Source of the DNA: Pirellulales bacterium
GTDB lineage: Bacteria; Planctomycetota; Planctomycetia; Pirellulales; JAEUIK01
Length of the DNA stretch: 64,000 bases
Assembly (NCBI GenBank): GCA_019694455.1
Contig: JAIBBY010000003.1
Location: 597 to 64,596, forward strand
Direction: 5' to 3'
Made by a program: the position numbers and the translations under genes. This document shows positions 1 through 64,000 of the stretch, piece by piece. The notes under the pieces are model-generated. The model searched no databases and had not been told where the DNA came from. It saw nothing but the letters and a program-made list of their open reading frames with translations. How positions within the stretch are numbered: position 1 is the first letter of the stretch; each line of letters begins with the position of its first letter.

Positions 1-827
1 CCGCTAACTCCTATGGCCGGATGGCGGCCTTGGCGGGCGGCGTGCCGCGAATCGTCGCCAGCGAGCGCTGCGCCGATCCGTGGAAGGCGTGGCACGAGTT
101 GGCGATTGATCGCCGTCTGGCGCGCCGCACCGATCGCATTGTGGTCAACTCGTCGGGCGTGCGCGAGTTTTATCTTGAGCATGGCTTGCCCGCGGAGAAG
201 TTCGTGGTCATACCAAACGCGATTCAACCCTCGCCGGCGCCCGGTGTCAGCCGCGACCAATTGCTGGCCGAGTTGCGGTTGCCTCCCGATGCGCGATTGA
301 TTGGCGCTGTGGGGCGGCTGTGGCCGCAAAAGCGCGTGAAGGACTTGATCTGGGCCGCAGACCTATTGAAGGTGGTGCGCGACGACGTTCACTTGCTGAT
401 TATTGGCGACGGGCCCGACCGCCAGCGCTTGACTCGCTACCGACGCCATGTGCGCATCGAGGACAAAGTTCATTTTCTCGGTCATCGCGACGACGTGCCG
501 CGCCTGATGCCTCACTTTGACGCCTTGTGGCTTGCCAGCGGCTACGAAGGTCTGCCCAATGTGATCATGGAGGCGATGGCGGCCGCCGTGCCAGTGGTCG
601 CTACAGATATTCCTGGCAATCGCGATCTGGTGATTCATGGCGAGACGGGCTTCCTCGTCCCGATGGGAGATCGCGCCGAAATTGCTCGCAAGACGCAACG
701 ATTGCTCGACGATGTTGACCTGGCGCGGCGGCTGGGCGCGGCCGGCAAGGCCCGAGTCTTGAGCCAGTTCGGCCTGGAGGCGATGGTGGATCAATACACG
801 AGCCTGTATCGAGAGTTGTTGGGCTAA
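1..827 (+). CDS. Glycosyltransferase family 4 (GT-B fold), 5' end cut by the window edge
   Basis: The frame is open from base 3. The C-terminal GT1/GT4 signature 'GYEGLPNVIMEAMAAAVPVVATDIPGNRDLVIHGETGFLV' is present. Confidence 0.8.
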   Translation, partial: ANSYGRMAALAGGVPRIVASERCADPWKAWHELAIDRRLARRTDRIVVNSSGVREFYLEHGLPAEKFVVIPNAIQPSPAPGVSRDQLLAELRLPPDARLIGAVGRLWPQKRVKDLIWAADLLKVVRDDVHLLIIGDGPDRQRLTRYRRHVRIEDKVHFLGHRDDVPRLMPHFDALWLASGYEGLPNVIMEAMAAAVPVVATDIPGNRDLVIHGETGFLVPMGDRAEIARKTQRLLDDVDLARRLGAAGKARVLSQFGLEAMVDQYTSLYRELLG

Positions 828-830
828 ACG

Positions 831-2801
831 ATGTGCGGAATTGCCGGAGCCGTTTGGACAAGCCGTGGAACACCGATCGAGCGCGATGTGCTCGAGCGGA
901 TGACCGACGTGCTGGCGCATCGCGGTCCTGATGGCCGCGGCTTCTACGAAAATAGCGCTCAAATGCTGCCTGGCGTCACCGGGGGCGCGCAGGCGGCGCT
1001 GGGGCATCGCCGACTTTCGATCATCGACCGCGCGGGTGGGCGACAGCCGATGTCGAACGAAGACGGCACGGTGTGGATCACCTTCAATGGCGAGATCTAC
1101 AACTACCGCATTTTGCGTCAGCGTTTGGAGGGGTCTGGGCACGTGCTGGCCACGGCCTCCGACACCGAAGTGTTGGTTCACTTATACGAGGACGAGGGAA
1201 TCGACTTTCTGCGGCATTTGAACGGCATGTTCGCCCTGGCGATTTGGGATGCCAATCGGCGACAGCTTGTGATCGCCCGCGATCGGATGGGCAAAAAGCC
1301 GCTCATCTACCGGCACGAGCCCGAGCGACTTTTGTTCGCCAGCGAGCTGAAAAGCCTGCTGCAAATCCCCGGCGTTCCGCGTGAGATCAATCCCACGGCG
1401 CTCGACGCCTATCTCACGTACCAATACGTGCCGCACCCGGAGATGATTCTCAAGGGTTTTCACAAGCTGCCGCCGGCGCACTGCGCCGTGTGGCGCGATG
1501 GCGACCTGCGCGTCGAGCGGTATTGGAACCCCGATTTCAATATCGAGCATGTATTGCCCGCCGAAGAGTATCGCCGCGAGTTGCGCCGCCTGTTGACCTC
1601 CGCGGTTGAGTTGCGCTTGCAAGCCGATGTGCCGCTGGGGGCGTTTCTCTCGGGGGGCATTGACTCGTCGATCATCGTCGGCCTTATGAAGGAACTGACC
1701 GGGCAGCCGGTAAAAACCTTCTCAATTGGATTTCCGGTTCCCGAGTACGACGAGACTTCCTACGCGCGTGAGGTGGCCGAGCGGCTGGGGACCGAACATC
1801 ACGAGTTCAAGGTCGAGCCCGATAGTGTGGGCGTGCTCGAAACGCTTGCTTGGTATTACGACGAGCCGTTTGCCGACAGCTCGGCGATACCCACCTATTA
1901 CGTGTCGAAGCTCACCCGCGAGCATGTCACGGTCGCGTTGACCGGTGACGCGGGAGATGAACTGTTCGCCGGCTACCTCCGCTACCGCGCGGTGAAGGTG
2001 GCCGAGTGGTTCGACCGACTGCCGGCCAGCGTACGCTGGCTGCTGACGAACCGGCTTTGGGAGCGACTGCCGGACGCGGGACGCCAACGTTCCAATTTAC
2101 GGCGATTTCATCGTTGGCGAAGGGCGCTAGCCAACTCGTCTGCGCGCCGCAACTTGGATTGGGTGGGGGTGTTCAACGAGTCGGCCCGGGGCGAACTGTA
2201 CACAGAGGATTTTCTGACGACGCTCCCCAGCCGCGATCCTGTGGAGTTTTTGGCTGAGGCCTTGGGCCGTTCCAGCCGGCGCGATCCGGTGACCGCGGCT
2301 AGCTTGGCCGATCTGGTCACCTATCTGCCATGCGATTTGATGGTCAAGGTCGACATTGCCTCGATGGCGAACCGCCTGGAATGTCGGGCGCCTTTCTTGG
2401 ACCACCGCGTGGTCGAGTTGGCGGCGGCGATGCCGGCGCATTTGAAATATCGGCGGCTGCGCGGCAAGAGAATCTTGATCGAGACGTTTGGCGATCTGTT
2501 GCCGCAATCGGTGCAGCGGCGGGGCAAGATGGGCTTTGGCGTGCCACTCGATCATTGGTTTCGCCATGAACTACGCGACTATGCCCGCGAGATTCTGTTA
2601 GGCCCCACAGCGCAGAGCCGTGACTACTTTCGGTCCGAGGCGGTGCGGCAGATGCTCGACAGCCATCAGTCGGGCGTGGCCGACCACAGCGCGCGGTTGT
2701 GGGCGCTTTTGTTTTTTGAAATGTGGCATCGCACTTGGCTCGATGCCCCGGTCGCCAGCAGCGCGCCGGTATTCGCAAGCACGCTCGCCCAGCGCGCTTG
2801 A
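831..2801 (+). CDS. asnB: Asparagine synthase (glutamine-hydrolysing)
   Basis: 656 aa. N-terminal 'MCGIAG' gives the Ntn amidotransferase nucleophile Cys2, and 'SGGIDSS' is the PP-loop. It starts 3 nt after the GT4 stop. Confidence 0.9.
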   Translation: MCGIAGAVWTSRGTPIERDVLERMTDVLAHRGPDGRGFYENSAQMLPGVTGGAQAALGHRRLSIIDRAGGRQPMSNEDGTVWITFNGEIYNYRILRQRLEGSGHVLATASDTEVLVHLYEDEGIDFLRHLNGMFALAIWDANRRQLVIARDRMGKKPLIYRHEPERLLFASELKSLLQIPGVPREINPTALDAYLTYQYVPHPEMILKGFHKLPPAHCAVWRDGDLRVERYWNPDFNIEHVLPAEEYRRELRRLLTSAVELRLQADVPLGAFLSGGIDSSIIVGLMKELTGQPVKTFSIGFPVPEYDETSYAREVAERLGTEHHEFKVEPDSVGVLETLAWYYDEPFADSSAIPTYYVSKLTREHVTVALTGDAGDELFAGYLRYRAVKVAEWFDRLPASVRWLLTNRLWERLPDAGRQRSNLRRFHRWRRALANSSARRNLDWVGVFNESARGELYTEDFLTTLPSRDPVEFLAEALGRSSRRDPVTAASLADLVTYLPCDLMVKVDIASMANRLECRAPFLDHRVVELAAAMPAHLKYRRLRGKRILIETFGDLLPQSVQRRGKMGFGVPLDHWFRHELRDYAREILLGPTAQSRDYFRSEAVRQMLDSHQSGVADHSARLWALLFFEMWHRTWLDAPVASSAPVFASTLAQRA

Positions 2802-3080
2802 ACCGACACTGCCCGCTCCGAGATTCCATCTGACGGACCCCGCCATTGGGGCGATGGATCGCGCCGCAAGCGGCAGAACCCCTAGAAGCGTGAATTGAGT
2901 CGGATCGCGCCGTGACAAAGGTCGATGAGAAATGCGGCGGGCTCGATTTTGGATCGCGAGTTCGAACTCAGTGACTGCGCACGTACGGTGAACGTATTTT
3001 GCCCACGTTCTGCGATCCGCAAACCTTCGCTACAATGAACCGTCGTCTGCAAACTCGTCCATTCCAGCGGGAGAAGCGCG

Positions 3081-4343
3081 ATGCAGGATGTGCTGGCCGT
3101 GGTCTTAGCCGGCGGTAAGGGATCTCGACTGGAGCCGTTGACGCGTGATCGCGCCAAACCCGCGGTGCCGTTTGGCGGCGCCTATCGGATCATCGACTTC
3201 ACGCTGTCGAACTGTCTGAACAGCGGCCTGCGCAAGATGTTGCTGCTCACGCAGTACAAGGCGATGAGCCTCGACCGGCACATCAACATCGGCTGGCGCA
3301 AGTTCCTTTGCCGGGAGCTTGGCGAATTTATCGACGTGGTGCCGCCACAACAGCGGATCGACGAAAACTGGTATCAAGGAACGGCCGACGCGGTCTATCA
3401 GAACATCTACTCGATCGAGAAAGAGCGGCCCGAGTACGTCGTGGTGCTTGCCGGCGACCATATCTACAAGATGGATTATCACCGCCTGGTCGAGTTTCAC
3501 CAGGAACAAGGCGCCGACATGACGGTGGGCGCCTTACGCGTCCGAACCGAAGAGGCGGCGGGCCAGTTTGGCGTGATGGAGGTCGACCGAAACTATCGCA
3601 TCGTCGGCTTTGAAGAGAAACCTCACCAACCCAAGTCGATCCCCGGCGACTCGCAATTCGCGCTGGCGTCGATGGGGATTTATGTCTTTGGGGCTCGGTT
3701 CTTGTTCGAGCAGTTGTGCATCGACGCCACACGCCAAGGTAGCGCGCACGATTTCGGCCGCAACATCGTGCCCTCCACAATCGACACGCATCGCGTATTC
3801 GCGTTTCCCTTCCTCGACGAAAACCGCAAGGGGGACGCCTATTGGCGTGACGTGGGCACGCTCGACGCTTACTACGAAGCGAATCTCGATTTGATCTCCG
3901 TCGATCCGCAACTGAACTTGTACGACCAGCGCTGGCCAATTCGCACCTACATGCCCAATCTGCCGCCGCCCAAGACGGTGTTTGCCGAGGATTCGCCGAA
4001 GGGACGTCGGGGACAGGCGCTAGACAGCATCGTGTGCCTGGGTTCAATCTTGTCGGGTGGTGGCGTTTATCGCTCGATTATCGGCTCGAATGTGCGCGTC
4101 AACAGTTACGCGCAAGTGGAAGACTCGATTGTCTTTGATCATGTCGATATCGGCCGGCACGCCAAGATTCGTCGCGCGATCATCGATAAGGGAGTGCATA
4201 TTCCCCCCGGCGTGGAAATCGGCTACGACGCCGAGCTCGATCGCGCCCGTGGCTTTGTGGTCAGTGACAACGGGGTAACGGTAATCGCCAAGGCCGACGG
4301 CGTGGAGCATTTTGTCGAGTCGGAGCAGTCGGTCGGATCGTGA
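3081..4343 (+). CDS. glgC: Glucose-1-phosphate adenylyltransferase
   Basis: 420 aa. Contains 'LAGGKGSRLEPLTRDRAKPAVPFGG', 'YQGTADAV' and a C-terminal left-handed beta-helix region. Confidence 0.9.
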   Translation: MQDVLAVVLAGGKGSRLEPLTRDRAKPAVPFGGAYRIIDFTLSNCLNSGLRKMLLLTQYKAMSLDRHINIGWRKFLCRELGEFIDVVPPQQRIDENWYQGTADAVYQNIYSIEKERPEYVVVLAGDHIYKMDYHRLVEFHQEQGADMTVGALRVRTEEAAGQFGVMEVDRNYRIVGFEEKPHQPKSIPGDSQFALASMGIYVFGARFLFEQLCIDATRQGSAHDFGRNIVPSTIDTHRVFAFPFLDENRKGDAYWRDVGTLDAYYEANLDLISVDPQLNLYDQRWPIRTYMPNLPPPKTVFAEDSPKGRRGQALDSIVCLGSILSGGGVYRSIIGSNVRVNSYAQVEDSIVFDHVDIGRHAKIRRAIIDKGVHIPPGVEIGYDAELDRARGFVVSDNGVTVIAKADGVEHFVESEQSVGS

Positions 4344-4580
4344 TCGACGGCCGCCCGTAGCGTCTCGGCAAGATTCGCGGGCGCCTTCGCATTGTAGCGC
4401 CGCCACAACTCTGCGCTTCGCAGTGGTTGTGCGACCAGATTGTGGAAAACTTGTCGATTGGCTGTCGGTCTGTGCGGCCGCGACGATTCTGCTTCGGCGC
4501 CGACTTCATTACGATCTGAAGATCGGTGAGGCCACCAAGGGCCTTGCGCACCTCCGGCACGAAGCAAGGATTTTCACTGG

Positions 4581-5390
4581 ATGGAAGCCACCTACGCAGA
4601 TCTTTCCCCCGCGACCGAGGAAGCCTCGCAGCAGTTCATTGGCCAATGGCGGCGGCTGGTCAGCACCACCAACTGGGAAAAGGGACGAATCCTTTGCGAG
4701 TGGCGGTCGGCGCTGGTTGCCGCCGGCGCGCCGGCGACCGAGTACTCCGACGAGGCCTGGGCACAGCGGATTGGCGGCGTCAGCAGTCAACACGTCGGAC
4801 GACTGCGGCGAACGTTTGCCCGTTTTGGCGAATCGGCAAGCGACTACGCGGGACTGTTCTGGAGCCACTTTCAAGCGGCGCTGGAATGGGATGATGCCGA
4901 AATGTGGTTGGAGGGCGCGGTCCAAAGTGGCTGGTCGATCTCGCAAATGCGCGGCGCGCGGAGCGAGGCGCTTGGCGAAGCGAGCGCTGACGCCGAAACG
5001 ATCGTTGATGAAACGCCATTCGATGACGACGCGCCGACTGATGGACGCGCCGCGGTCGAGGAGATTCCACGCACGATTGCGGCCAGCGAAGAGGTCATTG
5101 CCGAGCGCGATGTGGACGACGAAAGCGACCACGATGACGGGGCAGGCGAGGCCGACTCAGGCTGGTCCGAGATGAGCGCCGGCGGCAGCGACGCGGCGGA
5201 GGCCTCGGTGCCGACTCGGCCATTCGCCGCGCTGCCCGAGTTGCCAATCGACCTGGCCGAGGCGCTGGAATCTTTCAAACTAGCGATCTTACGCCACAAG
5301 CTGGCTGGATGGAGTGAAGTGTCGCAAGAGGCCGTGCTGGACTCGCTGGCCGCACTGCGACAGTTGGCGCTGGCGCCCAGTGAAGCATAA
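4581..5390 (+). CDS. Hypothetical protein with a strongly acidic central region
   Basis: 269-aa ORF with normal composition. The overlapping 4312..5175 frame is Arg/Ser/Pro-rich and looks spurious. Confidence 0.55.
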   Translation: MEATYADLSPATEEASQQFIGQWRRLVSTTNWEKGRILCEWRSALVAAGAPATEYSDEAWAQRIGGVSSQHVGRLRRTFARFGESASDYAGLFWSHFQAALEWDDAEMWLEGAVQSGWSISQMRGARSEALGEASADAETIVDETPFDDDAPTDGRAAVEEIPRTIAASEEVIAERDVDDESDHDDGAGEADSGWSEMSAGGSDAAEASVPTRPFAALPELPIDLAEALESFKLAILRHKLAGWSEVSQEAVLDSLAALRQLALAPSEA

Positions 5391-5461
5391 AGGGCCGGCG
5401 AGTAAATCTGTCGCGCGCCCGGCGATTACTGCTCCCGGACGCCAACACCCTGGGCCGCTGG

Positions 5462-6358
5462 TCAGCCTGTCGTCCATGCTTCGCCGATGGCGAACTCTCG
5501 TTTGGCGTCGCGCGTCAATCGGGTGGCAGCGTAGCGCGGATCGTGGCTCCAAAAGACGACCCAATTGCCATCCGCCGCGCGCCCCAGCCAACGCGGCTTT
5601 TCGCGCCGCGTATCGAGCGGATAGAGGTCGTATGCCAGGCTCCAAAGCCGACGCAGGTGATAGGTGCTTGGACAAAGGTCCGTCAGGCACAGGCCAGTTT
5701 CGCCCTGCGATTCTAGCACCAGCGCCAAGTGTCCGCGTGTGTGTCCCCCGGTAACGTGCGCCGTCAGGCCGGCGACGATTTCGTCTTGATCTTCGATGAG
5801 CGCCAGCTCGACCTGATCGCGGAGCGGCGCCAGGTTTTCTTGGCTATAGGCGCCGCCCAGTTCATCGGCGGCGCTGTTGGCGTCTTCCCATTCCAGCCGT
5901 CCAATGACATGGCGGGCTTGCGGAAAGCTCGGAGCCACGCGCCCGCTTTCGTCACGATGACTGGCGCCGCCAGCGTGATCCCAGTGCAGATGGGTTAGCA
6001 GCACGGTGTCGATATCGGCGGGATCGACGTCGACTGCCTGTAGGCTCGCCATCAGCGGATTGCCGGCAGTCATCGCGTAGAACTTGCGGTCCAGCGGCGA
6101 AGCCTTGCCGCCGTAGCCGGTGTCGATGAGCACGGTTCGATGACCGTCGCGCAGCAGCAGACAATTGCAGGCGCACGGCAGGCGGTTCAATGCGTCCGGC
6201 GTGCGCGCCATTTGCCACAACCGCCGCGGCACCACGCCAAACAGCACTCCGCCATCCATTTGAAAGCGACCGCCGTCGAGCACATCGACGCGCCACTTGC
6301 CCACACGCAGGGTGACCGGCGGACTGATTTGCGGTGTTGACTGCAACGAAACGCTCAC
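5462..6358 (-). CDS. MBL-fold metallo-hydrolase
   Basis: HxHxDH motif 'THLHWDHAGG'. I placed the start at the in-frame GTG at 6358 so that it follows the upstream stop at 6378. The longer ORF to 6439 would overlap that gene. Confidence 0.75.
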   Translation of the reverse strand: MSVSLQSTPQISPPVTLRVGKWRVDVLDGGRFQMDGGVLFGVVPRRLWQMARTPDALNRLPCACNCLLLRDGHRTVLIDTGYGGKASPLDRKFYAMTAGNPLMASLQAVDVDPADIDTVLLTHLHWDHAGGASHRDESGRVAPSFPQARHVIGRLEWEDANSAADELGGAYSQENLAPLRDQVELALIEDQDEIVAGLTAHVTGGHTRGHLALVLESQGETGLCLTDLCPSTYHLRRLWSLAYDLYPLDTRREKPRWLGRAADGNWVVFWSHDPRYAATRLTRDAKREFAIGEAWTTG

Positions 6359-6377
6359 TGAGTGGCCCCCCTTGGGC

Positions 6378-7862
6378 CTAGGGCAATTGGCCGACCACGA
6401 TCTTGCCGCTGGGGGTGCGCGGCAGTCGATCGAGCACAATCACATTGCGGGGGCGCTTATAGTACACCAGCTCGCGCTCGCAATGTTCCTGCACATGCTG
6501 CGCGCCCGCGCTGTCGGCCACCACCACAGCCGCTTTCACGAACTGCCGACCGTTGCGGTCCTCCCCCGCGTACACTTTCACCTCCTGCACGCCGGGCGCC
6601 GCGGCAATCACGTCTTCCACTTCGCAAGGAATGACTTTTAGGCCGCCGACGTTAATGACTTCGTTGTGGCGACCTTTGAGGTAGATGCCCCCCTCGGCGT
6701 CGCGGGTCGCCAGATCACCGGTCAAGAACCAACCGTCGTCTAATGGCGCAGTGTCGATTTCACCCAGGCCCAGGTAGCCCGCCATCATCGAGGAACTACG
6801 AATGTACAGCTTGGCGACGCCGGTATCGGCCGGCAAATCGGCGCTCGATCGGCGCGCCTCGGCCTCGACCCCGGCCATGGGAGGGCCTACGTAGCCGCCC
6901 AACGCAAGCTCATGGTCCGCCGGCCCCACGCTGATGCCCCCCGTTTCAGTCGTGCCATACAAGGGCCGTACATGCTGTCCGGCGCATTCAAAAAACCGGC
7001 GCGCGGTCCGCTCTGGCAGCGGCGCCCCGGCGGTCAGCACGCAGCGCGCCGCGCCGCGCAGGCGATCACCGGCGCCAAACATCAAAAGATCAAGCATGGC
7101 CGGCACGGCGGGCAAGACGGTCACCCCCAGTTCGACCAGCGCTTTGCGCACCGTGGCGGCCTCAAAGTTGCGCGTGCTGACGATATTCGCGCCGCTCACA
7201 AGCGGGACCATGACCCCCATTCCGTAGGCGTAGGCGTGACTCATGGGGCTGGCGACGAGAATCGTGTCGCGCGCGTCGATGCCAATGGTGGCGATGTAGT
7301 GATCCGCTTCCGCAATCGCCGCCGGACCTGGTCGCACGGCGATCTTCGGAACTCCGGTAGTGCCTGACGTGGGATGCAGCGGCACGCCGGGCAAGCTGGG
7401 GTAGCGAGATTCAAACGACGGATCGGCTGAGGCGACGGGACTCCAAAGGCAGTCGGCTGCTAACGAACGCGATAGTGGAGCGCCCACAAGTTCCGCTGCC
7501 ATCAATTCATCGGCCGACCATCCATCGCATACGACCCAGCTTGCGCCGAAGCGTAGGGCATATCTCCGCAACTCGGCGGCCGGAGTCTTCACATGCACTA
7601 AGAGCGGTGAGCCGCCGCGGGCCAAGATTGCCGTCAGCAGGCAGACGAACAGTGGGCCGTTGCCGATGGCCATCACCACGCGCTCGCCTGGCTGCATTCC
7701 GGCTCGGACCAGCGCGTGGCCGAGTTCAGCATGATGGCGCGCCATCGTCGCGGGGCCGTAAATTTGGCCGGTATCGAGGTCGATGATCGAGCCACGATAC
7801 GACTCGAACGCCGCCAGGATCGGGGCGCTACTGAGCGATTGATCTACGATTGCCAGCCGCAT
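6378..7862 (-). CDS. AMP-dependent synthetase/ligase (ANL superfamily adenylating enzyme)
   Basis: 494 aa. Contains 'TSGTTGVPK', 'YGTTETGG', 'GDLATRDAEGGIYLKGR' and 'PRTPSGKI'. Confidence 0.85.
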   Translation of the reverse strand: MRLAIVDQSLSSAPILAAFESYRGSIIDLDTGQIYGPATMARHHAELGHALVRAGMQPGERVVMAIGNGPLFVCLLTAILARGGSPLLVHVKTPAAELRRYALRFGASWVVCDGWSADELMAAELVGAPLSRSLAADCLWSPVASADPSFESRYPSLPGVPLHPTSGTTGVPKIAVRPGPAAIAEADHYIATIGIDARDTILVASPMSHAYAYGMGVMVPLVSGANIVSTRNFEAATVRKALVELGVTVLPAVPAMLDLLMFGAGDRLRGAARCVLTAGAPLPERTARRFFECAGQHVRPLYGTTETGGISVGPADHELALGGYVGPPMAGVEAEARRSSADLPADTGVAKLYIRSSSMMAGYLGLGEIDTAPLDDGWFLTGDLATRDAEGGIYLKGRHNEVINVGGLKVIPCEVEDVIAAAPGVQEVKVYAGEDRNGRQFVKAAVVVADSAGAQHVQEHCERELVYYKRPRNVIVLDRLPRTPSGKIVVGQLP

Positions 7863-9196
7863 TGGCAGGCGTCCTCAACTCGATCCAGCACGATGCCCAA
7901 CAGTTCCTCTGTGTGAGCCGTGGAGAGGAACATCGATTCGAATTGGTTGGGATGAAAATACACGCCGCGATTCTGCATGGCGTGCTGGAAGCGAATGAAT
8001 CCCTCGAAGTCGCATGCTCGCCGCACTGCCCGATAGTTTGTCAAACGTCCGGCAGGCTCGTGTGTGAGAAACACCGAAACAATCGGTCCCACCTGGTGAA
8101 CCACATGGGCAATGCCATGGCGCGAAAGGACGTCTCCCATGCCCACTGCCAGCATTTCACCCAGGCCGTTGAGTTGTTCATACAGCACGTCGCCTTGAGA
8201 GATGATCTCGTCGAGCACTGCTTCGCTGGCCGCCATCACCGCCGCGTTGCCAGAATAGACGCCGCCATGAAACACTTGCCGCGAGGCGATCAGATTCATG
8301 ATCTCGGCCCGCGCGCCAAATGCCGCGACGGGGAAACCGCCGCCCAGCGCCTTCGACACGATCGTGATATCGGGCCGCACGCCGTACAGTTGCTGCGCGC
8401 CGCCGGCGGCCACGCGCAAGCCGCTGATCACTTCGTCGAAGATCAGCAAGCCGCCATGCTGATGCGCCAAGTCGCGCGCTTGCGCCAAATATCCTGGTTC
8501 CGGCGGAATCAGTCCGCTGTTGCCGGCGATCGGTTCCATGATGACGGCGGCCACCTCTGGGCCGTGCTCGGCCAGTGCCGCGGCTAGCCGTTCGGCGTTG
8601 TTCCATTCCACCACGATCAAATTGTGCGGATTGCCGTTCATCCCCAGGGTGCCGGGCAATGCTGACCCATAGCCGGACTCAGGCAAATCATCGAGATCGG
8701 CGTGGTAGCGATGAAAAACCGCATCGCTCCAACCGTGATATTGCCCTTCGAACGCGATCAACTTATTACGCCCTGTGAAGGCGCGCGCAAGCCGCGTCGC
8801 GGAGGCGCAAGCCTCGGTCCCGGTGCTGGAGAAGCGGACCAACTCCATGCCCGGAAACAGTTGTTTCAACTTTTCGGCGACACGGACGCTAATTTCCGTG
8901 GGAAATCCAAGCTGGCTGCCAAACTTCCCGATTTGGTAGCTGACGGCGTCAATGATCTTCTCAGCCCGATGGCCAAAGATCAGCGGCCCATAGGCCATGT
9001 TCAAATCGATGTACTGCCGCCCCTCCACGTCCCAGACGTACGGCCCGTCGCCGTAATCAGCCACTAGCGGAATGTGGTACGGCAGCACGCGCATGTTACT
9101 GCTGTCACCACCAGCAATGGCCTGGCGGGCACGAGCCAAAATTTGCTCGTTAGTAACGGCAGTTGTCGTACGGGTTTGCTGCTCAATCGTGGCCAT
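7844..9196 (-). CDS. Class-III PLP aminotransferase (glutamate-1-semialdehyde aminomutase-like)
   Basis: 450 aa. Contains 'DEVISGLRV' and a PLP lysine context 'IVSKALGGGFP'. It overlaps the ligase gene by 19 nt, which suggests an operon. Confidence 0.85.
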   Translation of the reverse strand: MATIEQQTRTTTAVTNEQILARARQAIAGGDSSNMRVLPYHIPLVADYGDGPYVWDVEGRQYIDLNMAYGPLIFGHRAEKIIDAVSYQIGKFGSQLGFPTEISVRVAEKLKQLFPGMELVRFSSTGTEACASATRLARAFTGRNKLIAFEGQYHGWSDAVFHRYHADLDDLPESGYGSALPGTLGMNGNPHNLIVVEWNNAERLAAALAEHGPEVAAVIMEPIAGNSGLIPPEPGYLAQARDLAHQHGGLLIFDEVISGLRVAAGGAQQLYGVRPDITIVSKALGGGFPVAAFGARAEIMNLIASRQVFHGGVYSGNAAVMAASEAVLDEIISQGDVLYEQLNGLGEMLAVGMGDVLSRHGIAHVVHQVGPIVSVFLTHEPAGRLTNYRAVRRACDFEGFIRFQHAMQNRGVYFHPNQFESMFLSTAHTEELLGIVLDRVEDACQCGWQS

Positions 9197-9236
9197 AATT
9201 CAACTTTTCCGAAAAGCCTGCGGATTCTCGGGCACC

Positions 9237-9261
9237 CCGTTAGCGTGTCCGTCGCTAACGG
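9237..9261. promoter_or_regulatory. Perfect 9-bp inverted repeat with a 7-nt spacer (ccgttagcg-tgtccgt-cgctaacgg)
   Basis: Read directly from the sequence. It lies about 40 nt upstream of the aminotransferase ATG at 9196, on the minus strand. Confidence 0.35.
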
Positions 9262-9528
9262 ACAATTGCCGCGAACTGCCTATTCCACAAAGACGACTCA
9301 TATTACCAAAACAGCCTCTGCAATCTAGGACTAATGGGTGACTATTAGCGACTAGGAAAATTGGTAAGTTTTCCAGAACAGTGCCTCGTTTCTCCGACCG
9401 ATTGCACCAGCACGTTGTGCGCCAGATGGTTCGCCAGCAAAGTTGGAACCTTGTGGTCCAAGTACTCCTGGTGGCAATAATCAAGCATCGCGCGTAGGGG
9501 AATGCGCACTTTCGAATCGAGGCGACTC

Positions 9529-10950
9529 ATGAAACGATGCCACTGGCCAATTCTCGCGTTCGTTGTCGCACACGAATACTTCAGCGGATTTGCGGCATAC
9601 GCTGTCGCGCAGCAGCCCAAGCTGGTTCCACCTGAAGAGGCGGCGCTCGTTGTGGAAGGGGTGGTGCGCGAGTTGTATACCAGCGAGCGCGAGAATCGCA
9701 CGGACTATCTGGTCGAAATCACGGTAAGTAAGTCCGAAGCGCGACACATCCAGCCGGATGGCGCCCGCCAGCAGTACCCGGCGCCCGGAGAACTGTTGAC
9801 GATCTACGTTTGGCAACGGCATGCACCGACCGGCCGGTTGGGGCAAGTGCAAAATCCACTGCCACCCCCCGCGGAGCGCAGCAGAATCAAAGCGTTTCTG
9901 ACGCCTCGGGAGCAAGGTGGTTGGCAGGCCACCTTTCCCAAGTGGTACGAATTGCTCAACGAATCTGTGGCCGGCGTCACGACGGGCGATCCTCCCCCCA
10001 AAAGGTCACCGACTGACGATGCCACGGACGCAACCCATCTGGGCATGACGCTCGAGCGAATCCAGTTTGCGAACAAGACGGGATTGCGCGTGACCAGCAT
10101 TGAACGTGGCGGCGCGGCTCAACAGGCGGGCCTGGAGGTGGGCGATGTGCTGGTTGGCGCAGGCGAGGCCTCTGTTTCGCTTGAGAGCGTCGAGCAGCTA
10201 CTCGACATGACGGCGGCGAATCCACAACTCGACCTGTTGGTTGTGGATGTGAACACAGGGCGAACCGCCAAAATCACGATCGTCACACGTGCGGCGCCGG
10301 CCAGAGAAACAGAGGCCCAAAATCCCATCGATAACTCGCCGCCCCGCGAGCAACCCAGCGACGAGGATGACGGCCCTTCGCTCGGCATTGCAGCCGAACG
10401 AGTAACCTTAGGGCAGCGCACCGCGCTGAAGGTCAGCCAGGTGGAACCCAACGGCGCCGCGGCGCGAGCAGGTATTGAAGTGGGTGATATTCTGGTCAAA
10501 GCCAATGGCGCGCCGCTGACCGGGCCAGAACAACTTGCGGCAGCGCTGCGCAAGAGCGGGTCGGCCATCACGCTGACGGTGCGTGATGTGCGTACCGGGC
10601 GCGACGTGCCCGTGGAAGTTCCGCTCGGCGGCAGTCCAGTCAAACCGGCGCCCACATTGCCGACGGAACAACCGTCTGCGAACAAAACCGCGCCTGGACA
10701 AATCGGTGTCGTGACCGAACTGGCGTTCTACGACAATGAGGCCGCGGTGAAAGTCACCGAGGTCGAGCGCGGCAGCCCGGCGGAGCGGGCTGGTTTGCAG
10801 GTTGGGACGATCATCGTGCAGGCGGGGGACAAACCGGTGTTGCATCCCAGCGACTTGATCGATGCTGAGCGCGCAGCCAAAGGAAGCTTGCGTTTATCCA
10901 TCGTGGCGCCGGGCAGCCGACGCAAAAGCACCATCGAAGTGCGGCTGTAG
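9529..10950 (+). CDS. Secreted or membrane-anchored protein with three PDZ domains
   Basis: Hydrophobic N-terminus 'WPILAFVVAHEYF'. Three PDZ-like repeats are visible: 'AAQQAGLEVGDVLV', 'AAARAGIEVGDILV' and 'PAERAGLQVGTIIV'. An alternative start lies at 9502. Confidence 0.8.
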   Translation: MKRCHWPILAFVVAHEYFSGFAAYAVAQQPKLVPPEEAALVVEGVVRELYTSERENRTDYLVEITVSKSEARHIQPDGARQQYPAPGELLTIYVWQRHAPTGRLGQVQNPLPPPAERSRIKAFLTPREQGGWQATFPKWYELLNESVAGVTTGDPPPKRSPTDDATDATHLGMTLERIQFANKTGLRVTSIERGGAAQQAGLEVGDVLVGAGEASVSLESVEQLLDMTAANPQLDLLVVDVNTGRTAKITIVTRAAPARETEAQNPIDNSPPREQPSDEDDGPSLGIAAERVTLGQRTALKVSQVEPNGAAARAGIEVGDILVKANGAPLTGPEQLAAALRKSGSAITLTVRDVRTGRDVPVEVPLGGSPVKPAPTLPTEQPSANKTAPGQIGVVTELAFYDNEAAVKVTEVERGSPAERAGLQVGTIIVQAGDKPVLHPSDLIDAERAAKGSLRLSIVAPGSRRKSTIEVRL

Positions 10951-10973
10951 TCGGCGCGAATTGGAAGCGGCGT

Positions 10974-11234
10974 TTAGTCGCCTGGGGGCACAAAATCGTG
11001 GACGTTGATCGTCGGTTTCTCTTTGCGTAGCGAACGAAACCCGTTGGAAACGAAATCGTCCACGGTCGTGATCGCTTTGAACATGTAAGCGGTCTTGTCG
11101 ATGCCGAGTTGCTCGACCTTGAGCACCCGCATCGCCGTAGCCAGCGCCATGAGGCGCTTGGATAGGCTATTCAAGCGGTCCGACAGATCGCGCAGATCGC
11201 GCTCGGAAAAGTCTCCCTTGGCCATGTAAAGCAC
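10974..11234 (-). CDS. Small hypothetical protein (86 aa)
   Basis: ORF with plausible composition and a predicted helical character. No motif recognised. Confidence 0.4.
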   Translation of the reverse strand: MLYMAKGDFSERDLRDLSDRLNSLSKRLMALATAMRVLKVEQLGIDKTAYMFKAITTVDDFVSNGFRSLRKEKPTINVHDFVPPGD

Positions 11235-11800
11235 TCGCGTGGTTGGCAGTGTGATGGTGGATTAACTGCCCTGGCGCCGCAGCCGTTTGCGGTCTGCGAT
11301 CGCCCCGTAGCTATTGTGTGAGCGCTTTGGCCCATTGGCAATGATTCAGGGCGATTTGAGATTAAATTCCGTTGAAATGCCTGCGGCAGTCGATCGGCGC
11401 TTGCGGAATGTTCGCGTTATTCCGAGCGATCAATCGCATGCTCAATCCGGTAGATGTGGTTTGTGTGGGCGCCGCCCGTGCAAATAGTGTCCTGGCTGCT
11501 TGCCACCCGCAATTCCATGAAAGCGATCGACGCCGATAAAGTCGACATCGCCATCCGATAGTTCTCAGGCAGGCGCCGAGGTTGATATGCACGCGCGAGC
11601 CGCGCCACTCGCTTCGGCTCCGGCGCGCCGGAGCACAGCGCAGGTCATGTAGACGACGGCGCAAGAGGCAACGCATTGACGCATCGACATGATGTTCGTC
11701 CCGTTGCAAGAACGACGGCATAATCGAGACGATGCGGATGTTCGCCGGATGAACGGACGCTGACGCCGCTGTCACAGCGCCGCCGGTCGAGACGTTCACG

Positions 11801-12334
11801 CTAAGAGCCGACGCCCGACATGGTCAAGGTGCTGTTCGTCGCCGCGAAGGTCTCGATGGCTCCTTCGGCCTCGATCGGAATAACATCGACCGCCTTGCCA
11901 TAAGGCGACGCCACGGCAAGTAGCTCACCCGCAAACGAAGCCACCGCCGTGGCTTCTAAGCGAACGCGGAAACGAAGATCGCCTTGCCGCGCGAGCAATT
12001 GCCGATTAGCGTCGCGCGACGACGACAATGCGTCAAGGCAGTGCAACGATTGACCATCCACCAGAGCGTTGAGCTGTTCCAGATCACAGGCCACATGCCA
12101 GCGACGCAACAACGTCGCTTCGTGGAGCCATCCTCTCAAGGCGCTCCCTAATCGACGTAGCTCTGCGTTGGTCGCCGCTTCTTGAATGTGAAGCCGTATC
12201 TCGCATTCCCTAGCGGGCACTTCGTCCGCCGCACGAGTGTCCGCCATTTGCGGCCGGAAGCATTGCCATAGTCGGACTGCTTGCCTTGCAAACAGCGCGA
12301 AAGAAGTTTGGATGCCCATACGAAGATTGCCCAA
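11801..12334 (-). CDS. Hypothetical protein (177 aa; the start may be the ATG at 12247)
   Basis: ORF with normal composition. No motif recognised. It is divergent from the small paralog gene at 12545. Confidence 0.45.
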   Translation of the reverse strand: MGNLRMGIQTSFALFARQAVRLWQCFRPQMADTRAADEVPARECEIRLHIQEAATNAELRRLGSALRGWLHEATLLRRWHVACDLEQLNALVDGQSLHCLDALSSSRDANRQLLARQGDLRFRVRLEATAVASFAGELLAVASPYGKAVDVIPIEAEGAIETFAATNSTLTMSGVGS

Positions 12335-12544
12335 GGCGATGTCAGCCGACTGGCGGCGGCGGCCATGCGGCCGCCGCCCGTCAGGTTCCTGCTCCCGCCA
12401 GCCTTACAAAATACTACAAATTTTGTTAAATTTCAACAAAATCAATATTCTGCTGTGAGACAATCGAAAGCTCAGCCTCGCGACATCTCTTGCCGTGACG
12501 CTGATTTCGAACGCGGCCACAGCGATAGTCCGGGAGGCAGTTCG

Positions 12545-12799
12545 GTGTCTTTTTCTGCTCGCTACAGTGTGTTGATTGTGAGCCTTGGCGGATGCGTGCA
12601 TAGCGTGGAAGCCTCGCAGGATTTCGCGTTAGCTGAGGCGATCGAATTCGCCTCCGCCTTCAATCGCGCCGTGGCAGATCGCGGCTATTTTGCCGCGGTG
12701 GCGCCGATTGAACACTCGACCGCTGCCGCGTTCTTGTCGCAAGTGCTGGACCAATGGCGGACCAATCCGCCGTTACCACCAACCGGCGATAGCGGCTAA
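12545..12799 (+). CDS. Small hypothetical protein, paralog of the 12811..13059 product
   Basis: The core 'RYSVLIVSLGGCVHSVEASQDFALAEAIEFASAFNRAVADRGYFAAVAP' aligns with 'RYAIVIVRADGALERVEEEVDLSLSEAVEFATAFNEGVGVAGYCAALVP'. A GTG start at 12545 gives a length matching the paralog. An alternative GTG lies at 12455. Confidence 0.45.
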   Translation: MSFSARYSVLIVSLGGCVHSVEASQDFALAEAIEFASAFNRAVADRGYFAAVAPIEHSTAAAFLSQVLDQWRTNPPLPPTGDSG

Positions 12800-12810
12800 C
12801 CGCCATCGGA

Positions 12811-13059
12811 TCACACCTCTCCGAATGGTTGAGATCGCTGCGGCAGCCCGGCGCTGGCGCCGTTGCAGAGTCGAACCATGTCGGCCGGCGTGCAGCGCGC
12901 CAGTCGCGGCACGAGCGCCGCGCAGTAACCGGCAACACCAACTCCCTCATTGAACGCCGTGGCAAACTCCACCGCTTCGCTCAACGACAAATCGACTTCT
13001 TCCTCCACTCGCTCCAACGCGCCGTCGGCGCGCACGATCACGATCGCATATCTAATCAC
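12811..13059 (-). CDS. Small hypothetical protein (82 aa), paralog of the 12545..12799 product
   Basis: ATG-initiated ORF. It is convergent with its paralog, and only 11 nt (12800-12810) separate the two stop codons. Confidence 0.5.
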   Translation of the reverse strand: MIRYAIVIVRADGALERVEEEVDLSLSEAVEFATAFNEGVGVAGYCAALVPRLARCTPADMVRLCNGASAGLPQRSQPFGEV

Positions 13060-13294
13060 GGCAGCCTCTCTGGTTCCCGTCCGGTCACCCGTCGCTGCGG
13101 CTGACCACCTTCAAATGGATGCGATCGGTCTAAACGCAATCGCCGTGCCGCGACAGCAAAGCCGCAGTTTTGCACGACATGCGGCAATTTTGCTATATGG
13201 AATGGGCGCCAGGCGCCGGCCAACGACAGCCGGAGTTGTGACGCCACAGCGCTAGTTGTATTCCATTGGGCCTGTCGTTGACGCCGCCGACGCG

Positions 13295-14881
13295 TTACTT
13301 CCAATTGCCGCTGACGCGAAGCCGCTTGAGTTTGGCATCGAGGGTCTGGTAGTGGTCAATGCCCAGCAGCCGGGCGGCCTCTGCTTTGACGCCATGCGCC
13401 TGCTCCATGGCGCTGCGCAGCAGGTGTCGCTGCAGTTCATCCATGGCATCTTGCAAGCTAAATCCATCGCCAAGCGGCTGCTCCCACGCTTCCGCGGGTC
13501 GGCGCGCGCTAAAATCGACATCGGCCACCGCGGCGGCGATGTCCTCACGCGAGATCACCTTTCCGGAGCACATGCCCGCCGCTTGCAACAACGCGTTATA
13601 GAGTTGACGCACGTTGCCGGGCCAGGGATACGTCTTGATGAACGTGCGGGCGGCGTCGGAGAGCGGCTTGTCCTGATAGCCTGGTTCGTCGGCGCGGAAT
13701 TGAACGTTCGCGCGTTCCAAGAGCGCGGCCGCCAGCGCTGGAATATCGGAACGTCGATCGCGCAAGGCCGGCACTTTGATGGTGACAACCGCCAATCGGT
13801 AGTACAGATCCTCGCGAAATCGCCCCTCGCCAATGGCGGCCATCAGATCGCGATTGGTGGCGGCGATCACGCGCACATTGCTGGCCAGGTCGCGTGTCCC
13901 TCCCACGCGGCGAAAGACACGTTCGCACAAGCCGCCATCATGTGGCGGCTGCAGCACGCGCAGCAGTTTGGTTTGCAGTGCCAGGTCGCATTCGCCCACT
14001 TCATCCAGGAACAGAGTGCCCCCGTTGGCTAACTCGAACGCGCCATGCCGAGCGCTATGGGCGCCGGTGAAAGCCCCCTTTTCATAGCCAAAGAGTTCCG
14101 ACTCCAACAGTTCCCGCGAGATCGCCGCGCAGTTCATTGCCACAAATGGCTGGTCGCGGCGCGCGCTCGAATCGTGAATCGCGCGCGCGAACAATTCCTT
14201 GCCCGAGCCGCTTTCGCCAAGTAGTAGCGTCGACAGATTGCGCATCGCCGCCCGATGCGCCAAGTCGACCGCCTTCTTCATGATGGGGCTGTCGCCAATG
14301 ATATGTTGAAACCCCGCCAACTCACTGGGGCTGGCCGACTGCTTCTCCAAGTGAGCGTCTGATCTGCGATACAACTCCGGCAAGTAATCGACGGTCAGGT
14401 TGAACGGAATCTCCGTGATCCATGCGTGGCCCTGGTACGTTTGATAGAACGTGGCCGGGTATTTGCTCTTTCCCAGCAGCACCCAGATCGCCGCCATCGC
14501 TGGCGTGCCAGGGCTGAGATGGATGCAGAGTTCTATTTCTCCCCAATCCTTGCGCCGACTCAACCGATCCAACTCGGCGTCGACAATTTTGTAGATCGCC
14601 TTGTAGTCGCTGGGATTGCGCAGACGCACATCGACGGCCTGCGCGGCGGGGCCGACCCAGCGGGCGAACTGTCGCCCTCGCTGATTGGAGTAGTTGTTGA
14701 GCAGTCGAATCTCGTCGAATGCGACTTCGCCGACCAGCGCCTTGATGGGCCCCTCATCGCCCGGTTGCGGAACGCCGCCGCCGACCTCGCGCAGAATTTC
14801 CTTGCGCTGAGTTTCCGAGAGCGTGGCGGCCAGTGACCGCAGGTCGTTGTAGCCAATCCAAGTCAACAGCACGCGTTTCAT
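13295..14881 (-). CDS. RtcR-family sigma-54-dependent transcriptional activator (CARF-like N-domain + AAA+ + Fis-type HTH)
   Basis: The N-terminus 'MKRVLLTWIGYNDL' and 'CIHLSPGTPAMAAIWVLLGKSKYPATFYQTY' resemble the E. coli RtcR N-domain ('LIHITTGTHVAQICWFLLAEARYLPARLIQS'). Walker A is 'GESGSGKELFARAIH', the sigma-54 contact loop is 'GAFTGA', and the C-terminal HTH is 'AARLLGIDHYQTLDAKLKRL'. Confidence 0.85.
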   Translation of the reverse strand: MKRVLLTWIGYNDLRSLAATLSETQRKEILREVGGGVPQPGDEGPIKALVGEVAFDEIRLLNNYSNQRGRQFARWVGPAAQAVDVRLRNPSDYKAIYKIVDAELDRLSRRKDWGEIELCIHLSPGTPAMAAIWVLLGKSKYPATFYQTYQGHAWITEIPFNLTVDYLPELYRRSDAHLEKQSASPSELAGFQHIIGDSPIMKKAVDLAHRAAMRNLSTLLLGESGSGKELFARAIHDSSARRDQPFVAMNCAAISRELLESELFGYEKGAFTGAHSARHGAFELANGGTLFLDEVGECDLALQTKLLRVLQPPHDGGLCERVFRRVGGTRDLASNVRVIAATNRDLMAAIGEGRFREDLYYRLAVVTIKVPALRDRRSDIPALAAALLERANVQFRADEPGYQDKPLSDAARTFIKTYPWPGNVRQLYNALLQAAGMCSGKVISREDIAAAVADVDFSARRPAEAWEQPLGDGFSLQDAMDELQRHLLRSAMEQAHGVKAEAARLLGIDHYQTLDAKLKRLRVSGNWK

Positions 14882-15522
14882 AAGACGCCAATCGATTTGT
14901 GGTTGTTCCAATTATTTTGTAATTGGAGACTCCTCGATTGGCAACTTGCGAGATCGGCAGGCGGTGCGCCGTTCAAGCAATGGCAACCGCTCGCCGTCAG
15001 GTGTCGGCTACTTGTATCATCTCCTTTTGTGCCGGCGTGCCGCGCCAGCGGACCTGTCGCCAACGCACTCGGCCCAGTAGCAATGTCGCGGACGTCCCAA
15101 AGCGCCAAGCATACGCTCGCTCCTGCGGCGGTATGATCAATGGTCGCGATCCGGTCCACTGCCGGCGACAGCGCAGCAATATCCGACCTGCCTGGAACTC
15201 TGAGCGCCACGCGCCAGACTCGCGCATTTTGAGTGAGCGACACCAACGACGCGAGCAAGCCGACTAACAGGAGCAGCGCCGCGAGCGATACCTTCGGCAG
15301 CCGCTGAGATACCCTTTGGGATGACCACCACAGCCCCATTCCCACCAAGACAATGGCGCCCCATTGCCAAGGGCGCAACTGCGGCAACTCGGGCGTGACG
15401 AGCGCCAAAGGGATCGCCACCGCCAGTAGTATTCCGCCCCAACGGACAAGCTCGAAGCCGCGCATTTGGATCCACGGCGCAAAGAGAACTGAATTAAACG
15501 GATGGGGAGGGATTCGATACAT
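14878..15522 (-). CDS. Hypothetical membrane protein, translationally coupled to the RtcR-like gene
   Basis: Its stop TGA overlaps the RtcR-like ATG (ATGA at 14878-14881). It has about 3 hydrophobic segments. The annotated first codons lie inside the 19-bp att repeat, so the true start is probably internal, for example the ATG at 15465. Confidence 0.4.
   Translation of the reverse strand: MYRIPPHPFNSVLFAPWIQMRGFELVRWGGILLAVAIPLALVTPELPQLRPWQWGAIVLVGMGLWWSSQRVSQRLPKVSLAALLLLVGLLASLVSLTQNARVWRVALRVPGRSDIAALSPAVDRIATIDHTAAGASVCLALWDVRDIATGPSALATGPLARHAGTKGDDTSSRHLTASGCHCLNGAPPADLASCQSRSLQLQNNWNNHKSIGVL
15499..15517. repeat. Distal att direct repeat (copy of the tRNA-Ser 3' end)
   Basis: 'cggatggggagggattcga' is identical to 22983..23001. 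Confidence 0.85.
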
Positions 15523-15542
15523 CGCGCCAAACGCGGGAAATA

Positions 15543-15767
15543 GTGGGTTTCTCGACCGAGGCGGCGCAAAATCCGGCGCATGACAAGCGCGAATCTCGGC
15601 AAGCCGTGGCGTTCAGCAAGCGGGCCATGCAAGCCGCTGGCGGTGGCAATCATCACGGTGACGACGTGCTCGACCCCGAGCTACGCAAGATCGTAGCGGC
15701 GTGGTCTACGCTGCCGGAGGGGATGAGGCGGGCCATGCTGGCCATCGTGGAAGCCAACGTGAAGTGA
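15543..15767 (+). CDS. Small hypothetical protein (island-borne)
   Basis: 74-aa ORF from a GTG start; an ATG alternative lies at 15627. No motif recognised. Confidence 0.35.
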   Translation: MGFSTEAAQNPAHDKRESRQAVAFSKRAMQAAGGGNHHGDDVLDPELRKIVAAWSTLPEGMRRAMLAIVEANVK

Positions 15768-15789
15768 ACAGGATCATCACGGCGACAAC

Positions 15790-15804
15790 TGGCACGCTGC
15801 TGGC
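15790..15804 (+). promoter_or_regulatory. Candidate sigma-54 (-24/-12) promoter, 'TGGCACGctgcTGGCg'
   Basis: It matches 10 of the 12 defined positions of TGGCACG-N4-TTGCW, with correct GG/GC spacing. It sits in the 129-156 nt gap (depending on the terS start chosen) upstream of the small terminase gene. Confidence 0.3.
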
Positions 15805-15923
15805 GATCGTCGATGGCGCAGGGATAGGGGGGGTAAAATCTCCACAACGTCAATGCGGGGGACCGCACCTCAAGCGCGCGCAAAAATTCCGGGGTTTTGA
15901 AGCTCACCACAAGGAACAGGTTT

Positions 15924-16334
15924 ATGGGCAAACGGGGACCGAAGCCGAAGCCAAGCGCGTTGCGAGTATTCGAGGGCAAGCCGGGGCATCATCGCCCCAT
16001 CGATCCGCGCGAACCGAAGCCAACAGGCAAGGCCCATGCGCCTGACTGGCTGGACGATGGCGCGCGGGAGGTGTGGTTGAGCACGGCGCCGGCGTTGGAA
16101 GCCATCGGCCTGTTGAGTGACCTGGACGTAAACGCCTTCGCCAACTATTGCCGGCTAGCGGCGCTGGCGCAGAGCGCCTTTGTCGAGAGCGACTTGCCGT
16201 TGTGGCTCAAACTGATTGCGGAGCAACGTCGGCACGGTGGCGACTTCGGACTGACGCCATCATCGCGCGTTGGTCTAAAGGTGGATGGCGCGCGCGAGCT
16301 AGATGAATTGGACGTGTTCAAACGGGGCGGTTGA
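15924..16334 (+). CDS. Phage terminase small subunit, P27 family
   Basis: 'MGKRGPKPKPSALRVFEGKPGHHRPIDPREPKP...APDWLDDGAREVW...DLDVNAFANYC' fits the P27-family N-terminal pattern. An AGGAA-like RBS precedes the ATG. Confidence 0.8.
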   Translation: MGKRGPKPKPSALRVFEGKPGHHRPIDPREPKPTGKAHAPDWLDDGAREVWLSTAPALEAIGLLSDLDVNAFANYCRLAALAQSAFVESDLPLWLKLIAEQRRHGGDFGLTPSSRVGLKVDGARELDELDVFKRGG

Positions 16335-16927
16335 GCGGCGGCCCGCTAGGTTCTTCCTGGCGCGTCAAGCCGCTGATGGCAACGGGAACGAGCATCTATC
16401 GGCGGCAGTCTTGCTTGCGAGCGCTCGCGTTTGCAGACCGTCTACGTTGTCAACGTCTACGGTATTCGCTCAAACGCGGGGAAAACGGCAATACCGTTGA
16501 CAAGCTGCTGCTGGCCGAGCGCGACGAAAACACGATCCGCAAGGACTTTCTGCCGAGTGAGGCTGTCGCCATCGGCGGCGCGCTTGAGGTGTACGAGCGG
16601 AAGAAAGCCAAAGAGCGGCAGCGAGAAGGCGGCAAGAAAGGTGGCGAATCCAAGGGAAAAGCTCTGGAAAATTTTGCCACACCTTCTCGCGCGACGGACA
16701 AGGTGGCGCAGGCGGTTGGGATGTCTCGACCGACCTACGAGAAGGCCAAGGCGGTGGTCGAGGCTGCGAAGGCGGACCCGAAGGCGTTCGGCGACTTGCC
16801 CAAGCTGATGGCCTACTCGATCATCAATCCGATGGCCCGCGCTTCTAGCGTCGTCAGTTCACGCCCTGGCGACGTGCTGGCCATGTCGGGGATGCCGTTC
16901 TCGGCATCGTCTAGCCGATCGGCCTGA
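16331..16927 (+). CDS. ParB-like/HTH protein, possibly degenerate
   Basis: 'ENTIRKDFLPSEAVAIG...AKERQREGGKKGG...DKVAQAVGMSRPTYEKAKAVVEAAK' resembles the post-nuclease and HTH part of phage ParB-like proteins. The N-terminal nuclease motifs are not recognisable and the C-terminal tail is low-complexity. Confidence 0.4.
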   Translation: MSGGPLGSSWRVKPLMATGTSIYRRQSCLRALAFADRLRCQRLRYSLKRGENGNTVDKLLLAERDENTIRKDFLPSEAVAIGGALEVYERKKAKERQREGGKKGGESKGKALENFATPSRATDKVAQAVGMSRPTYEKAKAVVEAAKADPKAFGDLPKLMAYSIINPMARASSVVSSRPGDVLAMSGMPFSASSSRSA

Positions 16928-17071
16928 GAGTTGGTCAGTAGTCCGAAGCGGCGTTAGAATCTCACGCGGGAAGCCGGGTAGCTCCTGGCGTAATTCGGTT
17001 CGGGCGCGCGGTGCTTCTACCTTCGCATGGCGCGCCTGAACCGGCCCGTTCTCACGCACGGAGGGTAGATC

Positions 17072-17671
17072 ATGACGCGCGCTCGCAAGAAACCTCTCTA
17101 CACCACGGAGAGAGTCAGCACGGGCATCTATGTGAACATCAAGACCGCCGCGAATACGACGGAGGGCTTGAAGGCGCTCATTGACGAATTCATGAAGGCG
17201 CAGAACGCAACATTCGACCTGCCCGCGCGGCTAGCCAAGATCGAGGAAGATGCGGCCCGAGTGCTCGACCTGCCGAAGAATGAGCGGCCCGACAGCGTGG
17301 CGGACGACGCGAGAAGAGCGCGGAGTGAGGCGAAGTGCGTCCGCATGGCGATGGAGGCGGGAGACGTGGCCCGAGCGGTCTGTCATGCCATCACGTTGGG
17401 GAGAATCGTAGAGCAGTGGAGCGTGCGTCCGTTTGAGCCGCTGGTGAGAGACGCGAAGAAAGCTCATGAAGGCAGGGCGAAGGGGGCGATTGCGACACGC
17501 GAGAAAGCGACGGCACGGCGGAAGGCGTGGCAATCTGACGTTGAGAGGCATATGGATGATCCTCACGTGAGTTACACCCTGGCGTGTAAGCGCGTGGCAT
17601 CAACTGCGGGGGTGTCTGAGAGCACGGTGCGGATTGGCACCACCAACCCCCGCCCGAAGCGCAAAGGCTAA
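17072..17671 (+). CDS. Hypothetical protein with a C-terminal HTH-like segment
   Basis: 199 aa. Contains 'SYTLACKRVASTAGVSESTVR'. A GGAGGG RBS lies upstream. Confidence 0.5.
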   Translation: MTRARKKPLYTTERVSTGIYVNIKTAANTTEGLKALIDEFMKAQNATFDLPARLAKIEEDAARVLDLPKNERPDSVADDARRARSEAKCVRMAMEAGDVARAVCHAITLGRIVEQWSVRPFEPLVRDAKKAHEGRAKGAIATREKATARRKAWQSDVERHMDDPHVSYTLACKRVASTAGVSESTVRIGTTNPRPKRKG

Positions 17672-17727
17672 GCCCCTGCGCGCAAGGGCTAAGCCCCTGC
17701 GCGAAATAGTTGCGCAAAGGCTAAGCC
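17659..17727 (+). repeat. Three phased 16-bp direct repeats GCGCAA(A/G)GGCTAAGCC
   Basis: Copies start at 17659, 17680 and 17712, giving spacings of 21 and 32 nt. The region also contains extra TGCGCA half-sites. Confidence 0.6.
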
Positions 17728-17826
17728 ATTGCGCATTCTGCGCCCTCATCACTGCCCGGCAGTGAGCCTACCGTGTAACCATGCGACCGCACTACGCGGG
17801 CGCGAACACTACACGGAGGCCATATC

Positions 17827-18048
17827 ATGCACGTCAACATCGCTCGCCCTGTCGCGCCACCCGTCGCCAAACTGCTGCTCACTGCGAAGGAGACAGCGGC
17901 GACTCTCGGCGTGTCGACCAAGACGCTGTATCTATGGGACCGCGACGGCACGCTGCCGGCGATCCACATCGCGGCCCGGTGCGTGCGGTACTCGCCTGCC
18001 GACCTGGCGCGCTTCATCGAAGGCAAGCGCAAGCCGCAGTCGGTCTAG
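17827..18048 (+). CDS. Excisionase/AlpA-type helix-turn-helix DNA-binding protein
   Basis: 73 aa. 'LLLTAKETAATLGVSTKTLYLWDRDGTLPAIHIAARCVRYSPADLARFI'. Confidence 0.75.
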   Translation: MHVNIARPVAPPVAKLLLTAKETAATLGVSTKTLYLWDRDGTLPAIHIAARCVRYSPADLARFIEGKRKPQSV

Positions 18049-18127
18049 ATCATCACTTTCTTCCCAACGAAAAAAGCCCGGCTGACCGCTGACGACGGCG
18101 CCGGGCAAAACCAAGGAGACGTTTTAC

Positions 18128-18658
18128 ATGGACGAGCGCAAATCTTTTCGTGACATTCTAAACGGACAAAATCAGCATGACGACATCGACGCGATATGGG
18201 ACAGCGCGGAAGCGACCCCCGATTACGCGCCGCTGCCCAAGGGGGAGTATGTCGCCCGTGTCGAGCATGGCGGAATCCATGTCGCCCGCAGCGGAACCAA
18301 GGGCTACAAGGTGACGTTCGTTGTCGTCGAGGGCGAGCACGCGGGGCGCAAACTGTGGCGCGATCACTGGCTGACTCGCGGCACGAAAGATCGCACCAAA
18401 GGCGAGCTAAACAAGTTGGGCATCATCACGGCGGCGCATCTCCGTCGCTCGCCACCCAAGGGCATCATCTGTCGGTTGCGGGTAGTGCTGCATCGCACTG
18501 ACGACGGCGCCGAATTCAACGAGGTGAAATCCTGCGAGGTGCTGCGGATCGAGACGCCGGCGCCCGACCCGTTCGCGCCGCCGGCTGAGTTACCGGCTGA
18601 CACGCCAGTCGAGACGCCAGATAGCGCGCAAGGCGACGCGCAGGAGGGCGAAGCATGA
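18128..18658 (+). CDS. DUF669-like phage protein
   Basis: 176 aa. 'PKGEYVARVEHGGIHVARSGTKGYKVTFVVVEGEHAGRKLW' matches the DUF669 pattern as I remember it. Confidence 0.6.
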   Translation: MDERKSFRDILNGQNQHDDIDAIWDSAEATPDYAPLPKGEYVARVEHGGIHVARSGTKGYKVTFVVVEGEHAGRKLWRDHWLTRGTKDRTKGELNKLGIITAAHLRRSPPKGIICRLRVVLHRTDDGAEFNEVKSCEVLRIETPAPDPFAPPAELPADTPVETPDSAQGDAQEGEA

Positions 18659-19620
18659 ACGCGGCGCCCTACGGCTTTCGGATCGTAGGGACGTGCCATG
18701 AGACGCGGCGACTGGTTACGGCCAGCGCCGCCCTCACGGCCTATGCCGCCTGCGATGAGCGCGCCCAAGTCGAGCGCGAAAGCTATCTCTCGGCGTTTCA
18801 GTACGGCGCCGAGTTTCGCCAGCATCTTGAAGCGACTGGCGCCACCAAGAATTATCGCGGCCCGTGCTGGGCGCCGTGGTTGTGGTTCGACATCGACCGC
18901 GAAGGGGACATCGAAGGCGCTCGCCGAGACGCGGCCCGGTTGTGTCTGACGCTGATCGAGCGCTTCGGTGTGTCCGACGATGCCTTGCCGATTTTCCTGT
19001 CGGGCGGCAAGGGGTTTCATGTCGGCCTGCCAACGTCACTATGGCGGCCTGAGCCAAGCGACCTATTCGACAAGCACGCGAAGCAACTGGCCGAGACATT
19101 AGCGGCATCGGCGCAAGTGCGCATCGACCGTGGAGTCTATGACAAAGTACGCGCGTTTCGAGCGCCGAACAGCCGGCATCCCAAGTCCGGCTTGCACAAG
19201 CGGCTGCTGGCGCTCGATCAACTGACGCACTGGAAAGCCGAAGCCATCGCGGAATTGGCCAAGGCGCCGGCACCGTTTGACTGGCCCGAACCGCCCGCGA
19301 TATGCGAGCGCGCAAAACTCGACTGGCGGGAGGCGGTCGCGGCGGTCAACGATCATCAGGCGGCCCATGCCGAGCGACGGCAGCACGGCGCGCCGGCCGC
19401 GCTCAACCGCTCGACCCTGGCGTTTATCCGTGATGGCGCAGACACGGGGGACCGGCATCGACTGCTATTCAGCGCGGCAGCAAATCTCGCCGAGTTCAAC
19501 TGCCCTAGTGAACTGGCTCACGCGCTACTTACGGAAGCCGGACTCGATAGCGGACTGCCGCCTAAGGAGGTGCGACGGCAAATCGATTGTGGCCTAAATC
19601 ACAAGGGAGACGCGCCATGA
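18655..19620 (+). CDS. Archaeo-eukaryotic-type (AEP) DNA primase/polymerase
   Basis: AEP motifs are present: 'WFDIDRE' (DxD), 'GGKGFHVG' (sxH) and 'VYDKVRAFRAPNSRHPKSG'. Confidence 0.75.
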   Translation: MNAAPYGFRIVGTCHETRRLVTASAALTAYAACDERAQVERESYLSAFQYGAEFRQHLEATGATKNYRGPCWAPWLWFDIDREGDIEGARRDAARLCLTLIERFGVSDDALPIFLSGGKGFHVGLPTSLWRPEPSDLFDKHAKQLAETLAASAQVRIDRGVYDKVRAFRAPNSRHPKSGLHKRLLALDQLTHWKAEAIAELAKAPAPFDWPEPPAICERAKLDWREAVAAVNDHQAAHAERRQHGAPAALNRSTLAFIRDGADTGDRHRLLFSAAANLAEFNCPSELAHALLTEAGLDSGLPPKEVRRQIDCGLNHKGDAP

Positions 19621-20558
19621 GTGATGCCAGTTATCGGACAGCCGCAGACATCTTCGGCGGTTGGCGAGAAGGTTTGTTGACCGGAACCAAGCCGATCTTG
19701 TACCCCATCGGTACAGGTGAACTAGCTCGCATCGAAATAGGCCCTGGATTGGTGACGTTGATCGGCGGCGCGCCGGGCGCCGGCAAGACCGCGTTTACTA
19801 TGCAATGCGTGGTTGATGCCTTGCGACTCACGCCTGAGTTGCGGGCGCTAGTTTGCAACGTCGAAATGTCGCCCGCGCTCTTGCTCGACCGGCAGCTATC
19901 GCGGCTGTCGGGCATCGACCTGGCTACGATTCGACAACGCGAATTTGTCGCCGAGCACGCCGAGCGGCTAGACGCGGCGATGGATGAGCTAGGCGCCATC
20001 GGCGAGCGATTGGCGTTTGTCCGCCCCCCGTACGCGCTCGACAACATCGCGCTGGCAATGGAAGCGACCGGCGCGCAGTTACTAGTGCTCGACTACATCC
20101 AGCGCATCGCGCCCCCTGGCGAGCATGGGGACCGTCGCGGCGCGGTCGATGCGTCGATGGGCTTCTTGCGGCAATTCGCCGAGAACCATACCGCCGTGAT
20201 GATCGTTGCGGCGGTCGCCCGCCAAAAAGACAGCAAGGGAAGATCGAGCTATGCGGCGGACGGCCTGAGTCTGGCATCGTTTCGAGAATCTTCGGAACTG
20301 GAATTTGGCGCTGACGACGCCTTCATTTTGGCGCCGGACCCCAAAGAGCACGGCAAGGTGCTGCTCAAGCATTTGAAAGCGCGGAACAGCGAACCGCGAG
20401 ATATCACGCTGACATTCGACCGCTGTTGTCAGCGATTCGAGACGACAGGCGGCTTTGAGCCGTGGGAACCGACCCCCCCCGGCAAGCTGCAAACCGCGCT
20501 GGCGGAGGCATGGAACGCCACGGCGCCCGCTGCTGACAACATGGAGGATGAACAATGA
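19617..20558 (+). CDS. DnaB/RepA-like replicative ATPase (RecA-fold helicase domain)
   Basis: Walker A 'GGAPGAGKTAF' and Walker B 'LLVLDYIQ'. The start overlaps the primase stop as ATGA. Confidence 0.75.
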   Translation: MSDASYRTAADIFGGWREGLLTGTKPILYPIGTGELARIEIGPGLVTLIGGAPGAGKTAFTMQCVVDALRLTPELRALVCNVEMSPALLLDRQLSRLSGIDLATIRQREFVAEHAERLDAAMDELGAIGERLAFVRPPYALDNIALAMEATGAQLLVLDYIQRIAPPGEHGDRRGAVDASMGFLRQFAENHTAVMIVAAVARQKDSKGRSSYAADGLSLASFRESSELEFGADDAFILAPDPKEHGKVLLKHLKARNSEPRDITLTFDRCCQRFETTGGFEPWEPTPPGKLQTALAEAWNATAPAADNMEDEQ

Positions 20559-20968
20559 GCCGATGGAAGCTGACTGGCTGCGAAGTGCTGCCGAAAATGC
20601 ACGCCATGCGATCGAAGCCGCCCGCCAATGGGCACAGCAACCCCGTAGTGAACGGCGCGAGCGGCAAGCCGACTGACCGCCACTATGGACGATTCCAAAC
20701 GCTGAATCACTTCGTCGATTTTACGATGAGCAAGTTGTCGCGCGCCGAGGTGGCCGTTTGGATGATCTTGTTCCGCGACACGAAGAAAGATGGAACCGCC
20801 CGCGTGGCGCAAGCCGACATGGCCCGCCGCGCTGGCGCCGATGACCGCACAATGCGCCGCGCACTGCGGCGGTTGATCGGATTGCGGCTGGTGAGCGTGG
20901 TCCGCCAAGGCGGCTTGGGTCGCGGTCCATCGACCTATCGAGTGAACACTAACCCCCCCAGTTGGTAG
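20555..20968 (+). CDS. Winged-helix/HTH protein (candidate replication initiator or regulator)
   Basis: 137 aa. The start overlaps the helicase stop as ATGA. 'AQADMARRAGADDRTMRRALRRLIGLRLVSVV' is wHTH-like. Confidence 0.5.
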   Translation: MSRWKLTGCEVLPKMHAMRSKPPANGHSNPVVNGASGKPTDRHYGRFQTLNHFVDFTMSKLSRAEVAVWMILFRDTKKDGTARVAQADMARRAGADDRTMRRALRRLIGLRLVSVVRQGGLGRGPSTYRVNTNPPSW

Positions 20969-21080
20969 CGGACATTGGTGTCCAAAGTAGGCGGACATTT
21001 TGCGCCTTTTCTCGCGGACACCCATGTCCTATGTCCCATACAGGGACCATAAGTGCGTCCGCCCTTTAGTGGGGCGGACA
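20968..21080 (+). repeat. GCGGACA iteron cluster (candidate island ori)
   Basis: GCGGACA occurs at 20968, 20991, 21014 and 21074; the first three are 23 nt apart. Inverted TGTCC copies are also present, and an inverted near-copy 'gcgtccgcc' lies at about 21054-21063. Confidence 0.55.
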
Positions 21081-21106
21081 CAGAAACAGAAAGGAAGCGC
21101 GTCATC

Positions 21107-21571
21107 ATGGCCGACAGCATCCAAGATCAACTAGCCCGGTTGTGGGCTGCCAGCATGCCGCCAGTTCCCTTGCCGCCAGTTGCCAAGCCGGTGACAAAGC
21201 CGAAGGGGTCTGCGGAGTCTACGCCGAACCCTTCGCGTTTTTGCTCGCCAACGGAAGCGACTGCGGCGCCACCTGCGCCGGCGCGGACATTCGCTTCGGT
21301 GGGGCTGCCTCATCGCTGCCGCTGTGCAATCGGCGACTGGCAAGATCGACCTGCCGACAATCGGCCTGGCTGGTTGCGGACTGATTGCCGCTGCTGCGGT
21401 CGCTTCATTGGCTACCGACCGACGAAGTTGACGGCCCTGTCGGTCGAGTTTGAAGAGCGCGCGGCGATTCGGGAATTTGACGGCCAGTTGCCCCGAGACG
21501 ACGCGGAACGGTTCGCGTGGTTTGAAACTGGCCCTCATCCGCTGGATTCGACGCCACAGAATCGCGTCTAA
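21107..21571 (+). CDS. Hypothetical Cys-rich protein
   Basis: Contains 'CRCAIGDWQDRPADNRPGWLRTDCRCCGRF', which is zinc-ribbon-like. The ORF may start earlier, at 21053. Confidence 0.4.
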   Translation: MADSIQDQLARLWAASMPPVPLPPVAKPVTKPKGSAESTPNPSRFCSPTEATAAPPAPARTFASVGLPHRCRCAIGDWQDRPADNRPGWLRTDCRCCGRFIGYRPTKLTALSVEFEERAAIREFDGQLPRDDAERFAWFETGPHPLDSTPQNRV

Positions 21572-21706
21572 CGCGATATCTCGACCGTCATCGACCAATG
21601 TATCGACCGACTGAGCCGGCCCTTAGAACGCAAATACGGTTTCCGCTTATTTCCGAACCGCATTACGATGCGAGTTCCACGCAACGAGAAGGAGGAGATT
21701 TTCGAC

Positions 21707-23050
21707 ATGGCCAGCATATCGAAGGACAAGAGCGGTGGCGGGTTCCGCATCCAATTTATGATCGGCGGCGAGCGGCGGGCCATTCGCTTAGGTAAGTGCG
21801 CCAAGGCGGACGCGCGACACGTGGCGGACCACGTGCAAGCCCTGGCCACGGCGAAGCTGTACGGCACGCCCCTGGCCCAGCAAACGGCATCGTGGTTGAC
21901 GGCGATTCACCCCCAGTTGCAAGAGAAGTTGGTTCGCGCGGGATTGATCGAGGCGGAGACTCCGCAAGCCACGGTGACGCTAGGCGAGTTCATGGCCGAC
22001 TACATCGCCAGTCGATGCGACGTGAAGCCCGCGACAAAGGAAATCTGGCGACAAGGTGAAATGGGGCTGGTGACATTCTTCGGGGCGAACAAGCCGTTAG
22101 GGAAAATCTCGCCGGGCGATGCGGACCAATACAAGTTGCACTTGATCGGGAAGCAGCTCGCCCCGATGACAGTGCGGAAGCGGTTGCAATTCGCCAAGAT
22201 GATTTTCCGCGCGGCGGTGCGGCGCCGGTTAATCACGGAAAGCCCATTCGCTGATGTTTCCATCAAGGCGTCGGCGCCCAACCGCTGGCACTTCATCAGC
22301 CAAGAGGATACAGCCAAGCTGCTGGCGGCCTGCTCAAACATCCATTGGCGCGTGATTGTGACGTTGGCCCGCTATGGCGGCCTGCGCTGCGCTAGCGAAG
22401 TGCTGAGTCTGCGGTGGCAAGATATCAACTGGTCGGAAAATCGAATCATGGTGCAATCACCCAAGACGGAACATCACCCCGGCAAAGAGCAGCGCGTCAT
22501 TCCCCTGTTTCCCGAGCTACTGCCGGTGCTGCTGGAAGCGGCTGAGTTAGCTCCCGAGGGCGCCGTCTACGTGGTCGATGAGAAGATGCGGAAGGCGGCC
22601 CTTGGTCCTAGCGGCTGGAAGAATTGCAATTTGAGTACCACATTCAAGAAGATCATCGCCCGCGCTGGCTTGACCCCCTGGAAGCGACCGTTTCACAACC
22701 TGCGAAGTTCTCGACAAACAGAGTTGGCCGAGCGGTTCCCGTCGCACGTCGTTTGCGACTGGCTGGGCAACAGCGAAGACATTGCGCGGAAGCACTATTT
22801 GCAGGTGACCGACCAGCACTTCGCGGACGCCATTGGCACGCCCAAAAAGGTGGCTCAAAACCCGGCGCAGTCGGTGCCGGAAAGTGGCGAAAATGAGACG
22901 AAACCAAACAGGGGGGTGCCCCTAAATGCGCCGCTTTTGCCCCCTATTTCTTGTCGTAACTCCTTACTACGTAAGGACTTAGCGGATGGGGAGGGATTCG
23001 AACCCCCGGTGGGCTTGCGCCCACTGCAGTTTTCAAGACTGCCGCCTTAG
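21707..23050 (+). CDS. Tyrosine-type site-specific integrase
   Basis: Contains 'ARYGGLRCASEVLSLRW', 'HNLRSSRQTE' and the catalytic Tyr context 'ARKHY'. The 3' end runs 68 nt into the oppositely oriented tRNA-Ser gene. Confidence 0.9.
   Translation: MASISKDKSGGGFRIQFMIGGERRAIRLGKCAKADARHVADHVQALATAKLYGTPLAQQTASWLTAIHPQLQEKLVRAGLIEAETPQATVTLGEFMADYIASRCDVKPATKEIWRQGEMGLVTFFGANKPLGKISPGDADQYKLHLIGKQLAPMTVRKRLQFAKMIFRAAVRRRLITESPFADVSIKASAPNRWHFISQEDTAKLLAACSNIHWRVIVTLARYGGLRCASEVLSLRWQDINWSENRIMVQSPKTEHHPGKEQRVIPLFPELLPVLLEAAELAPEGAVYVVDEKMRKAALGPSGWKNCNLSTTFKKIIARAGLTPWKRPFHNLRSSRQTELAERFPSHVVCDWLGNSEDIARKHYLQVTDQHFADAIGTPKKVAQNPAQSVPESGENETKPNRGVPLNAPLLPPISCRNSLLRKDLADGEGFEPPVGLRPLQFSRLPP
22983..23001. 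repeat. Proximal att direct repeat (3' 19 nt of tRNA-Ser)
   Basis: Identical to 15499..15517. Confidence 0.85.
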
Positions 23051-23069
23051 ACCACTCGGCCACCCATCC
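22983..23069 (-). tRNA. tRNA-Ser (anticodon UGA), CCA not encoded
   Basis: Manual cloverleaf. Acceptor GGATGGG/CCCATCC with discriminator G. Anticodon stem GCAGT/ACTGC with loop CTTGAAA. Long variable arm GTGGGC-GCAA-GCCCAC. T-loop TTCGAAT. Confidence 0.9.
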
Positions 23070-23398
23070 CGGTCCTCAACTCGACGTCCACGCGAATTTG
23101 CAAGTTACTTCGCAAACTACGCCCTCGGATCATCAGGGGCAGGTTGTATATTCCCAAGACATTTTTTGATGGAATGTCTGCTAGCCCACGCCATTTGCAG
23201 ACAGCATCAATCCACTCGGCGTCGAATCAGTAGAGGATTATAGCTCACAGGCAAGTGGTCGAGGACTCCGGCTTGGGCATCGCGATTCGCTAATCACGCT
23301 GCGGAACCCGGTTGACGGCCAGCGGCCGGCCTGTTACGAAAAGGGGCTCAAATCGGCCAGTCGAAGCACGCGAACCACCAAAATTAGAGGTCTGCGCC

Positions 23399-23587
23399 AT
23401 GAGCGGAATCAGCGACCGGATGCAGGAAATCAAGCGCCGTCGTCATCGCCGTCAAAAGCTCAAGAAGCTCGCCGGCCGCCTCAAGAAGGCCACCGCCTCC
23501 GAAAAGCTAATAATTGCCGAAAAGGTGCGCCGCCTTACACCGGGCGCCGAAATCGTGCTCGAGCGCTGGGGACTGGTCAAGAAGTAG
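23399..23587 (+). CDS. Small basic hypothetical protein (62 aa)
   Basis: ATG-initiated 'MSGISDRMQEIKRRRHRRQKLKK...'. No motif recognised. Confidence 0.5.
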   Translation: MSGISDRMQEIKRRRHRRQKLKKLAGRLKKATASEKLIIAEKVRRLTPGAEIVLERWGLVKK

Positions 23588-23608
23588 CGAGTCCGTGACA
23601 GCCACCGA

Positions 23609-25558
23609 CTACTGTCGGTCTTCGCGGGCGATATACAGCACGCGCTGCGGCGTCTCGGGGGGCAGCCCTTTCTCTGCCACGCTCAAGTAACCCATCCGCG
23701 CCAAGCCGCGCGCGGGGTCTTTCAGTTCGGCCAATCTGGCCTCGACCGTCTGAACCAAGCCGGGCGCAGCACGATGCCGCGCGGCGCCGCTCTTGGCCAG
23801 ATCGTTCCAGAGCCGGTTGAGGCTTTCAATCATCGCCTCAGTCACCTCCTCATCGGTAGCGACATGTCCTAAGTTGTCGCTCACGCACGCTCGTGCGGCG
23901 TCTCTCCAGCCAAGAACCGCCAACCGTGCGAGCGGGTCGATCCAATCGGCGTCCGCGAACAGCAGGTTTAAGTACGCGATGGTTCGCTCCGTAGAGGCGC
24001 CAGTTGTTGGAAAACGCCGAATGAACACCAGGACCGGCGGGCGCAGCGCGTCGTCGTAGACCAAGGTGTCGTTGGCCGTTGGCAGGTCGAGATTGAAGGC
24101 CGGAAAACGCCGTTCCCCCAACTGACTATGGACGCGAACGACCAATAACTCTGAGGGTTGATCGAGGACGACTCTCTCCAAATTCGCATCATCGGCAGCG
24201 AAATGAAAGTCGCTCGATCCGGCCAGGAGCGAACGACTCACGAACCCTAACTCTGGAAGCACGAGCAAATGATTGAATTGCTCGGTAGATACGAGCGCCA
24301 TGAGCGGCGCTGTTCGCTCGATCGCGCGCGCGGCGGCAATGTTCGATTGATGATCGACTAGGTACTCACGGCTGCGCTCCAAGACGCCCACGCCGCGCGC
24401 GGATTGCACATTCAACCGCGGGAGAAGGCGACCGTCGTAATTCGCGATTCCCCAGACAATGGCGATAACCGGCACGACCCACAGGCGCCGATAACCGGCT
24501 TGTTGCAGCGACGTCGCGGCAACCAAAAACAACAGGGGGACCGTGATCGTCAGGTAGCGGCACTCAAAAAACACGGGCAGCACCAGCGCCGTGTTGATCG
24601 CAATCATCAGCCAACCGAGGCCGAGGATAGGCGCCTTGTCGCTCCATCGCTGAAAAACTAGCTTGAGCCTTTGACTAAAGCTCGCCGCGGCGCCAACTGT
24701 CGCCGAATAGTCGTTCGCCAAAGCAAGCAAGGTGGCGGCTATTGCGAAGACCAACAAGGCAAGCCAATCAGGCGCCGAGCAGATCCACAGCCACAAGTCT
24801 CCCTCGCGCGGCCAATGCATGCGCGTGCTGGCATTGCCCCCCAGCACAACGACCGACATCAGGCACGCGGCCAGCGCAAGATGGATCACCGCCGCCCGCG
24901 CCACACGGCGCCGGCGATCAGCCGGTCGGACCAAGCCCCACACGAGCAGCAGCAGTAAATACCATCCCACGGCAAGACTGAGCAGAAACGCCGAATTCTT
25001 TAGGAAGAACGCGGCGACCGTGCAAACCGCGGCGGCGCCGTAGCGCTCGCGCGTCGCCAGCAAAACGCCAATGGCGACGCACGCCAATGCTGGCATATCG
25101 AGTCCGATCATGTCGATCTGCACGCTGAACAGCGGGGTGAGAGCCGTTGCCAGGCAGATCAACGTCGCCATCCCTGGAGACAATTGATCGCGGGCCATGA
25201 TCCAAACGGCCGTCAACGCCACCGCAGCACAGCCAAAAACGAACAGGCGGTAGAGCACAATCGCCGCGGTTATCGACGCGGCGTATTGTTGCAAGATGCC
25301 GACGACGCCCGGCAAGATCGTGGTGAGGTATGCCCTGGGGCCTCCTTTGTCTCCGTGCAGATCATTGGCCAGCGCGCGATAGTCAAAATCATGCTGCGCC
25401 AGATAAGCGGCCTCGGTCCAAAGACCATACGCCTGCTCGACGTAAGGCGGCGAGGAGAGCATCGACCAGCGCGCGATCAAGATCAGCGCGAAAGTCAGCG
25501 CCCAAACGGCCAGCCACTGCGCGCGCCTCTCATTCAAGCAAGTCGCTCCGGCCGTCAT
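23609..25558 (-). CDS. Polytopic membrane protein, GT-C-like (ArnT/PMT-style) putative glycosyltransferase
   Basis: 649 aa. About 10 or more hydrophobic helices in the first ~400 aa, followed by a soluble C-terminal domain. The functional assignment is tentative. Confidence 0.6.
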   Translation of the reverse strand: MTAGATCLNERRAQWLAVWALTFALILIARWSMLSSPPYVEQAYGLWTEAAYLAQHDFDYRALANDLHGDKGGPRAYLTTILPGVVGILQQYAASITAAIVLYRLFVFGCAAVALTAVWIMARDQLSPGMATLICLATALTPLFSVQIDMIGLDMPALACVAIGVLLATRERYGAAAVCTVAAFFLKNSAFLLSLAVGWYLLLLLVWGLVRPADRRRRVARAAVIHLALAACLMSVVVLGGNASTRMHWPREGDLWLWICSAPDWLALLVFAIAATLLALANDYSATVGAAASFSQRLKLVFQRWSDKAPILGLGWLMIAINTALVLPVFFECRYLTITVPLLFLVAATSLQQAGYRRLWVVPVIAIVWGIANYDGRLLPRLNVQSARGVGVLERSREYLVDHQSNIAAARAIERTAPLMALVSTEQFNHLLVLPELGFVSRSLLAGSSDFHFAADDANLERVVLDQPSELLVVRVHSQLGERRFPAFNLDLPTANDTLVYDDALRPPVLVFIRRFPTTGASTERTIAYLNLLFADADWIDPLARLAVLGWRDAARACVSDNLGHVATDEEVTEAMIESLNRLWNDLAKSGAARHRAAPGLVQTVEARLAELKDPARGLARMGYLSVAEKGLPPETPQRVLYIAREDRQ

Positions 25559-25900
25559 GGAATGGATACGGAACGCCGCAAGTCCATCCGGGCCGGCACA
25601 TCGACCGGGAACGACCCAGATGAAACTTCGCTAGCAGTTGCCGGCCAAGGCTGAAGCGGATGCCGCAGCGCGGTTGATCGAAGAGCTGGCATGAAACTCG
25701 CGAATGCTTGCGCCGCAAGCGATGCTTAAGATAGCGCATGCTCCGCAATGAACCACCACGGATCACCCACAATCGGCGGAGCAGGCGTTGATGATTCGAT
25801 GATAAACCGCCACCCGGCCCCACGCTATCGCGCGCGTCGTCCACAGGCCATCCGGCGCCTGATTCGGTGACAAAAAGACGCCTTCGCGGGTGCCGGCGCA

Positions 25901-25938
25901 TAAAAAACAGCCTGCCGCCGGATCAATCTCCGGCGTCA
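25901..25938 (-). terminator. Candidate intrinsic terminator of the 25998..26249 gene
   Basis: On the minus strand, a CGCCGGA/TCCGGCG stem (25916-25935) is followed by GCAGGCUGUUUUUUA. Confidence 0.4.
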
Positions 25939-25997
25939 AGCTGCAGCGAGTGTTGGCAAACGACTTTCGGTGAGCTTCTGGAGCGGCCGCGGCGCCG

Positions 25998-26249
25998 TTA
26001 GGCGGGGCGGCGATAATGCTGGTAGGCCAGGATCACTTCGTAAAGATCGGTCGAGATGGTGATCTCGTCTTCCATGAAGTCGGCCAACCAGGCGCGTTGA
26101 TGCCGTGCGGCGTCGACGAGCATCGGCAGCACATCGCTCAATTGCAAGGTGGCCGTGGAGGGATTCGCCTTCGATCCGGCGGCGGCTGGAGCGCTCGTTT
26201 CCGGACCATAGTAAACACGCAATTGGCTTCTTGCCATGAGTGGACGCAT
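25998..26249 (-). CDS. Small hypothetical protein (83 aa)
   Basis: ORF with normal composition. A terminator-like hairpin lies downstream. Confidence 0.5.
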   Translation of the reverse strand: MRPLMARSQLRVYYGPETSAPAAAGSKANPSTATLQLSDVLPMLVDAARHQRAWLADFMEDEITISTDLYEVILAYQHYRRPA

Positions 26250-26477
26250 CCTTACGTCGAGGAACCTTAATGCCCGCCGCCGGGCGGCAAGCGTACTTCC
26301 CCCTCGCGCACTTGTTATCGACCGGCAGGGTCGTGCGGGTTTGATCTATTTGTCACGGCATGCCGTTTTTTCGCAGAGTCGGCGGCTTGCCAATTGATCT
26401 TGACTCAGCGCAGTTTGCCAATTGTGGGACCGCGAGCTGAACGACGTCGGATCGACCGCCGCGATAGTCCGCGCAGC

Positions 26478-26506
26478 TTGACACCCTCCCGACAACCCCC
26501 TAGATT
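26478..26506 (+). promoter_or_regulatory. Candidate sigma-70 promoter for tex
   Basis: TTGACA (26478-26483), a 17-nt spacer, then TAGATT (26501-26506). It lies about 75 nt upstream of the tex ATG. Confidence 0.4.
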
Positions 26507-26580
26507 GCGAAACGGTTAATCCCCAACGAGACGTTCTCATTGGCTCGTTGGTCCACCGTCCCACTCGGCTCGTCCGACAT

Positions 26581-29208
26581 ATGGATGTTCGCCCAAGTAT
26601 CGACCTCGAAGAGGTCGCCCGCACGCTCGGTTTGCCGCGCCCGCGTGTCTCCGCAGCCGTCGCGCTTCTGGACGCCGGCAATACGGTGCCGTTCATTACT
26701 CGCTACCGTAAGGATCAAACGGGCGGACTCGACGAGGAGCAAATCCGCGAGATTCAGGCGCGCGTGACGGCGCTGCGACTACTGGCGGATCGCAAGCAGA
26801 CGATCCTGCGATCGATCGAATCGCAAGGCAAACTCACTGCGGACCTGGCGGAGCAAATTCGCGGCGCCGACAGCACACGCGTGCTCGAAGACTTGTACTT
26901 GCCGTTCAAACCCAAGAAGCAAACCTTGGCCACCTCGGCGCGCGACCGGGGGCTCGAACCGCTGGCCCAGGAAATTTTGAACGCGGATGCCGCCGCGGCA
27001 GACTTGGACGCTCGCGCCGGCGACTTCGTCAATCCCGATCATCAGATCGGCACGCCAGCCGAGGCACTGTTGGGCGCCGGCCATATCTTGGCGGAATGGT
27101 TCAGCGAGCGCGCCGAACTGCGGCAGCAACTGCGCGTGATCGTCGAGCGCAGCGGCGTGCTGTCCAGCGCGCGCATTGAAGGACCGACCGTCGACGCGAC
27201 GGCAACCGTAGCCGAGAACGCGGCTACCCCGTCTGCCACGCCGGCAGAAAAGAGCCGACGCAACGACAAGGTGCAGCAACACGAGAAGCTGACTCAGCAG
27301 TTTCGCGACTATTTCAACTATCGCGAACCGGTGGGCCAAGCGCCACCGCACCGCGTGTTGGCCATCAACCGCGGCGAACGCGCTAAGATTTTGCGTGTGA
27401 AGATCGAAATCGACCGCTCAGCTTGCGAATCGGCCGCCGACGAATCGCTGGCGCCGGCCGAGCATCCGCATCGCGAATTTCTGCGTGGCTGCGCGCGCGA
27501 CACGCTGGACCGCCTCATTCTGCCGAGCTTGGAGCGCGAATTGCGCCGCGAGCTGACTGAATTCGCGGAGCAACACGCGGTCTCGGTATTTGCCCGCAAT
27601 CTGCGCAGCTTGCTTTTGCAGCCGCCCATTCGCGGCAAACGCGTGCTGGCGATTGATCCGGGATTCAAGAGCGGATGCAAACTCGCGGCGCTCGACGAGT
27701 TTGGCGCGCCGTTGGCAAACGATGTAATTCACATTATTGGCAGCGCCGAAAAACGCGCGGCGACTCGGGCCAAGCTACTGGAGTTTATTCGCCTACATCA
27801 GACGCCGATTATCGCCATTGGCAACGGCACAGCCTGCCGGCAAACGGAAGAGCTGGTGGCCGAGATCCTCATGAACGACCTCAAAGACGAAGAGGTCGCG
27901 TATTGCATCGTTAACGAAGCGGGGGCTAGCGTCTATTCGGCCAGCCCTTTGGGACGCGAGGAGTTTCCGCATTTCGACGCCACCTTGCGCGGCACGATCT
28001 CCATCGGTCGCCGATTGCAGGATCCGCTCAGCGAGTTGGTCAAGATCGAGCCGGGCAACATCGGCGTCGGCATGTACCAACACGATGTGAAGGCCAAGCA
28101 TCTGCGCGACACGCTCGACGGCGTGGTGGAGTCGTGCGTCAACTATGTCGGCGTCGATGTGAACAGCGCCAGTCCCGCGCTGATGCGCTATGTCTCAGGG
28201 CTCAATCAACTCACCGCTCGTCGCGTGTTCGAGCACCGGCTGGCCAACGGCCCTTTCACTAATCGCGAGCAGCTCAAGCAGGTTTCTGGCTTTGGCGACG
28301 TGGCCTACACCCAATCGGCTGGCTTTCTCAAAATTGCGGGGGGCGATCAGCCGCTGGATGCCACTTGGATTCATCCCGAGAGCTATGCGGTTGCGCAGCG
28401 CGTGCTCGAAAAGCTTGGCTGCTCTCTGGAAACGATCGCCGACAAGGCTGGCGCCCAGGCTTTGGCCAATCGCCTGAACGAGATCGATCGCGATGCGCTG
28501 GCTCAAGAGGTGAGCGCCGGACGGCTGACGCTCGACGACATTCTTGCCAACCTCACCCGCCCTGGCCGCGACCCGCGAGACGATTTGCCGCTCCCAGTGT
28601 TCAAGCATGGCATACTCAAGCTGGAAGATGTCGAGCCCGGCATGGAGTTGGCGGGCACCGTGCTCAACGTGGTCGACTTCGGCGCATTTGTCGATGTCGG
28701 ACTGAGCGAACGCGGTCTGGTTCATATCAGCCAAATGGCCGGCAAGTTTGTGGCCAGCCCGCACGAACTGTTGTCGGTTGGCGACACGGTGAGAGTCTGG
28801 GTGCTCGGCGTCGATCGTGAGCGTCGGCGCGTGTCGCTATCGATGATCTCGCCGCAGCAACGCGCCGAGCGCGAGCGTCCGCAGCGCGAACGGGCGCAGC
28901 GTCCGCCGCGCCGCAAGCCCGCAGCGGCTGTGCAGGGGGGACCGCCAGCATCCGCGGATGGGTCGCAAAACCAGGGTAGCGGACGGCCGTCGCACGGAGG
29001 CTCTGGTCAATCGGGACGCCGCGACAATCGTCGGCATCAGCAAGAGCGGCCACGCCGCCCGGCGCGTCCGAAGCCGCCGGTCAAACTCACCTCCGAAATG
29101 AAGGAGGGAAAAGAGCCGGTCTACAGTTTTGCGGCGCTCAAGCAATTGCTGGAGTTGCGTTCTCAAGAGCAGCCTGCGGAATCGAGCGGCGACAAGCCAG
29201 CGAACTGA
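26581..29208 (+). CDS. tex: Tex-like transcription accessory protein (S1 RNA-binding)
   Basis: Contains 'VPFITRYRKDQTGGLDE', the YqgF-like 'VLAIDPGFKSGCKLA', and the C-terminal S1 segment 'GMELAGTVLNVVDFGAFVDVG'. The tail is basic. Confidence 0.9.
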   Translation: MDVRPSIDLEEVARTLGLPRPRVSAAVALLDAGNTVPFITRYRKDQTGGLDEEQIREIQARVTALRLLADRKQTILRSIESQGKLTADLAEQIRGADSTRVLEDLYLPFKPKKQTLATSARDRGLEPLAQEILNADAAAADLDARAGDFVNPDHQIGTPAEALLGAGHILAEWFSERAELRQQLRVIVERSGVLSSARIEGPTVDATATVAENAATPSATPAEKSRRNDKVQQHEKLTQQFRDYFNYREPVGQAPPHRVLAINRGERAKILRVKIEIDRSACESAADESLAPAEHPHREFLRGCARDTLDRLILPSLERELRRELTEFAEQHAVSVFARNLRSLLLQPPIRGKRVLAIDPGFKSGCKLAALDEFGAPLANDVIHIIGSAEKRAATRAKLLEFIRLHQTPIIAIGNGTACRQTEELVAEILMNDLKDEEVAYCIVNEAGASVYSASPLGREEFPHFDATLRGTISIGRRLQDPLSELVKIEPGNIGVGMYQHDVKAKHLRDTLDGVVESCVNYVGVDVNSASPALMRYVSGLNQLTARRVFEHRLANGPFTNREQLKQVSGFGDVAYTQSAGFLKIAGGDQPLDATWIHPESYAVAQRVLEKLGCSLETIADKAGAQALANRLNEIDRDALAQEVSAGRLTLDDILANLTRPGRDPRDDLPLPVFKHGILKLEDVEPGMELAGTVLNVVDFGAFVDVGLSERGLVHISQMAGKFVASPHELLSVGDTVRVWVLGVDRERRRVSLSMISPQQRAERERPQRERAQRPPRRKPAAAVQGGPPASADGSQNQGSGRPSHGGSGQSGRRDNRRHQQERPRRPARPKPPVKLTSEMKEGKEPVYSFAALKQLLELRSQEQPAESSGDKPAN

Positions 29209-29369
29209 GTCGCCCGAACGAGCGATTGAGGCGCTGTCTGGCGAAAGCGCTCACCACAGCGCCCTTGCCAGCCGACGCGTTGTCCCGCACATTGGTGGCT
29301 GAACCGTGATGCGCCGTATCCCATATCGGCGCGTCTTCATCCACACTCCCCAGGTCGATTGACTGATTG

Positions 29370-29855
29370 ATGGAATTTGAAAAACGGCTGGAAAAAGCGA
29401 TCGAACGCGGGCAGCGCCGCAGCGACGCCCGTGAACAGGAGGCCGCCCAGGCGGCATTGAGCGAAGAGGAACTGCGCCGCTTGCACAGTCAACATCGCTT
29501 GGCGCTGTCGGAGCATATCGAGCATTGTCTGCGCGCATTGCCGCAACACTTCCCTGGCTTTCGCTATGAAACGATCGTCGGAGAGCGCGGCTGGGGGGCG
29601 GCGATCCGTCGCGACGATTTAATCATCCAACCCGGTCGCGGCAAGGCCGAGTATTTCAGCCGTTTGGAAATGGTGATTCGGCCGTACAGCTCGGCTCATA
29701 TCCTCGAGTTGCAAGCCAAGGGAACCATTCGCAACAAAGAAGCGTATCAGCGCAACCACTATCAGCGGCTGTCGGATATCGACATCACCTCGTTTAACGA
29801 GTTGATCGATTTATGGGTGCTTGAATACGCCGAGCAGTACGCGGCAATTCAATAA
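29370..29855 (+). CDS. Hypothetical protein (161 aa)
   Basis: ORF with normal composition. No motif recognised. Confidence 0.5.
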   Translation: MEFEKRLEKAIERGQRRSDAREQEAAQAALSEEELRRLHSQHRLALSEHIEHCLRALPQHFPGFRYETIVGERGWGAAIRRDDLIIQPGRGKAEYFSRLEMVIRPYSSAHILELQAKGTIRNKEAYQRNHYQRLSDIDITSFNELIDLWVLEYAEQYAAIQ

Positions 29856-29867
29856 CCGCTGGTCAGG

Positions 29868-30641
29868 TTAGGCGTGGACCTGCACGCCGCTATCGACCGT
29901 CAGCGTTTCTCCCTGCACCATGTCCGACAGCGAGCTAGCCAGAAACAGCACGCAATTGGCAACATCGTCAGCGGTTAGATAACGCTCGCCGGTCATGTTG
30001 CGGAACTGTCGCCCCGCGAAGAGTTGGTCCGCATAGGGTATCTTGCGCGTGGAGTCGGTTTCCACGAGTCCGGCCCGCACCACGTTCACGTTGATCCCTT
30101 TGCCGCCCAGTTCCATGGCCAGGTGCCGCACGATGCTTTCCAGAGCGGCCTTGGAGCCGCCAATCAGGCCGTACAGCGGCAATGCCATGTTCGCGCCATG
30201 ACTCGACAAGGCGATGACCTTGCCGCGCCCCTCGCGCTCGTCGGTGCGCTCCAGCAAGTTAGCGCTTTGCTGCACCAGGTGCAATAAAGCCATGACGTTG
30301 GTCTTCATGGCCGCCTCGAAGTTGCGCGGGCTAGCCGACAATAGCGGTCGGAAGCCGCCCGTCGCGGCATTGCTCACCAAGATATCGAGTCGCCCAAATC
30401 GCTCCGCGACGAACTCGACCATGGACGCCACATCGTCCTGTTCGCTGACATCGGCCTTGACGACCGCGGCGCGGCTGCCGCGCGCCAAGATCAGGTCGCC
30501 GACTTCGCGGGCGGCGCTCTCGGAGGTGACATAGTTGATGATCACGTCGGCGCCTGCGTCGGCCAGCTTCAACGCGCAGGCCCTGCCAATGCCGCGCGAG
30601 CCCCCCGTGACAAGCGCCACGCGTCCGGTCAGGTCGATCAT
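29868..30641 (-). CDS. SDR-family enoyl-[ACP] reductase, FabL-like
   Basis: 257 aa from the ATG at 30641. Contains 'TGGSRGIGRA', and 'YGLIGGSK' is a Tyr-x6-Lys spacing typical of FabI/FabL rather than the YxxxK of ketoreductases. It begins 28 nt downstream of the PKS stop codon. Confidence 0.75.
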   Translation of the reverse strand: MIDLTGRVALVTGGSRGIGRACALKLADAGADVIINYVTSESAAREVGDLILARGSRAAVVKADVSEQDDVASMVEFVAERFGRLDILVSNAATGGFRPLLSASPRNFEAAMKTNVMALLHLVQQSANLLERTDEREGRGKVIALSSHGANMALPLYGLIGGSKAALESIVRHLAMELGGKGINVNVVRAGLVETDSTRKIPYADQLFAGRQFRNMTGERYLTADDVANCVLFLASSLSDMVQGETLTVDSGVQVHA

Positions 30642-30669
30642 GGAAAATGCTCCTTGATTGGTCAAAGTT

Positions 30670-33600
30670 CTAAATGGCTTTTTCGGCGGCGAGCACCGTG
30701 GTGTACTGCGCGACGTCGAGAATCGCGTCGCCGCTTTCGCCGTAGAGTGTGAAATCAAAAACGCTGTGCTTTTCGGCGCGACTGCGAAAATGGAACCGCA
30801 GCATGCACTTCTCGCCCGCGCGTGGCTGACGCGCCAACCGCAGAAAGCCGATGCGGTGCGGCAACTCCAAACGGCCTGAGAACTGCAGAAAAATAAAGCT
30901 GCCGCAGGCCACGACGCAGGCGTCGAGCACGGCGGAAGGAAAAACCCAACCCTGCTCGCCGCGCGGCCCAGCCAGTTCGGCGAGCGACGGCGCAACGATG
31001 CGGGCGAAGCCACCCTCATAATCAAAACTGAACTCTTTGAGCGCGCGCAGCTTGTGGCCGTGGTAGAGCAAGCCGTTGTCGGCATACACAAACGGCAGCC
31101 AACCGACTGCCGGCTGGTCCATCGGCGGCGCGGCCAGGTCAGTCTGGCGCGACCCCAATTCGACGCGGCCGCTGGCGCAGGCCCGCGCCGGATCGACCAT
31201 CAGTCCTTTGCGATTGCGCACTTCGACCGTCAGCCGGGCGTCGCGCTGTGGCCCATCGCCCGACAATCGCACATGCGCGCTGACCGTGCGCTGCGGTTGA
31301 CACTTGATGCCTTGCACAATCTCAAAATCGCGCACCGCCACGACCTGCTGCCCCGTGGCCGCGCTGGCGGCCTGCGCCATCGCTTCCAGCGCCAGGACGC
31401 CCGGCAAGAAGGGCGCGCCGCGCAAGGTGTGTTCGATCAAGAACGGGTCGACTTCCGGATTGAAGCGCAACTCGGCCACTGACGAATGCGGCGCTTCGCC
31501 CGCCTGTACGCTCGCAATCAAGGGTGGCAGCGCCGGCGGCGATTGCTCTTTGATCGTCGCGACCGTTTGTTCGCGTTCGCCATAGAACAATCCTTCAAAA
31601 TAGCCATCGGTGACGACCACCTCGGGCGTCGGCAGCGCTGCGGCAAGTTCGCGCTCGCAGTGTCGCACCCCCTCGGATGGCGAAATGTATTTCATGGCCA
31701 GCGAATTGCGATTGATTGGCACGCTGTCGCTAAGCATGGCCATGCCAATTTCGTCCCAGGTCTGCCAGGCGATCGAAGCGGTGGCGCAATCGGGGCGTTC
31801 GCCACGATGCCAAGATCCGAGCTTGGCCAGCACTTCGTTGGCGGCCGCGTAGTCGCTGAGACCGTTGCCGCCGTAACGGCCGCTGATCGATCCGAACGAC
31901 AAGAAATGCCGCACAGGATCTTGACGTGTCAGCGCCATCAGCGCGAGCGCGCCATCGAATTTGGGCGCGAGTGTGCGTTCGATCAGCGCTCGCCCCTTCA
32001 TTTCCAATCGCGCGCTCTTGGCGTAACCGGCGCCGTGGATCACACCCGCAATTGGGCCATCTTGCGATCGCACTTGGTCCAGAACGCGCGACAGGACCTC
32101 CCAATTCGAGACGTCGCACGAGTGGTAGGTCGCCGCGACCTGCGCCGCGCGGAACTTCTCGAGCGTGGCGTGAATCTCACGCCCCTTTTTCACGCGCGCC
32201 CAATCCTCCTCCGGCGAGCGACCATCGGCGACCGCGCGGCGGACAATTTCTTGTTTGATCTCTTTCAATCGGGCATCGTCCGCATCGAGCCAAGGCGCAT
32301 CGGCGGGTGGCAAGGGACTGACGCCAACCAGGTGCAACTTCAATCCGTACTTTTTGCCTAAATGCAGCGCAGTGGCCGCGGTGATTCCGCGTGCGCCGCC
32401 GGTCACCACCCAGACACTGCCGGGCGTGATCGAACAGGCGTCGCTGTCCGCAAGCTCGCGAGGAGTCACGCGCGTGGTAAATCGTCGCCCGGCCTGCCAG
32501 GCCACCTCAATCTCATGGGTGGCGGCGGCCAACTCCGCCACGATCGCCTCCCCCACCTGTTGCGGTGGTTCACTGGCGGCCAGATCGATTACCTGGCAGC
32601 GGATGGCGCGGTCTTTGCGGCGCGCCCCTTCGACATGCACCGACTTGACGAGCCCCGCCAAGGCACCCCCCTCCGGCGCGAAGCCAGTCGATGCGATGCC
32701 AAAGTCGCCCCCCAAATTCGTCACAGCGACCAGATTCGAATTAGCGGAAGACTGAATGCCGCTCAACCGCTTGAGCCAACGCTGAGTCACCAAGAAGGGC
32801 AGCACGATGCCGCGTTCGCGCCGCTGCCGAATGGATGCCGGAGTATCCAGCAACATGGCGTCGGGATCGCGGGCCGTGACCAGCACCAGGTGTGCGGCAG
32901 GTTCAGTGGACCACTGGGCATCAAGCCGGGCTAACACTTCGTCGATTTCGCCATCCAGCGCAGGATGCTGAACCGTCTCGCCGCGAGCCGTCAACATTTG
33001 AGCGATCGCATCGGCGTCGGCATTGTCGCCGAGGACGCAAACAGTCCCTTCAAGCGCCGCGTCACGCGATGCTCGATCCAATGGCGACTCCTCCAAGGTC
33101 AATACAAATCGGCGGGCGACATCGCCGCCAGACGAGTCAACCGCAGTCGTCTCTTCCGTTTCGTTCGTGGCGGAGGGCTCGAATGGATGATCGGCCGATC
33201 CGGGACCGTAGTAGCGTTCAAAGAATTCGCGACTGGTAATCAAGGCCTCGGTGTCATCGGCGTCGGCGGCCAATTCACGAACCAAGTGCGCCAAGCCATC
33301 GCGCTTCGGCATCAACTCCGGCGCGTCGGTCATCTGAAAGGTGGCTCGCGTTTCGGGACGATAGGCCATGCCCACCTCGTCCCAGGGATGCCAATGGAAC
33401 GTGATCGATCGCACATCGGGCCGTCGCGCGCGATACCAACCGCTCAGCTTGGCCAACATGTCGCTGGCAGCGCAGTAGTCAGCCTGGCCATTGCTGCCCA
33501 GCCGTCCGCTAATCGAACCGAAGCCGACGAAATGGCGGATTGGATCGGACTGGGTCAAAGTCATCAGGTTGTACGCCCCGGTGACTTTGGCGCCGAGAGT

Positions 33601-36600
33601 GGCGGCGACTAGCTCGGGGCTTTTCTTCTCAAATTTGCCGGAACGCTCTATGCCGGCGCCGTGCAGCACGCCGGTGATCGGCCCGCTGCGGCGGACTTGG
33701 TCCAACACGCGGGCCAGAGCCTCGCGATCAGTCACGCTGCACGTGTAATAGTCGAATGCGATGCCTGCGGCGCGAAACGCGTTCAGGTTCTTTTGAACCT
33801 CGATCGCCTTTTCCACTGGCGCCCAGGCGTCGGTCGGACGACGGCCAGCTTTTTGAGCCTCCAGAATCACCTGCGACTTCAACTCTCGCAGGCCGTTCTC
33901 GTCGAGCGTCAACCATTCGGCCGGCACATTAGGAAGCGGACTCGTTCCGAGCAAATGCAGCCGAACATCGTAGCGCTGCGCCAATTCACGCGCGCACTCC
34001 GCGGTGATGCCGCGCGCGCCGCCGGTAATAATCCAATTGCCCTGCGGCACGCGATCGGCGCGAGGCGCATCGGCCAAACGCGCCGGAATGGCGTTTTGCA
34101 AGTACCGGCGCTCTTTGCGAAATGCGACTTCGTAATCGATGGACCGCGCGGCCAGTTCGCGCAAGATATTCTTTGCGAGCGCTTCGGCAGGCTCATCGGC
34201 CGGGGCATCGATCGCCTTGACCAGCAGATTCTTCTGGTCGCGCATGATCTTGAACTCGATACAGAGCGCCTTGATCAGTCCCGCCAGCGCTCCCCCTTCC
34301 GGAGAGGCGGTCTGACCGCCAAACCCAAGATCGCCGCCGTGACATGTCAGCGCGACGACGGTGGAGCGATCGAGCCACTTCTTCGCCACGGCCTGCGTCG
34401 TCCATGCCTGTGTTAAAAAGAAAGGCGCCACCACCGCCGATTCCAAGCGCGCGTCGAACTGCGCGGGATCGCCCATGTCGGCGCTGGTCGCATCGAAATG
34501 CGACAGCAAGAACAAATGGGCGACCGGGCCTTGGGCCCAGAATGCCTCGATCTGTTGCCGCATCTCCGCCAGATTGCCCATGCGGGTTATTCGATGCACT
34601 ACGGCGCCCGTCGCCCGGCATTGCCGCGACAACGCCTCGGCAACTGGATTGTCCCCCACGATCAATGCGGCGCCTTGCCACACCGGCGCGGCCGGCGTGT
34701 TGGCGGCGAACGCCATAGGGATGGTGCGCATGGTGAACCGCATACTCTCCAGCGGATCACGCGGAGTCGACGCGATGGTCGGTGGCGACTGCTTGGGCGT
34801 TTTGGCCGCGCGACCGTTGACGCTTCCGGCCGTTGGCCGTTTGGGTTCGATTCGCGCCTTCCAATGGTCCGGGAGACGAGTCGACTCCTCGCCAATCCAC
34901 AGGAGACCTTTACCCGGATCAATGACCACCGAGAGGTGTGACCAATCCTCCCGCCGGTCGGCGACCGCAATGGCGACTTCTTGACGAGCGACCGTCGCTT
35001 CGGCGCGACAGGCGTCGCGCACCAGATCGGCCACGGGATAGTGTCCGGCCTGCGCTTGAGTCGCCAATGCCTCCCAGCGCGAGCGTGTCGCAGCGAGCGG
35101 CGACGCATCGATGCCGAGCGCCACCACCAAGACATCGTCGGCGGTTTGCGCGCTAGTAGCGGACGGGTTTTGATAGTGAATGGCCGTGGGCGCGGCGCTC
35201 CCTAGCAAGATTCCGACCGAAGGTGATGCGTCAGCCGCCTCCAAGGCGCTGGCGACGTCTCGCCCGCGAGTCAGCGCCCGCGCGACAGTGCGCGCCCAGC
35301 CTTCCGCTGGCGCCTGACCCGGCAGTGGCGCGGCGCTGGCGGTCAACCCCTCCGCGTTCACGCCGGCAATGCCGCCGACTGTGCCCACAAGTCCTACCAG
35401 CGCGTGTTCGACTCCCAGGAGCGGCTGGCGAATGAACACGGCCGGCTGCAGCACTTCGTCGAACGCGGCCATTAGGGGCCCAGTCCATGCTGCGGCATGC
35501 AAGAGCGACGTATCGCTCGCCTCGCGCGCGGCGAACTGCAGGCTGGATTGGCCCACATCCACAAATGCCGCGTTTTGATGCGCCATGATGCCCGCCAGCG
35601 GAACCTCTGCTCCGTCAGCGATACCTTGCAGTTCGTCCAGCTCCTGATCGGTGAAACGCTGCTGCGAATCACCACCTGCCGGCCCGACGCACGCCAAGTC
35701 CCCCAGATCGGCATATGTCCGCAATATCTGGCGGATCGCTCGCCGATAATGGCGACCATGGGCAAGCCCCATCTCATACGGCGTGCCAGTTTGCGCCACG
35801 GGCTCACATGCGGTCGGCGCCGACGGCGACAGATCGTAGGTCGGTGGCAAAACCGAATCCTCAATCGTCACCGCCGCGGGTGGCGCGATGGTGTCGGTCG
35901 CGCCGACCGCATTCTCAAAAGGGTGGGCAGTCGCCTCCCCGTTCGTTTCATGGCCGCTCATGCTGGCCGCAAACGGTGCAGACGCTCGAAATGGCACGGT
36001 GCGAAGGAAGTCGAGCACGTGCCGCAGCGTGGGAAACTGGTCGAGGGTCAGCTCCTCTGTCGGCACCACATCGAAATACTCCTGCAACTCGCCGAAGAGC
36101 TGCGCCTTCTTGATGCTGTCGATGCCGAGATCGGCCTCCAGATCGGCGTCGAGCTCCACCACTTCCGGCGGATAGCCCGTTTGCTCGACTACGAAGTTGA
36201 TTAAGAAGCGTTCCAGCTCATCGACGTTGGGGGCATGAGCGTTGGCCGCGGCAGCCGGTTGTGGCGCCGGCCCGGTAACCGGAGGCGGCTCGGCCTGCGG
36301 CGCGGCTGCGCTCTCGGACAGCGACAAAGACGCCGTCGCCCGAATTGGCACGGTGCGAAGAAAGTCGAGCACGTGTCGCAGCGTGGGGAACTGGTCGAGG
36401 GTCAGCTCCTCTGTCGGCACCACATCGAAATACTCCTGCAACTCGCCAAAGAGCTGCGCCTTCTTGATGCTGTCGATGCCGAGATCGGCCTCCAGATCGG
36501 CGTCGAGCTCCACCACTTCTGGCGGATAGCCAGTCTGCTCGACCACAAAGTTGATCAAGAAGCGTTCCAGCTCATCGACGCCGGGCGCCGCCGGAGCTGC

Positions 36601-39600
36601 TGCCGGCGATGGGCTCGCAGGCGGAGCAGGTGTCGGCGCTGTCGACCGTGAGGGCGCAGCGGCCGCAACCTCGTCCAGGCCGGCGCCTTTCATTGGAACC
36701 GTGCGGAGAAATTCGAGCACGTGCCGCAGCGTGGGAAACTGATCAAGCGTCAGCTCTTCTGTCGGCACCACATCAAAATACTCTTGCAGTTCGCCAAACA
36801 GTTGGGCCTTCTTGATACTGTCGATGCCGAGATCGGCCTCCAGGTCGGCGTCGAGCTCCACTACATCCGGCGGATAGCCCGTCTGCTCGACCACGAAGTT
36901 GATCAAAAAACGCTCCAGGTCGACAGTGCTTGGCGCCTTGGCGACAGGTGCGGGGTGAGGCGTAACGGCATGCGGCGCGTGACCATTTTGAGCCACCGGC
37001 GCGGCAGGCGCTGGGCGTGGTGGCGGCGGCGCGGGTGCAGCCGCTTGAGCTACCGGCTTTGGCGGAGCGCTGACAGGCGCAGCGGTCCGAGCCGCACGCG
37101 CGCCGCCCGATTGGGCCGTCTGTCGCATCCGCTCGCGGCGACGCGTGGTGGCGTCGAATGCCAACAGCGGTTCGCGACGCGGTGGCCGCGCCCCCCTACC
37201 GCCAGGCAAAGGTTGTGGTGATCCATGCTCCATATCAAAAACTCCCATCACCGATAGGGCGGCCCGAACTTGTTCAATCTGCTCCAGCCCGAGCCGCTTT
37301 GGCTGATCGCAAGCAATCGCAACTTGGTCTGTTGAATCGAGAATGCGCCGATGCAAGCCGCTCAGCACCTGCTGCGGCCCCACTTCCACCAGCACGCATG
37401 GCTGGCCGGCGCTCACCGCATGAACCAGATCGACATACATCACCGGCGACGTATTGTGACGCGACAGATTGTCGCGAGCCTCGTCGGCGGTGGTCACCGA
37501 TCGGTTGGTGACGACGCTCCAAAACGGCACGCGCGGATTTGAGAACTGCGCCTCGGCCAGCGCTCGTTCCAAAGGCTTGCCCGCGGGCGCCATCAATGGT
37601 GTATGAAACGGCGCCGGAACCGCCAGCAACTTCGCGCCGATGCCGGCGCCCTTGAGAATGGCTTCAAAGCGAGCGAGATTTTCCGGGGCGCCGCCAACGA
37701 CTGTTTGGTCGGGGGTGTTGACGTTGGCGACATGGATCGCCAATCCTGCTTGTTGGGCAAGCTCGGCTACCCGCTGAGCGGAACCGCCCGCGGCCAACAG
37801 GCCCCCCTGCACTCTCGCCGCGGCGATACCATCGCAGCGGGCGCGCGTCAAAGCGATGGCGGTCTCGATGTCGATCGCGCCGCTGGCGGCCAGCGCCGAG
37901 TATTCGCCGAAGCTATGTCCCAGCACCGCGTCGGGGACGATACCAACGGATTGCACCGTCCGAAACATCACCCAATTGGCGATCAGCATCGCTAATTGAG
38001 TTGGCCACACTTGCTTGCCCATGGCGGCGCTGTCGCCCCAGGCAAGATCGGAAAATGACTGGTATCCATAGCGCTCCAGAATCGCTTCTACTTCGTCTAG
38101 CGCTTGTCGCGCGGCCGGCGATTGCTCGACAAGAAGCTTGAGCATTCCTGGGTACTGCGAACCTTGCCCCGGAAAGCAAAAGACAACACGCGGACGCGCG
38201 CGCGGTGTTTCACTCAGATAGATCCCTTGTTGGCGCAGCACCGCCTGCCCGGCAGGCGATGATCCCTGCTTGACGGCGAGTTCCAACTTGGCAGCTAGCG
38301 ATTGTGGAGTGTCGGCGACAATCGCTGCGCGGAAGCGATCGCTCAACCGGAAGAGTCGCTCGCTGCCCTGCGCGAAAAGTTCCGCAGCCCGGCCGCAGGC
38401 GGCGGTCAATTCGCTGATCATCCCTTCTGCCGAGTCCGCTGCGAAGGTAAGCACGCGCGAACCGACCACGCTGGGATCGACCGGAATAGCAAACGGCGAT
38501 GCCGCAGCGGGCTTTGACGCCGGACTCGGCTTGGCGTTCGTAACGTTGGCGGACTGTTTGACGCTGGTCTTGCCGCGGGCCGGCTTGCCGACCGCCTTGC
38601 CCGACTCGATCAGCACATGATAGGTCAGGCCGCGCGATCGCGAACACACGGCCGCCAAGGCGCCTTCGCTGGCGATTTCGGCAACCGATGTTTGAGAGGT
38701 TGGCGTAGTCAGCCCATCGGACGCGATGGGCTGACGGACATCGACCGGCCTTGGCAAGATGCCGCGATCCAATTCCAAGCTGGCCTTGATCAAAGACGCC
38801 ATGCCGGCGGCGGCCTCAGCATGGCCGATCTGCCCGGCGACGGAGCTTAACATCAGCGGCCGAACGCGATCGGCGACCGTGTGTAACTGCGAGAGGGTGC
38901 GCAGTTGGTCGGCGCCTTCGTCCACACTCATCGCCCCGTCGACTTCCATCAGGCCGATATCTGCAGCGGCGCGATCGGCGGTGGCTAGCGATCGCTCGAT
39001 CGACACCCGCAGCGCCTCGCCCGCGCTCGCATGGTGCGCGGCGCCGATGCCGCGAATGGTGGCCACGATGGGGTCGCCATCGCGGCGCGCGTCGGCCAAT
39101 CGCTTGAGCAGCATCACCCCCACCCCTTCCGCCGGCACGTAGCCGTGCGCGGCCTGATCGAGAGGGGAACTCGGGGTGCCGTCGGCGCAGAGAGCGCCGT
39201 TGATCGCCAATCCTTCGTACTCCGGCAGCCCTAAACGTCGCTGCCCGGCCGCGCAGATCATCATATCCACATCGCCACACAACAGCGCGTCGACGCTCAC
39301 CGAAAGGGCCGCCAGCGACGAGCAATGACCACTATCGATGGCAACAGCGCCCCCCATTAAGTTCCAGGTCTTGGCCGTCCGTGAAGCGAGCGAGCTAGTG
39401 CTGAAGCTCCCCGTTTCATCGATCAACGCTGGCCAATTGGCGAGCAGACGTTTGTCGTACTTCTTTTGGATTGTCTCAATTCGATCGGCTGCGGCGCCAC
39501 CGTCGCGCAAGATGGCCGCGATGTGCCGCTTGAGTTCTGGCAGGCGCAGGCCCATTTGCAATTGGAAGGCGAAATCGCCGCCGAACTCGGTGCCGACCAC

Positions 39601-41556
39601 CACTCCGACTCGCGTGCGGTCGAAATCGCGCCGGTCGTAGCCCGCCTGCTTAATCGCCTGATCGGCCGCGTCGAGCAGCATGAACTGCAGCGGATCGGCT
39701 TGCTCCACCTGCTTGGGCGGAATCTTGTGCGTCTTCCAATCGTAGACGAAGTCGGTGATGAAACCGCCACGCTTGGTGGGACTGTGATACGCGCGGCGCG
39801 AGCCGGGCTCATACGCCAAATCGGCGCGCCAGCGCTCGGGCGGCACGTCGCATTTGGGGTCACGTCCCGATACAAGCAATTCCCAAAACTGATCTGTATG
39901 GCGCGCTCCCGGCAGCACACATCCCATGCCGATCACGGCAATCGCGTCGTCATCGGCCGATTGCGGTTGGTTGCCCGCCATGGTGTTCTCGGGCAGAGCA
40001 ATCAACCGGCGCGAAGCCTCGTTGAACTCCTCAACCGCCACATGCATGTTCAGGCCGCCAATGCCAAACGCGTTGACCCCGGCGCGACGCGGCCGACCAT
40101 CGGGATGCGGGGCCCAGGGGGCGGGCGCTCGCGGCACGAACACCGGCACCTGGTCCCATTCGATTTTGGGATTTAGTTGACTGACGTTGGCCGCCGGAGG
40201 AACCGTGTTGTGCCCGAGCGCCAGCACGGTTTTGATAACGCCGGCAATACCCGCTGTTTCCAGAGTGTGGCCGATGTTGGCCTTCACACTGGTGATCGGC
40301 ACCTTCTTGCCCGGCGGCAGTTGACCGGCCAGCACCTCGGCCAGCGTGTTCAGTTCGGTGGCGTCTCCCAATTGAGTCGCCGTGGCATGGGCTTCCACGT
40401 AGTCGAGGTCGCCCAGTTGCAAGCCATCGCGATATGCTCGCTGCATCGCGAGCACTTGCCCTTCTTTGCGTGGCGCCCACAGGCTCTTTCCCTTGCCATC
40501 GCTGGAAACCCCCAAGCCACGCACCACGGCGCGGATCGGATCGCCGTCGGCCAGCGCCCGCTCCAGCGTCTTCATGACCAGCGCCACGTAGCCCTCGCCC
40601 ACGATGAGTCCATCGGCGTCTGCGTCAAATGGCCGCGAACCGGTGGAGCTCATCGCGCGGGCATGCGCGAACAGCACCAGCGAATCGCCCTTGCAGTCGG
40701 AGGCGCCGCCTACGATCACCATGTCGGCCCGGCCCAGTTGCAGCGCCCGCGCGCCAATCAGCATCGCCTGCAGCGACGAAGCGCACGCCGAGTTGAGCGC
40801 CAGAAACGGACCATCCAATCCAAACGCCTTGCTGAGCGTGCCAGCCACTAGGCTGCACGCAACGTCGGGCGAGGCCGCGGTGCGGATTGGCAAAGGCGCT
40901 CGCACGCGCGACACCAATTCGGCGATCACGCGATCTTGTTCCGCCTGTGGCAGCGCGGCGAACTCGTCCACCTCGCGCAGCATTTCGGCGGCTTCGTGCG
41001 CATAGGTGGCATAGGTGTATTCGCCACCGAGTGTGCTGCCTTGCGCGTGGCCAATGTACACGCCGGTGTTTTTGATGGGCACATTGAAGGGATCGATGCC
41101 AGCGTGGCGGAGCGCGGCGGCGGCCACCTCGCACATCAATAGGTGCGACGCGTCAACGCTGTTGGCCAACTCGTCGGCAATGGGGCAGGCGGCGCGATCA
41201 AAGTCGCGGCTTTTGACGATCGCCCCCATCTTGGAATAGGTCTTGCCCACCACGCCCACTTTGGGGTCGTAGTACATATCTTGATCGAGCCGATCGGGCG
41301 GCAACTCGGCGACGGCAGTTCGCCCTTCTACGACCAACCGCCAAAATTCATCGAGATTGTCGGCGCCAGGCAATTTGCAGCCCATGCCGATGATGGCAAG
41401 CGGAATTCGCGACCTGCTAGTCATGTTCGAATGGACTCCTGAATTGCCGGCGAGGTGCGTCGCCGCGGGCGACCCCGCCATGGGTCCACCGGCCGATCGG
41501 TCCGTCCGAACGGCCGTACTCCGAAGGGGCGCCCATCGCAAGCGCCCTAGGCTCAC
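30670..41556 (-). CDS. Iterative type I PKS / secondary-lipid synthase (3628 aa): KS, CLF-like KS, AT, 3xACP, AAT(C45)-like, KR, KR, DH
   Basis: Approximate domain coordinates:
- KS 40040-41405: 'NSACASSL', 'EAHATAT', 'NIGHTLETAG'.
- CLF-like KS 38610-39950: 'DSGHCSSL', with the first His replaced ('MEVDGAM').
- AT 37335-38195: 'GHSFGE'.
- Three ACPs 35990-36924: 'LGIDSIK'.
- AAT-like domain 34885-35800.
- KR units 33205-34745 and 31580-33125: 'TGGARGIT'.
- PS-DH 30673-31520: 'HTLRGAPFLPG'.
The start could be the GTG at 41556 or the ATG at 41424. Confidence 0.95.
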   Translation of the reverse strand: MSLGRLRWAPLRSTAVRTDRSAGGPMAGSPAATHLAGNSGVHSNMTSRSRIPLAIIGMGCKLPGADNLDEFWRLVVEGRTAVAELPPDRLDQDMYYDPKVGVVGKTYSKMGAIVKSRDFDRAACPIADELANSVDASHLLMCEVAAAALRHAGIDPFNVPIKNTGVYIGHAQGSTLGGEYTYATYAHEAAEMLREVDEFAALPQAEQDRVIAELVSRVRAPLPIRTAASPDVACSLVAGTLSKAFGLDGPFLALNSACASSLQAMLIGARALQLGRADMVIVGGASDCKGDSLVLFAHARAMSSTGSRPFDADADGLIVGEGYVALVMKTLERALADGDPIRAVVRGLGVSSDGKGKSLWAPRKEGQVLAMQRAYRDGLQLGDLDYVEAHATATQLGDATELNTLAEVLAGQLPPGKKVPITSVKANIGHTLETAGIAGVIKTVLALGHNTVPPAANVSQLNPKIEWDQVPVFVPRAPAPWAPHPDGRPRRAGVNAFGIGGLNMHVAVEEFNEASRRLIALPENTMAGNQPQSADDDAIAVIGMGCVLPGARHTDQFWELLVSGRDPKCDVPPERWRADLAYEPGSRRAYHSPTKRGGFITDFVYDWKTHKIPPKQVEQADPLQFMLLDAADQAIKQAGYDRRDFDRTRVGVVVGTEFGGDFAFQLQMGLRLPELKRHIAAILRDGGAAADRIETIQKKYDKRLLANWPALIDETGSFSTSSLASRTAKTWNLMGGAVAIDSGHCSSLAALSVSVDALLCGDVDMMICAAGQRRLGLPEYEGLAINGALCADGTPSSPLDQAAHGYVPAEGVGVMLLKRLADARRDGDPIVATIRGIGAAHHASAGEALRVSIERSLATADRAAADIGLMEVDGAMSVDEGADQLRTLSQLHTVADRVRPLMLSSVAGQIGHAEAAAGMASLIKASLELDRGILPRPVDVRQPIASDGLTTPTSQTSVAEIASEGALAAVCSRSRGLTYHVLIESGKAVGKPARGKTSVKQSANVTNAKPSPASKPAAASPFAIPVDPSVVGSRVLTFAADSAEGMISELTAACGRAAELFAQGSERLFRLSDRFRAAIVADTPQSLAAKLELAVKQGSSPAGQAVLRQQGIYLSETPRARPRVVFCFPGQGSQYPGMLKLLVEQSPAARQALDEVEAILERYGYQSFSDLAWGDSAAMGKQVWPTQLAMLIANWVMFRTVQSVGIVPDAVLGHSFGEYSALAASGAIDIETAIALTRARCDGIAAARVQGGLLAAGGSAQRVAELAQQAGLAIHVANVNTPDQTVVGGAPENLARFEAILKGAGIGAKLLAVPAPFHTPLMAPAGKPLERALAEAQFSNPRVPFWSVVTNRSVTTADEARDNLSRHNTSPVMYVDLVHAVSAGQPCVLVEVGPQQVLSGLHRRILDSTDQVAIACDQPKRLGLEQIEQVRAALSVMGVFDMEHGSPQPLPGGRGARPPRREPLLAFDATTRRRERMRQTAQSGGARAARTAAPVSAPPKPVAQAAAPAPPPPRPAPAAPVAQNGHAPHAVTPHPAPVAKAPSTVDLERFLINFVVEQTGYPPDVVELDADLEADLGIDSIKKAQLFGELQEYFDVVPTEELTLDQFPTLRHVLEFLRTVPMKGAGLDEVAAAAPSRSTAPTPAPPASPSPAAAPAAPGVDELERFLINFVVEQTGYPPEVVELDADLEADLGIDSIKKAQLFGELQEYFDVVPTEELTLDQFPTLRHVLDFLRTVPIRATASLSLSESAAAPQAEPPPVTGPAPQPAAAANAHAPNVDELERFLINFVVEQTGYPPEVVELDADLEADLGIDSIKKAQLFGELQEYFDVVPTEELTLDQFPTLRHVLDFLRTVPFRASAPFAASMSGHETNGEATAHPFENAVGATDTIAPPAAVTIEDSVLPPTYDLSPSAPTACEPVAQTGTPYEMGLAHGRHYRRAIRQILRTYADLGDLACVGPAGGDSQQRFTDQELDELQGIADGAEVPLAGIMAHQNAAFVDVGQSSLQFAAREASDTSLLHAAAWTGPLMAAFDEVLQPAVFIRQPLLGVEHALVGLVGTVGGIAGVNAEGLTASAAPLPGQAPAEGWARTVARALTRGRDVASALEAADASPSVGILLGSAAPTAIHYQNPSATSAQTADDVLVVALGIDASPLAATRSRWEALATQAQAGHYPVADLVRDACRAEATVARQEVAIAVADRREDWSHLSVVIDPGKGLLWIGEESTRLPDHWKARIEPKRPTAGSVNGRAAKTPKQSPPTIASTPRDPLESMRFTMRTIPMAFAANTPAAPVWQGAALIVGDNPVAEALSRQCRATGAVVHRITRMGNLAEMRQQIEAFWAQGPVAHLFLLSHFDATSADMGDPAQFDARLESAVVAPFFLTQAWTTQAVAKKWLDRSTVVALTCHGGDLGFGGQTASPEGGALAGLIKALCIEFKIMRDQKNLLVKAIDAPADEPAEALAKNILRELAARSIDYEVAFRKERRYLQNAIPARLADAPRADRVPQGNWIITGGARGITAECARELAQRYDVRLHLLGTSPLPNVPAEWLTLDENGLRELKSQVILEAQKAGRRPTDAWAPVEKAIEVQKNLNAFRAAGIAFDYYTCSVTDREALARVLDQVRRSGPITGVLHGAGIERSGKFEKKSPELVAATLGAKVTGAYNLMTLTQSDPIRHFVGFGSISGRLGSNGQADYCAASDMLAKLSGWYRARRPDVRSITFHWHPWDEVGMAYRPETRATFQMTDAPELMPKRDGLAHLVRELAADADDTEALITSREFFERYYGPGSADHPFEPSATNETEETTAVDSSGGDVARRFVLTLEESPLDRASRDAALEGTVCVLGDNADADAIAQMLTARGETVQHPALDGEIDEVLARLDAQWSTEPAAHLVLVTARDPDAMLLDTPASIRQRRERGIVLPFLVTQRWLKRLSGIQSSANSNLVAVTNLGGDFGIASTGFAPEGGALAGLVKSVHVEGARRKDRAIRCQVIDLAASEPPQQVGEAIVAELAAATHEIEVAWQAGRRFTTRVTPRELADSDACSITPGSVWVVTGGARGITAATALHLGKKYGLKLHLVGVSPLPPADAPWLDADDARLKEIKQEIVRRAVADGRSPEEDWARVKKGREIHATLEKFRAAQVAATYHSCDVSNWEVLSRVLDQVRSQDGPIAGVIHGAGYAKSARLEMKGRALIERTLAPKFDGALALMALTRQDPVRHFLSFGSISGRYGGNGLSDYAAANEVLAKLGSWHRGERPDCATASIAWQTWDEIGMAMLSDSVPINRNSLAMKYISPSEGVRHCERELAAALPTPEVVVTDGYFEGLFYGEREQTVATIKEQSPPALPPLIASVQAGEAPHSSVAELRFNPEVDPFLIEHTLRGAPFLPGVLALEAMAQAASAATGQQVVAVRDFEIVQGIKCQPQRTVSAHVRLSGDGPQRDARLTVEVRNRKGLMVDPARACASGRVELGSRQTDLAAPPMDQPAVGWLPFVYADNGLLYHGHKLRALKEFSFDYEGGFARIVAPSLAELAGPRGEQGWVFPSAVLDACVVACGSFIFLQFSGRLELPHRIGFLRLARQPRAGEKCMLRFHFRSRAEKHSVFDFTLYGESGDAILDVAQYTTVLAAEKAI
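35990..36924 (-). repeat. Three tandem ACP-coding repeats (periods about 354 and 348 nt)
   Basis: Cores lie at 35990-36226, 36343-36580 and 36692-36924. The first two differ by roughly ten substitutions by eye and encode identical 78-aa cores. Confidence 0.9.
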
Positions 41557-41559
41557 GTG

Positions 41560-43020
41560 TCACGCGGCCTGCGGACTGAGTTGCCCCGTTAAACTCCCCA
41601 TCGCGTCGAGCAAATTGCGGTGGAGCGCGGACGGCGCCTCGAAGACCAGTTTGCCTGCGGCCAAGGCGTCGGTCGCCGCGACATCGCCGCGCGACAATTG
41701 TTCGAGTATGTGCGCGTTCACATACACCAGACCGACGGCATCTTCTGAGAAACCACGTTCGGCGCCCACGATCTCGCTGCCGCGAAGCAGCAGGCTCCAT
41801 TGCCCGCCACCGCGGCCCGACACATCGAGCGAAACGCGCTGGTCGGCGTTGGCCGCTTGATTGGCGCTGACGAATCGCGACAACAGTTCCTGCGCGTCGA
41901 ACTCAAACTCGATCTTTTCGTGCTTGGGCGAGGCAAAGTTGTGCTCAATGGGATAACGCGCGATCGTCATCATTTGATCGTAGTCCATGACCGGACATGG
42001 CAAGTGCGACAGCACGCGACTGGAGTGCGTGAGGTCGAATTGCGGATCGTCGCGCCAGTGAGATTCGTAAATCTGCATGTGGTGGTGGAACAATTGTTCG
42101 CAGGCGGCCAAGTCGCGCGGATCGGCTTGGTTGGCGGTGGTGCGCTTGGAGTACTTGCGGATTGCGTCCTGCGTCACGCTCTGAATCAATCGAACGCTCA
42201 CTGGCTGCGGCGACGCAAGGTGGTATGTGCCACCGTGATAACGGCGGTTGCGAATAATGTGCAGCATGCCCGCTGCCACCCAATCCACCGGCACAAAGTT
42301 TTTTCCTTCGTGGCCTTGCAAACCGAGCCGAGCAAAAAACCGCTCGCCCATCTCTTCGGGCGGTATTCGGCCCGACATCGTGTAGGCCAATTGCAGCGGC
42401 AGATAGAAACCGTGATAGCTCGTGGTGTAGCCAGTGCGCGAGTCGCCGACGATGCTGGCCGGCCGATGCACAGTGCAGGTTTCGAAACCGCGCACTGAGC
42501 GGACCGCCTTTTCGGCGGCGAGTTTGCTGGCCTCGTACACATTGCCAGCTTCTTGCCCCAAATCGAGTTCGGTTTCTAGCACACGTCCGGTGCGCACACC
42601 ACACAGATAGGAGGTCGACACATGATGAAAGTGTCGGACGCCGGCCCGCTGGCACACCTCTAGCACTCGACGCGTGCCTTCGGCGTTGGTGCGGTGCGGC
42701 TCGCCATCTGGCTGCGCGCGAAACACCAGGCTGGCGGCGCTATGGACCGCGGTATGCACATGCGAGCGAAGCCAAGCCAGATCGCCCCCATCCAGGCCCA
42801 AATCGGATTCGCGCAGGTCACCTTCCAGAATCACAGGTCGCCGCATCGAGCGCCCCGCGATCCCTTCCCAACGTTGCACAAGCGCTTCAATTCGCTGGCG
42901 TGCGGTGCTTAATTTGCCCGGGCGTACGATCACCGCCAGGTGCTCGCCGCCCAGTAACAAATCGCGCATTAAATAGCGACCCAGCAACCCGGTTGCGCCC
43001 GTCAGCAGCGTATATGACAT
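41560..43020 (-). CDS. Stand-alone thioester/fatty-acyl reductase (NAD-binding SDR-e) with an SCP2-like C-terminal domain
   Basis: 'MSYTLLTGATGLLGRYL' is the Rossmann motif, and 'YEASKLAAE' is YxxxK. The C-terminal ~110 aa ('QWSLLLRGSEIVG...LSRGDVAATDALAAGKLVFEAP') follows an SCP2 pattern. The stop lies 4 nt before the PKS ORF. Confidence 0.8.
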   Translation of the reverse strand: MSYTLLTGATGLLGRYLMRDLLLGGEHLAVIVRPGKLSTARQRIEALVQRWEGIAGRSMRRPVILEGDLRESDLGLDGGDLAWLRSHVHTAVHSAASLVFRAQPDGEPHRTNAEGTRRVLEVCQRAGVRHFHHVSTSYLCGVRTGRVLETELDLGQEAGNVYEASKLAAEKAVRSVRGFETCTVHRPASIVGDSRTGYTTSYHGFYLPLQLAYTMSGRIPPEEMGERFFARLGLQGHEGKNFVPVDWVAAGMLHIIRNRRYHGGTYHLASPQPVSVRLIQSVTQDAIRKYSKRTTANQADPRDLAACEQLFHHHMQIYESHWRDDPQFDLTHSSRVLSHLPCPVMDYDQMMTIARYPIEHNFASPKHEKIEFEFDAQELLSRFVSANQAANADQRVSLDVSGRGGGQWSLLLRGSEIVGAERGFSEDAVGLVYVNAHILEQLSRGDVAATDALAAGKLVFEAPSALHRNLLDAMGSLTGQLSPQAA

Positions 43021-43281
43021 AAGAAATGAAAGTCCTGTTGCCCGTTGACTCAACGCTGCCTGGCCGATCATCGGCGGACGGCGCGTGGCTAGTGCTATCA
43101 AGCACCGTGCTAGCGGTCGTTTATAGCGACATTAAGATAATAAAAATACAGCGATTGAGAAGACTGGGTATATTGAGTCGCGAATTACACGCTTCCGCCT
43201 CATGTGCGAATTGATACCACAGCGGTCGCTCAGCAATCGGCGCGATCCATCGAATTGGTTGCCATTTGAACCAAGCTCCAT

Positions 43282-45669
43282 TTGCGTGATGCCATTTCCG
43301 GTGAGATTCCATTGAGTTCCCACGAAAACAGAAAATCTCGGCGATTCGCATTTTGGACCGTGATCCTGTTTGCACTTGGTGCGCCGATCGTCTTTTCGGG
43401 AATGGTACTTTCACTGAGCCAAATGCAGAACGATGTCACGCAGTGGCTACCAGCGGAGTATCCCGAAACGCGGGAGTTCGTCCGCTTCCTTCAGCACTTC
43501 GACCCCGAGGCGTTCGTCCTAGTGAGCTGGGAGGGCTGCACGCTGGATGACCCGCGTGTGGCGCGCTTTGCCGAGGGTCTGGTCGGGGCGCCCAGCATCG
43601 AGCCGGGCGCCACGCGTTCTCCTTACTACAGCAAGGTCATCACCGGTCCCAGCATGCTGGAAACGCTAACCAGCACGCCTATCAATCTGACCCGCGAACA
43701 GGCGATTCAACGCTTGCGCGGCTCGTTGATCGGCCTGGATGGGCGCACGACCTGCGTCGTATTTTCCATGACTCCAGAAGGCGTTGCGCACATGCGACCT
43801 GCCATCGACGCCTTATACGAGGTAGCCCAGCGTGAGTGCGGCCTTACGCAAGCGCAACTCAAGCTCGGTGGACCACCGGTCGACAATGTCGCCCTCGACG
43901 TGGCGGGCGAGCAGAGCATGCTGCGCGTGCTTGGGCTGACTTCGGTTTGTGGTCTCTTGGTCTGCTGGTGGTGTTTGCGCCATCCCTTGTTGATTGCGGT
44001 GGTGTTGATCGCCGGGTTTTACACGGTGGCGGCAAGTTTGAGCGTCTTCTACTTCACGGGCGGGGTGATGAACGCGATTGTGCTCACCATGCCCCCCCTG
44101 GTTTATGTGGCAGGGGTGTCCGGCGCTATTCATCTCGCCAATTACTATCGCGAGGCGCTGCCCGAACACGGGGTAATCGACGCGCCGTGGCAAGCGGTGC
44201 GGCAGGCCACCTTGCCGCTGCTGTTAGCCACTTTCACCACGGCCGTAGGGCTACTCTCTCTAGCCGCCAGCGAACTGGCGCCAATTCGGACGCTCGGCAT
44301 TTACTCGGCGATTGGGGTGTTCATTGGTCTGGGCTGCATCTTGTTGTGGGTGCCTGCGGTGCTGGAACTTTGGCCCGTCGTCGAGCGGCCGCGCCAAACT
44401 TCGGCAATCCACCGGAGAGGGCTCGACGGATCGCAATTGACGCGGCTGGGCGCCGCCTACCCCAAGTTGGTCACGGTATGTGTCCTGGTTCTGCTCGGCG
44501 GCGTGGCCTGGGGTGCGACGCGCTTGGTGTCGTCGGTGCAAATCATGCGGCTGTTTTCGCCCGATGCCAAGATCATCAGCGATTATGCCTGGTTGGAAGA
44601 GCGACTCGGCCCGCTCGCGCCGATCGATGTGGTGGTTCATTTCGCCCCGAACTGCGCGCTTGATCTTCGGCAGCGGATTGAATTGGTCGAGGACTTGCAA
44701 GGCCGCGTCAACGAGTTGGAACATGTCGGCAGTTCGTTATCCGCCGCCACCTTCGCGCCCGATTTGCGCGCCATCGCTCGGCCGCAGAGCGGCACGGCAT
44801 CGATCTTCAATCGCAAGCGCATGCGGCAAACCGTACAAAAGGTTCGGCTCGAGCGACATCGCGCCGATTTTGTGCGATCGGGATTCTTGCGAGATGCGGA
44901 CGGCGGAGAGCTATGGCGAGTCACGGCGCGCGTTGCCGCTCTCGCGGATGTCGATTACCACGCGTTTACGCAATCGCTCGACGCCGCCGTGCAACCGCTC
45001 GTGCGCGGCCTTCAAAAACGAGGTTTTGATGGCGTGTCGGTAACCTATACCGGAGCGCTGCCGATTGTCTATCAAGCGCAAAACTCGTTGCTGCGCGGCA
45101 TGCTCATTGGCTATGGCAGCGACGTGGCCTTGTTGGCAGTGGCAATGGTCGTGGTGATGAACAGCCTGTCGGCGGGGCTCATTTTGCTCGCCGCCAGCGT
45201 GTTGCCGGCGCTGGCGGTGTTTGGCGCCATGGGTTGGCTAGGCATCGTGGTCGACATGGGAGCGGTGATGCCGCCCAGTGTGGCGCTCGGAGTCACAGTC
45301 GACGACGTGATGCATTTTCTCTTGCGCTACCGCGATGGCGTGCGCGCGGGGCAATCGCGCCGCGATGCGGTTCTCGAAGCGTATCATCATTGTGGCCGCC
45401 CCATGTATCAAAGCTGGGCTATTCTCGGGCTGGGAATCTTGGCCTTCGCCTTCAGTCCCTTTTTACCAACGCGTCGATTCGGCTACGTGATGGTGGCGCT
45501 GTTGACGGTCGGGCTGATTGGCAACTTATTGTTCCTCCCGGCCCTTTTATGTGGTCCGCTGGGACGGCTCTGGCAACGGTCGCTGTTGAAGCGGTCTGAA
45601 ACGCGCCGGACCGAGCAGGAGCAAGCAGAACCGGCGCCGGCCGTTTCCACCGTGGCGGCCGTGCGCTAA
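43282..45669 (+). CDS. MMPL/RND-superfamily transporter
   Basis: 795 aa with two blocks of about 6 TM helices, each preceded by a large loop. The start is uncertain: TTG at 43282 or TTG at 43312. Confidence 0.8.
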   Translation: MRDAISGEIPLSSHENRKSRRFAFWTVILFALGAPIVFSGMVLSLSQMQNDVTQWLPAEYPETREFVRFLQHFDPEAFVLVSWEGCTLDDPRVARFAEGLVGAPSIEPGATRSPYYSKVITGPSMLETLTSTPINLTREQAIQRLRGSLIGLDGRTTCVVFSMTPEGVAHMRPAIDALYEVAQRECGLTQAQLKLGGPPVDNVALDVAGEQSMLRVLGLTSVCGLLVCWWCLRHPLLIAVVLIAGFYTVAASLSVFYFTGGVMNAIVLTMPPLVYVAGVSGAIHLANYYREALPEHGVIDAPWQAVRQATLPLLLATFTTAVGLLSLAASELAPIRTLGIYSAIGVFIGLGCILLWVPAVLELWPVVERPRQTSAIHRRGLDGSQLTRLGAAYPKLVTVCVLVLLGGVAWGATRLVSSVQIMRLFSPDAKIISDYAWLEERLGPLAPIDVVVHFAPNCALDLRQRIELVEDLQGRVNELEHVGSSLSAATFAPDLRAIARPQSGTASIFNRKRMRQTVQKVRLERHRADFVRSGFLRDADGGELWRVTARVAALADVDYHAFTQSLDAAVQPLVRGLQKRGFDGVSVTYTGALPIVYQAQNSLLRGMLIGYGSDVALLAVAMVVVMNSLSAGLILLAASVLPALAVFGAMGWLGIVVDMGAVMPPSVALGVTVDDVMHFLLRYRDGVRAGQSRRDAVLEAYHHCGRPMYQSWAILGLGILAFAFSPFLPTRRFGYVMVALLTVGLIGNLLFLPALLCGPLGRLWQRSLLKRSETRRTEQEQAEPAPAVSTVAAVR

Positions 45670-45682
45670 GCGCCGGGTCGCG

Positions 45683-46999
45683 TCAGGTTCGACTTTGCAA
45701 CGTTTGCTGAATCCGCTCCATCAGGTTGTCGGCTAATTGGTCACGTTCAGCGCTGGTGAACCAAGCGGGGTCGCAACGCACGAATAGGCCCAGTCGACCA
45801 GCGTAGGTGAGCGCCACGACGGCCAGACGAGTGCCTCGCCGCAGGGGCGCCGTACCCGAGATTCCCTCCAAGCGCAGGCCGCCACATAGTGCGCGGCCGT
45901 CGTCTTGCGCGTGCGGCCATTGAGAGAAGACGGGCCCCACATTACTGAACACCGCCGTGGCGAACGACCACTGCCGGCGCAAGAACCAATCGACAATCCC
46001 GCGCGACTTGCAGGCGATCTTTAGTCCGCCTACGAAATACAAGCCAATTCTCCAGCGTTTAATGGCGGTAGTCTGCCGCTGAATAGCTCGCAGCAAGGCG
46101 GTTCGGTCCGCCATCTGCTTTGGCTTCCGCGTCACGAAGGCGAAGCTCAGCACGTTCGCCACTGGCATTCGCCAATCTTCTTTCTGTCTCAGGTTGGTCG
46201 GCACCAGGATTCGCAATCGGCCGCGCTTCAGTCCGTGGTCGCGGTTCCAATCGGCGAGCGTCAGCAGCAGATCGCGCAACAGCAAATCGTTGACCGTAAC
46301 CCCTATTTCATGCGCGATCTCCACCAGTGAGGCCGATTGCTCGCGGCGCAACCACTCAGTATGGAAACTGACCGACTGACCACTGCCGCCACTCGCCGCG
46401 GGTTGCGCTGACGCCACGACCGCTGCCCGGCGTGAGACCAGTGGCCACCAGGCTCGTACGGTATTGACTCCATCCATGAACGTGGGCTGATAGTCCGCCA
46501 GGCCATATTCGTCTCGACGGGCCAGACTTGTGGCATCCAGCTCTCGCCACTGTGGCTCCCCCGATTTGCCATCCACAACATGCGCATACGCCAGCAACAA
46601 TTCTTCGGCGAACAGCAACGCAGCCAGACCATCGGAGCAGGCGTGATGAAACACAAGCCAAACGATCGATTGCTCTGCCGCCGTGTCCACACAAACACGT
46701 AGCCCGCCGGCCGTGCAACCTGTCAAACCAAGGCAATCGACCAGCGGCGCTTCGCCAGGGGCGAGTTCCACAACCTGCGGGGCGTCGCCGGCAACCCAGA
46801 CGGGCCAACGACCACTGGCGTCGATGCGCGCCGTTAGTAAGGGATGGCGCACAAGCGATATTTGGAGCGCGATATCCAGGGCCGATCGATCTAGCGCGCC
46901 GGACAGTTCCAATCGCACCGGAAAGATCGGCGGATACTCCGGACGATCGTCGGCCAGGTAGTAATACTCGAAGGCCGTCACCGGCAGCGGAAGTATCAC
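45683..46999 (-). CDS. Condensation-domain-type acyltransferase (PapA/WS-DGAT-like, HHxxxDG)
   Basis: 438 aa from a GTG start. The catalytic motif 'FHHACSDGLA' is present. Confidence 0.75.
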   Translation of the reverse strand: MILPLPVTAFEYYYLADDRPEYPPIFPVRLELSGALDRSALDIALQISLVRHPLLTARIDASGRWPVWVAGDAPQVVELAPGEAPLVDCLGLTGCTAGGLRVCVDTAAEQSIVWLVFHHACSDGLAALLFAEELLLAYAHVVDGKSGEPQWRELDATSLARRDEYGLADYQPTFMDGVNTVRAWWPLVSRRAAVVASAQPAASGGSGQSVSFHTEWLRREQSASLVEIAHEIGVTVNDLLLRDLLLTLADWNRDHGLKRGRLRILVPTNLRQKEDWRMPVANVLSFAFVTRKPKQMADRTALLRAIQRQTTAIKRWRIGLYFVGGLKIACKSRGIVDWFLRRQWSFATAVFSNVGPVFSQWPHAQDDGRALCGGLRLEGISGTAPLRRGTRLAVVALTYAGRLGLFVRCDPAWFTSAERDQLADNLMERIQQTLQSRT

Positions 47000-47100
47000 G
47001 TCGATTGCGCACCTGGACAGTGAAATGCGGACACAGCGCCGTACCGCGTGGTCGTCATCATACTCAGATGCGCTGGCCTATGCGGAGAATCCACTGGCCA

Positions 47101-47146
47101 GAAAAAAGAGTGTCTCCACGCGGCGGGGGTCGTGCCGCGTGGAGAC
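47101..47146 (-). terminator. Intrinsic terminator (proximal to the acyltransferase gene)
   Basis: A perfect 13-bp stem, gtctccacgcggc/gccgcgtggagac, with a 9-nt loop. On the minus strand it is followed by ACUCUUUUUUC. Confidence 0.6.
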
Positions 47147-47206
47147 GGCGCTCGTTAGGAGTCTGCTAACTCTCCCTGCTTGCCGCCGAGCGCGGGCGGA
47201 GAATGC

Positions 47207-47245
47207 TAAAAAAGGCCGGCAGATCCGGTCGACTGGATCTGCCGG
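47207..47245 (-). terminator. Intrinsic terminator (distal)
   Basis: A perfect 11-bp stem, ccggcagatcc/ggatctgccgg, with an 8-nt loop. On the minus strand it is followed by CCUUUUUUAG. Confidence 0.6.
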
Positions 47246-47358
47246 ACGGGGACGGAGTCGCTAGATCTTCGTACCCCTCTATTAACTAAGACGTGTCGCG
47301 TCGGCTAATTCGGACAAGATTTCGCCAAGTTTTTTGCGGAACGGTAGATTTTTTCGCA

Positions 47359-47389
47359 CGCGCGATCGCGCGGTGACCATTAATGGTCA
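47359..47389. promoter_or_regulatory. Two abutting perfect palindromes: CGCGCGATCGCGCG and TGACCATTAATGGTCA
   Basis: Read directly from the sequence. They lie about 80-110 nt upstream of the hydrolase ATG at 47470. Confidence 0.3.
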
Positions 47390-47469
47390 GAATTGATTCC
47401 CTAAATCACGCGACCGGAAAACCTTGCTGAAGGGCTGCGAGCAGTAGAATTCCAGACTCGGAGACTGTA

Positions 47470-48936
47470 ATGGCCAACTTCGTCTTTCAATTCACCGCAG
47501 CAATCGCCATTACCCTGATTGCCAACTGCGCATTGGGGGCCGAAACCGCAGAGGCCGAAGGCGGGACGCCGGCGCCGAGAATCACCCGCGCCGACCTGGG
47601 CAGGTCGTACCTCCGCCTGGAACAGGTCTATTTTTCCAATCTGCCCGACGAAGCTGAGCATATCGCCGGCATCAACAAGGTCTTTGACAAATCGACGCTC
47701 GCGTTCTTTGGCGGCAACTTCGCCGGCACTCTACGCGTCATCGATCAATTGTCCGCGGAGCTACTGGCGGGCCCGTCGCCCGAATTGTTGGCGGCCATGG
47801 CGTTACACGCCGATTTCGATCCCCCAGTACTGACACTGGACAGCGATCGCAAACCGCAGTTGAACCTGCGCATGCTCTATGATCCAGAAACCAGGTCGGC
47901 GACATCAGTTCGACTCACAATGCAGGGACTCTTCAATGCGTCCCTTGATATCAATGCGGAAAATCGACTTTCGAACAGCAGCTTTGATCTCTCCACGTTG
48001 CGCGATCGGCTGCAGCCGGGAATCTACGAACTCAAGGCCAACACCAAGGAATGCGAGATCGTCGTCGCGCGCTGGATCGTGGTCGATCGATCCCTCGATG
48101 AGATCCGGCAGGACAATGAGGAGCGGTTGGCGAAGTTGCACGCGTCGACGCCCGCCATCGAAGCGGCGATTGCCGCCTGTAAAGACCGCAACGAACTGCT
48201 GACCAATAGCCCGTCGACTGAAAAATCGGCCCAGTTCAACACCGACTTAAACGCGCTGGCCAGCGACGTTGCCATCGAGATTGGTACCCTGGAAAAAGGC
48301 GCCGACCCGTACCGACTGCGCGCTGGAGACTATTGGCGGACAGTGCGTTCGGGCGACCGGTCGATTCCGCTGCGAGTATTCGCGCCTGACAAGTGCCAGG
48401 AGGTTGCCTGCCCGTTGATCGTGGCGCTGCACGGCGCGGGCGCGGACGAAAATATGTTCTTTCAAGGATACGGCGCCGGACGTATCAAGCAATTGGCTGA
48501 ACAGCACGGCGCGATTGTCGTCACGCCTTCGACCTATGCCATGGCGTCCAATGGCGACCACTTCGATGCCCTGCTGACTGCGCTCGCGCACGATTACGAC
48601 ATCGACTCGCGGCGAGTTTATGTGCTGGGACACTCCATGGGAGGCGGAGTGGCCGCAAACCTGGCCGCCACCAAGTCGAACCAGATTGCCCGCGCTTGTT
48701 GTCTGGCGGGCTATCGCGTTCCCAAATCGGAGAAAATGTCGCCCACGTTGATTATTGCCGCCGAACTTGACGGAGTGGTGGCAGCCGCGGGACTTGAAAA
48801 GAGCGCCCAGAAATCGGTCGATATCGGCCTACCCGTGGAACTGCGCGTGATGCCAAACTACGGCCACACACTAATGGTGGGAGTCGCGCTGCCTGAAGCG
48901 ATCGATTGGCTTTTCCAGTCAGATGCGACACCGTAA
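47470..48936 (+). CDS. Secreted alpha/beta-hydrolase (esterase/peptidase S9-like C-terminal domain)
   Basis: N-terminal signal-like 'FTAAIAITLIANCALGA'. The nucleophile elbow is 'VLGHSMGGG'. The N-terminal ~300 aa are unassigned. Confidence 0.7.
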   Translation: MANFVFQFTAAIAITLIANCALGAETAEAEGGTPAPRITRADLGRSYLRLEQVYFSNLPDEAEHIAGINKVFDKSTLAFFGGNFAGTLRVIDQLSAELLAGPSPELLAAMALHADFDPPVLTLDSDRKPQLNLRMLYDPETRSATSVRLTMQGLFNASLDINAENRLSNSSFDLSTLRDRLQPGIYELKANTKECEIVVARWIVVDRSLDEIRQDNEERLAKLHASTPAIEAAIAACKDRNELLTNSPSTEKSAQFNTDLNALASDVAIEIGTLEKGADPYRLRAGDYWRTVRSGDRSIPLRVFAPDKCQEVACPLIVALHGAGADENMFFQGYGAGRIKQLAEQHGAIVVTPSTYAMASNGDHFDALLTALAHDYDIDSRRVYVLGHSMGGGVAANLAATKSNQIARACCLAGYRVPKSEKMSPTLIIAAELDGVVAAAGLEKSAQKSVDIGLPVELRVMPNYGHTLMVGVALPEAIDWLFQSDATP

Positions 48937-49032
48937 CCGCATGCTGGGGTTGTCTAAGGGCGCACGGACGGTGTGCCAAACTGGCGCCGTCGATTACAAT
49001 GAGCCGCTTTTACCAGCGAGTCGGCGCCGCGC

Positions 49033-49866
49033 ATGAATTGGGACTACCTGTTTTGTTGTCTGGCGGCGCTCTTGGCCGGGGCCATCAATTCCGTGGCCGG
49101 CGGCGGCACACTGCTCACATTTCCCGCTCTATTCGCCGCTTTGGGCTATTCGCCAGACGCCTCTGTCATCGCCAACGCCACCAGCACCACGGCGCTGGCG
49201 CCGGCGTCGGCGGCTTCGGCCTGGGGCTACCGTCATGACTTGAGAGGCATGTGGCGATGGGTGCTGGTGCTCTTGGCACCCAGCTTAATTGGCGGCCTGA
49301 TTGGGTCGGCGCTGGTCATTCAATTTCCCAGCGCCTTCCGAACGCTCGTGCCATGGCTGATATTGACGGCGGCGGCGCTGTTTGCGATTCAGCCTGCGAT
49401 CTCGCGCTGGCTGGGCATCGGCCACGATGCGGGGCTAACCACAACGCGCCGCGTGGTTGGAGTGGCCATTGGCCAGTTCTTTATTGCCATCTACGGCGGC
49501 TATTTTGGCGCGGGCATTGGCATACTCATGCTAAGCGGGTTGGCGCTCATGGGGCTGGCCGATATTCATGCCATGAACGGCCTCAAGAACCTATTGGCAG
49601 TCGCCATCAATGGCATGTCGGTGGCCGTTTTTGTTTTTTCAGGCAAGGTGCATTGGCCGCTCGCGGTCACCATGGCCGCCGCTTCAATAGCAGGCGGCTA
49701 TGGCAGCGCTCGAATTGCCCGCCGCCTTAATCGAAACCTGGTTCGCAGCTTGGTCGTCGGCATCGGTTTGACGTTGGCCGCCTATTACTTCTATCGTCAG
49801 CTCACGATCGACGACGGCGTACCGCCCAACCGACCTGCCGGCGAGCACGCCGCGGCGACCAACTGA
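49033..49866 (+). CDS. TauE/SafE-family anion exporter
   Basis: 277 aa, about 8 TM helices, 'INSVAGGGTLLTFPAL'. Confidence 0.75.
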   Translation: MNWDYLFCCLAALLAGAINSVAGGGTLLTFPALFAALGYSPDASVIANATSTTALAPASAASAWGYRHDLRGMWRWVLVLLAPSLIGGLIGSALVIQFPSAFRTLVPWLILTAAALFAIQPAISRWLGIGHDAGLTTTRRVVGVAIGQFFIAIYGGYFGAGIGILMLSGLALMGLADIHAMNGLKNLLAVAINGMSVAVFVFSGKVHWPLAVTMAAASIAGGYGSARIARRLNRNLVRSLVVGIGLTLAAYYFYRQLTIDDGVPPNRPAGEHAAATN

Positions 49867-49869
49867 CTC

Positions 49870-51036
49870 TCATTGTGTCGCGGCTCGATCTGCAAACTTC
49901 GACACCGAGCGAAATCGCTCTGCGCCTAGAAATCCGATCGGCAATTCGGTGGCGCCATCCAATGCCAGATCGGCCAGCGCTTGGCCGAGCGCCGGCGCGA
50001 ACTTGAATCCATGTCCCGAGAGTCCGGCCGCGTAACACACATTTCCGTGCTCGGGATGTCGGTCGATCACAAAATGCCGATCGGGCGAAACGGTGTAAAG
50101 GCAAACCGCATGATGCGCTGGTTGGCCTTGCAGGTGGGACAGATGCTCGCGCACAAAGGCGTCGACTCGCTGTTGGTCAGTCGCGCGCAGATCGCGATCG
50201 ACCAACAGAGGATCATCCACTCGCTCGCCGCCGGTGTGTTCGGCAATCTTGACTCCCCACGGCTCCAAACTCGGAACTCCGTAGAATTCACCAGCGGCCG
50301 TTTCGTATAAGAAGCAAGGACAGCCGCGTTGGGCCTCGTATTGCGAGCCCTGCGGACGATACCAAAACAGTGGCTTTCGCAATACGGTGAGAGGGATGCG
50401 CAGATCGGTAAGCAACTGCCCCGCCCAGGCGCCCGCTGTAATGATCAAACGCGAGGCGGTGAATCGCGACGACTCCGTAACCACACGAACTTGATCTGTA
50501 GTTGCATGCCACGAAAGCACCGATTCGCCGGTCAGGGCCGCGGCGCCGAGCATTAGCGCTTCCTCGACGTAGGCCCGCACGCAGTTCTCCACCTCCAAAT
50601 ACCCGGCCGCCGGTTCGAAGACGCCCAGATGAGATCGGTCGGGCGCCGCCAGTCCGGGCCATCGCGCCGCAATTGCCTCGGGCGCAACCTCCTCGATTGG
50701 CAGCCGGTGGCGGCGAGCGCTAGCCAGCACGCCGGCAATCACCTCCCCCGCTGGCGGCCCGACTTGCAATAACCCAACCTGATGCAACAACTTGCGGCGG
50801 CGCCGCGCTTCGAGCTCGGCCCAGCCCCGATAGGCCGCCAGCACGAGCGGCACATAATCGGGGTGCTCGAAATAGGCCTGCCGGATGATGCGGGTTTGAC
50901 CATGCGAACTACCACGATCATGGGCGATGGGAAAAGGATCGATTGCCAGCGCCTTGACGCCCCGCCGCGCAAGTTGATACAGCGTGGCGCTGCCGACGCC
51001 CCCCATGCCGACCACGATCACATCGAACTGGGTCAT
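49870..51036 (-). CDS. FAD-dependent N-methyl-amino-acid (sarcosine / N-methyltryptophan) oxidase-like
   Basis: 'FDVIVVGMGGVGSATLYQLARRG' is the dinucleotide-binding motif, and 'GLSGHGFKFAPALG' is also present. Confidence 0.75.
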   Translation of the reverse strand: MTQFDVIVVGMGGVGSATLYQLARRGVKALAIDPFPIAHDRGSSHGQTRIIRQAYFEHPDYVPLVLAAYRGWAELEARRRRKLLHQVGLLQVGPPAGEVIAGVLASARRHRLPIEEVAPEAIAARWPGLAAPDRSHLGVFEPAAGYLEVENCVRAYVEEALMLGAAALTGESVLSWHATTDQVRVVTESSRFTASRLIITAGAWAGQLLTDLRIPLTVLRKPLFWYRPQGSQYEAQRGCPCFLYETAAGEFYGVPSLEPWGVKIAEHTGGERVDDPLLVDRDLRATDQQRVDAFVREHLSHLQGQPAHHAVCLYTVSPDRHFVIDRHPEHGNVCYAAGLSGHGFKFAPALGQALADLALDGATELPIGFLGAERFRSVSKFADRAATQ

Positions 51037-51120
51037 GTCGATTTCCGCTCAGATTGACAGCGATTGTCACGCGCCCGATAAACATTCGCGCAGCGCTTCT
51101 CCACTCAGGAGACAATCATC

Positions 51121-52251
51121 GTGTCCGATCCGCCCGTCACAATGCAAGTTGATTCACGGCATAGCGGGCAGCGCCGCCCACCAAGCCGCGTGCGTCGGAT
51201 GTTCGTTGCCGTAGTGCTGATCGTGGCGCTAGTGGCCGTCTATCTGGCGCTTTCGCCCTCCCCAATCGACGCGCTGCCCTACGATCCTCCCCCCAGGCCG
51301 GCCATGACCGGAGTGCTTGCGCCGAACGACAAGTTGCGCGCGGCAGACGCGCTTGCCGCCGGACATCTCATCGGGCCAGAAGATGTTGAGCCGGATGGCA
51401 AGGGTGGTGTTTACACGGGCCTTGAAGATGGCCGGATTGTTCGCATCGACGCCAGTGGCAAGGTCGAGGAATTCGTGAATACCGGGGGGCGGCCGCTTGG
51501 CCTGCGGTTCGACGCGCAAGGCAAATTGATTGTCGCCGACGGCGTTAAGGGACTCTTGGAAATTGCTCCGAACAAAGAGATCAAGGTGCTAACAACCAAG
51601 GCAAATGGTCAGCCGCTCGGCTTCACCGATGATCTGGATGTGGCCCGGGATGGCACGATTTACTTCTCCGACGCCAGCACCAAGTTTGGCGTGGGAGAAT
51701 ATCTCTACGACATGCTCGAAGCGCGCCCGCATGGTCGGCTGGTTTCGCACGATCGCGCGACTGGCGAAACCAAAATCTTGCTCGACGGCCTCTATTTCGC
51801 GAATGGTGTCGCCTTGTCGCCCGAGGAAGACTTCGTGCTGGTGAACGAAACCTATCGCTATCGAATCTCCCGCTATTGGCTCAAGGGGCCGCAAGCTGGA
51901 CGTTCGGAGATATGGATCGACAATCTACCGGGATTCCCGGACAACCTATCGAGCAATGGACACGGTAAGTATTGGGTCGCGCTTTTTACCGAGCGCAACG
52001 ACACGCTCGATCGGCTGTCGCCGCGGCCACGGATCAAGAACATCATGGCCAAACTGCCCAAATTCTTATGGCCGGCGCCCGCGCCCTATGGGTTCGTCAT
52101 CGCGGTGGACGAGCAGGGGAAGATTTTTGAGAGCCTGCAAGACCCGGGTGGACAGAACTTGAAAGAAATCACATCGGCGGCCGAGCGCGATGGGTATTTG
52201 TATCTGGGGAGCCTCTCCAACGACCGGGTCGGACGCTACCGATTGCCATAG
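51121..52251 (+). CDS. Strictosidine-synthase-like / SMP-30 beta-propeller protein
   Basis: 376 aa with an N-terminal TM anchor. Contains 'GRPLGLRFD', 'IYFSDAS' and 'ANGVALS'. Confidence 0.7.
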   Translation: MSDPPVTMQVDSRHSGQRRPPSRVRRMFVAVVLIVALVAVYLALSPSPIDALPYDPPPRPAMTGVLAPNDKLRAADALAAGHLIGPEDVEPDGKGGVYTGLEDGRIVRIDASGKVEEFVNTGGRPLGLRFDAQGKLIVADGVKGLLEIAPNKEIKVLTTKANGQPLGFTDDLDVARDGTIYFSDASTKFGVGEYLYDMLEARPHGRLVSHDRATGETKILLDGLYFANGVALSPEEDFVLVNETYRYRISRYWLKGPQAGRSEIWIDNLPGFPDNLSSNGHGKYWVALFTERNDTLDRLSPRPRIKNIMAKLPKFLWPAPAPYGFVIAVDEQGKIFESLQDPGGQNLKEITSAAERDGYLYLGSLSNDRVGRYRLP

Positions 52252-52269
52252 CCGTCGAAATAGGACCAA

Positions 52270-53367
52270 CTATCTTCCCCTCCACAACTCGATGGGCCGC
52301 GCGGTGCCGTTGGCCAATGGCAACTCGATCTTGCGGCCTTGGCCCGCCGACGCGTAGGCCGCCAGGATGATTTCCAATGTGGCGCGGCCATCCTCTCCAC
52401 TCACGAGCGGCGCCCTGTCGTCGCGCACGCACTCGACAAAGTGAGCCATCTCCTGTGGAAATCCGTAGTTCCAGTTTTCCTCGTACATGGTGAAGCTCCA
52501 GCCTTTTGTGCCCCCCGACTTCTCCACGGCGTAGTCATACCCTTGCTTGGAGTAGGTATGGATCGAATTGCCACGCAGCAGATCGGCGTAGGCCTGACCC
52601 TCGCCGCCAAACACCTCGGCCCGGTCATCCATGCCTCCTGGCTTTGACCAACTCTCTTCGGCCAGGCCGGTGATGCCTCCCTCGAACTCGACAATGATCA
52701 ACGCGTCGTCGTCGGCCGTGGTGCGATGGCTATGCACGCTGCTGGTCAAATGCGCGTAGACGCTCTTGGCGCGCGGCGGATTGTCGCCGCCCTTGCCAGA
52801 CAACAGCCAGCGAAAGAACTGCACCGCGTGACATCCCATGTCGAGGGCGACTCCCCCGCCACTACGCTGTTCGTTGTAGAACCATTCGCTGTGCGGTCCG
52901 TCGTGCTTCTCCGATTGCTTCACAAGATGCACGCGCCCCAGCGCGCCAGAATCGACAAGCTGCTTCAGCCGCACGTATTTGGGCGCGAAGCATAATTCTT
53001 CGGCGTACATCAACTTCACACCGGCGCGGCGGCAGGCGTCGATCATTCGATCGCATTCGGCCAGCGTCATTGCCATGGGCTTTTCGAGCACCACATGCTT
53101 GCCGGCGGCTGCGACATCGAGCACGGCCTGACAGTGCAGGTCGTTGGGAATGCCCAACACCACCAGATCAATTTCCGAGAGATTCAACAGCTCGCGATAA
53201 TCGGTGAACCAGCGCGGGATCCCTCGCTTTTCGGCGAATTGACGAACGTGTTGTTCGGTAGGACTGGCGACCGCCAAGACCTCCGCATCGGGCACGGTGC
53301 GCAGCGCCTCATAGTGAATGGCCGTAATGAATTGACTGCCCAGCAGTCCCACGCCAACCTTGGACAT
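52270..53367 (-). CDS. Gfo/Idh/MocA-family oxidoreductase
   Basis: 'KVGVGLLGSQFI' is the Rossmann motif, and 'HVVLEKPMA' is present. Confidence 0.85.
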   Translation of the reverse strand: MSKVGVGLLGSQFITAIHYEALRTVPDAEVLAVASPTEQHVRQFAEKRGIPRWFTDYRELLNLSEIDLVVLGIPNDLHCQAVLDVAAAGKHVVLEKPMAMTLAECDRMIDACRRAGVKLMYAEELCFAPKYVRLKQLVDSGALGRVHLVKQSEKHDGPHSEWFYNEQRSGGGVALDMGCHAVQFFRWLLSGKGGDNPPRAKSVYAHLTSSVHSHRTTADDDALIIVEFEGGITGLAEESWSKPGGMDDRAEVFGGEGQAYADLLRGNSIHTYSKQGYDYAVEKSGGTKGWSFTMYEENWNYGFPQEMAHFVECVRDDRAPLVSGEDGRATLEIILAAYASAGQGRKIELPLANGTARPIELWRGR

Positions 53368-53457
53368 AGCGCGCCTCGAGTCGCCAATGAATTGAAATGC
53401 TTGCCGCAAGCAGCGGCAAGTCTGGCGCGACAGGTTGGGCGCGTCAAGCGGCGCGGA

Positions 53458-55560
53458 TCATGGTTCCGCGCATTGTGGCGCGGCGCATTCGGCGGCGACG
53501 CCTTCTGGACTGCCGATCGATTCGGCGGGCTTGTCCCCCGCGACACGGTTAGCGCGAGCCATCCGCCAGGCGCTGGGCGCGACCTGCGCGCCCCACAACA
53601 CAGCGATGGCAAAGCTCGCGAGCGCCGCATACCAATAAACGCTTCCTTGCGGCGCCTCCAGCGCCAGAATGAACGAACCGGAGCAGATCGCCACAATGAC
53701 CAAACCGACCTTGGCGCCGAACGAATGTTTCTGCTGACTGCGCGCGTGTCGATCGATGGCCGATCGCGCAGAGAGGTTAGCCAGTTCGCGCATCGCCGCC
53801 ATGTCGTGATTCAGTTCGGCGGCTTTGGCCCGCTCACGGCGCAGCGTGGCGACCGGCTCGGCATCGACCGCCGACGGCGCGGCTACAGCAGCGGCCGCGG
53901 GTTTGGGCTCGGCGCGTTTCGTCGGCGTCGGTGGCGCAACGCCTCCCTGTTGTCGTGCTCGAGCCAGCAACTTGGCCATATAGGTGTCGATGGACTCCTC
54001 TTCGTCGCCCTCCGCTTCTGATACGGCCGGCAGCGACTGGCTCAATTCCGACGCAGGCGCCACAGGCGTGCCGAGCGAATCGTCGCACTCCGTGTCTTGC
54101 TTGAGGATGCCCGCCAGCGCAAGTCGCTGGAACACATCATCCGTCTCAGTATCCGCGCGCGATGCGTTCTTCACTTGGGCGACTTCCACTTCTTCCTGCG
54201 GTGGCTCCTCCTGTTTGATTTCAGCCTGCCGCTGGTCTAACTCGGCGCGCTCCGCCTCAAGTTGCTGGCAGCTCGCATGGAGCGCATCGCGTTCCGCGTT
54301 CAGTTCGCGGGCGTGCTCGTCGAGTTGGTCTGCCCGTGTCTCTAGCTGCTCCTGCTGTCGACGTTGCTCGTTCAACCATGCCTGCCGTTCAAGCTCCAAT
54401 GCGGCGCGATCGGCCTCGGCCTGACGTTCCAGATCGGCCACCCGCGCATCGAGTTCGGCGCGCACGTGTTCGAGTTCCGCGGCTTGCCGTTCAAGGTCGG
54501 CGCGCTGCTCGGCATTGGCTGCGTCGTTCTGCTGCGTTTGAACTGCCTCGGTATCGGCGCGCTCCTGAGTGTGAGTTTCCAGCTCTCTTTTTTCTTGTTC
54601 TAACCGCGCTACGGATTGATCCAGTTCGGACACACGCGCCGCTAAAGTTGCCCGCTGGTCCTCCAACTGTGCGTGCTCGGCCTCCAGTTCTTGGCGTCGA
54701 ACGTCCCAAGTTGCTTGGTGTTCGCCCAGTTGCTGGCGATAGGTCTGTTCGTTCTTTTCGCGCTCGCGCGCGACTTGATGTCGTTCTTCGACCAACCGCT
54801 GCTCTTCGGCGGCCAATGTCGCCCGTTCGCGCTCCAAATTGACATGCGCTTCGGAAAGCGCATCGCGTTGGCGCAATAGTTCTTCGAGTTGCGATTGCCG
54901 CTCGCGCTGCCACGCGTCGCGCTCTTGGGCGAGAGCCGCGCTGGCACTGGTCGAACTATGAAGCTGCTGCGCCAGCTCAGCGAGTCGGGCGTCTAGCTGT
55001 TGCCGTGTGGCGAGCTGCCATGCGTCCCATTCAGTTTGACGTGAAACGAACGCGCGTTCCGCTGCGGCCAGCGCCGCTTCGGCGTGCTCGAGCTGCTTTG
55101 GCGCGTCAGCGCCCTGCAACGCGCTTGCCGGTGGCGCCTGGCGTGCGCGAGGCGTCCTCTCGACTTTCCGCTGCCGAGTCGTGCGCTGCCCTTTCGGTCC
55201 CAGGACATCCAACATGCAACCACCAAGGCCAATCTGGTCCCCAGACCGGATTGCTGCTTCGGCGACAGCCTCGCCATTCACTTGCAAGTCGCCGGTCATC
55301 GCGCGCAGCAGCGTGTGACGCTCACCGCGCAAGATCCAGCACGCGATTGGAGCGGCGATCTGCAATTGCAGTTGGCAGCGCTCATCGGCGCCGACCAGGC
55401 ATTTAGACTCCCGCACCGTAATCACCTGGCCGTCGCTGGGACCACCGCGCACTCGCAATCGCAGAGGGCGCGCGGCCTTGCCAAGCAGGGGTGTCGTGCT
55501 CGACGTACGCGAACTGCGAATCATGCAGGTCATCTCCAAGAAAGGTCGCTGTGTGCGCAT
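53458..55560 (-). CDS. FHA-domain protein with a ~400-aa coiled coil and a C-terminal membrane anchor
   Basis: The N-terminal 'GGPSDGQVITVRESKCLVGADERCQLQL...GDQIGLGGCMLDV' is FHA-like. A long E/R/Q/A heptad-rich region follows, then two C-terminal hydrophobic helices. The start is uncertain. Confidence 0.6.
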   Translation of the reverse strand: MRTQRPFLEMTCMIRSSRTSSTTPLLGKAARPLRLRVRGGPSDGQVITVRESKCLVGADERCQLQLQIAAPIACWILRGERHTLLRAMTGDLQVNGEAVAEAAIRSGDQIGLGGCMLDVLGPKGQRTTRQRKVERTPRARQAPPASALQGADAPKQLEHAEAALAAAERAFVSRQTEWDAWQLATRQQLDARLAELAQQLHSSTSASAALAQERDAWQRERQSQLEELLRQRDALSEAHVNLERERATLAAEEQRLVEERHQVAREREKNEQTYRQQLGEHQATWDVRRQELEAEHAQLEDQRATLAARVSELDQSVARLEQEKRELETHTQERADTEAVQTQQNDAANAEQRADLERQAAELEHVRAELDARVADLERQAEADRAALELERQAWLNEQRRQQEQLETRADQLDEHARELNAERDALHASCQQLEAERAELDQRQAEIKQEEPPQEEVEVAQVKNASRADTETDDVFQRLALAGILKQDTECDDSLGTPVAPASELSQSLPAVSEAEGDEEESIDTYMAKLLARARQQGGVAPPTPTKRAEPKPAAAAVAAPSAVDAEPVATLRRERAKAAELNHDMAAMRELANLSARSAIDRHARSQQKHSFGAKVGLVIVAICSGSFILALEAPQGSVYWYAALASFAIAVLWGAQVAPSAWRMARANRVAGDKPAESIGSPEGVAAECAAPQCAEP

Positions 55561-55767
55561 TGCTAGCTCGGTGAGCCAATGGCATGTAGGTCGAAAAATC
55601 GCCTAAGTCAAAGTCTTGCTGACGTTTGGCGACGCACCACGCGCAAGAATCGACTGTCGCAATTCTCTCTCGCGCGGGTTGTGGCGGCACATCCCGTACA
55701 ATACGAATAGCTGCGTGATCTCTCGCAAGCCGAAAAGCGGGCAACCGATTGGCAATCCGCGGAATTG

Positions 55768-56769
55768 ATGAACGATCCGGGCGATACATCAGCGTCAGCA
55801 CGATTCGAGTTGCCATGTGCGTGCGGCGCTTGGATGCGCGGAGACTGCGCCCCAGCGCCCCTCCACTGCCTTCGCTGCGGCGCCGTGTTGGCGCTCGGCG
55901 CGCCCGGTTCTACGGCCGGCGCCACTGATTCACAATTGCGGGACCGCACCACACGGTGGCAACTTCCGCGGTTTTGGAACGCGCGATCGGTTGTTTCACG
56001 TCTGGCAAGTTGGTTCACTCTTCCCCGCGCTATCGCCCTGACGATGCTCGCCGTGTTGGCGCTTACTGGCTGGTGGACCTGGGATCGGTATCGATATCGC
56101 TTGGCGAAAGCCGAACTAACTAGAAGCTGGCGTGAGGGCTCGGCCGCGTTTGGCAAAGGAGACTTTGCCCGCGCCGAAGCGCTGCTGCGCAACGCCGATC
56201 GGGCAGGTCAGATTGTCGGCAGGCACGTCTTGCTGTCGCGGCAGGCCCGGCAATTGCATAGCGAGGCGCAAGTCTGGCTGTCGCTTTGTCCGCGACCCCT
56301 CGATGATTTTTTTGTCGAATACTTGGCCGGCGATCCCGCTGCGGCCGTGGCAGCGTTTGATCGAGAGTTAGCAGGTCGCACCCTGGTTTTCGATGGCACG
56401 CTGACCCGGAAGCTGGTTCGCGCGCCAGCATCTGCTAAGAAAGATGCGCCCCCGCGCGCCACGTCCAGCCAATATCAAATAGATTGGATTTGGCGGACCG
56501 ATGCGGTGGAGGTGCGACTGGTCATCGGCGAGCAGCCGGTGCTGGCGAGGTTGCAACTCGAAGAGCCACACCGCGTCGTTTTTGGGGCTCGCCTCGAGAA
56601 GTTAGCCCTTGTCTCACCCGGCGATGGGCAGTGGCAGATGCGTCTGGTCCCCTCCGGCGTGGTGTTGCTTACGGCGGCTACCCCATTGGAACAAGCTCAC
56701 TGGCCAGGCGACGATACCTGGCGGCCGATTCTCGACGAGCAGCGCATCGCGCTGGAGATCATTCCATGA
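55768..56769 (+). CDS. Hypothetical membrane protein with an N-terminal zinc-ribbon-like motif
   Basis: Contains 'CACGAWMRGDCAPAPLHCLRCGAVL' and then one TM helix. Confidence 0.5.
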   Translation: MNDPGDTSASARFELPCACGAWMRGDCAPAPLHCLRCGAVLALGAPGSTAGATDSQLRDRTTRWQLPRFWNARSVVSRLASWFTLPRAIALTMLAVLALTGWWTWDRYRYRLAKAELTRSWREGSAAFGKGDFARAEALLRNADRAGQIVGRHVLLSRQARQLHSEAQVWLSLCPRPLDDFFVEYLAGDPAAAVAAFDRELAGRTLVFDGTLTRKLVRAPASAKKDAPPRATSSQYQIDWIWRTDAVEVRLVIGEQPVLARLQLEEPHRVVFGARLEKLALVSPGDGQWQMRLVPSGVVLLTAATPLEQAHWPGDDTWRPILDEQRIALEIIP

Positions 56770-58226
56770 CACTCCTGATCGCGATCATGCTCCTCGCTGC
56801 CTTTCCGGGTGAGCCACTTGAAGTTCACGAGTTGGAATCGTCGATCGCCAACCATTTGGATCGTGATCTGCGCGTGACCGGCCGCTTTGACTCCTATTCC
56901 GCCGGACGCATGCGGTTGATCGATTCCAAAGTTGACTTTCGGCTCGGCCCAGACGTCGCCGTTCATCGCAATCCGCAGTTTGTGGAACTGACTGGGAAAC
57001 TGAGCCAATCGGGCGGCCACCCAGCTTTTGAAGTCATGTCGCTTGCCAAAATCCCAGGCGAAACGGCGCGTTACGCTGAACTGCGAAAGCTCGTGCAGCC
57101 CGGAGATTACACGCTGCTTTACGAACTTGGCCGCTGGGCGGGCGATCGTGGCCGCTGGTACCAAGACGCCGCCCTGCTGCAACTGGCTCGCCAAACCTAT
57201 CGAGAAGCGTTCCTCTGGGAAGCCGATTCGCTGAGCAAGCCGCGGTCCGCCAATGAGCTGTTGGGCTTAATTGAGCGGGGAGCCGAAGCCGGTATCGATC
57301 CGGTCGAGCTATTGCGGCTCAAACATCGCGCGTTGTGGCTCAAGGTCGCTGCGACGCCTCCCAACAACTCGTCTGCGCTTCGCGCCTTGGCTGACGAAGT
57401 GCGCAAGACATTGCCGCAGCCTGTTGCCGAAAAGACAACTGTACCTACCGAAGAGGCGCTCACCCGCTATCGGCAATCGCCAGAAGAGGTCTATCTCGAC
57501 ACCCCACTGGCCGAGCGCGACCAATGGCACCGTGCGTTCTATGCGCAATTGCTTGCGCAGGCCATTGAATTGGAAGCGGCCCTGCCCCAGGCCGACCTGG
57601 TTGGCTTGGCTCGGGAGATCGAGGAACGTATCCCCGAACACCAAGCACAGGCCCGCGCCTTGGAATTGCGCGCCGCCGAGTCGCGTGCCGTGCAGGTGAC
57701 GAAACTCAGTCGTGGCGAACTCCTTGGGTTGCGCGAAGCGTTTAATCGATTGGGCGAGCCGGCGCGAGCGCGGCGACTCGCCACCGATTGGTTGTCGGCC
57801 GCGCGACGCCGGCTCGAGCCGGCCGACGCGGAAGACCATATCGCGCTGGCCCGCGATTATCTGAGCTGGTTGGACGATCGGACGACGGCCATCGAACTCT
57901 ATAAGGCCGCGTTCGAAATCGCCGATTCGGCCGAAGCGGTCCGCGGGCTGGAGTCGCTCGGACTGGTCCGGCTGGGGGGCGTGTGGCGGCAACGCGACGA
58001 AGCAGCGTCCGGCGATGGCGTGGGTGACTCCGCCGTAGTGCGGCCGGGGGACGCCGAACAGCGTGTGATCGAACTACTGCGCGCGCCGGACCACATTTCA
58101 CGCACCGCCGGCGCTGGCTGGCTTTTTGAACAGTGGCGCTATGCCGGTCCGCCAGAATTGGTGGTTTATCTGCGGCGCAGCACGGCCACCGGCCGGGCGG
58201 TGGTGACACGCGTGGTCGCCCCCTGA
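56766..58226 (+). CDS. Hypothetical secreted protein
   Basis: ATGA overlap with the upstream gene. The signal-like N-terminus is 'MTLLIAIMLLAAF'. Confidence 0.55.
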   Translation: MTLLIAIMLLAAFPGEPLEVHELESSIANHLDRDLRVTGRFDSYSAGRMRLIDSKVDFRLGPDVAVHRNPQFVELTGKLSQSGGHPAFEVMSLAKIPGETARYAELRKLVQPGDYTLLYELGRWAGDRGRWYQDAALLQLARQTYREAFLWEADSLSKPRSANELLGLIERGAEAGIDPVELLRLKHRALWLKVAATPPNNSSALRALADEVRKTLPQPVAEKTTVPTEEALTRYRQSPEEVYLDTPLAERDQWHRAFYAQLLAQAIELEAALPQADLVGLAREIEERIPEHQAQARALELRAAESRAVQVTKLSRGELLGLREAFNRLGEPARARRLATDWLSAARRRLEPADAEDHIALARDYLSWLDDRTTAIELYKAAFEIADSAEAVRGLESLGLVRLGGVWRQRDEAASGDGVGDSAVVRPGDAEQRVIELLRAPDHISRTAGAGWLFEQWRYAGPPELVVYLRRSTATGRAVVTRVVAP

Positions 58227-58694
58227 AGCGGTCCGACGATGCGGCGTTTTGAACCCACGGCTTGAAAGAAAAGGTCGTGGATTTTTTCGCTGCATATCCA
58301 TAACGGTTTTGACGATTATCCATACCGGCCGAGGGGGCGCAGTTTCTGCCGGTTTCGGGAGCGACTTTCGGCCGAAAAGTGTCCGACGAGTGTTTCTGCG
58401 ATCGCTCGCCTGGGTTCATTCCACCAGGCGCCGGCACGCGGAAACGCTGTATGAGCAAGCACTTACCAGCCCTGTCGCGGCGTCGCCGGAATCTTGAATA
58501 AATCCGGCGCCATCGCGACCCATTTTGGACTGCCTACGTACTATATTTTGGTTACGCCTTTGCGGAACCAATCGGGCTGGATCAGGGAATAACGGAACCA
58601 ACTAGAGGCGTTCGCAATCGTTCGAATTTGGCTTGTCTGAAGGGGGGAAATCGCCTTCGGCGCGGCCAGCATCGGACAGCGGAGGGGAAGCAAC

Positions 58695-59135
58695 ATGGCA
58701 CGCAAAGATGCGATTCTGCAGATGCGCCAAAATCTCGTGACGCGGCGCGACGCGCTGCGGCGGGCTTTGGCCGGCGACTTGAGCTCGCTCCACAAGCTCG
58801 ATGCACAAAGCTCGGGCGACATGCTCGACGCCGCGCTGGATCAGGCCCAGGACGAGATCAACTCTCAACTCGCCGAGGTGGAAAGCCGCGAATTGAGCCA
58901 GATCGAAAAAGCGCTGGAGCGCATGAAGGCCGGCCAGTACGGCGTCTGCGAGGTCTGCGCCTCCAAGATCAAGCTCGAACGACTCAAGGCCCTGCCGTAT
59001 GCCACGATGTGCATCGAGTGCCAGCGCGAGTCGGAGCTCAACGGCGGTGGTTACACCAGCGATCGGTTCTCCTTTCCGGAGGTGGACTACAACGATCGCG
59101 ACACCACCATCAACGACATCGAGATCGACGTCTAA
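58695..59135 (+). CDS. DksA/TraR-family C4 zinc-finger protein
   Basis: 'CEVCASKIKLERLKALPYATMCIECQ'. Confidence 0.8.
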   Translation: MARKDAILQMRQNLVTRRDALRRALAGDLSSLHKLDAQSSGDMLDAALDQAQDEINSQLAEVESRELSQIEKALERMKAGQYGVCEVCASKIKLERLKALPYATMCIECQRESELNGGGYTSDRFSFPEVDYNDRDTTINDIEIDV

Positions 59136-59201
59136 CACTCGCGTATCCCGGTAATTCACCTTGCCGAGATACGAATTCACGCCGATTGTTCGCACTACCA
59201 G

Positions 59202-59252
59202 GCACGCTCGGGTCGACTTGACTCGCCTTCGACCCGGGCGTGCTCTATTTTG
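59202..59252 (+). terminator. Intrinsic terminator after the dksA-like gene
   Basis: A 15-bp stem, gcacgctcgggtcga/tcgacccgggcgtgc (one G-U pair), with a 12-nt loop, followed by tctattttg. Confidence 0.6.
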
Positions 59253-59366
59253 TAGCCGCTGGATGACCGCGCGCAATCGCGCTCTAAACACCGCCTGCCG
59301 CACTGCATACAATGCCGTTTGTCGTTCGGCGGTTGCTTCAATTCTGGCCGCGCTGGGAGCAGCGGG

Positions 59367-60575
59367 ATGGCTTGGCTACGGAAGATTGCCGTAATTCGAA
59401 TATTCGCCATTTTGGCGGTCGCTGGCGGCTTGCTGGCCGGGCCGATTGCCAAGGCTCAGGACAGCGGCGAAACTGCCCCTGAATCGCGCGAGCAACTTTA
59501 CGCCGCGCTGCGCCGCGAGGCGGAACAGTTTCAAAAATGGGGCAACATCGTCAAGCTCGTGGTGCGACTAGTTGGTCCCACGGTCGTTCATATCGAAACC
59601 GACAAGGTGGAAAGCCGCCGCGCGGGGGGGAGCCGCATGGTGGAGGAGGCCGGCTCTGGCGTCATCCTCGAAATCAATGGCAACTATTACGTTCTGACCA
59701 ATTGGCATGTGGTCAAAGGCGCCGAATTGGCCAATATCACCATCGAACTGGCCGATGGTCGGCATCTGCATCCCACCTCCGCCCTCAAGGACGAAAAGAC
59801 CGACATCGCGGTGCTGGCGGTAAGCGCCAAGAATTTGGTGGCCGCCACCGTTGGCGATAGCGCCAGCATTGAAATTGGCGATTTCGTCCTGGCCGTCGGC
59901 AGCCCCTTTGGCTTGAGTCACTCGGTCACCTACGGCATCGTCAGCGCCAAGGGGCGGCGCGATCTTGATCTCGGTTCCAAGGAGGTCGAGTTTCAGGACT
60001 TCATTCAGACCGACGCAGCCATCAACCCTGGCAACAGCGGCGGCCCACTGATCAATCTGCAAGGGCAAGTCGTTGGCATCAACACCGCCATCGCCAGCAA
60101 CTCTGGCGGCAACGAGGGAATCGGCTTTAGCATTCCGATCAACATGGTAATGAAGATCGCGCGGCAATTGATTGACAACGGACGCGTTGTTCGCGCCTTC
60201 CTCGGGGTGCGGCTCGACTCCAACTATGGCGCCGAGGAAGCGGAGCGATTAGGGCTAATTCGGCCGCACGGCGCGCTCATCAATGGCATTACTCCCAACT
60301 CCCCCGCCCAACAGGCCGAGTTGCAAATTGGCGACGTGGTAATCCGGTTCAATGGCGTGGCCATCGAGGACGACATTCATCTGACCAATGTCGTCAGCCT
60401 CACCGAAGTCGGACGCGAGGTGCCCGTCGTCGTGCAGCGCGCCGGACAGCAATTCACGGTGCCGGTGCGGGTGGGGAACCGCGAACAACTCGAAGCGCGT
60501 GCGCAGACTGCTCCCCGGCAGGGACCGGCCGATCCACAGCAGCACAGCGTGGAACCATCCGGCGCATTGCAATAA
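59367..60575 (+). CDS. HtrA/DegP-family serine protease with a PDZ domain
   Basis: Catalytic triad contexts 'NWHVV', 'TDIAVL' and 'GNSGGPL'. The PDZ segment is 'PAQQAELQIGDVVI'. Confidence 0.85.
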   Translation: MAWLRKIAVIRIFAILAVAGGLLAGPIAKAQDSGETAPESREQLYAALRREAEQFQKWGNIVKLVVRLVGPTVVHIETDKVESRRAGGSRMVEEAGSGVILEINGNYYVLTNWHVVKGAELANITIELADGRHLHPTSALKDEKTDIAVLAVSAKNLVAATVGDSASIEIGDFVLAVGSPFGLSHSVTYGIVSAKGRRDLDLGSKEVEFQDFIQTDAAINPGNSGGPLINLQGQVVGINTAIASNSGGNEGIGFSIPINMVMKIARQLIDNGRVVRAFLGVRLDSNYGAEEAERLGLIRPHGALINGITPNSPAQQAELQIGDVVIRFNGVAIEDDIHLTNVVSLTEVGREVPVVVQRAGQQFTVPVRVGNREQLEARAQTAPRQGPADPQQHSVEPSGALQ

Positions 60576-60608
60576 GGTCGCGACGACGCGATTTTCCATC
60601 GTTTGCGC

Positions 60609-61544
60609 TTACATCGAAGCGCGCTTCAAGCGGCGAATGATCTCGGACCGCACCGCGTCCGGATCGAAATTCGTCACCACGTCGATATTCCGCCGCCAGA
60701 CCGGTGGCATCCGCCGGTCGAACACCGTGGCGCCAGTCGTCAACTCGCCGCGGGTCTCCACGTCAACCGCCATCACGTCGGTGCTGAATAGTTGCGGCTC
60801 GATTACCGTCATCAGCGCCACGGCATCGTGGACATGAATCCCCTCGAATCCCAACAATTGATGGTGCGTGCGGTAGGCGTGTGGCAGCACACGACGCAAG
60901 AACTTGCCCACGCGCGTCACGTCGGGGGGCAACTGGTCGAGCAGATCATAGGTCATCACCACTTGTCCGGTGATGTCGAGCGGAACCAGCGTCTTGGTCA
61001 GGGGCGAGCGGAGCACCTCGCGCGCCGAGACCGGATCGCAATAAATATTGAACTCGGCCGCCGGAGTGGCGTTGCCCGGCGCTTCAACGCTCCCTCCCAT
61101 GATGACGAGTTGATTCACCAAGTCGGGCAGATCGGGAGACCGCTTGAGCGCCCGCGCGATGTTGGTCAAAGGGCCCAAGGCGACAATCGTGACCTCGCCC
61201 GGCGACTGCCGCAGCACGTCGGCGATGACCTTTTCCGCCGGATGCACATTGTGCAGTTCGGCCACCTCAAAATGGGTGTTGCCCAGTCCATCGGCGCCAT
61301 ACAGGTGCGTGGTGTCGGTTGGCAACCCATGGTCCGGATCGCTGGCGGCGCCGATGCGTGGCAACCGTGGAGGGTCGAGTTGCTCGATGATCGCCTGCAC
61401 GTTGCGCGTGGCCCGCACGGCATCGACGTTGCCCGCGACCGCCGTTACGGCCTCGACTTCCAGCGCTTCGTCAAACAGCGCAATCGACAGGGCCAATGCA
61501 TCGTCGATGCCCGGATCGACGTCGAGGATTACCTTGCGAGCCAC
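60609..61544 (-). CDS. Nucleoside hydrolase (inosine/uridine-preferring family)
   Basis: 'ILDVDPGIDDALAL' is the DxDxxxDD motif. Confidence 0.85.
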   Translation of the reverse strand: MARKVILDVDPGIDDALALSIALFDEALEVEAVTAVAGNVDAVRATRNVQAIIEQLDPPRLPRIGAASDPDHGLPTDTTHLYGADGLGNTHFEVAELHNVHPAEKVIADVLRQSPGEVTIVALGPLTNIARALKRSPDLPDLVNQLVIMGGSVEAPGNATPAAEFNIYCDPVSAREVLRSPLTKTLVPLDITGQVVMTYDLLDQLPPDVTRVGKFLRRVLPHAYRTHHQLLGFEGIHVHDAVALMTVIEPQLFSTDVMAVDVETRGELTTGATVFDRRMPPVWRRNIDVVTNFDPDAVRSEIIRRLKRASM

Positions 61545-61643
61545 ACTGCACTCCCTAGCGGGTGGGGTCCGGCGTTAATGAACGCGATTCTAATGCCGCC
61601 ACCTGGGTTGTGTCATCCGCGAATCGCGCAACTGGGCCCTCAT

Positions 61644-62603
61644 TCAACCGGCGGCCTTGGCCGGGGCCACGCGATAGGCGTCGCGTTCAAGCACGAATGG
61701 TTGCACTGGGCTGGTCACCACCTTCACCCGCACCGGGGGCGCCTTGCCTCCCTGGTCGACCTGGACTCGCAGGATATTTCGGGCCGTGCGAAAGGGATGG
61801 TCATACACCCAGGTGTGGCCGTCGCCATGGAGATACAACACCGGCTTCTTGAGCGTCACCGCGGCCTGCTCCAACCGGTCGAAAAAAGGGTTGGTCGCGC
61901 CATCTTTTCGCCCTGGCCCCGAGTGTCCGAACACCACGAGATGGGTGATTTCCGCGCGATGGGCCTCGACTTGCTGGTCTAGCCAATCGGCGTCTTGTGT
62001 CATGCGCTGCCGCCATTCGTCGCGATGGTGCACCAGTCCGCCCACAAGGTTAAGTCCGACGAACAGCGCGCCGCCGTTAAAAAACGCAAAGTTCTCCGGT
62101 CGCGCTTCTTGTCGAGCCACCGACAACTGATGGGGTTGGCGATCTTCAAATCGCAAGAAATGCTTGGACCACAAGGCCCATGCTTTCTTCGGGCCAATGC
62201 TCCAGCACTCGTTCCATTCGTTGTCGCCGGGAATAATAAAGAGTGGATGCGTGCTGGCGGCGAGCGTTTTGGCCACTTTGGCGTAGGCTTCTTCACGGCA
62301 GGGGTCACGGCCACGTTTGATGTCGCCCACATGGATAACGAACAACAGACTCGGGTCGGCATTGGTGGCGGCGATTTGCTCCACCAGCATCCGCTCTTCC
62401 TCGCGTGAGTACGGAATGTCTCCCAGGGCCGCGAAGGTCACCGTCACTTGCGGACGTGTGGCCGCGCCGTCCGCCCCTATGGAGGACGGCAAAGGCGTCA
62501 TTAACACAAGCAGAAACGCCACGAGCACGAAGCGAAAACAATGCGACACGGTGTGATTCTCTCGATACGTAGTTCGACTGGCCAACGTTGTATCCGGCGC
62601 CAT
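61644..62603 (-). CDS. Secreted calcineurin-like metallophosphoesterase
   Basis: 'VIHVGDIKRG', 'IIPGDNEWN', 'VVFGHSGP' and 'LHGDGHTW'. I placed the start at the ATG at 62603, because the longer ORF would cross the divergent kinase gene. Confidence 0.7.
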   Translation of the reverse strand: MAPDTTLASRTTYRENHTVSHCFRFVLVAFLLVLMTPLPSSIGADGAATRPQVTVTFAALGDIPYSREEERMLVEQIAATNADPSLLFVIHVGDIKRGRDPCREEAYAKVAKTLAASTHPLFIIPGDNEWNECWSIGPKKAWALWSKHFLRFEDRQPHQLSVARQEARPENFAFFNGGALFVGLNLVGGLVHHRDEWRQRMTQDADWLDQQVEAHRAEITHLVVFGHSGPGRKDGATNPFFDRLEQAAVTLKKPVLYLHGDGHTWVYDHPFRTARNILRVQVDQGGKAPPVRVKVVTSPVQPFVLERDAYRVAPAKAAG

Positions 62604-62699
62604 CGTATCAAATAGCTGCCGCTGGGTGGGCGACTTCGCCAGCGGGCTTGGGTATAAAATCAGAAAGCGATCGACAGCCCCCGAGACCGAACGTTGCGC

Positions 62700-64000
62700 A
62701 TGCGCTATCCACTGCGCTATCAAGTGTTTGTACCGATGTCGCTGACCATGCTGGCGACGGTGATCGCCATTTGTGTGCTCACCGGCTGGTTGGCCACGCG
62801 CCGCGCCTACCGGCAGGTGCAATACGATCTTGACCGAATTGCCGATACGCTCCAAGCCAGCGCCTTTCCGCTCAACAACGCCACCCTGGAGAAAATGCGC
62901 GGACTCTCCGGCGCCGAGTTTGTTTTATTGCGCGCTGGCCGCACCGTCGCCAGCAGCCGCGATTGGCCCCAGCCGGTGGAACAAGTCTTGGGCGCCGCCA
63001 ACTCGCCGGCGCCCGCCGGTCTGGGACGTTCGGTGATGCTCGGGGGCGAGGCCTATTTCGAGCGGCAAGTCGCCATCACTGCCAGCGCCTCCAATGAGGC
63101 CGGCATGAGCCTGTTTGCGCTATATCCGGAAACGGCTTGGCGAGCAGCGCGGCGCGAGGCCATATTCCCCTCCTTCGTGGCAGGCTTGGCCGGCATCCTG
63201 GCCACGGCTGTGGTGGCCGTGATGGTGTCGCGGCGAGTGACCCAACCCATTCGCGTGGTCGCCGAGCGCATGGAAAGACTGGCCAGCGGCGTCTTTGAGC
63301 AATCGCCGACGCCCGCACGCAACGACGAGGTGCGCGATCTGGTAGTGACAGCCAATTGGCTGGCGCATGAACTATCACAATTGCATCAGGCGATTCGCCG
63401 CGGCGAGCGGCTGACGCTGTTGGGGCGATTGAGCGGCGGCTTGGCGCATCAATTGCGCAACGGCGTCACCGGGGCACGGCTCGCAATGCAGTTGCACCGG
63501 CGCGCGTGTGATGTCGACGAAGAAAGCCTGCAAACAGCCCTCCGTCAGCTAGATTTGGTCGAGGAGCAGTTGTGCGGCTTCTTGTCGCTTGGCAAGCAAC
63601 AGTTGTGTCGGACCAGCGATTGCGATCTGCGGCAATTGGCTAAGGACGTGCAAGCATTGATCCAACCGAACTGCGCCCATCGTCAAGTGATTCTGCAACT
63701 CGAACTGCCTAACGAGCCGCTCGTGGTGTGCGGCGACCTGGCTCAGATGAGGCAGCTTTTGTTGAATCTGACCATCAACGCCTTGGAAGCGGTCGAGGCC
63801 TGCGCGCATCGCATCGTGACAATTCGCCTCGAACGGCTCGCGCAGTCGGCGCGCGTCTTGGTATGCGACACTGGCCCGGGCGTCGCGACAGCAGTCGAAG
63901 CCGATCTCTTTGAACCCTTCGCTAGTTCCAAGCCCGAGGGAATAGGGCTTGGGCTTGCCGTCGCCAGTCAAATCGCCAGATCGCATGGCGGCTCGTTGAC
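62700..64000 (+). CDS. Sensor histidine kinase (TM-HAMP-HisKA-HATPase), 3' end cut by the window edge
   Basis: Not in the ORF track because there is no stop codon in the window; I translated it manually from the ATG at 62700. H-box 'LSGGLAHQLRNGV', N-box 'LLLNLTINALEA', G1 'DTGPGV', G2 'GIGLGLA'. Confidence 0.8.
   Translation, partial: MRYPLRYQVFVPMSLTMLATVIAICVLTGWLATRRAYRQVQYDLDRIADTLQASAFPLNNATLEKMRGLSGAEFVLLRAGRTVASSRDWPQPVEQVLGAANSPAPAGLGRSVMLGGEAYFERQVAITASASNEAGMSLFALYPETAWRAARREAIFPSFVAGLAGILATAVVAVMVSRRVTQPIRVVAERMERLASGVFEQSPTPARNDEVRDLVVTANWLAHELSQLHQAIRRGERLTLLGRLSGGLAHQLRNGVTGARLAMQLHRRACDVDEESLQTALRQLDLVEEQLCGFLSLGKQQLCRTSDCDLRQLAKDVQALIQPNCAHRQVILQLELPNEPLVVCGDLAQMRQLLLNLTINALEAVEACAHRIVTIRLERLAQSARVLVCDTGPGVATAVEADLFEPFASSKPEGIGLGLAVASQIARSHGGSL

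Follow-up and report, generated by a model that had tools for sequence, protein, structure and literature searches.

A tRNA-integrated mini-element of a Pirellulales bacterium with a split integrase gene, probably a phage satellite

Phage satellites of the PICI/SaPI type, taken here in the SatelliteFinder definition (de Sousa et al. 2023, PMC10085698), are small islands, integrated at specific sites, that encode an integrase, a regulator of the AlpA/MerR type, a replicon of primase and helicase beside an iteron origin, and a small terminase (TerS) of their own; they lack tail, lysis and other virion genes, and their hijack module evolves separately from the core. The PICI-like subset of the tycheposons of Prochlorococcus (Hackl et al., bioRxiv 10.1101/2020.12.28.424599) is united by integration and replication modules, with tyrosine recombinases sorted by target tRNA (Ser-tga included), direct repeats of partial tRNAs and a variable arm holding cargo or a 'PICI-like' module of terS and major capsid protein. 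Marine VEIMEs and PICMIs (bioRxiv 10.1101/2022.07.26.501625; PMC10803314) are integrative satellites of very small size that carry int, AlpA and, in some cases, terS; their TerS proteins most closely resemble those of phages found alongside them, and they are packaged as concatemers. In the Myxococcus phage Mx8, according to a review (PMC6070905, citing Tojo 1996 and Magrini 1999), attP sits inside the coding part of int; when the phage integrates at a tRNA, int acquires a new, shorter 3' end, and the prophage and free integrases differ. The literature search found no paper tying satellites or PICIs to Planctomycetota, in agreement with the first-pass annotation of the locus described here, which was aware of no such family in planctomycete-like hosts.

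The locus, in a window of 64 kb (the whole stretch of DNA analysed), is a 7,484-bp insertion within the 3' end of a tRNA-Ser(UGA) gene (Table 1). The 19-nt tRNA repeat proposed to bound it, CGGATGGGGAGGGATTCGA, is present at exactly two places in the 64 kb and absent from all of 100 shuffles, even with two mismatches allowed. Searching relatives for an unoccupied site yielded a locus (L128), about 94% identical in the flanks, where a single core copy joins both flanks; this precise empty attB leaves a clean unit of the same 7,484 bp, with no scar. The island is a discrete mobile element, now integrated, and its absence from L128 means that insertion was recent or that loss of the element is still possible.

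As read from reconstructed circular junctions, integration splits the integrase gene, which is whole only once the element is excised. The tyrosine integrase call at the tRNA is upheld by its profile matches; in the integrated state the frame crosses attR and stops 15 codons later within antisense tRNA, giving 447 aa. Across attP it continues in frame into an 82-codon 3' segment that ends in AWSTLPEGMRRAMLAIVEANVK and a stop, for a predicted excised Int of 514 aa, and the 'small ORF' once listed at the left end is this segment and no separate gene. In 26 of 27 reconstructed circles the frame runs on without a stop for at least 50 codons past the core, as the other two frames do in 0/27 and 5/27; the C-terminal motif is kept in relatives, and full-length Int proteins carry it without a break. 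The split spans two integrase clades and at least 13 tRNA specificities, and it sets the planctomycete elements apart from tycheposons. attP inside int and the shortening of int at a tRNA are shared with Mx8 as that review describes it; Mx8 is a full temperate phage, whereas the split gene here belongs to mini-elements. A tblastn search of phages with the reconstructed Int gave no Mx8 match at 1e-5, with no detectable sequence relationship to Mx8. The earlier reading had overlooked the split gene, as well as the size of the family described below.

All island genes lie on one strand (+). Unlike PICI/SaPI islands, in which int is followed by divergent regulators, they are co-directional, with int 3'-most and reading into the tRNA. 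The ATGA overlaps said to chain primase, helicase and wHTH genes are real and extend to DUF669/primase, and gene calls made independently on an identical metagenome contig match, overlaps included. Profile searches recovered TerS, HTH_17 (the excisionase-type call), DUF669, DnaB_C and Phage_integrase in Pfam and, as first reported, no capsid, portal, large terminase, tail or lysis gene. Other calls held in part: the AEP primase matches its PHROGs family, but its Pfam matches fall below threshold (E=5e-3); the wHTH match to HTH_36 is weak, next to matches to O-like initiator families in PHROGs; and the sole match of the ParB-like/HTH protein is phrog_12047, with none in Pfam, NCBIfam or PADLOC, its N-terminal part being 37% identical in the closest relative (L087). 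No family in Pfam or PHROGs profile searches matched orf199 or the Cys-rich ORF. The former has a single distant homolog among 5.8 billion proteins; the C-terminal domain of the latter is found in relatives either on its own, in a small ORF (f19), or joined to long primases. The excisionase position is occupied in relatives by an equivalent family (f7) matching HTH_17/Phage_AlpA. Upstream of the xis-replication operon, the 3' end of orf199, which may encode a repressor, adjoins three palindromes.

Table 1. Features of the island and its target site (window coordinates).
Feature	Position	Strand	Evidence
attL core, 19-nt copy of tRNA-Ser 3' end	15499..15517	.	exact repeat
Detached integrase 3' end (formerly 'small ORF', 15543-15767)	15518..15767	+	reconstructed circular junctions
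Noncoding stretch upstream of terS	15768..15923	+	alignments
Small terminase subunit (TerS), P27 family, 136 aa	15924..16334	+	Pfam Terminase_4 1.7e-9; phrog_83 2e-25
ORF, 198 aa, weak ParB-like similarity (residues 59-148)	16331..16927	+	phrog_12047 at 4e-6
Orphan ORF (orf199), 199 aa, HTH-like C-terminus	17072..17671	+	no family match
Three 23-bp near-palindromes GCGCAAAGGCTAAGCCCCTGCGC, spacing 21 and 32 nt	17659..17734	.	repeat search; direct sequence reading
HTH_17 / MerR-like excisionase or AlpA-type regulator, 73 aa	17827..18048	+	Pfam HTH_17 2.4e-10; phrog_66 4e-11
DUF669 protein (SSB-like in PHROGs)	18128..18658	+	Pfam 9e-7; phrog_378/7778
AEP-type primase, conserved C-terminal helical domain; family's marker gene	18655..19620	+	phrog_16345 3e-16
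DnaB/RepA-like helicase, 313 aa from ATG at 19617	19617..20558	+	DnaB_C 7e-16; phrog_19 3e-22
Winged-HTH, replication-initiator-like	20555..20968	+	HTH_36 3e-3; phrog_18020/391 'replication initiation O-like'
Candidate origin, GCGGACA x4 at 20968, 20991, 21014, 21074	20968..21080	+	repeat analysis
Cys-rich (Zn-ribbon-like) ORF	21107..21571	+	phmmer matches; gene call on L086
Tyrosine integrase, 447 aa	21707..23050	+	Phage_integrase 2e-12; phrog_1 3.5e-38
tRNA-Ser(UGA), integration target	22982..23069	-	ARAGORN; Rfam tRNA 60.6 bits
attR core, inside intact tRNA	22983..23001	.	exact repeat

An inactive relic, once mobile but now fixed in its lineage and decaying, would fit the GC content of the island, which equals that of the window (0.617), the lack of the f8 gene and the HTH_3 gene f10 that most relatives carry, and the outcome of the excision-junction check, in which JGI metagenome contigs held neither the attP nor the own attB junction of the element. 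Yet its ORFs are all intact with their translationally coupled overlaps, the att cores are identical, the int 3' segment remains in frame with its motif, and terS is, by its dN/dS of 0.13 against the island copy of L116, under purifying selection; these features, and the island-free relative L128, make a relic rather improbable.

By its replication module the element belongs to a large Planctomycetota family, apparently undescribed to date. The suggested search for homologous islands showed that at least 203 genomes of different species, almost all of them Planctomycetota, carry this module, which adjoins many different tRNAs; primase homologs number more than 1,900 at 55-65% identity, L087 being closest to the window element (87%). 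DUF669, primase, helicase and wHTH are each kept in 69-80 of 80 related loci (73 for DUF669, 79 for the helicase and 69 for wHTH). The GCGGACA copies directly 3' of the wHTH gene, which have 23-nt phasing and inverted TGTCC companions, are the likely iteron origin; the palindromes beside orf199 look more like operators. Across the family, a 6-mer repeated at least five times in the 250 nt after wHTH was found in 35% of loci, against 3% of background windows.

Elements that could be bounded number 27 (the window's and 26 relatives); each is delimited by direct repeats derived from a tRNA, their sizes range over 6.5-12.5 kb (median 8.3 kb), and none carries a virion module, which bears out the claim that the island is not a prophage. 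If the island were what deletions had left of a full temperate phage, its phage-type int, xis and terS genes and the PHROG match of the primase would be explained. This reading was rejected as highly improbable on the size ceiling of 12.5 kb, on the absence of portal, tail and lysis genes or any virion module from all 27, and on the scarless empty site; moreover, a search of 50,697 phage records gave no close homolog of the primase (identity no higher than 34%, across no more than 55% of its length). No close plasmid relative of the primase was found either.

The conserved core of the family comprises integration and replication only, and left-arm cargo varies (N6 methylase, T5orf172 nuclease, HEAT-repeat protein, SRA_ScoMcrA). 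Both points, together with the presence or absence of terS between close relatives and the near absence of the family from IMG/VR (primase in 1 of 2.9 million contigs, with neighbours that are not phage-like), would suit an integrated plasmid-like (integrative-replicative) element that transfers independently of phage capsids and is not transduced, its terS being decoy cargo that interferes with phage packaging for host or element. This explanation is possible but unlikely, given that no relaxase, oriT-type or conjugation gene was seen in any left arm, that PADLOC matches in the window copy are limited to generic HTH, that terS sits at the same end in every carrier, and that the HNH, TerS and HK97-type major head protein of L034, or the gpA-like large terminase of L057, are hard to explain as decoys alone.

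The terS call itself stands, its Terminase_4 match exceeding the Pfam gathering score, despite 36.9 bits against NCBIfam TIGR01558, under the curated cut-off of 45.6. The closest non-island TerS, of equal length and 57% identical, heads an HK97-like TerS-TerL-portal-protease-capsid module. An HK97-type head would be badly underfilled by a 7.5-kb unit unless a multimer were packaged. Within the family terS is, by its distribution, an accessory gene: it is found in about 7 of 28 bounded elements (about a quarter), P27-family copies lie 0.4-1 kb from attL in L010, L030, L062, L063 and L075, and L087 lacks it at the same position. About three quarters of the family have no recognisable packaging gene, so satellite behaviour would not be family-wide. 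TerS proteins are 25-42% alike between islands, against 55-65% for the replication modules, which points to repeated capture from different phages. Upstream of terS lies a noncoding stretch, a candidate promoter/operator or pac/cos site, in which conservation of the core (about 15826-15900) reaches about 90% or more in L087 and L116; it has no Rfam match and no similarity to sequence upstream of phage terS genes. In the window copy the analysis identified neither an HNH gene nor a cos/pac site nor a capsid-size gene.

On these findings, we consider the window element to be probably a phage satellite that uses its own TerS for packaging by an HK97-like helper, which would make Planctomycetota a new host phylum for PICI-like satellites. 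Of the helper-dependent satellite proposed in the first-pass annotation, the mobile island, TerS and four of the five PICI core functional classes (PMC10085698) stand, with no forbidden class present, whereas helper dependence is what we infer; no helper phage was found, the window holds no helper prophage, and virome data gave no signal of the element. The element shares with PICI/SaPI the features listed at the outset, independent evolution of the hijack module included. It differs in its gene order, layout and core protein families, in having no capsid-morphogenesis gene, in size (7.5 kb, against 10-20 kb in the tycheposon preprint, 10.1101/2020.12.28.424599), in a replicon of DUF669, AEP primase, DnaB-like helicase and wHTH with no close phage or plasmid relative, in the accessory status of terS and in host phylum, and its induction by a helper is a prediction. 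The general plan of tycheposons also recurs, a likeness of layout; the planctomycete elements, known from sequence data, belong to another phylum, are smaller and show no nutrient-acquisition cargo. VEIMEs and PICMIs, established from virion DNA or experiment in Vibrionaceae and marine bacterioplankton, are likewise similar in gene classes, and by analogy with them a 7.5-kb unit would likely be accommodated by packaging concatemers.

A cycle for such a satellite can be proposed. The element, integrated between its att cores and absent from a close relative, would respond to a trigger, probably helper infection or induction, that lifts repression at the three putative operators and turns on the co-directional operon (xis/alpA, DUF669, primase, helicase, wHTH, Zn-ribbon ORF and int). 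Int and the HTH_17 protein would excise the element, rejoining int with its left-end segment to give the 514-aa rather than the 447-aa prophage form, which, by analogy with Mx8, may amount to a reversible switch of integrase activity between two states; on the circle, terS would also come to lie immediately 3' of int. Replication of the circle from the GCGGACA iterons may then fall to the wHTH initiator, helicase, AEP primase and DUF669 protein, after which island TerS would bind island DNA and bring in the large terminase of the helper, and the DNA, probably as multimers given the unit length, would enter helper capsids and reach new cells. Full-length Int would finally insert the element at the tRNA. 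Both integrase forms, short and full-length, are present in public data.

The island inserted at the tRNA-Ser(UGA) gene is a mobile and self-replicating element, PICI-like in function and not a prophage, in agreement with the first-pass annotation, which had preferred a satellite to a prophage. The 3' end of the tRNA, the 19-mer CGGATGGGGAGGGATTCGA, has exactly two copies in the window, one at each end of the island, and found no match in 100 shuffles, even with two mismatches permitted. An empty version of the site was reached, via cluster look-up of a right-flank protein, in L128, a 365-kb JGI contig (JGI 3300061720, Ga0498930_0000047) whose DNA is ~94% identical to the window on either side of the island. 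In this contig, window positions 12000-15517 and 22983-27000 are contiguous via a single 19-nt core that ends an intact tRNA-Ser(UGA), the 7,484 bp between the two cores are missing, and the precise empty attB lies at 12405-12527. This fixes the boundaries of the island and supplies the occupancy polymorphism whose absence, according to the first-pass annotation, would have spoken against its interpretation.

The attP junction is predicted as ...CTACGTAAGGACTTAG-CGGATGGGGAGGGATTCGA-TACATCGCGCCAAACGCGG... and the attB junction as ...GGGAAATGAAAAAAACAA / ...GAACTGAATTAAA-CGGATGGGGAGGGATTCGA-ACCCCCGGTGGGC.... A degenerate scan for att junctions in JGI metagenomes found 24 tRNA-Ser junctions, with the window's attB and attP absent among them, and a terminal-overlap test identified no circular contig among all those fetched. 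Pairs of contigs from the junction searches, such as L105/L114 and L093/L107, suggest that other islands may be polymorphic. Next to the core, on the integrase side, ~30 nt (TACGCAACTCGTTGCTACGAAAGGACTTAG-like, with a small hairpin inside) are kept across many tRNA-Ser junctions with related integrases (L092-L115), and also in L096, where a window-type integrase is not detectable; this stretch could belong to an att arm or be a feature that lies 3' of the tRNA. On the other flank, the longest ORF of the adjacent host gene begins inside the island, across attL, while in the empty-site relative 36 nt separate the start of the gene from the tRNA; the insertion has therefore given the gene a new upstream region. 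The island's closest relative, L087, comes from the metagenome of the empty-site contig as well; its insertion site is of the tRNA-Ala type and it has no terS.

Features of the island and its flanks, with coordinates in the window and supporting evidence
Feature	Position	Strand	Support
Left-flank host gene (longest ORF)	14878-15522	-	
attL core	15499-15517		
Conserved noncoding stretch	15826-15900		
P27-family small terminase	15924-16334	+	Pfam Terminase_4 above gathering score; phrog_83 2e-25; below NCBIfam cut-off
orf199	17072-17671	+	
Three 23-bp near-palindromes	17659-17734		
HTH_17/excisionase	17827-18048	+	Pfam HTH_17 2.4e-10; MerR_1 1e-4; phrog_66 4e-11
DUF669	18128-18658	+	Pfam 9.3e-7
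AEP primase	18655-19620	+	Pfam weak; PHROGs 3e-16
DnaB-like helicase	19617-20558	+	DnaB_C 6.9e-16; phrog_19 2.7e-22
wHTH, initiator-like	20555-20968	+	weak support
GCGGACA repeats (four)	20968-21074		
Candidate origin	20968-21080		
Cys-rich ORF	21107-21571	+	
Tyrosine integrase	21707-23050	+	Phage_integrase 2.3e-12; phrog_1 3.5e-38
tRNA-Ser(UGA)	22982-23069	-	ARAGORN; Rfam
attR core	22983-23001		
Giant ORF (3,628 aa)	30670-41556	-	

All credible ORFs between the 19-nt copies lie on the + strand, and most of the gene identities proposed from sequence alone were recovered by profile searches (Pfam, PHROGs and NCBIfam). The same searches agreed that capsid, portal, large terminase, tail and lysis genes are all absent from the island, and independent gene calls on identical metagenome contigs reproduced the ATGA overlaps. 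The ParB-like assignment has a single PHROG match (4e-6) as its basis, and orf199 and the Cys-rich ORF matched no family; in a homolog search orf199 was essentially an orphan, its one distant match sitting in an unrelated island. The C-terminal domain of the Cys-rich ORF recurs in relatives as a small ORF (e.g. 12552-12776 of the related locus L007) and, in some, is fused to the C-terminus of long primases (L048, L055, L037, L073 and L077), which links this domain functionally to replication. PADLOC identified no defence system in the island, and Rfam, promoter and terminator scans of it matched the tRNA only. The remainder of the window contains no prophage and encodes ordinary host metabolism; the giant ORF located there corresponds in the empty-site contig to a polyketide-synthase-type protein with ketoacyl-synt, Acyl_transf_1, PP-binding and KR domains.

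One gene call had to be revised. What had been taken for a separate small ORF next to attL is the 3' end of the integrase gene (15518-15767), in frame on the in-silico circle. In the integrated state, the int ORF crosses attR and stops 15 codons on, within the antisense tRNA, giving a protein of 447 aa; on the circle, its frame crosses the core and gains 82 extra codons, ending in ...AWSTLPEGMRRAMLAIVEANVK, with terS directly downstream. Excision would therefore rebuild a predicted integrase of 514 aa (21707-23001 joined to 15518-15767). Among 27 elements bounded on both sides, the window's included, the int frame stays open for at least 50 codons past the core in 26 (median 69), across both integrase types and all tRNA targets, versus 0 and 5 of 27 for the other two frames (medians 2 and 5). 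At their C-termini the tails have in common the motif LxxLAxxLxxLsxxxRxxLaxLL, or a W-containing variant of it, and an HMM of this motif matches the left ends of further loci and also an integrase in L022. The locus L022, on an 18.8-kb MAG contig, encodes at 4475-6364 a 629-aa integrase with a contiguous tail motif and no tRNA 3' of it, and may be an element caught in its non-integrated state. In elements of the f9 type, named after an ORF family (e.g. L005, L007, L030, L055 and L074), the tail just past the core encodes a doubled CTxxCTS peptide; the underlying short direct repeat in the DNA (GTCTGCAC-like) may mark arm-binding sites of the integrase.

The integrase family of the window comprises 14,735 cluster representatives. 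In at least 78 of the 150 nearest integrases the C-terminus is translated from antisense tRNA (G-F/L-E-P...; median 445 aa), and at least 13 carry a contiguous tail (median 494 aa); in contigs that encode the full-length form, int is followed by element genes and not by a tRNA. The full-length examples L124-L127 belong to other element types, without the window-type primase, and support the split gene, not excision in the window's own element family. A precedent is the Myxococcus phage Mx8, whose attP lies within int and whose integration makes a differently active integrase (PMC6070905). By sequence, the window element is alike in having the attP core within the int ORF and the int 3' end replaced on integration, while the two integrases have no detectable relatedness. 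With a split int across the whole family, the idea of a "reversible covalent modification of int" would no longer be confined to one phage but apply to an integrase clade of ~14,700 cluster representatives. It also exposes an annotation problem, as half of the nearest integrases in the databases end in translated antisense tRNA.

Directly 3' of the wHTH gene, the motif GCGGACA occurs four times with a 23-nt phasing. Within 250 nt after the wHTH gene, a 6-mer is repeated at least five times in 35% of the family loci versus 3% of random windows, and the motifs differ by element among the 80 genome loci with a related primase (GGACA, GGAAC, GTGACA or GGTGAA), a pattern that fits an origin with iterons recognised by the wHTH protein. 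Three near-palindromes lie between orf199, which has an HTH-like tail, and the xis-replication operon; the first overlaps the orf199 stop codon and all three are upstream of the operon. In this operator-array-like layout they are candidate operators, and orf199 is a candidate repressor. Just upstream of terS, a noncoding stretch of ~75 nt (GGGGGGGTAAAATCTCCACAACGTCAATGCGGGGGACCGC...GGGGTTTT) is ~90% or more identical in L087 and in L116, a contig that carries a related TerS in island context, and is more conserved there than the adjoining coding DNA, which has diverged. In L087 it is followed by other genes, not by terS. These two are its only matches, with none in the 80 genome loci and none upstream of phage terS genes; a promoter/operator and a packaging site are the candidate functions. 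L116 appears to carry a second, partial copy.

The replication genes place the island in a large family. Primase homologs at 55-65% identity number more than 1,900, the named ones from Planctomycetota such as Pirellulales, and, with each species represented by one genome, the primase was detected in 203 species, nearly all Planctomycetota, some genomes having two copies. The DUF669-primase-helicase-wHTH block is kept in 69-80 of the 80 fetched loci. ORF clustering shows, as recurrent neighbours, an HTH_17/AlpA gene and a gene of no assigned function (family f8) upstream, and an HTH_3 gene and a tyrosine integrase downstream, the latter either of the window's type or of a longer type of 560-650 aa. 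Of the 80 loci, 50 have a tRNA on the minus strand after the integrase, with at least 13 amino-acid specificities among them, and 26 loci, besides the window, have a 14-57-nt copy of the tRNA 3' end upstream; measured between this copy and the tRNA, the elements span 6.5-12.5 kb, with a median of 8.3 kb.

These sizes bear on whether the island might be a deletion remnant of a prophage, or a temperate prophage itself. The 27 bounded elements are all too small for a virion module and all lack portal and tail genes, and searches of 50,697 phage records and 72,556 plasmids yielded no close relative of the primase; together these results lead to the rejection of the deletion-remnant reading. A temperate prophage, which would have virion morphogenesis and lysis modules in a genome of tens of kb, is rejected likewise, given a unit of 7,484 bp and the 6.5-12.5 kb of the family.

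The left arm, from attL to the AlpA gene, is variable. Most of its 79 ORFs in 26 relatives belong to no recognisable family, and proteins of 400-470 aa without assigned function recur in it, the recognisable ones including an N6 methylase, a T5orf172 nuclease and a HEAT-repeat protein, and packaging genes recur too. In tblastn searches the left-arm proteins of the window had no matches in the 80 loci, and an HMM of TerS was needed for diverged copies. It placed a P27-type TerS 0.4-1 kb from attL in L010, L030, L062, L063 and L075, as in the window, and another in L034 (2325-11957). This 9.6-kb element, likewise inserted in tRNA-Ser(UGA), has the shared replication module and, beside the P27 TerS, genes for an HNH endonuclease and an HK97-type major head protein; a portal was not found in it. 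The integrase of L034 is distal to the tRNA and not split. In L057 the left arm encodes, instead of TerS, a gpA-like large terminase of 693 aa (5667-7745; GpA_nuclease 5e-22).

Close homologs of the window TerS number only three, among them that of L116, which is 81% identical and in the same island context, with a terS dN/dS of 0.13 between the two. The next-nearest homolog (57% identity, equal length, conserved N- and C-termini) heads a canonical TerS, TerL, portal, protease, capsid and head-tail module, as do more distant homologs, which points to HK97-like phages as the probable helpers. Between islands, TerS proteins are only 25-42% alike versus 55-65% for the replication modules, so the hijack cassette was captured repeatedly. 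Against the satellite reading counts the absence of terS from most relatives, including the closest, L087 (87% primase identity). Also against it, neither an attP junction nor a helper phage, a cos/pac site or an HNH gene could be identified for the window copy, and an IMG/VR scan with the primase profile matched just one locus, L091; the genes around it are not phage-like, a result that says nothing on encapsidation. The helper-dependent satellite proposed in the first-pass annotation is thus retained as regards mobility, the presence of terS and the distinction from a prophage; terS itself is an accessory cassette of a broader family, and we infer the dependence on a helper.

By function, the island contains four of the five classes of the PICI core set and no forbidden class (PMC10085698). 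It has an integrase at one end with att repeats (Phage_integrase 2e-12, the 19-nt repeat and the empty site), an HTH_17 protein in the role of the alpA/merR/stl regulation module, its own small terminase (Terminase_4/phrog_83, with a phage homolog in normal context), and no tail, holin or other virion genes. A primase-replicase with adjacent origin is present at the functional level only, as AEP primase, DnaB-like helicase, wHTH and iterons. No Stl-like repressor was identified in the window element, orf199 being a candidate. No ORF matched a capsid-morphogenesis or size-redirection gene in Pfam, PHROGs or NCBIfam, and bona fide SaPI-type "Type B" PICIs also lack a capsid-morphogenesis gene (PMC10085698). 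The major capsid, portal, protease and connector genes of cfPICIs are absent from the window. A P4-like satellite is rejected, as PHROGs and Pfam gave no psu, delta, sid, epsilon or alpha-type primase-helicase match; P4-like satellites have an alpha-type primase-helicase, whereas here an AEP-type primase is separate from a DnaB-like helicase. By gene homology and layout, the element lies outside the PICI, cfPICI and P4 families. Its pattern parallels PICIs (PMC10085698), VEIMEs (10.1101/2022.07.26.501625) and PICI-like tycheposons (10.1101/2020.12.28.424599), and it works most like the latter two; with tycheposons it shares, in architecture, a tyrosine recombinase at a tRNA 3' end, a replication module and variable cargo or a PICI-like module.

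Tentatively, and at somewhat less than even probability, these elements may constitute a so far undescribed, phylum-wide satellite family in Planctomycetota, spread over at least 203 species genomes and at least 13 tRNA targets and counting more than 1,900 variants of the primase, with a private DUF669/AEP primase/DnaB-like helicase/wHTH replicon, hijack cassettes swapped to match local helpers (P27 TerS; HNH, TerS and capsid; or gpA-like TerL), and a direction of recombination set by an integrase gene completed only on excision. A literature search returned no earlier description of such elements or of phage satellites in Planctomycetota. We know of no well-studied phages of this phylum, whose members we consider difficult to manipulate genetically. 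Through a common mini-element that integrates at tRNAs and exchanges its phage-packaging cassettes, networks of planctomycete phages, hosts and satellites would become accessible, and its tRNA-specific integrases and its compact replicon, with an iteron origin, could serve as parts for genetic tools. Carriers of the family are also in culture, Adhaeretor mobilis HG15A2 with L025, an element of 9.5 kb in tRNA-Leu, and Aeoliella straminimaris with L067, which opens the satellite idea to experiment. Finally, one identical marine relative, recovered from several samples including TARA Oceans (L118-L122), encodes between the wHTH gene and int an SRA_ScoMcrA-domain protein that may be defence cargo.

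Follow-up and report, generated by a model that had tools for sequence, protein, structure and literature searches.

A conserved gene cluster of Planctomycetota with a PUFA-synthase-like polyketide synthase, a stand-alone thioester reductase and a putative long-chain lipid product

We have analyzed a stretch of 64,000 nt (the window) of a Pirellulales bacterium (GCA_019694455.1, contig JAIBBY010000003.1), and specifically the locus found at positions 29868-48936. The ORF coordinates that a first-pass annotation had given for this locus were confirmed, and its gene and domain calls hold up by Pfam, NCBIfam and motifs. The center of the locus is a minus-strand operon that codes for a stand-alone thioester reductase (TR, 41560..43020), an iterative type I polyketide synthase (PKS, 30670..41556) and an SDR (29868..30641). 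The maximal ORF of the PKS has 3628 aa, the size originally assigned to the megasynthase, although comparison with the gene as called in a near-identical contig puts the true start probably at Met45 (nt 41424).

The domain order of the PKS is KS, CLF-like KS, AT, three ACPs, a domain similar to isopenicillin N acyltransferases (IAT/AAT-like), KR, KR and DH. Pfam and NCBIfam detected two ketoacyl-synt/Ketoacyl-synt_C regions (E=1.8e-102), Acyl_transf_1, three PP-binding stretches, two KR didomains and PKS_DH_N/PS-DH; by Pfam there was no Aminotran_3 domain within the protein. When aligned with FabF, KS1 (40183..41403, aa 52-458) has the Cys, His and His catalytic residues in place. In KS2 (38587..39939, aa ~540-990) the equivalents of His303 and Lys335 are gone (Asp stands in place of the first His and Ala in place of the Lys) and the Cys has shifted (GHCSS), and therefore we consider it CLF-like. 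They are followed by a FabD-like acyltransferase (37318..38184, aa 1125-1413) with the GHSFG motif (Acyl_transf_1 E=3.7e-35, TIGR00128 180 bits) and by the three tandem ACPs (35977..36924, aa ~1545-1860), each with the motif LGIDSIKKAQL. Beyond the IAT/AAT-like domain (34852..35814, aa ~1915-2235) come the first KR didomain (33187..34764, aa ~2265-2790; Pfam KR E=8e-32), with TGGARGIT and the catalytic Tyr in GQADYCAAS, and the second (31567..33114, aa ~2815-3330; E=3e-28), with TGGARGIT and YAAAN. The protein ends in a PKS-type dehydratase (30673..31524, aa ~3345-3628; PKS_DH_N E=1e-10, PS-DH weak), whose HTLRGAPFLP, read from the sequence, fits HxxxGxxxxP. The best NCBIfam match of the whole PKS was the PfaA model TIGR02813, at 988.3 bits just below the cut-off of 1010.

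The SDR starts 28 nt past the PKS stop codon and has the Y-x6-K spacing (PLYGLIGGSK). Its top NCBIfam match was FabL (NF005975) with 251.6 bits, under the equivalog cut-off of 328, and Pfam gave adh_short_C2 (E=7e-57); by these scores it is FabL-like but no FabL equivalog, and a predicted trans-acting enoyl-ACP reductase. The TR matched NAD_binding_4 (PF07993, E=4e-40, 138 bits for a cut-off of 20.1) and has the motifs TGATGLLG and YEASK, which fit TGxxGxxG and YxxxK. The match to TIGR01746 was of 108.6 bits, under the cut-off of 213, and the nearest solved structure was the MxaA reductase 4U7W (E=4e-14). The C-terminal extension of the TR is weakly SCP2-like, SCP2 being matched in 7 of 18 family members. 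The system had been classified as a "secondary lipid" PKS, iterative and of the PUFA-synthase/hgl class, that is served by a trans-acting ER and a stand-alone TR, and this was sustained. As noted before, the window ORFs scanned included no PPTase, PfaD-type ER, FabA-type DH or classical thioesterase. There was also no NRPS in the window, and the operon neither contains nor adjoins a glycosyltransferase gene; the nearest one is a truncated GT1 ORF at 21-827.

Divergent from the TR, across a 180-bp intergenic region, an MMPL/HAE3-type RND transporter is found on the plus strand (43282..45669; Pfam MMPL PF03176, TIGR00921 HAE3). Converging on it is the minus-strand gene of a stand-alone condensation-fold acyltransferase (45683..46999) of the PapA5/WS-DGAT/NRPS-C superfamily, with weak Condensation/PapA_C matches and an HHxxxDG motif (HHACSDG) at aa 118-124. 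An AF2 model of this protein (pLDDT 92) gave the two-lobed condensation fold, with Foldseek TM-scores of 0.63-0.68 to 1Q9J and 0.72 to 8S6L. Its sole NCBIfam matches were the PapA5 and WS/DGAT models, PapA5 (NF006787) with only 46.3 bits, far under the cut-off of 396. The profile of the family is equally close to PapA5 (ester-forming) and to NRPS C/E domains (amide-forming), and neither Foldseek nor profile searches separated these two kinds of relatives. A secreted alpha/beta-hydrolase (47470..48936, plus strand) follows, PHB-depolymerase/esterase-like by Pfam and NCBIfam, with GHSMGG and a signal-peptide-like N-terminus.

In order to see which of these genes belong together, we compared about 130 related loci, every named one from Planctomycetota. 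Across them TR-PKS-SDR is a fixed core, with the MMPL and PapA-like genes recurring alongside. The TR was directly upstream of the PKS in 43 of 43 genome loci, wherever the sequence downstream of the TR was present, and the SDR directly downstream of the PKS in all 17 informative metagenome loci, plus L028, L129 and L132. Among the first 46 related loci, 12 have the transporter gene adjacent to the TR, an arrangement seen also in L127, L128, L130 and L131. Orthologues of the condensation enzyme adjoin the MMPL gene in these last four and in L046, and the SDR gene in L047, L048, L049 and L056, which gives a PapA-like gene beside MMPL or SDR in at least 10 loci. Synteny thus links to the PKS both flanking genes that had been proposed to be part of the locus. 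The hydrolase was syntenic only in a 98%-identical strain and absent in L046, L127, L128 and all the other loci; we have rejected it as a cluster member on these grounds, and it is probably outside the system. A PPTase lies between PKS and SDR in most relatives but is missing from the window. Lignipirellula cremea (CP036433.1) has a single co-directional operon of PKS, PPTase, SDR, TR, aminotransferase, AMP-ligase and condensation enzyme, while Planctopirus limnophila carries a TR-less sister cluster (PKS-PPTase-SDR-GH3). The cluster family is present in many Pirellulales and Planctomycetaceae, cultured carriers being, besides these two, Bythopirellula polymerisocia (L021), Bremerella and Blastopirellula marina. 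The locus is one layout of a lipid-building cluster that is widespread and conserved in Planctomycetota.

The survey also pointed to genes outside the locus. At 5462-9196, 21 kb from the PKS operon, the window contains a minus-strand cassette that codes for a HemL-like class-III aminotransferase (7844..9196; Pfam Aminotran_3 E=1e-63), an AMP-binding acyl ligase (6378..7862; Pfam AMP-binding) and a metallo-beta-lactamase-fold (MBL) hydrolase (5462..6439; Pfam Lactamase_B). These three are the most frequently conserved TR-PKS partners in the relatives, in most of which such a cassette precedes TR-PKS. Given the distance, their linkage to the operon rests on orthology and on synteny in other genomes. 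The aminotransferase is 57-64% identical to copies directly upstream of TR-PKS in 13 loci, the ligase about 48-59% in about 20 loci and the MBL hydrolase 50-64% in 20 loci; these values (about 48-64%) are at or above the 44-53% of most TR copies. In L. cremea the aminotransferase gene adjoins the TR. A housekeeping HemL was considered and rejected on this synteny and on the score of the hemL equivalog TIGR00713 (369.8 bits, under the cut-off of 527); the best solved relative was 4ZM3, deposited as "Aminotransferase", ahead of all GSA aminomutases. The best solved structure for the ligase was FadD13 of M. tuberculosis (E=8e-42), a (fatty) acyl-CoA synthetase. The MBL hydrolase is YtnP-lactonase-like, with 194 bits for the NCBIfam YtnP model, under its cut-off. 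The locus is then not "self-contained" as first described: these partners had been missed, and the PPTase is absent from the window.

We tentatively propose, as a reading that falls somewhat short of an even chance, that the cluster works by aldehyde release, transamination and acylation to give a long-chain amide (or ester) lipid, a chemistry that we deduce from the domains detected. The KS and the CLF-like KS would extend the chain on the three tandem ACPs, with malonate loaded by the AT, and the two KRs, the DH and the trans-acting FabL-like ER would reduce each unit, leaving a mainly saturated chain with perhaps one or more hydroxyls retained. The stand-alone TR would then free it from the ACP as an aldehyde, to be turned into a primary amine by the HemL-like aminotransferase. 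The FadD13-like ligase would activate a fatty acid, and the HHxxxDG enzyme may transfer the acyl group onto the amine, or onto a hydroxyl. The resulting two-chain amide (or ester) lipid would be carried to the envelope by the MMPL/HAE3 transporter. A TR plus a transaminase has been described as the general route to polyketide amines (PMC5365063). Against this route, the cassette lies far from the operon in the window, and none was found within 10 kb of the locus in the close relatives L044, L046, L127 and L128. Besides, the condensation-fold enzyme is as near to ester-forming PapA5 as to NRPS C domains, and the MBL hydrolase has no place in the scheme. TRs can also reduce aldehydes on to alcohols, as those of the Zmn14 type can (PMC5811116), and the long-chain lipids reported from planctomycetes are hydroxy fatty acids and not amines (PMC6995999, PMC3327967).

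Some of these points lead to other products. The first-pass annotation had proposed an alcohol that is then esterified, i.e., a four-electron TR giving a long-chain (hydroxy) fatty alcohol, a PapA5-like enzyme making a wax-ester or PDIM-like product from it and export by the MMPL protein, with the aminotransferase cassette unrelated or in a side role. The adjacency of TR, PapA-like and MMPL genes in the window, L046, L127, L128, L130 and L131, with the cassette not nearby, agrees with it, as do the NCBIfam matches of the acyltransferase, the further reduction by Zmn14-type TRs and the fatty alcohol made via a TR in the hgl pathway (PMC11804610). However, the cassette has been kept in the genome of the window, the aminotransferase gene shares the operon of the TR in L. 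cremea and is directly upstream of TR-PKS in many loci, and the acyltransferase profile fits PapA5 no better than it does amide-forming C domains. An alcohol and ester is somewhat unlikely; an amine and its N-acylation are better supported because of the TR-aminotransferase-AMP-ligase-condensation enzyme operon of L. cremea and the precedents of zeamine and of polyketide alkaloids.

The hydroxy fatty acids mentioned above suggest that the PKS might instead make the very-long-chain (omega-1)-hydroxy or dihydroxy C26-C35 acyl chains or diols of planctomycetes, the first beta-hydroxyl being retained as in heterocyst glycolipids and the tailoring genes attaching the chain to an envelope component. 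Such lipids have been reported for Lacipirellula parvula (Pirellulales) and for Gemmataceae, where part of them stays bound to the residue after extraction (PMC6995999, PMC3327967), the cultured isolate B. polymerisocia has the cluster, and a selective retention of hydroxyls fits two KR didomains. Nevertheless, acids were detected whereas a TR yields aldehydes or alcohols, and the reported chains bear an omega-11 double bond or a cyclopropane ring, suggesting elongation of ordinary unsaturated fatty acids, while the cluster has no FabA-type DH; we find this origin distinctly unlikely. The cassette could also act at the start of the pathway, loading an unusual starter (e.g., an amino or aromatic acid) on the ACPs, so that the TR product would be a functionalised polyketide and not a plain lipid. 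This use of the AMP-ligase is reminiscent of L065, a distant variant in which an AMP-ligase is found with an aromatic ammonia-lyase, an ECH and a second KS-ACP protein (a second PKS). ECH genes appear in 10 related loci, and the Bythopirellula-type loci L021, L022, L032 and L040 have a different AMP-ligase and a monooxygenase-methyltransferase fusion. But the ligase of the window is closest to the fatty-acyl-CoA synthetase FadD13, aldehydes are substrates of HemL-type enzymes and the aminotransferase gene of L. cremea comes directly after the TR, making a role in starter loading very unlikely.

There is a precedent for the amine route in zeamine, whose chain is made by a PUFA-like synthase, released as an aldehyde by a stand-alone TR and transaminated to a primary amine, which a stand-alone condensation enzyme then acylates (PMC5811116). 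All four gene types of zeamine II (Serratia/Dickeya, Zmn10-14 plus Zmn19) are in the window and share an operon in L. cremea. In a different phylum, the planctomycete system has one megasynthase with a FabL-type ER instead of PfaA/C/D-like subunits with PfaD, and its aminotransferase is free-standing and HemL-like while that of zeamine is a domain (AMT) in the PfaD-like subunit. It has an IAT-like domain and an MMPL exporter and no NRPS/PKS partner, the acyl donor probably coming from the FadD13-like ligase. The hgl synthase of Nostocales, whose product is a long-chain, hydroxylated fatty alcohol destined for the envelope, also combines a TR with a pfa-like set of KS, CLF, AT, ACP, KR, DH and ER (PMC11804610), as found here, and a PPTase and a dedicated exporter are also counted as shared. 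Yet the hgl domains are distributed among many proteins, with which no aminotransferase, AMP-ligase or condensation enzyme is associated, and neither the glycosyltransferase nor the HgdBC/DevBCA-type ABC exporter of hgl appears in or beside the operon described here. The planctomycete system has a single polypeptide with two KRs and an IAT-like domain, and an MMPL transporter.

With PfaABCDE the PKS shares the KS-AT-tandem ACP-KR-DH order and its best NCBIfam match, but it differs in the N-terminal KS-CLF fusion, in the FabL-like SDR as ER, in the lack of FabA-type DH, PfaD ER and PfaE PPTase among the ORFs scanned, and in a release that would be reductive and not as free acid or phospholipid. 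The PDIM system of mycobacteria (PpsA-E/Mas, PapA5, MmpL7) also joins a PKS lipid to an HHxxxDG PapA5-type acyltransferase and an MMPL-family RND exporter, and with them the idea of coupling transfer to export. However, the PapA5 score is low (see above), the PKS is of an iterative, pfa-like kind whereas Pps/Mas are modular, and the transporter is HAE3/HpnN-like, with no close relation to MmpL7. The gene set is accordingly distinct from the pfa, hgl and PDIM loci, as had been stated. The "Type J" cluster described from Planctomyces limnophilus (Shulse & Allen, 2011), a PfaD homologue plus KS-MAT-ACP3-KR, has an architecture different from that of the window locus, although it may correspond to the PKS gene of L132. 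In agreement with the first-pass annotation, no product assigned to the cluster was found in the literature searched. In Planctomycetota no type I PKS is known to have an assigned product; according to a 2025 review, the one BGC-targeted study so far dealt with a type III PKS (PMC12078418). That the cluster is conserved and has exporters of its own points to a lipid of the envelope more than to an occasional antibiotic. With the full gene set (PKS, ER, TR, aminotransferase, ligase, condensation enzyme and exporter), the "unknown T1PKS/hglE-KS" calls of antiSMASH become a specific hypothesis open to testing by knockout.

As to the IAT/AAT-like domain, literature searches for a C45/IAT domain inside a PKS gave nothing relevant. 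Although the stretch in the window had no direct Pfam match, a profile built from PKS-embedded homologues only matched PDB 2X1C, the Penicillium acyl-CoA:isopenicillin N acyltransferase (E=3e-13, residues 6-335 of 357), which upholds the AAT-like call. The homology to this peptidase C45 (Ntn-hydrolase) family is full-length, covering the whole alpha-plus-beta chain, with a GTPYEMGxxHG motif in the PKS-embedded domain, and PF03417 has a precomputed match in the P. limnophila orthologue and is also matched by stand-alone homologues. The assignment of the fold rests on these profile-sequence matches, since a structure model from an alignment of two sequences reached a pLDDT of only 31.7. Most family members have the Gly-Cys autoprocessing/nucleophile site; in the window domain, which differs also in being embedded in a megasynthase between ACPs and KR, it is replaced by Ser-Ser (GQSSLQFA). 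With Ser in place of Cys the domain is probably neither self-processing nor catalytic.

The nucleophile column is Cys in 88 of 135 aligned homologues, and its loss correlates with TR linkage: 5 of 22 TR-linked PKSs have kept the Cys, compared to 5 of 5 TR-less ones (10/10 counting truncated loci). We believe that the domain of the window is probably a relic, with its fold kept but its nucleophile lost, presumably because the TR took over chain release. These data reveal an IAT/C45-type domain inside PKSs in which retention of the catalytic Cys follows the absence or presence of a TR. Together with the amine route, they lead to a more speculative reading that, in all its parts, would be doubtful. 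The product would be an N-acylated very-long-chain (hydroxy)alkylamine, a ceramide-like two-chain amide of an undescribed class of envelope lipids of Pirellulales-type Planctomycetota, made without serine palmitoyltransferase by the PUFA-synthase-like PKS, the TR, the HemL-like transaminase and the stand-alone condensation enzyme and exported by MMPL or MacB, and TR-less clusters such as that of P. limnophila would off-load the chain by an active, self-cleaving Ntn acyltransferase (IAT-like) embedded in the PKS. Were it true, the latter would be a mechanism of chain release not known for any PKS. An exhaustive homology search was used for this domain after a word-indexed one, in which low-complexity linkers probably swamped the candidates, had given a single match, P0001. 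This sequence is an apparent frameshifted PKS fragment.

All six ORFs named by the first-pass annotation were found at the same coordinates, and profile searches upheld nearly all of its domain calls. In these searches the megasynthase (PKS, 30670-41556, minus strand) carries two KS regions, one malonyl-type AT and three PP-binding domains, plus a reductive part made of two complete KR didomains and a PKS-type DH. Its top curated match was PfaA TIGR02813 with 988 bits, just below the 1010 cut-off. Aligned to FabF, KS1 has the Cys/His/His residues; in KS2 the first His is replaced by Asp, the Lys by Ala and the Cys is displaced, and for this reason it was considered CLF-like. Read directly from the sequence, the two KRs retain TGGxxG together with the Ser/Tyr/Lys elements, and HxxxGxxxxP is present in the DH. 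The true start of the PKS is probably Met45 (nt 41424), judging from a 98%-identical contig. The SDR encoded downstream (29868-30641, minus) is FabL-like, with the Y-x6-K spacing typical of enoyl reductases. The gene upstream (41560-43020, minus) codes for a stand-alone NAD_binding_4 thioester reductase (TR), whose nearest relative among solved structures is the MxaA reductase; in 7 of 18 family members the C-terminal extension weakly resembles SCP2. Divergent from this operon is an MMPL/HAE3 RND transporter (43282-45669, plus), and the gene convergent on it (45683-46999, minus) carries HHACSDG and has the fold of a condensation domain in its AF2 model (pLDDT 92). The domain content is that of an iterative PKS of the pfa/hgl class that is served in trans by a FabL-type ER and releases its chain reductively.

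Synteny was searched with three proteins as anchors. With the TR as anchor we recovered 43 genome loci, all from Planctomycetota, the isolate Bythopirellula polymerisocia among them; the PKS comes next after the TR in every locus for which downstream sequence exists. With the SDR as anchor, this gene came directly after the PKS DH in 17/17 informative metagenome loci, in most of which an ACPS-type PPTase gene lies between PKS and SDR. The same placement of the PPTase is seen in most relatives (L047-L071, L129, L132); no PPTase was found across the whole 64-kb window, where the gap between PKS and SDR is 28 nt (30641-30670). On the other side of the SDR, separated by 12 nt and convergent on it, a 162-aa ORF (29367-29855, plus) belongs to no family and was not found adjoining the SDR in related loci. 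Among the first 46 related loci, 12 have the MMPL gene beside the TR. The closest clade (L003, L044, L045, L046) shares the divergent arrangement of the window, as do L127, L128, L130 and L131; at other loci a MacB-type ABC exporter takes the place of the MMPL. The gene for the condensation enzyme adjoins either the MMPL gene (L046, L127, L128, L130, L131) or the SDR gene (L047, L048, L049, L056). The secreted hydrolase (47470-48936, plus), which lies within the locus as first described, was excluded because it was beside the locus only in a near-identical strain.

Clustering all ORFs of the related loci revealed a gene set that the first-pass annotation had overlooked. The genes most often seen upstream of the TR-PKS pair code, in this order and on the same strand, for a class-III aminotransferase, an AMP-binding ligase and an MBL-fold hydrolase. 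The window has the three genes in the same order as these cluster-linked cassettes (7844-9196, 6378-7862 and 5462-6439 respectively, all minus). They are located 21 kb beyond the SDR, with a tRNA-Ser and an integrase element between. Their identity to the cluster-linked copies, about 48-64%, equals or exceeds that of the TR (44-53% in most loci). The aminotransferase is HemL-like, scoring under the HemL equivalog cut-off, and has the AMT domains of PKSs, for example that of MycA, among its relatives. The ligase most resembles FadD13, a fatty-acyl-CoA synthetase, and the MBL protein resembles the YtnP lactonase. In Lignipirellula cremea, whose genome is complete, a single co-directional operon PKS-PPTase-SDR-TR-aminotransferase-AMP-ligase-condensation enzyme links all these functions. 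Genetic linkage of the PKS is shown for four partners: the aminotransferase, the acyl ligase, the condensation-fold transferase and an exporter.

We would propose that the chain leaves the PKS as an aldehyde, which would be transaminated to a primary amine and then N-acylated, or possibly O-acylated, with a fatty acid activated by the ligase, the finished lipid being exported in the last step. This logic has precedents, and the chemistry is our proposal. In zeamine II assembly, which the proposed route mirrors, a PUFA-like synthase works with the TR Zmn14, a transamination step and Zmn19, a stand-alone condensation enzyme (PMC5811116); the route likewise follows the TR-plus-transaminase rule described for polyketide amines (PMC5365063). 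The long-chain alcohol, later esterified, that was proposed initially is also possible, as TRs can over-reduce and the condensation enzyme is equally close to PapA5 and to NRPS C domains. Another possibility is that the PKS product is linked to the very-long-chain (omega-1)-hydroxy fatty acids of planctomycetes, although this fits poorly with a TR. In the literature searched we found no assigned product for the PKS cluster. The system joins parts that are known (pfa-like synthase, TR, transaminase, C enzyme, MMPL) to one new domain, and their arrangement is new. It is valuable for planctomycete lipid biology and open to testing in cultured strains.

The new domain corresponds to PKS residues ~1915-2235, which have no Pfam match of their own and had been labelled AAT-like. 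An exhaustive search with this stretch gave 146 cluster representatives, most of them within PKSs of 2000-3600 aa and some as stand-alone proteins of ~350 aa matching PF03417. A profile made solely from PKS-embedded copies matched 2X1C, the Penicillium acyl-CoA:isopenicillin N acyltransferase, along its entire length (E=3e-13), and the Planctopirus limnophila orthologue has a precomputed PF03417 match; the AAT-like call was therefore right. Of 135 aligned family members, 88 have the Gly-Cys autoprocessing/nucleophile site; in the window it is replaced by Ser-Ser. The Cys is kept in only 5/22 PKSs with a TR directly upstream, whereas Gly-Cys is kept in 5/5 PKSs shown without a linked TR and in 5 more from truncated loci (Fisher's exact p=0.003, uncorrected for phylogeny). 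This distribution suggests that the IAT-like domain is the ancestral off-loading or transfer catalyst that decayed where the TR took over release. In the literature searched we found no PKS described with an IAT/C45 domain. The sole word-index match to the stretch, P0001 (a 549-aa protein from an NCBI genome contig of 3.96 Mb), shows good homology and then Arg/Pro-rich nonsense, and looks like a frameshifted or miscalled piece of an orthologous PKS.

Several loci depart from the organization of the window. That of the model planctomycete P. limnophila (CP001744.1; L132 10001-23987) reads PKS-PPTase-SDR-GH3 (acyl-acid amido synthetase family) and lacks genes for a TR, an aminotransferase and a condensation enzyme; the IAT-like domain of its orthologous PKS still has Gly-Cys. 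A more distant variant (L065 10826-20760) has PKS-SDR, then a TR and a second KS-...-ACP2 protein of 1232 aa, besides a condensation enzyme, an enoyl-CoA hydratase (ECH), an aromatic amino acid ammonia-lyase and an AMP-ligase, a gene set that suggests an aromatic acyl partner. In the Bythopirellula-type loci (L021, L022, L032, L040) the aminotransferase is replaced, upstream of the TR, by a luciferase-like monooxygenase fused to an O-methyltransferase, a FAD oxidoreductase and a divergent AMP-ligase (26-28% identical to that of the window). The conserved core thus consists of PKS-(PPTase)-SDR, and the sets for release and tailoring are exchangeable.

Elsewhere in the window, three ORFs of 649, 700 and 580 aa (23609-25558, minus; 53458-55560, minus; 56484-58226, plus) gave no Pfam match at E<=0.001. 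Between the cassette and the PKS operon there is a putative integrative element (15600-23069), which holds a DUF669 protein (18128-18658), a DnaB-like helicase (19587-20558), several ORFs without family and a tyrosine integrase (21668-23050, plus) whose end overlaps the tRNA-Ser(TGA) gene (22982-23069, minus).

Follow-up and report, generated by a model that had tools for sequence, protein, structure and literature searches.

The polyketide synthase locus

The window, a 64,000-nucleotide stretch of a contig from a Pirellulales bacterium, carries a type I polyketide synthase (PKS) gene on the minus strand (30670..41556), which was recognized from the open reading frame (ORF) list, its translation, and its Pfam and NCBIfam domains. 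The mechanical ORF call gives a protein of 3,628 aa, and translation probably begins at the ATG at 41424 (Met45). From the N- to the C-terminus, Pfam and NCBIfam place the domains in the order KS - KS2 - AT - 3xACP - C45-like - psiKR/KR - psiKR/KR - DH. The three tandem ACPs (aa 1541-1859; 35980..36936, minus strand) were detected as three Pfam PP-binding matches, and in the DNA the triplet appears as a 354-bp repeat array with 2.7 copies and 84% matches (35983-36918, TRF). A low-complexity linker of 57 aa, seen in the translation, connects the third ACP to the C45-like domain (35809..35979, minus strand); its identity to relatives is 25-38%, as is typical of linkers. The C45-like domain itself (aa 1917-2225; 34882..35808, minus strand) is a degenerate domain with the Ntn-hydrolase fold of peptidase C45 and isopenicillin N acyltransferase (IAT), and was delimited by the NCBIfam model NF040521, the family-profile envelope, a profile match to PDB, and AF2 with Foldseek. 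It is followed by psiKR1 (aa 2271-2500) and KR1 (aa 2501-2740), assigned by Pfam KR (33337..34746, minus strand), and then by psiKR2/KR2 (aa 2801-3290) and a PS-DH dehydratase (aa 3330-3628), assigned by Pfam and by comparison with relatives (30673..33156, minus strand).

The neighboring genes resemble parts of a lipid-forming pathway. A gene of the thioester-reductase/fatty-acyl-reductase type lies immediately upstream of the PKS (41560..43101, minus strand; PF07993 E 4e-40, TIGR01746 E 4e-31), and homologues occur near the PKS in three related loci (L002, L004, and L014). Judging by these matches, it is likely the chain-release enzyme. Directly downstream of the PKS lies a FabL-like SDR of about 254 aa (29868..30635, minus strand; NF005975 FabL E 7e-75). 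A 254-aa SDR also follows the PKS in L002, L004, L013, and L014, and the enzyme likely acts in trans as an enoyl/ketoacyl reductase. On the other side of the reductase gene, an MMPL/RND-type lipid exporter is encoded on the plus strand (43282..45669; PF03176, HAE3, and HpnN-like models); an MMPL gene also adjoins the Blastopirellula PKS in L002. A stand-alone PapA5/WS-DGAT-like acyltransferase follows (45683..46999, minus strand), whose matches are weak: NF006787 PapA5 (E 3e-12) and TIGR02946 WS/DGAT (E 9e-11) are both far under their cutoffs, and Pfam Condensation reaches E 1e-5.

The synthase shares with PfaA/HglE-type synthases a KS, an AT, tandem ACPs, a KR, and a PS-DH on one polypeptide. 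It differs from PfaA in having a second KS right after the first and two KRs, and the PfaA model TIGR02813 gives it 988.3 bits, just short of the 1010.1-bit cutoff. Among the window ORFs that were scanned (all but those at about 18.3-20.6 kb), there was no pfaB, pfaC (KS-CLF-DH-DH), or pfaD (enoyl reductase). The SDR and thioester reductase found here, together with a PPTase in related loci, presumably recall the heterocyst-glycolipid island.

Identification of a C45/IAT-like domain

The initial annotation had placed an acyltransferase-like insert at 34885-35800. These coordinates hold, and the strand needs to be specified: the plus-strand translation of this segment contains many stops, and the minus strand encodes residues ~1919-2224 of the 3,628-aa PKS ORF. 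The location of the insert between the ACPs and the KRs agrees with the Pfam domain layout. All four peptides that had been quoted from it are present in the PKS translation, namely TGTPYEMG... (aa 1923-1945), QGIADGAEVPL... (aa 1977-1998), VGQSSLQF (aa 2001-2008), and GTVGGIAGVNAEGL... (aa 2058-2075), and their pairings with IAT, made by eye, are identical to the HMMER alignment against PDB 2x1c/2x1d.

Homology of the insert to IAT and peptidase C45 is borne out by NCBIfam, PDB profile, tblastn, and Foldseek comparisons, with a similarity well in excess of chance. NF040521 (C45_proenzyme) matched it with E values of 7e-12 to 3e-12 and 45-47 bits over profile positions 1-310/313, although this score (46.6 bits) does not reach the curated cutoff of 85 bits. 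Pfam AAT (PF03417) did not match the insert even at E<=1. Neither outcome that would have refuted the initial annotation was observed: NF040521 supplies a profile hit (E 3e-12), and the predicted structure is not that of a KR subdomain or linker. A tblastn search with the insert led to Mesorhizobium genes annotated as 'C45 family peptidase' (E 4e-4). When PDB was searched with a profile of the family (A1), the IAT crystal structures were retrieved at E 1.6e-23; a profile built from Cys-less relatives alone (A2) still placed IAT first, at E 1.1e-4. The insert as a single phmmer query against PDB found no match.

Structural modeling points the same way. An AF2 model computed with the family alignment reached a pLDDT of 83.6 and a pTM of 0.85, with the limit that this alignment includes intact relatives, which drove the fold of the degenerate copy; the single-sequence AF2 model was uninformative (pLDDT 36). 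The model displays a helical pro-region and, after it, the alpha-beta-beta-alpha core of an Ntn hydrolase, again with intact relatives in the alignment. Foldseek ranked IAT first (2x1c/2x1d/2x1e, E 3e-13, TM 0.65-0.69), followed by NAAA and acid ceramidase precursors (overall E 3e-13 to 2e-9, TM 0.61-0.69). In other words, aa 1917-2225 are homologous to peptidase C45/IAT, with a sequence score under the curated family threshold. A different identity for the insert, that of a KR structural subdomain or a docking linker unrelated to C45, could appeal to the missing Pfam AAT match and to the empty single-sequence phmmer search. It is refuted by the NF040521, PDB profile, and Foldseek results, with tblastn also indicating C45/Ntn hydrolases. 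Moreover, the true KR structural subdomain is psiKR1, a separate segment at aa 2271-2500 that is distinct from the C45-like domain, and such a pre-KR segment precedes every KR in the relatives. The probability of this identity is close to nil.

IAT (PenDE, peptidase family C45) is therefore the best match to the PKS domain by both sequence profile and structure. The two have a helical pro-region, a cleavage-site strand, and an alpha-beta-beta-alpha core in the same order, and they have the motifs GTP[YF]E.G..HG, E..GIA.GA, and G.N.AG in common. However, IAT is a free protein of ~357 aa that cleaves itself at G102|C103, after which Cys103 moves acyl groups from CoA thioesters, whereas the PKS copy forms part of a 3,628-aa polypeptide, has Ser-Ser at the site, and is without equivalents of N119/D121.

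Loss of catalytic residues

The autoproteolytic Gly-Cys position (IAT G102-C103) is occupied by Ser2004-Ser2005 (35542..35547, minus strand) in the alignments and in the AF2 model, in which these residues are numbers 89-90 and begin strand E89-96. The earlier observation that no Cys is aligned at the cleavage site was accurate; 77 of ~140 relatives have GC at this position. The pair separates two parts of the domain that differ in preservation. The equivalent of the IAT alpha-subunit, or pro-region (aa 1917-2003; 35548..35808, minus strand), was defined by alignments and by identity to relatives; it is helical and still conserves the motifs GTPYEMG..HG and ELDELQGIADGAEVPL. The equivalent of the IAT beta-subunit, or catalytic core (aa 2004-2225; 34882..35547, minus strand; alignments), has lost the catalytic signature. 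Asn-x-Asp after the nucleophile (IAT N119/D121) is replaced by A2023-W-T2025; the changes in the signature include N2023->A, D2025->T, D2080->G, S2119->G, and E2130->N, and further H2156/S2157->A/T, R2163->A, and D2185/D2188->A/T. The C-terminal family motifs NH..L, P.HS..R..RL, LRDR.D, and PTMNT..R.DN are missing or unalignable, and the pLDDT drops to 38-46 at model residues 271-290. H2020, R2043, and N2067 are still conserved within the degenerate clade to which this PKS belongs.

A recurrent module of planctomycete synthases

An exhaustive HMMER search identified 142 representatives related to the C45-like domain, and related genome loci were retrieved with a 7-sequence alignment. A word-indexed protein search found no relatives with the insert alone and 7 short proteins with profile A1. 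In nearly all long representatives, the C45 domain lies between ACP/AT and KR, and the architecture of the family is KS-KS-AT-(ACP)n-[C45]-psiKR-KR-(psiKR-KR)-DH. The PKS of the window conforms to this architecture, and its closest full-length relative (P0001, 3,626 aa) has the same domain order. Of the 142 representatives, nearly all occupy this position in planctomycete-type synthases. The hosts are mainly Planctomycetota, with MAG matches labelled Verrucomicrobiota and Chloroflexota. No canonical PfaA with a C45 insert was present in the results of the exhaustive search, indicating that canonical PfaA is without the domain.

Most of the relatives, about two thirds, appear catalytically intact. 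Gly-Cys is kept in 77 relatives together with a shared signature, N-GC-H-N-D-R-N-D-S-E-HS-R-R-D-D-R-D. Among 38 sampled copies, 29 match Pfam AAT and all 38 match NF040521. Intact domains, for example those of Planctopirus limnophila ADG67503 (P0041) and Bremerella WP_224438666 (P0163), occupy the same megasynthase position as the window copy, which is orthologous or paralogous to them at 25-31% identity; they keep Gly-Cys, N-x-D, the full signature, and the Pfam AAT match, all of which the window copy has lost. Some genes begin exactly at the N-terminus of the C45 domain and others end just past it, indicating that the domain behaves as an autonomous module. Gene splits at Gly|Cys were sought among the relatives as a trace of cleavage, and none was found; splits occurred at domain borders only.

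Full-text literature searching found no paper on a PKS-embedded C45/IAT-type domain. Shulse & Allen 2011 drew the Planctopirus gene (then Planctomyces limnophilus) as KS-MAT-ACP3-KR, with the C45 domain absent/unmentioned. Hence, the initial view that the domain is undescribed in pfa/hgl-type synthases agrees with the literature, but the module is recurrent and its intact copies are already annotated: NCBI PGAP names three MAG PKS proteins (P0022, P0079, and P0053) 'C45 family autoproteolytic acyltransferase/hydrolase', and Pfam AAT is pre-computed on intact PKS copies. A precedent for C45 chemistry beside carrier proteins comes from AzsT and Tri14 of the azaserine and triacsin pathways, C45-family proteins that act on carrier-protein-tethered intermediates. 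AzsT, a free-standing C45 peptidase, removes succinyl from succinyl-HAA-AzsQ (PMC10445470). Unlike the PKS domain, AzsT and Tri14 are separate, active proteins that work in trans and are not domains of a PKS, and the likeness is drawn at the level of the family.

The Cys-less clade

In the clade of this PKS, which has 26 members, the residue at the Cys position varies (S10, A7, T4, G2, V1, M1, and one gap), and Cys is absent in 9/9 Pirellulales genome loci. In a neighbor-joining tree of KR domains, the fully degenerate copies fall into a single clade embedded among intact copies. The best reading of this tree and of the residues is that the nucleophile and its partner residues were lost once, in the Pirellulales clade holding this PKS. 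Two candidate causes of the loss were rejected. A two-KR architecture does not account for it, because both architectures are found in both classes. Likewise, the presence of a thioester reductase alone provides no explanation, since the intact-domain synthase of L014 also has one.

The two parts of the domain diverge at different rates. Compared with the closest relative, the beta-part is 35% identical and the alpha-part 52%, the latter being comparable to psiKR; the reference values for the same relative are 83% for KS, 70% for KR, and 36-41% for linkers. Among pairs matched for KR identity, Cys-less pairs show a beta-part identity of 0.24-0.30 and intact pairs one of 0.45-0.70; alpha-part identity at matched KR divergence is equal in the two classes. 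By these sequence comparisons, the catalytic half evolves at about the rate of a linker, and the N-terminal helical part is under constraint. Internal deletions affect the C-terminal half in L002, L003, L005, and L006, and in Blastopirellula and Bremerella parts of the catalytic half are missing. The domain is nevertheless retained in every member of this deep clade, in which KS divergence extends to ~56-60% identity; this retention, together with an alpha-part as conserved as psiKR, argues that some function has been kept. The spacing from ACP to psiKR is about 370-434 aa in the degenerate clade versus 418-451 aa in intact relatives.

What does the domain do?

The initial annotation offered two alternatives for the insert, a non-cleaving or Ser-based acyl-transfer or offloading domain and a structural relic. 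The variable Cys position, the lost motifs, and the linker-like rate speak against the former and in favor of the latter. We think it reasonably probable, from sequence comparison, that aa 1917-2225 truly descend from a C45/IAT-type enzyme but are catalytically dead, kept as a structural module in a synthase whose products are released by separate enzymes. The C45 module would be ancestral and fixed in a planctomycete-centered family of PfaA/HglE-like iterative synthases, and in its intact form it presumably matures by autoproteolysis into an active acyl-thioester enzyme that works on ACP-bound chains. After a single loss in Pirellulales, the beta-half may have drifted and been partly deleted in some genera, with the helical N-part remaining constrained. 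The window copy would then most likely neither cleave itself nor transfer acyl groups, and may serve as a folded hub, or as a spacer, with the mobile triple-ACP array on one side and the KR-KR-DH block on the other; this structural role is the weakest, purely inferential step. From their annotation, chain release and tailoring could be carried out by the thioester reductase, the FabL-like SDR, the PapA5/WS-DGAT-like acyltransferase, and the MMPL exporter.

Could the domain still be an enzyme? Ser2005 (or Ser2004) might act as the nucleophile and transfer or hydrolyze ACP-bound acyl chains, whether or not the domain cleaves itself. Other Ntn hydrolases are known to use Ser/Thr as nucleophiles, and in the alignment the serine falls squarely on the Cys position, where the first core strand begins. 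A counterpoint to a dead domain is that 14/26 clade members, this PKS included, have Ser/Thr at this position; the retention of H2020, R2043, and N2067 adds to it. However, close relatives with the same architecture have A, G, V, or M there, and this variability makes Ser-based catalysis unlikely. Furthermore, the N-x-D pair and all C-terminal family motifs are gone, the catalytic half changes at a linker-like rate and is missing in part from Blastopirellula and Bremerella, and a Cys1Ser penicillin V acylase (2iwm, in the PDB match list) stays a precursor. We consider a serine enzyme improbable. A stretch left without any role between the ACPs and the KR, its deletion still pending, is somewhat easier to accept and still unlikely. 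Beta-part identity equal to linker identity, the internal deletions in the four loci named above, and the low model confidence at residues 271-290 are what neutral decay would produce, but the domain is present throughout a deep clade, the ACP-to-psiKR spacing is nearly constant, and the alpha-part and first core strands (GTPYEMG, ELDELQGIADGA, VR.P, and G.NA.GL) are conserved as in intact relatives.

A bolder proposal, which we hold as tentative and less likely than not, makes the C45/IAT-like module an integral type of PKS domain that has gone undescribed: its intact form would cleave itself at Gly|Cys, and its Cys would take ACP-bound chains. The intact megasynthase would be cut after translation into two pieces, KS-KS-AT-ACPn and a C45-KR-DH piece headed by Cys, and the exposed Cys would accept acyl groups from ACP-pantetheine thioesters and off-load or transfer them. 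As a pseudoenzyme, the Cys-less copy would keep ACP/acyl-chain binding and, beyond a mere spacer, might park or gate the growing chain or dock the triple ACP. We prefer the dead structural module for the window copy.

Implications

To our knowledge, the domain vocabulary of PKS and fatty-acid megasynthases is small and fixed, and an Ntn-hydrolase/penicillin-acyltransferase-type domain lies outside it. Well over a hundred representative clusters of synthases conserve the C45 module, usually with its catalytic residues intact. Because Pfam misses the window copy, the case also calls for caution in annotation. Should the intact form prove to self-cleave, such megasynthases would divide their own polypeptide in two, with a new chemistry of chain transfer or release. 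The copy in the window would be a natural 'dead' counterpart on the same scaffold, which helps to separate structural from catalytic roles. For the organism, the domain marks a lipid cluster of PKS, reductase, acyltransferase, and MMPL exporter.

Domain organization of the synthase

The C45-like domain occupies aa 1917-2225 (35808-34882, minus strand) of a 3,628-aa polyketide synthase (PKS), whose ORF spans 30670-41556 on the minus strand; plus-strand translation at the coordinates of the initial annotation yields stops. A distance of 4 bases separates the mechanical GTG start of this ORF from the stop of the reductase ORF upstream, and the 44 residues gained by this start are not conserved (41422-41556). 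Because the GTG abuts the upstream gene, the true start is probably Met45 (ATG at 41424), just ahead of the KS. Pfam and NCBIfam place a KS at aa 52-458, a second KS-like domain at aa ~546-1000 (38557-39921), an AT at aa 1125-1413, three ACPs at aa 1541-1859, KRs at aa 2506-2727 and ~3046-3290, and a PS-DH at aa 3355-3620, all on the minus strand. A gap of ~410 aa without a Pfam domain separates the ACPs from the first KR, and the four peptide strings on which the domain was originally recognized fall in its first half (aa 1923-2075).

The second KS-like domain retains a Cys in its active-site motif (DSGHCSSL), so it reads as no obvious Gln-type chain-length factor. At the DNA level, the ACP trio is a 354-bp tandem repeat (35983-36918, minus-strand gene; 2.7 copies, 84% matches). 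The ACPs are near-identical among themselves and share ~90% identity with those of the closest relative; the repeat and this near-identity suggest concerted evolution of the array.

Relationship to IAT

The proposed resemblance to acyl-CoA:isopenicillin N acyltransferase (IAT, peptidase C45) held, although the Pfam AAT model did not match the window's copy. NCBIfam NF040521 ('C45 family autoproteolytic acyltransferase/hydrolase') aligned over profile positions 1-310 of 313 (E 7e-12 to 3e-12), at 45-47 bits and thus below its curated cutoff of 85 bits, and tblastn reached annotated Mesorhizobium C45 peptidases (E 4e-4). A profile of 38 homologous domains matched IAT in the PDB (2x1c/2x1d/2x1e; E 1.6e-23, 277 positions), followed by the Ntn hydrolases CV2077, acid ceramidase, NAAA, and choloylglycine hydrolases. 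IAT was still the top match (E 1.1e-4) for a profile built from Cys-less relatives only. A single-sequence AlphaFold2 model was uninformative. With the 38-domain alignment, the model had a pLDDT of 83.6 and a pTM of 0.85, and Foldseek ranked IAT first (E 3e-13, TM 0.65-0.69), then NAAA and acid-ceramidase precursors. The domain is thus, by profile and predicted fold, a homologue of IAT with an Ntn fold. The real KR structural subdomain lies apart from the C45-like domain, at aa 2271-2500, which rules out this identity for aa 1917-2225. Given these matches and this separation, the scenarios named in advance as refuting the C45 reading fail.

Distribution of the module

Used as the query of an exhaustive HMMER search, the insert matched 142 representative proteins at E<=1e-3, 60 of them at E<=1e-10. 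With domains labelled using those of the query, nearly all long relatives are PKSs with the order KS-KS2-AT-(ACP)0-4-[C45]-psiKR-KR-(psiKR-KR)-DH(-DH). The placement between ACPs and KRs is borne out, and the C45-like domain is a conserved PKS module and no one-off insert. Its borders are sharp: some genes start exactly at the C45 N-terminus (C45-KR-KR-DH; e.g. P0044, P0042), others stop just past it (ACPn-C45; e.g. P0002, P0087), and free ~350-aa versions exist, such as P0074, whose gene adjoins a split PKS cluster. Among the members are Planctopirus limnophila ADG67503, proteins of Bremerella and Blastopirellula, many MAGs of Pirellulales and Planctomycetaceae, and a few MAG proteins that bear the labels Roseimicrobium and Thermomicrobiaceae. 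In Shulse & Allen (2011), the Planctomyces limnophilus gene is depicted as KS-MAT-ACP3-KR. Canonical PfaA proteins were absent from the 142; therefore canonical PfaA, unlike the window's synthase family, lacks the module.

Some intact-domain synthases have no ACP (KS-KS-AT-C45-KR-DH; P0025, metagenome contig L014). At L014, genes for a separate 590-aa tandem-ACP protein, an AMP-ligase, and a reductase lie just upstream of the PKS. A Planctomyces sp. MAG (L011/L012) encodes a free-standing 512-aa ACP-C45 didomain with Gly-Cys intact (P0143). Because it lies distant from PKS genes, it suggests that ACP and C45 together form a functional unit in their own right.

The initial annotation knew of no such domain inside pfa/hgl-type synthases. 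Indeed, no description of a C45/IAT/Ntn domain inside a PKS or PUFA synthase was found in the openly accessible full-text literature, and the embedded module appears unstudied as far as can be told. However, it is widespread, pre-computed Pfam lists AAT within intact copies, and the name that PGAP gives to several of the PKSs is 'C45 family autoproteolytic acyltransferase/hydrolase'.

Loss of the catalytic residues

The family G-C corresponds to IAT G102-C103, and the N-x-D ~20 residues later to N119-W120-D121 if a 4-residue longer hairpin is allowed. Across ~140 sequences, the G-C columns hold G in 95 and C in 92, with the exact pair in 77. The query has S2004-S2005 here in the MAFFT alignment of the 142 relatives, confirming the reported lack of a Cys. 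In the model these serines (residues 89-90) open strand 89-96, which is where the nucleophile of Ntn hydrolases canonically sits. Over 19 diagnostic columns, most copies follow one strict signature, N-GC-H-N-D-R-N-D-S-E-HS-R-R-D-D-R-D, an argument that their catalytic function has been maintained. In the query these columns read Q-SS-H-A-T-R-N-G-G-N-AT-R-A-A-T-R-D, keeping only H2020, R2043, N2067, and a few others; judged by these residues, its catalytic signature is lost.

An NJ tree of KR domains groups the fully degenerate copies in a single clade that branches from within the intact ones (query, P0001, P0101, P0040, P0044, P0004, P0010, P0024, P0016, P0003, and Pirellulales loci L001-L007). 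The Cys is missing in 9/9 genome loci recovered (Blastopirellula marina DSM 3645, Bremerella, Thermoguttaceae, Pirellulaceae). P0045, P0035, and P0061 show separate, shallower losses (Cys to Gly, remaining signature intact). Between the query and its closest full-length relative, P0001, identity is ~90% in the ACPs, 83% in the KS, 70-71% in the KRs, ~60% in AT and DH, 49-51% in psiKR, and 36-41% in long linkers. It is 52% in the segment equivalent to the IAT alpha-subunit (aa 1919-2003) and 35% in that equivalent to the catalytic beta-subunit (aa 2004-2225). Over all pairs binned by KR identity, beta-part identity is 0.24-0.30 in Cys-less pairs versus 0.45-0.70 in intact pairs, whereas alpha-part conservation is equal. 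Blastopirellula and Bremerella copies have also lost part of the C-terminal half. Model confidence for the query falls to 38-46 at model residues 271-290, the place of the intact family's LRDR.D...PTMNT..R.DN motifs. The pattern of identities is that of a clade-wide relaxed constraint limited to the catalytic half.

Gene neighborhood

A thioester-reductase/FAR-type gene (41560-43101, minus) lies upstream of the PKS and a FabL-like SDR of ~254 aa (29868-30635, minus; FabL E 7e-75, below cutoff) directly downstream. Beside the PKS are an MMPL exporter (43282-45669, plus) and, by a weak match, a PapA5/WS-DGAT-like acyltransferase (45683-46999, minus), in a divergent group that includes an alpha/beta hydrolase. 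This layout of reductase, MMPL, and PapA5-like genes presumably recalls the mycobacterial phthiocerol dimycocerosate logic (PKS, PapA5, MmpL7). The 254-aa SDR, which also comes directly after the PKS in L002, L004, L013, and L014, is probably a trans-acting reductase needed by the ER-less synthase. Related PKSs are accompanied by SDR, reductase, MMPL, and PPTase genes, as well as by a class-III aminotransferase, an AMP-ligase, and a Rieske oxygenase or GH3 enzyme; these neighbors suggest that the product is an exported, reduced long-chain lipid (alcohol, aldehyde, or amine, possibly esterified).

About 21 kb from the PKS lie a metallo-beta-lactamase-fold gene, an AMP-ligase, a class-III aminotransferase, and an asparagine synthase (5462-9196, minus; 831-2801, plus), with a phage-type integrase (21668-23050) in between. 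Homologues of all four directly adjoin related PKSs in L002, L004, and L014, and the cluster may be split in the window's genome. Four large ORFs of 403-700 aa (23609-25558, 53458-55560, and 61644-62855, minus; 55765-58226, plus) had no Pfam match, and 23609-25558, the one compared with NCBIfam, had none there either.

Possible function of the module

What would the window's copy do? The initial annotation offered a Ser-based enzyme or a relic. S2004/S2005 do sit at the nucleophile position, but a Ser nucleophile is disfavored: the position varies within the degenerate clade (S10, A7, T4, G2, V1, M1, one gap), and the D121-equivalent is essentially random. With the signature lost and the catalytic half relaxed, a relic fits better, yet two features speak against a pure relic: the domain has been retained throughout a deep clade, and its alpha-part is conserved. 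The copy would neither cleave itself nor transfer acyl groups, and it probably persists as a folded module with a structural role, set between the ACPs and the reductive domains. Reductive release alone does not explain the degeneration of the C45 domain in the clade, because the intact-domain synthase of L014 has a reductase too.

By analogy with IAT, which uses acyl-CoA, the intact ancestral form would be an enzyme that is activated by autoproteolysis and works on ACP thioesters. AzsT offers a further analogy: unlike the PKS module it is a free C45 enzyme, and its substrate is a carrier-protein-bound intermediate (PMC10445470). Judged by its sequence, the window's copy is probably the dead variant of a widespread module that automated annotation recognizes. 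The more interesting lead is the wider family, in which an intact Gly-Cys lies inside a megasynthase.
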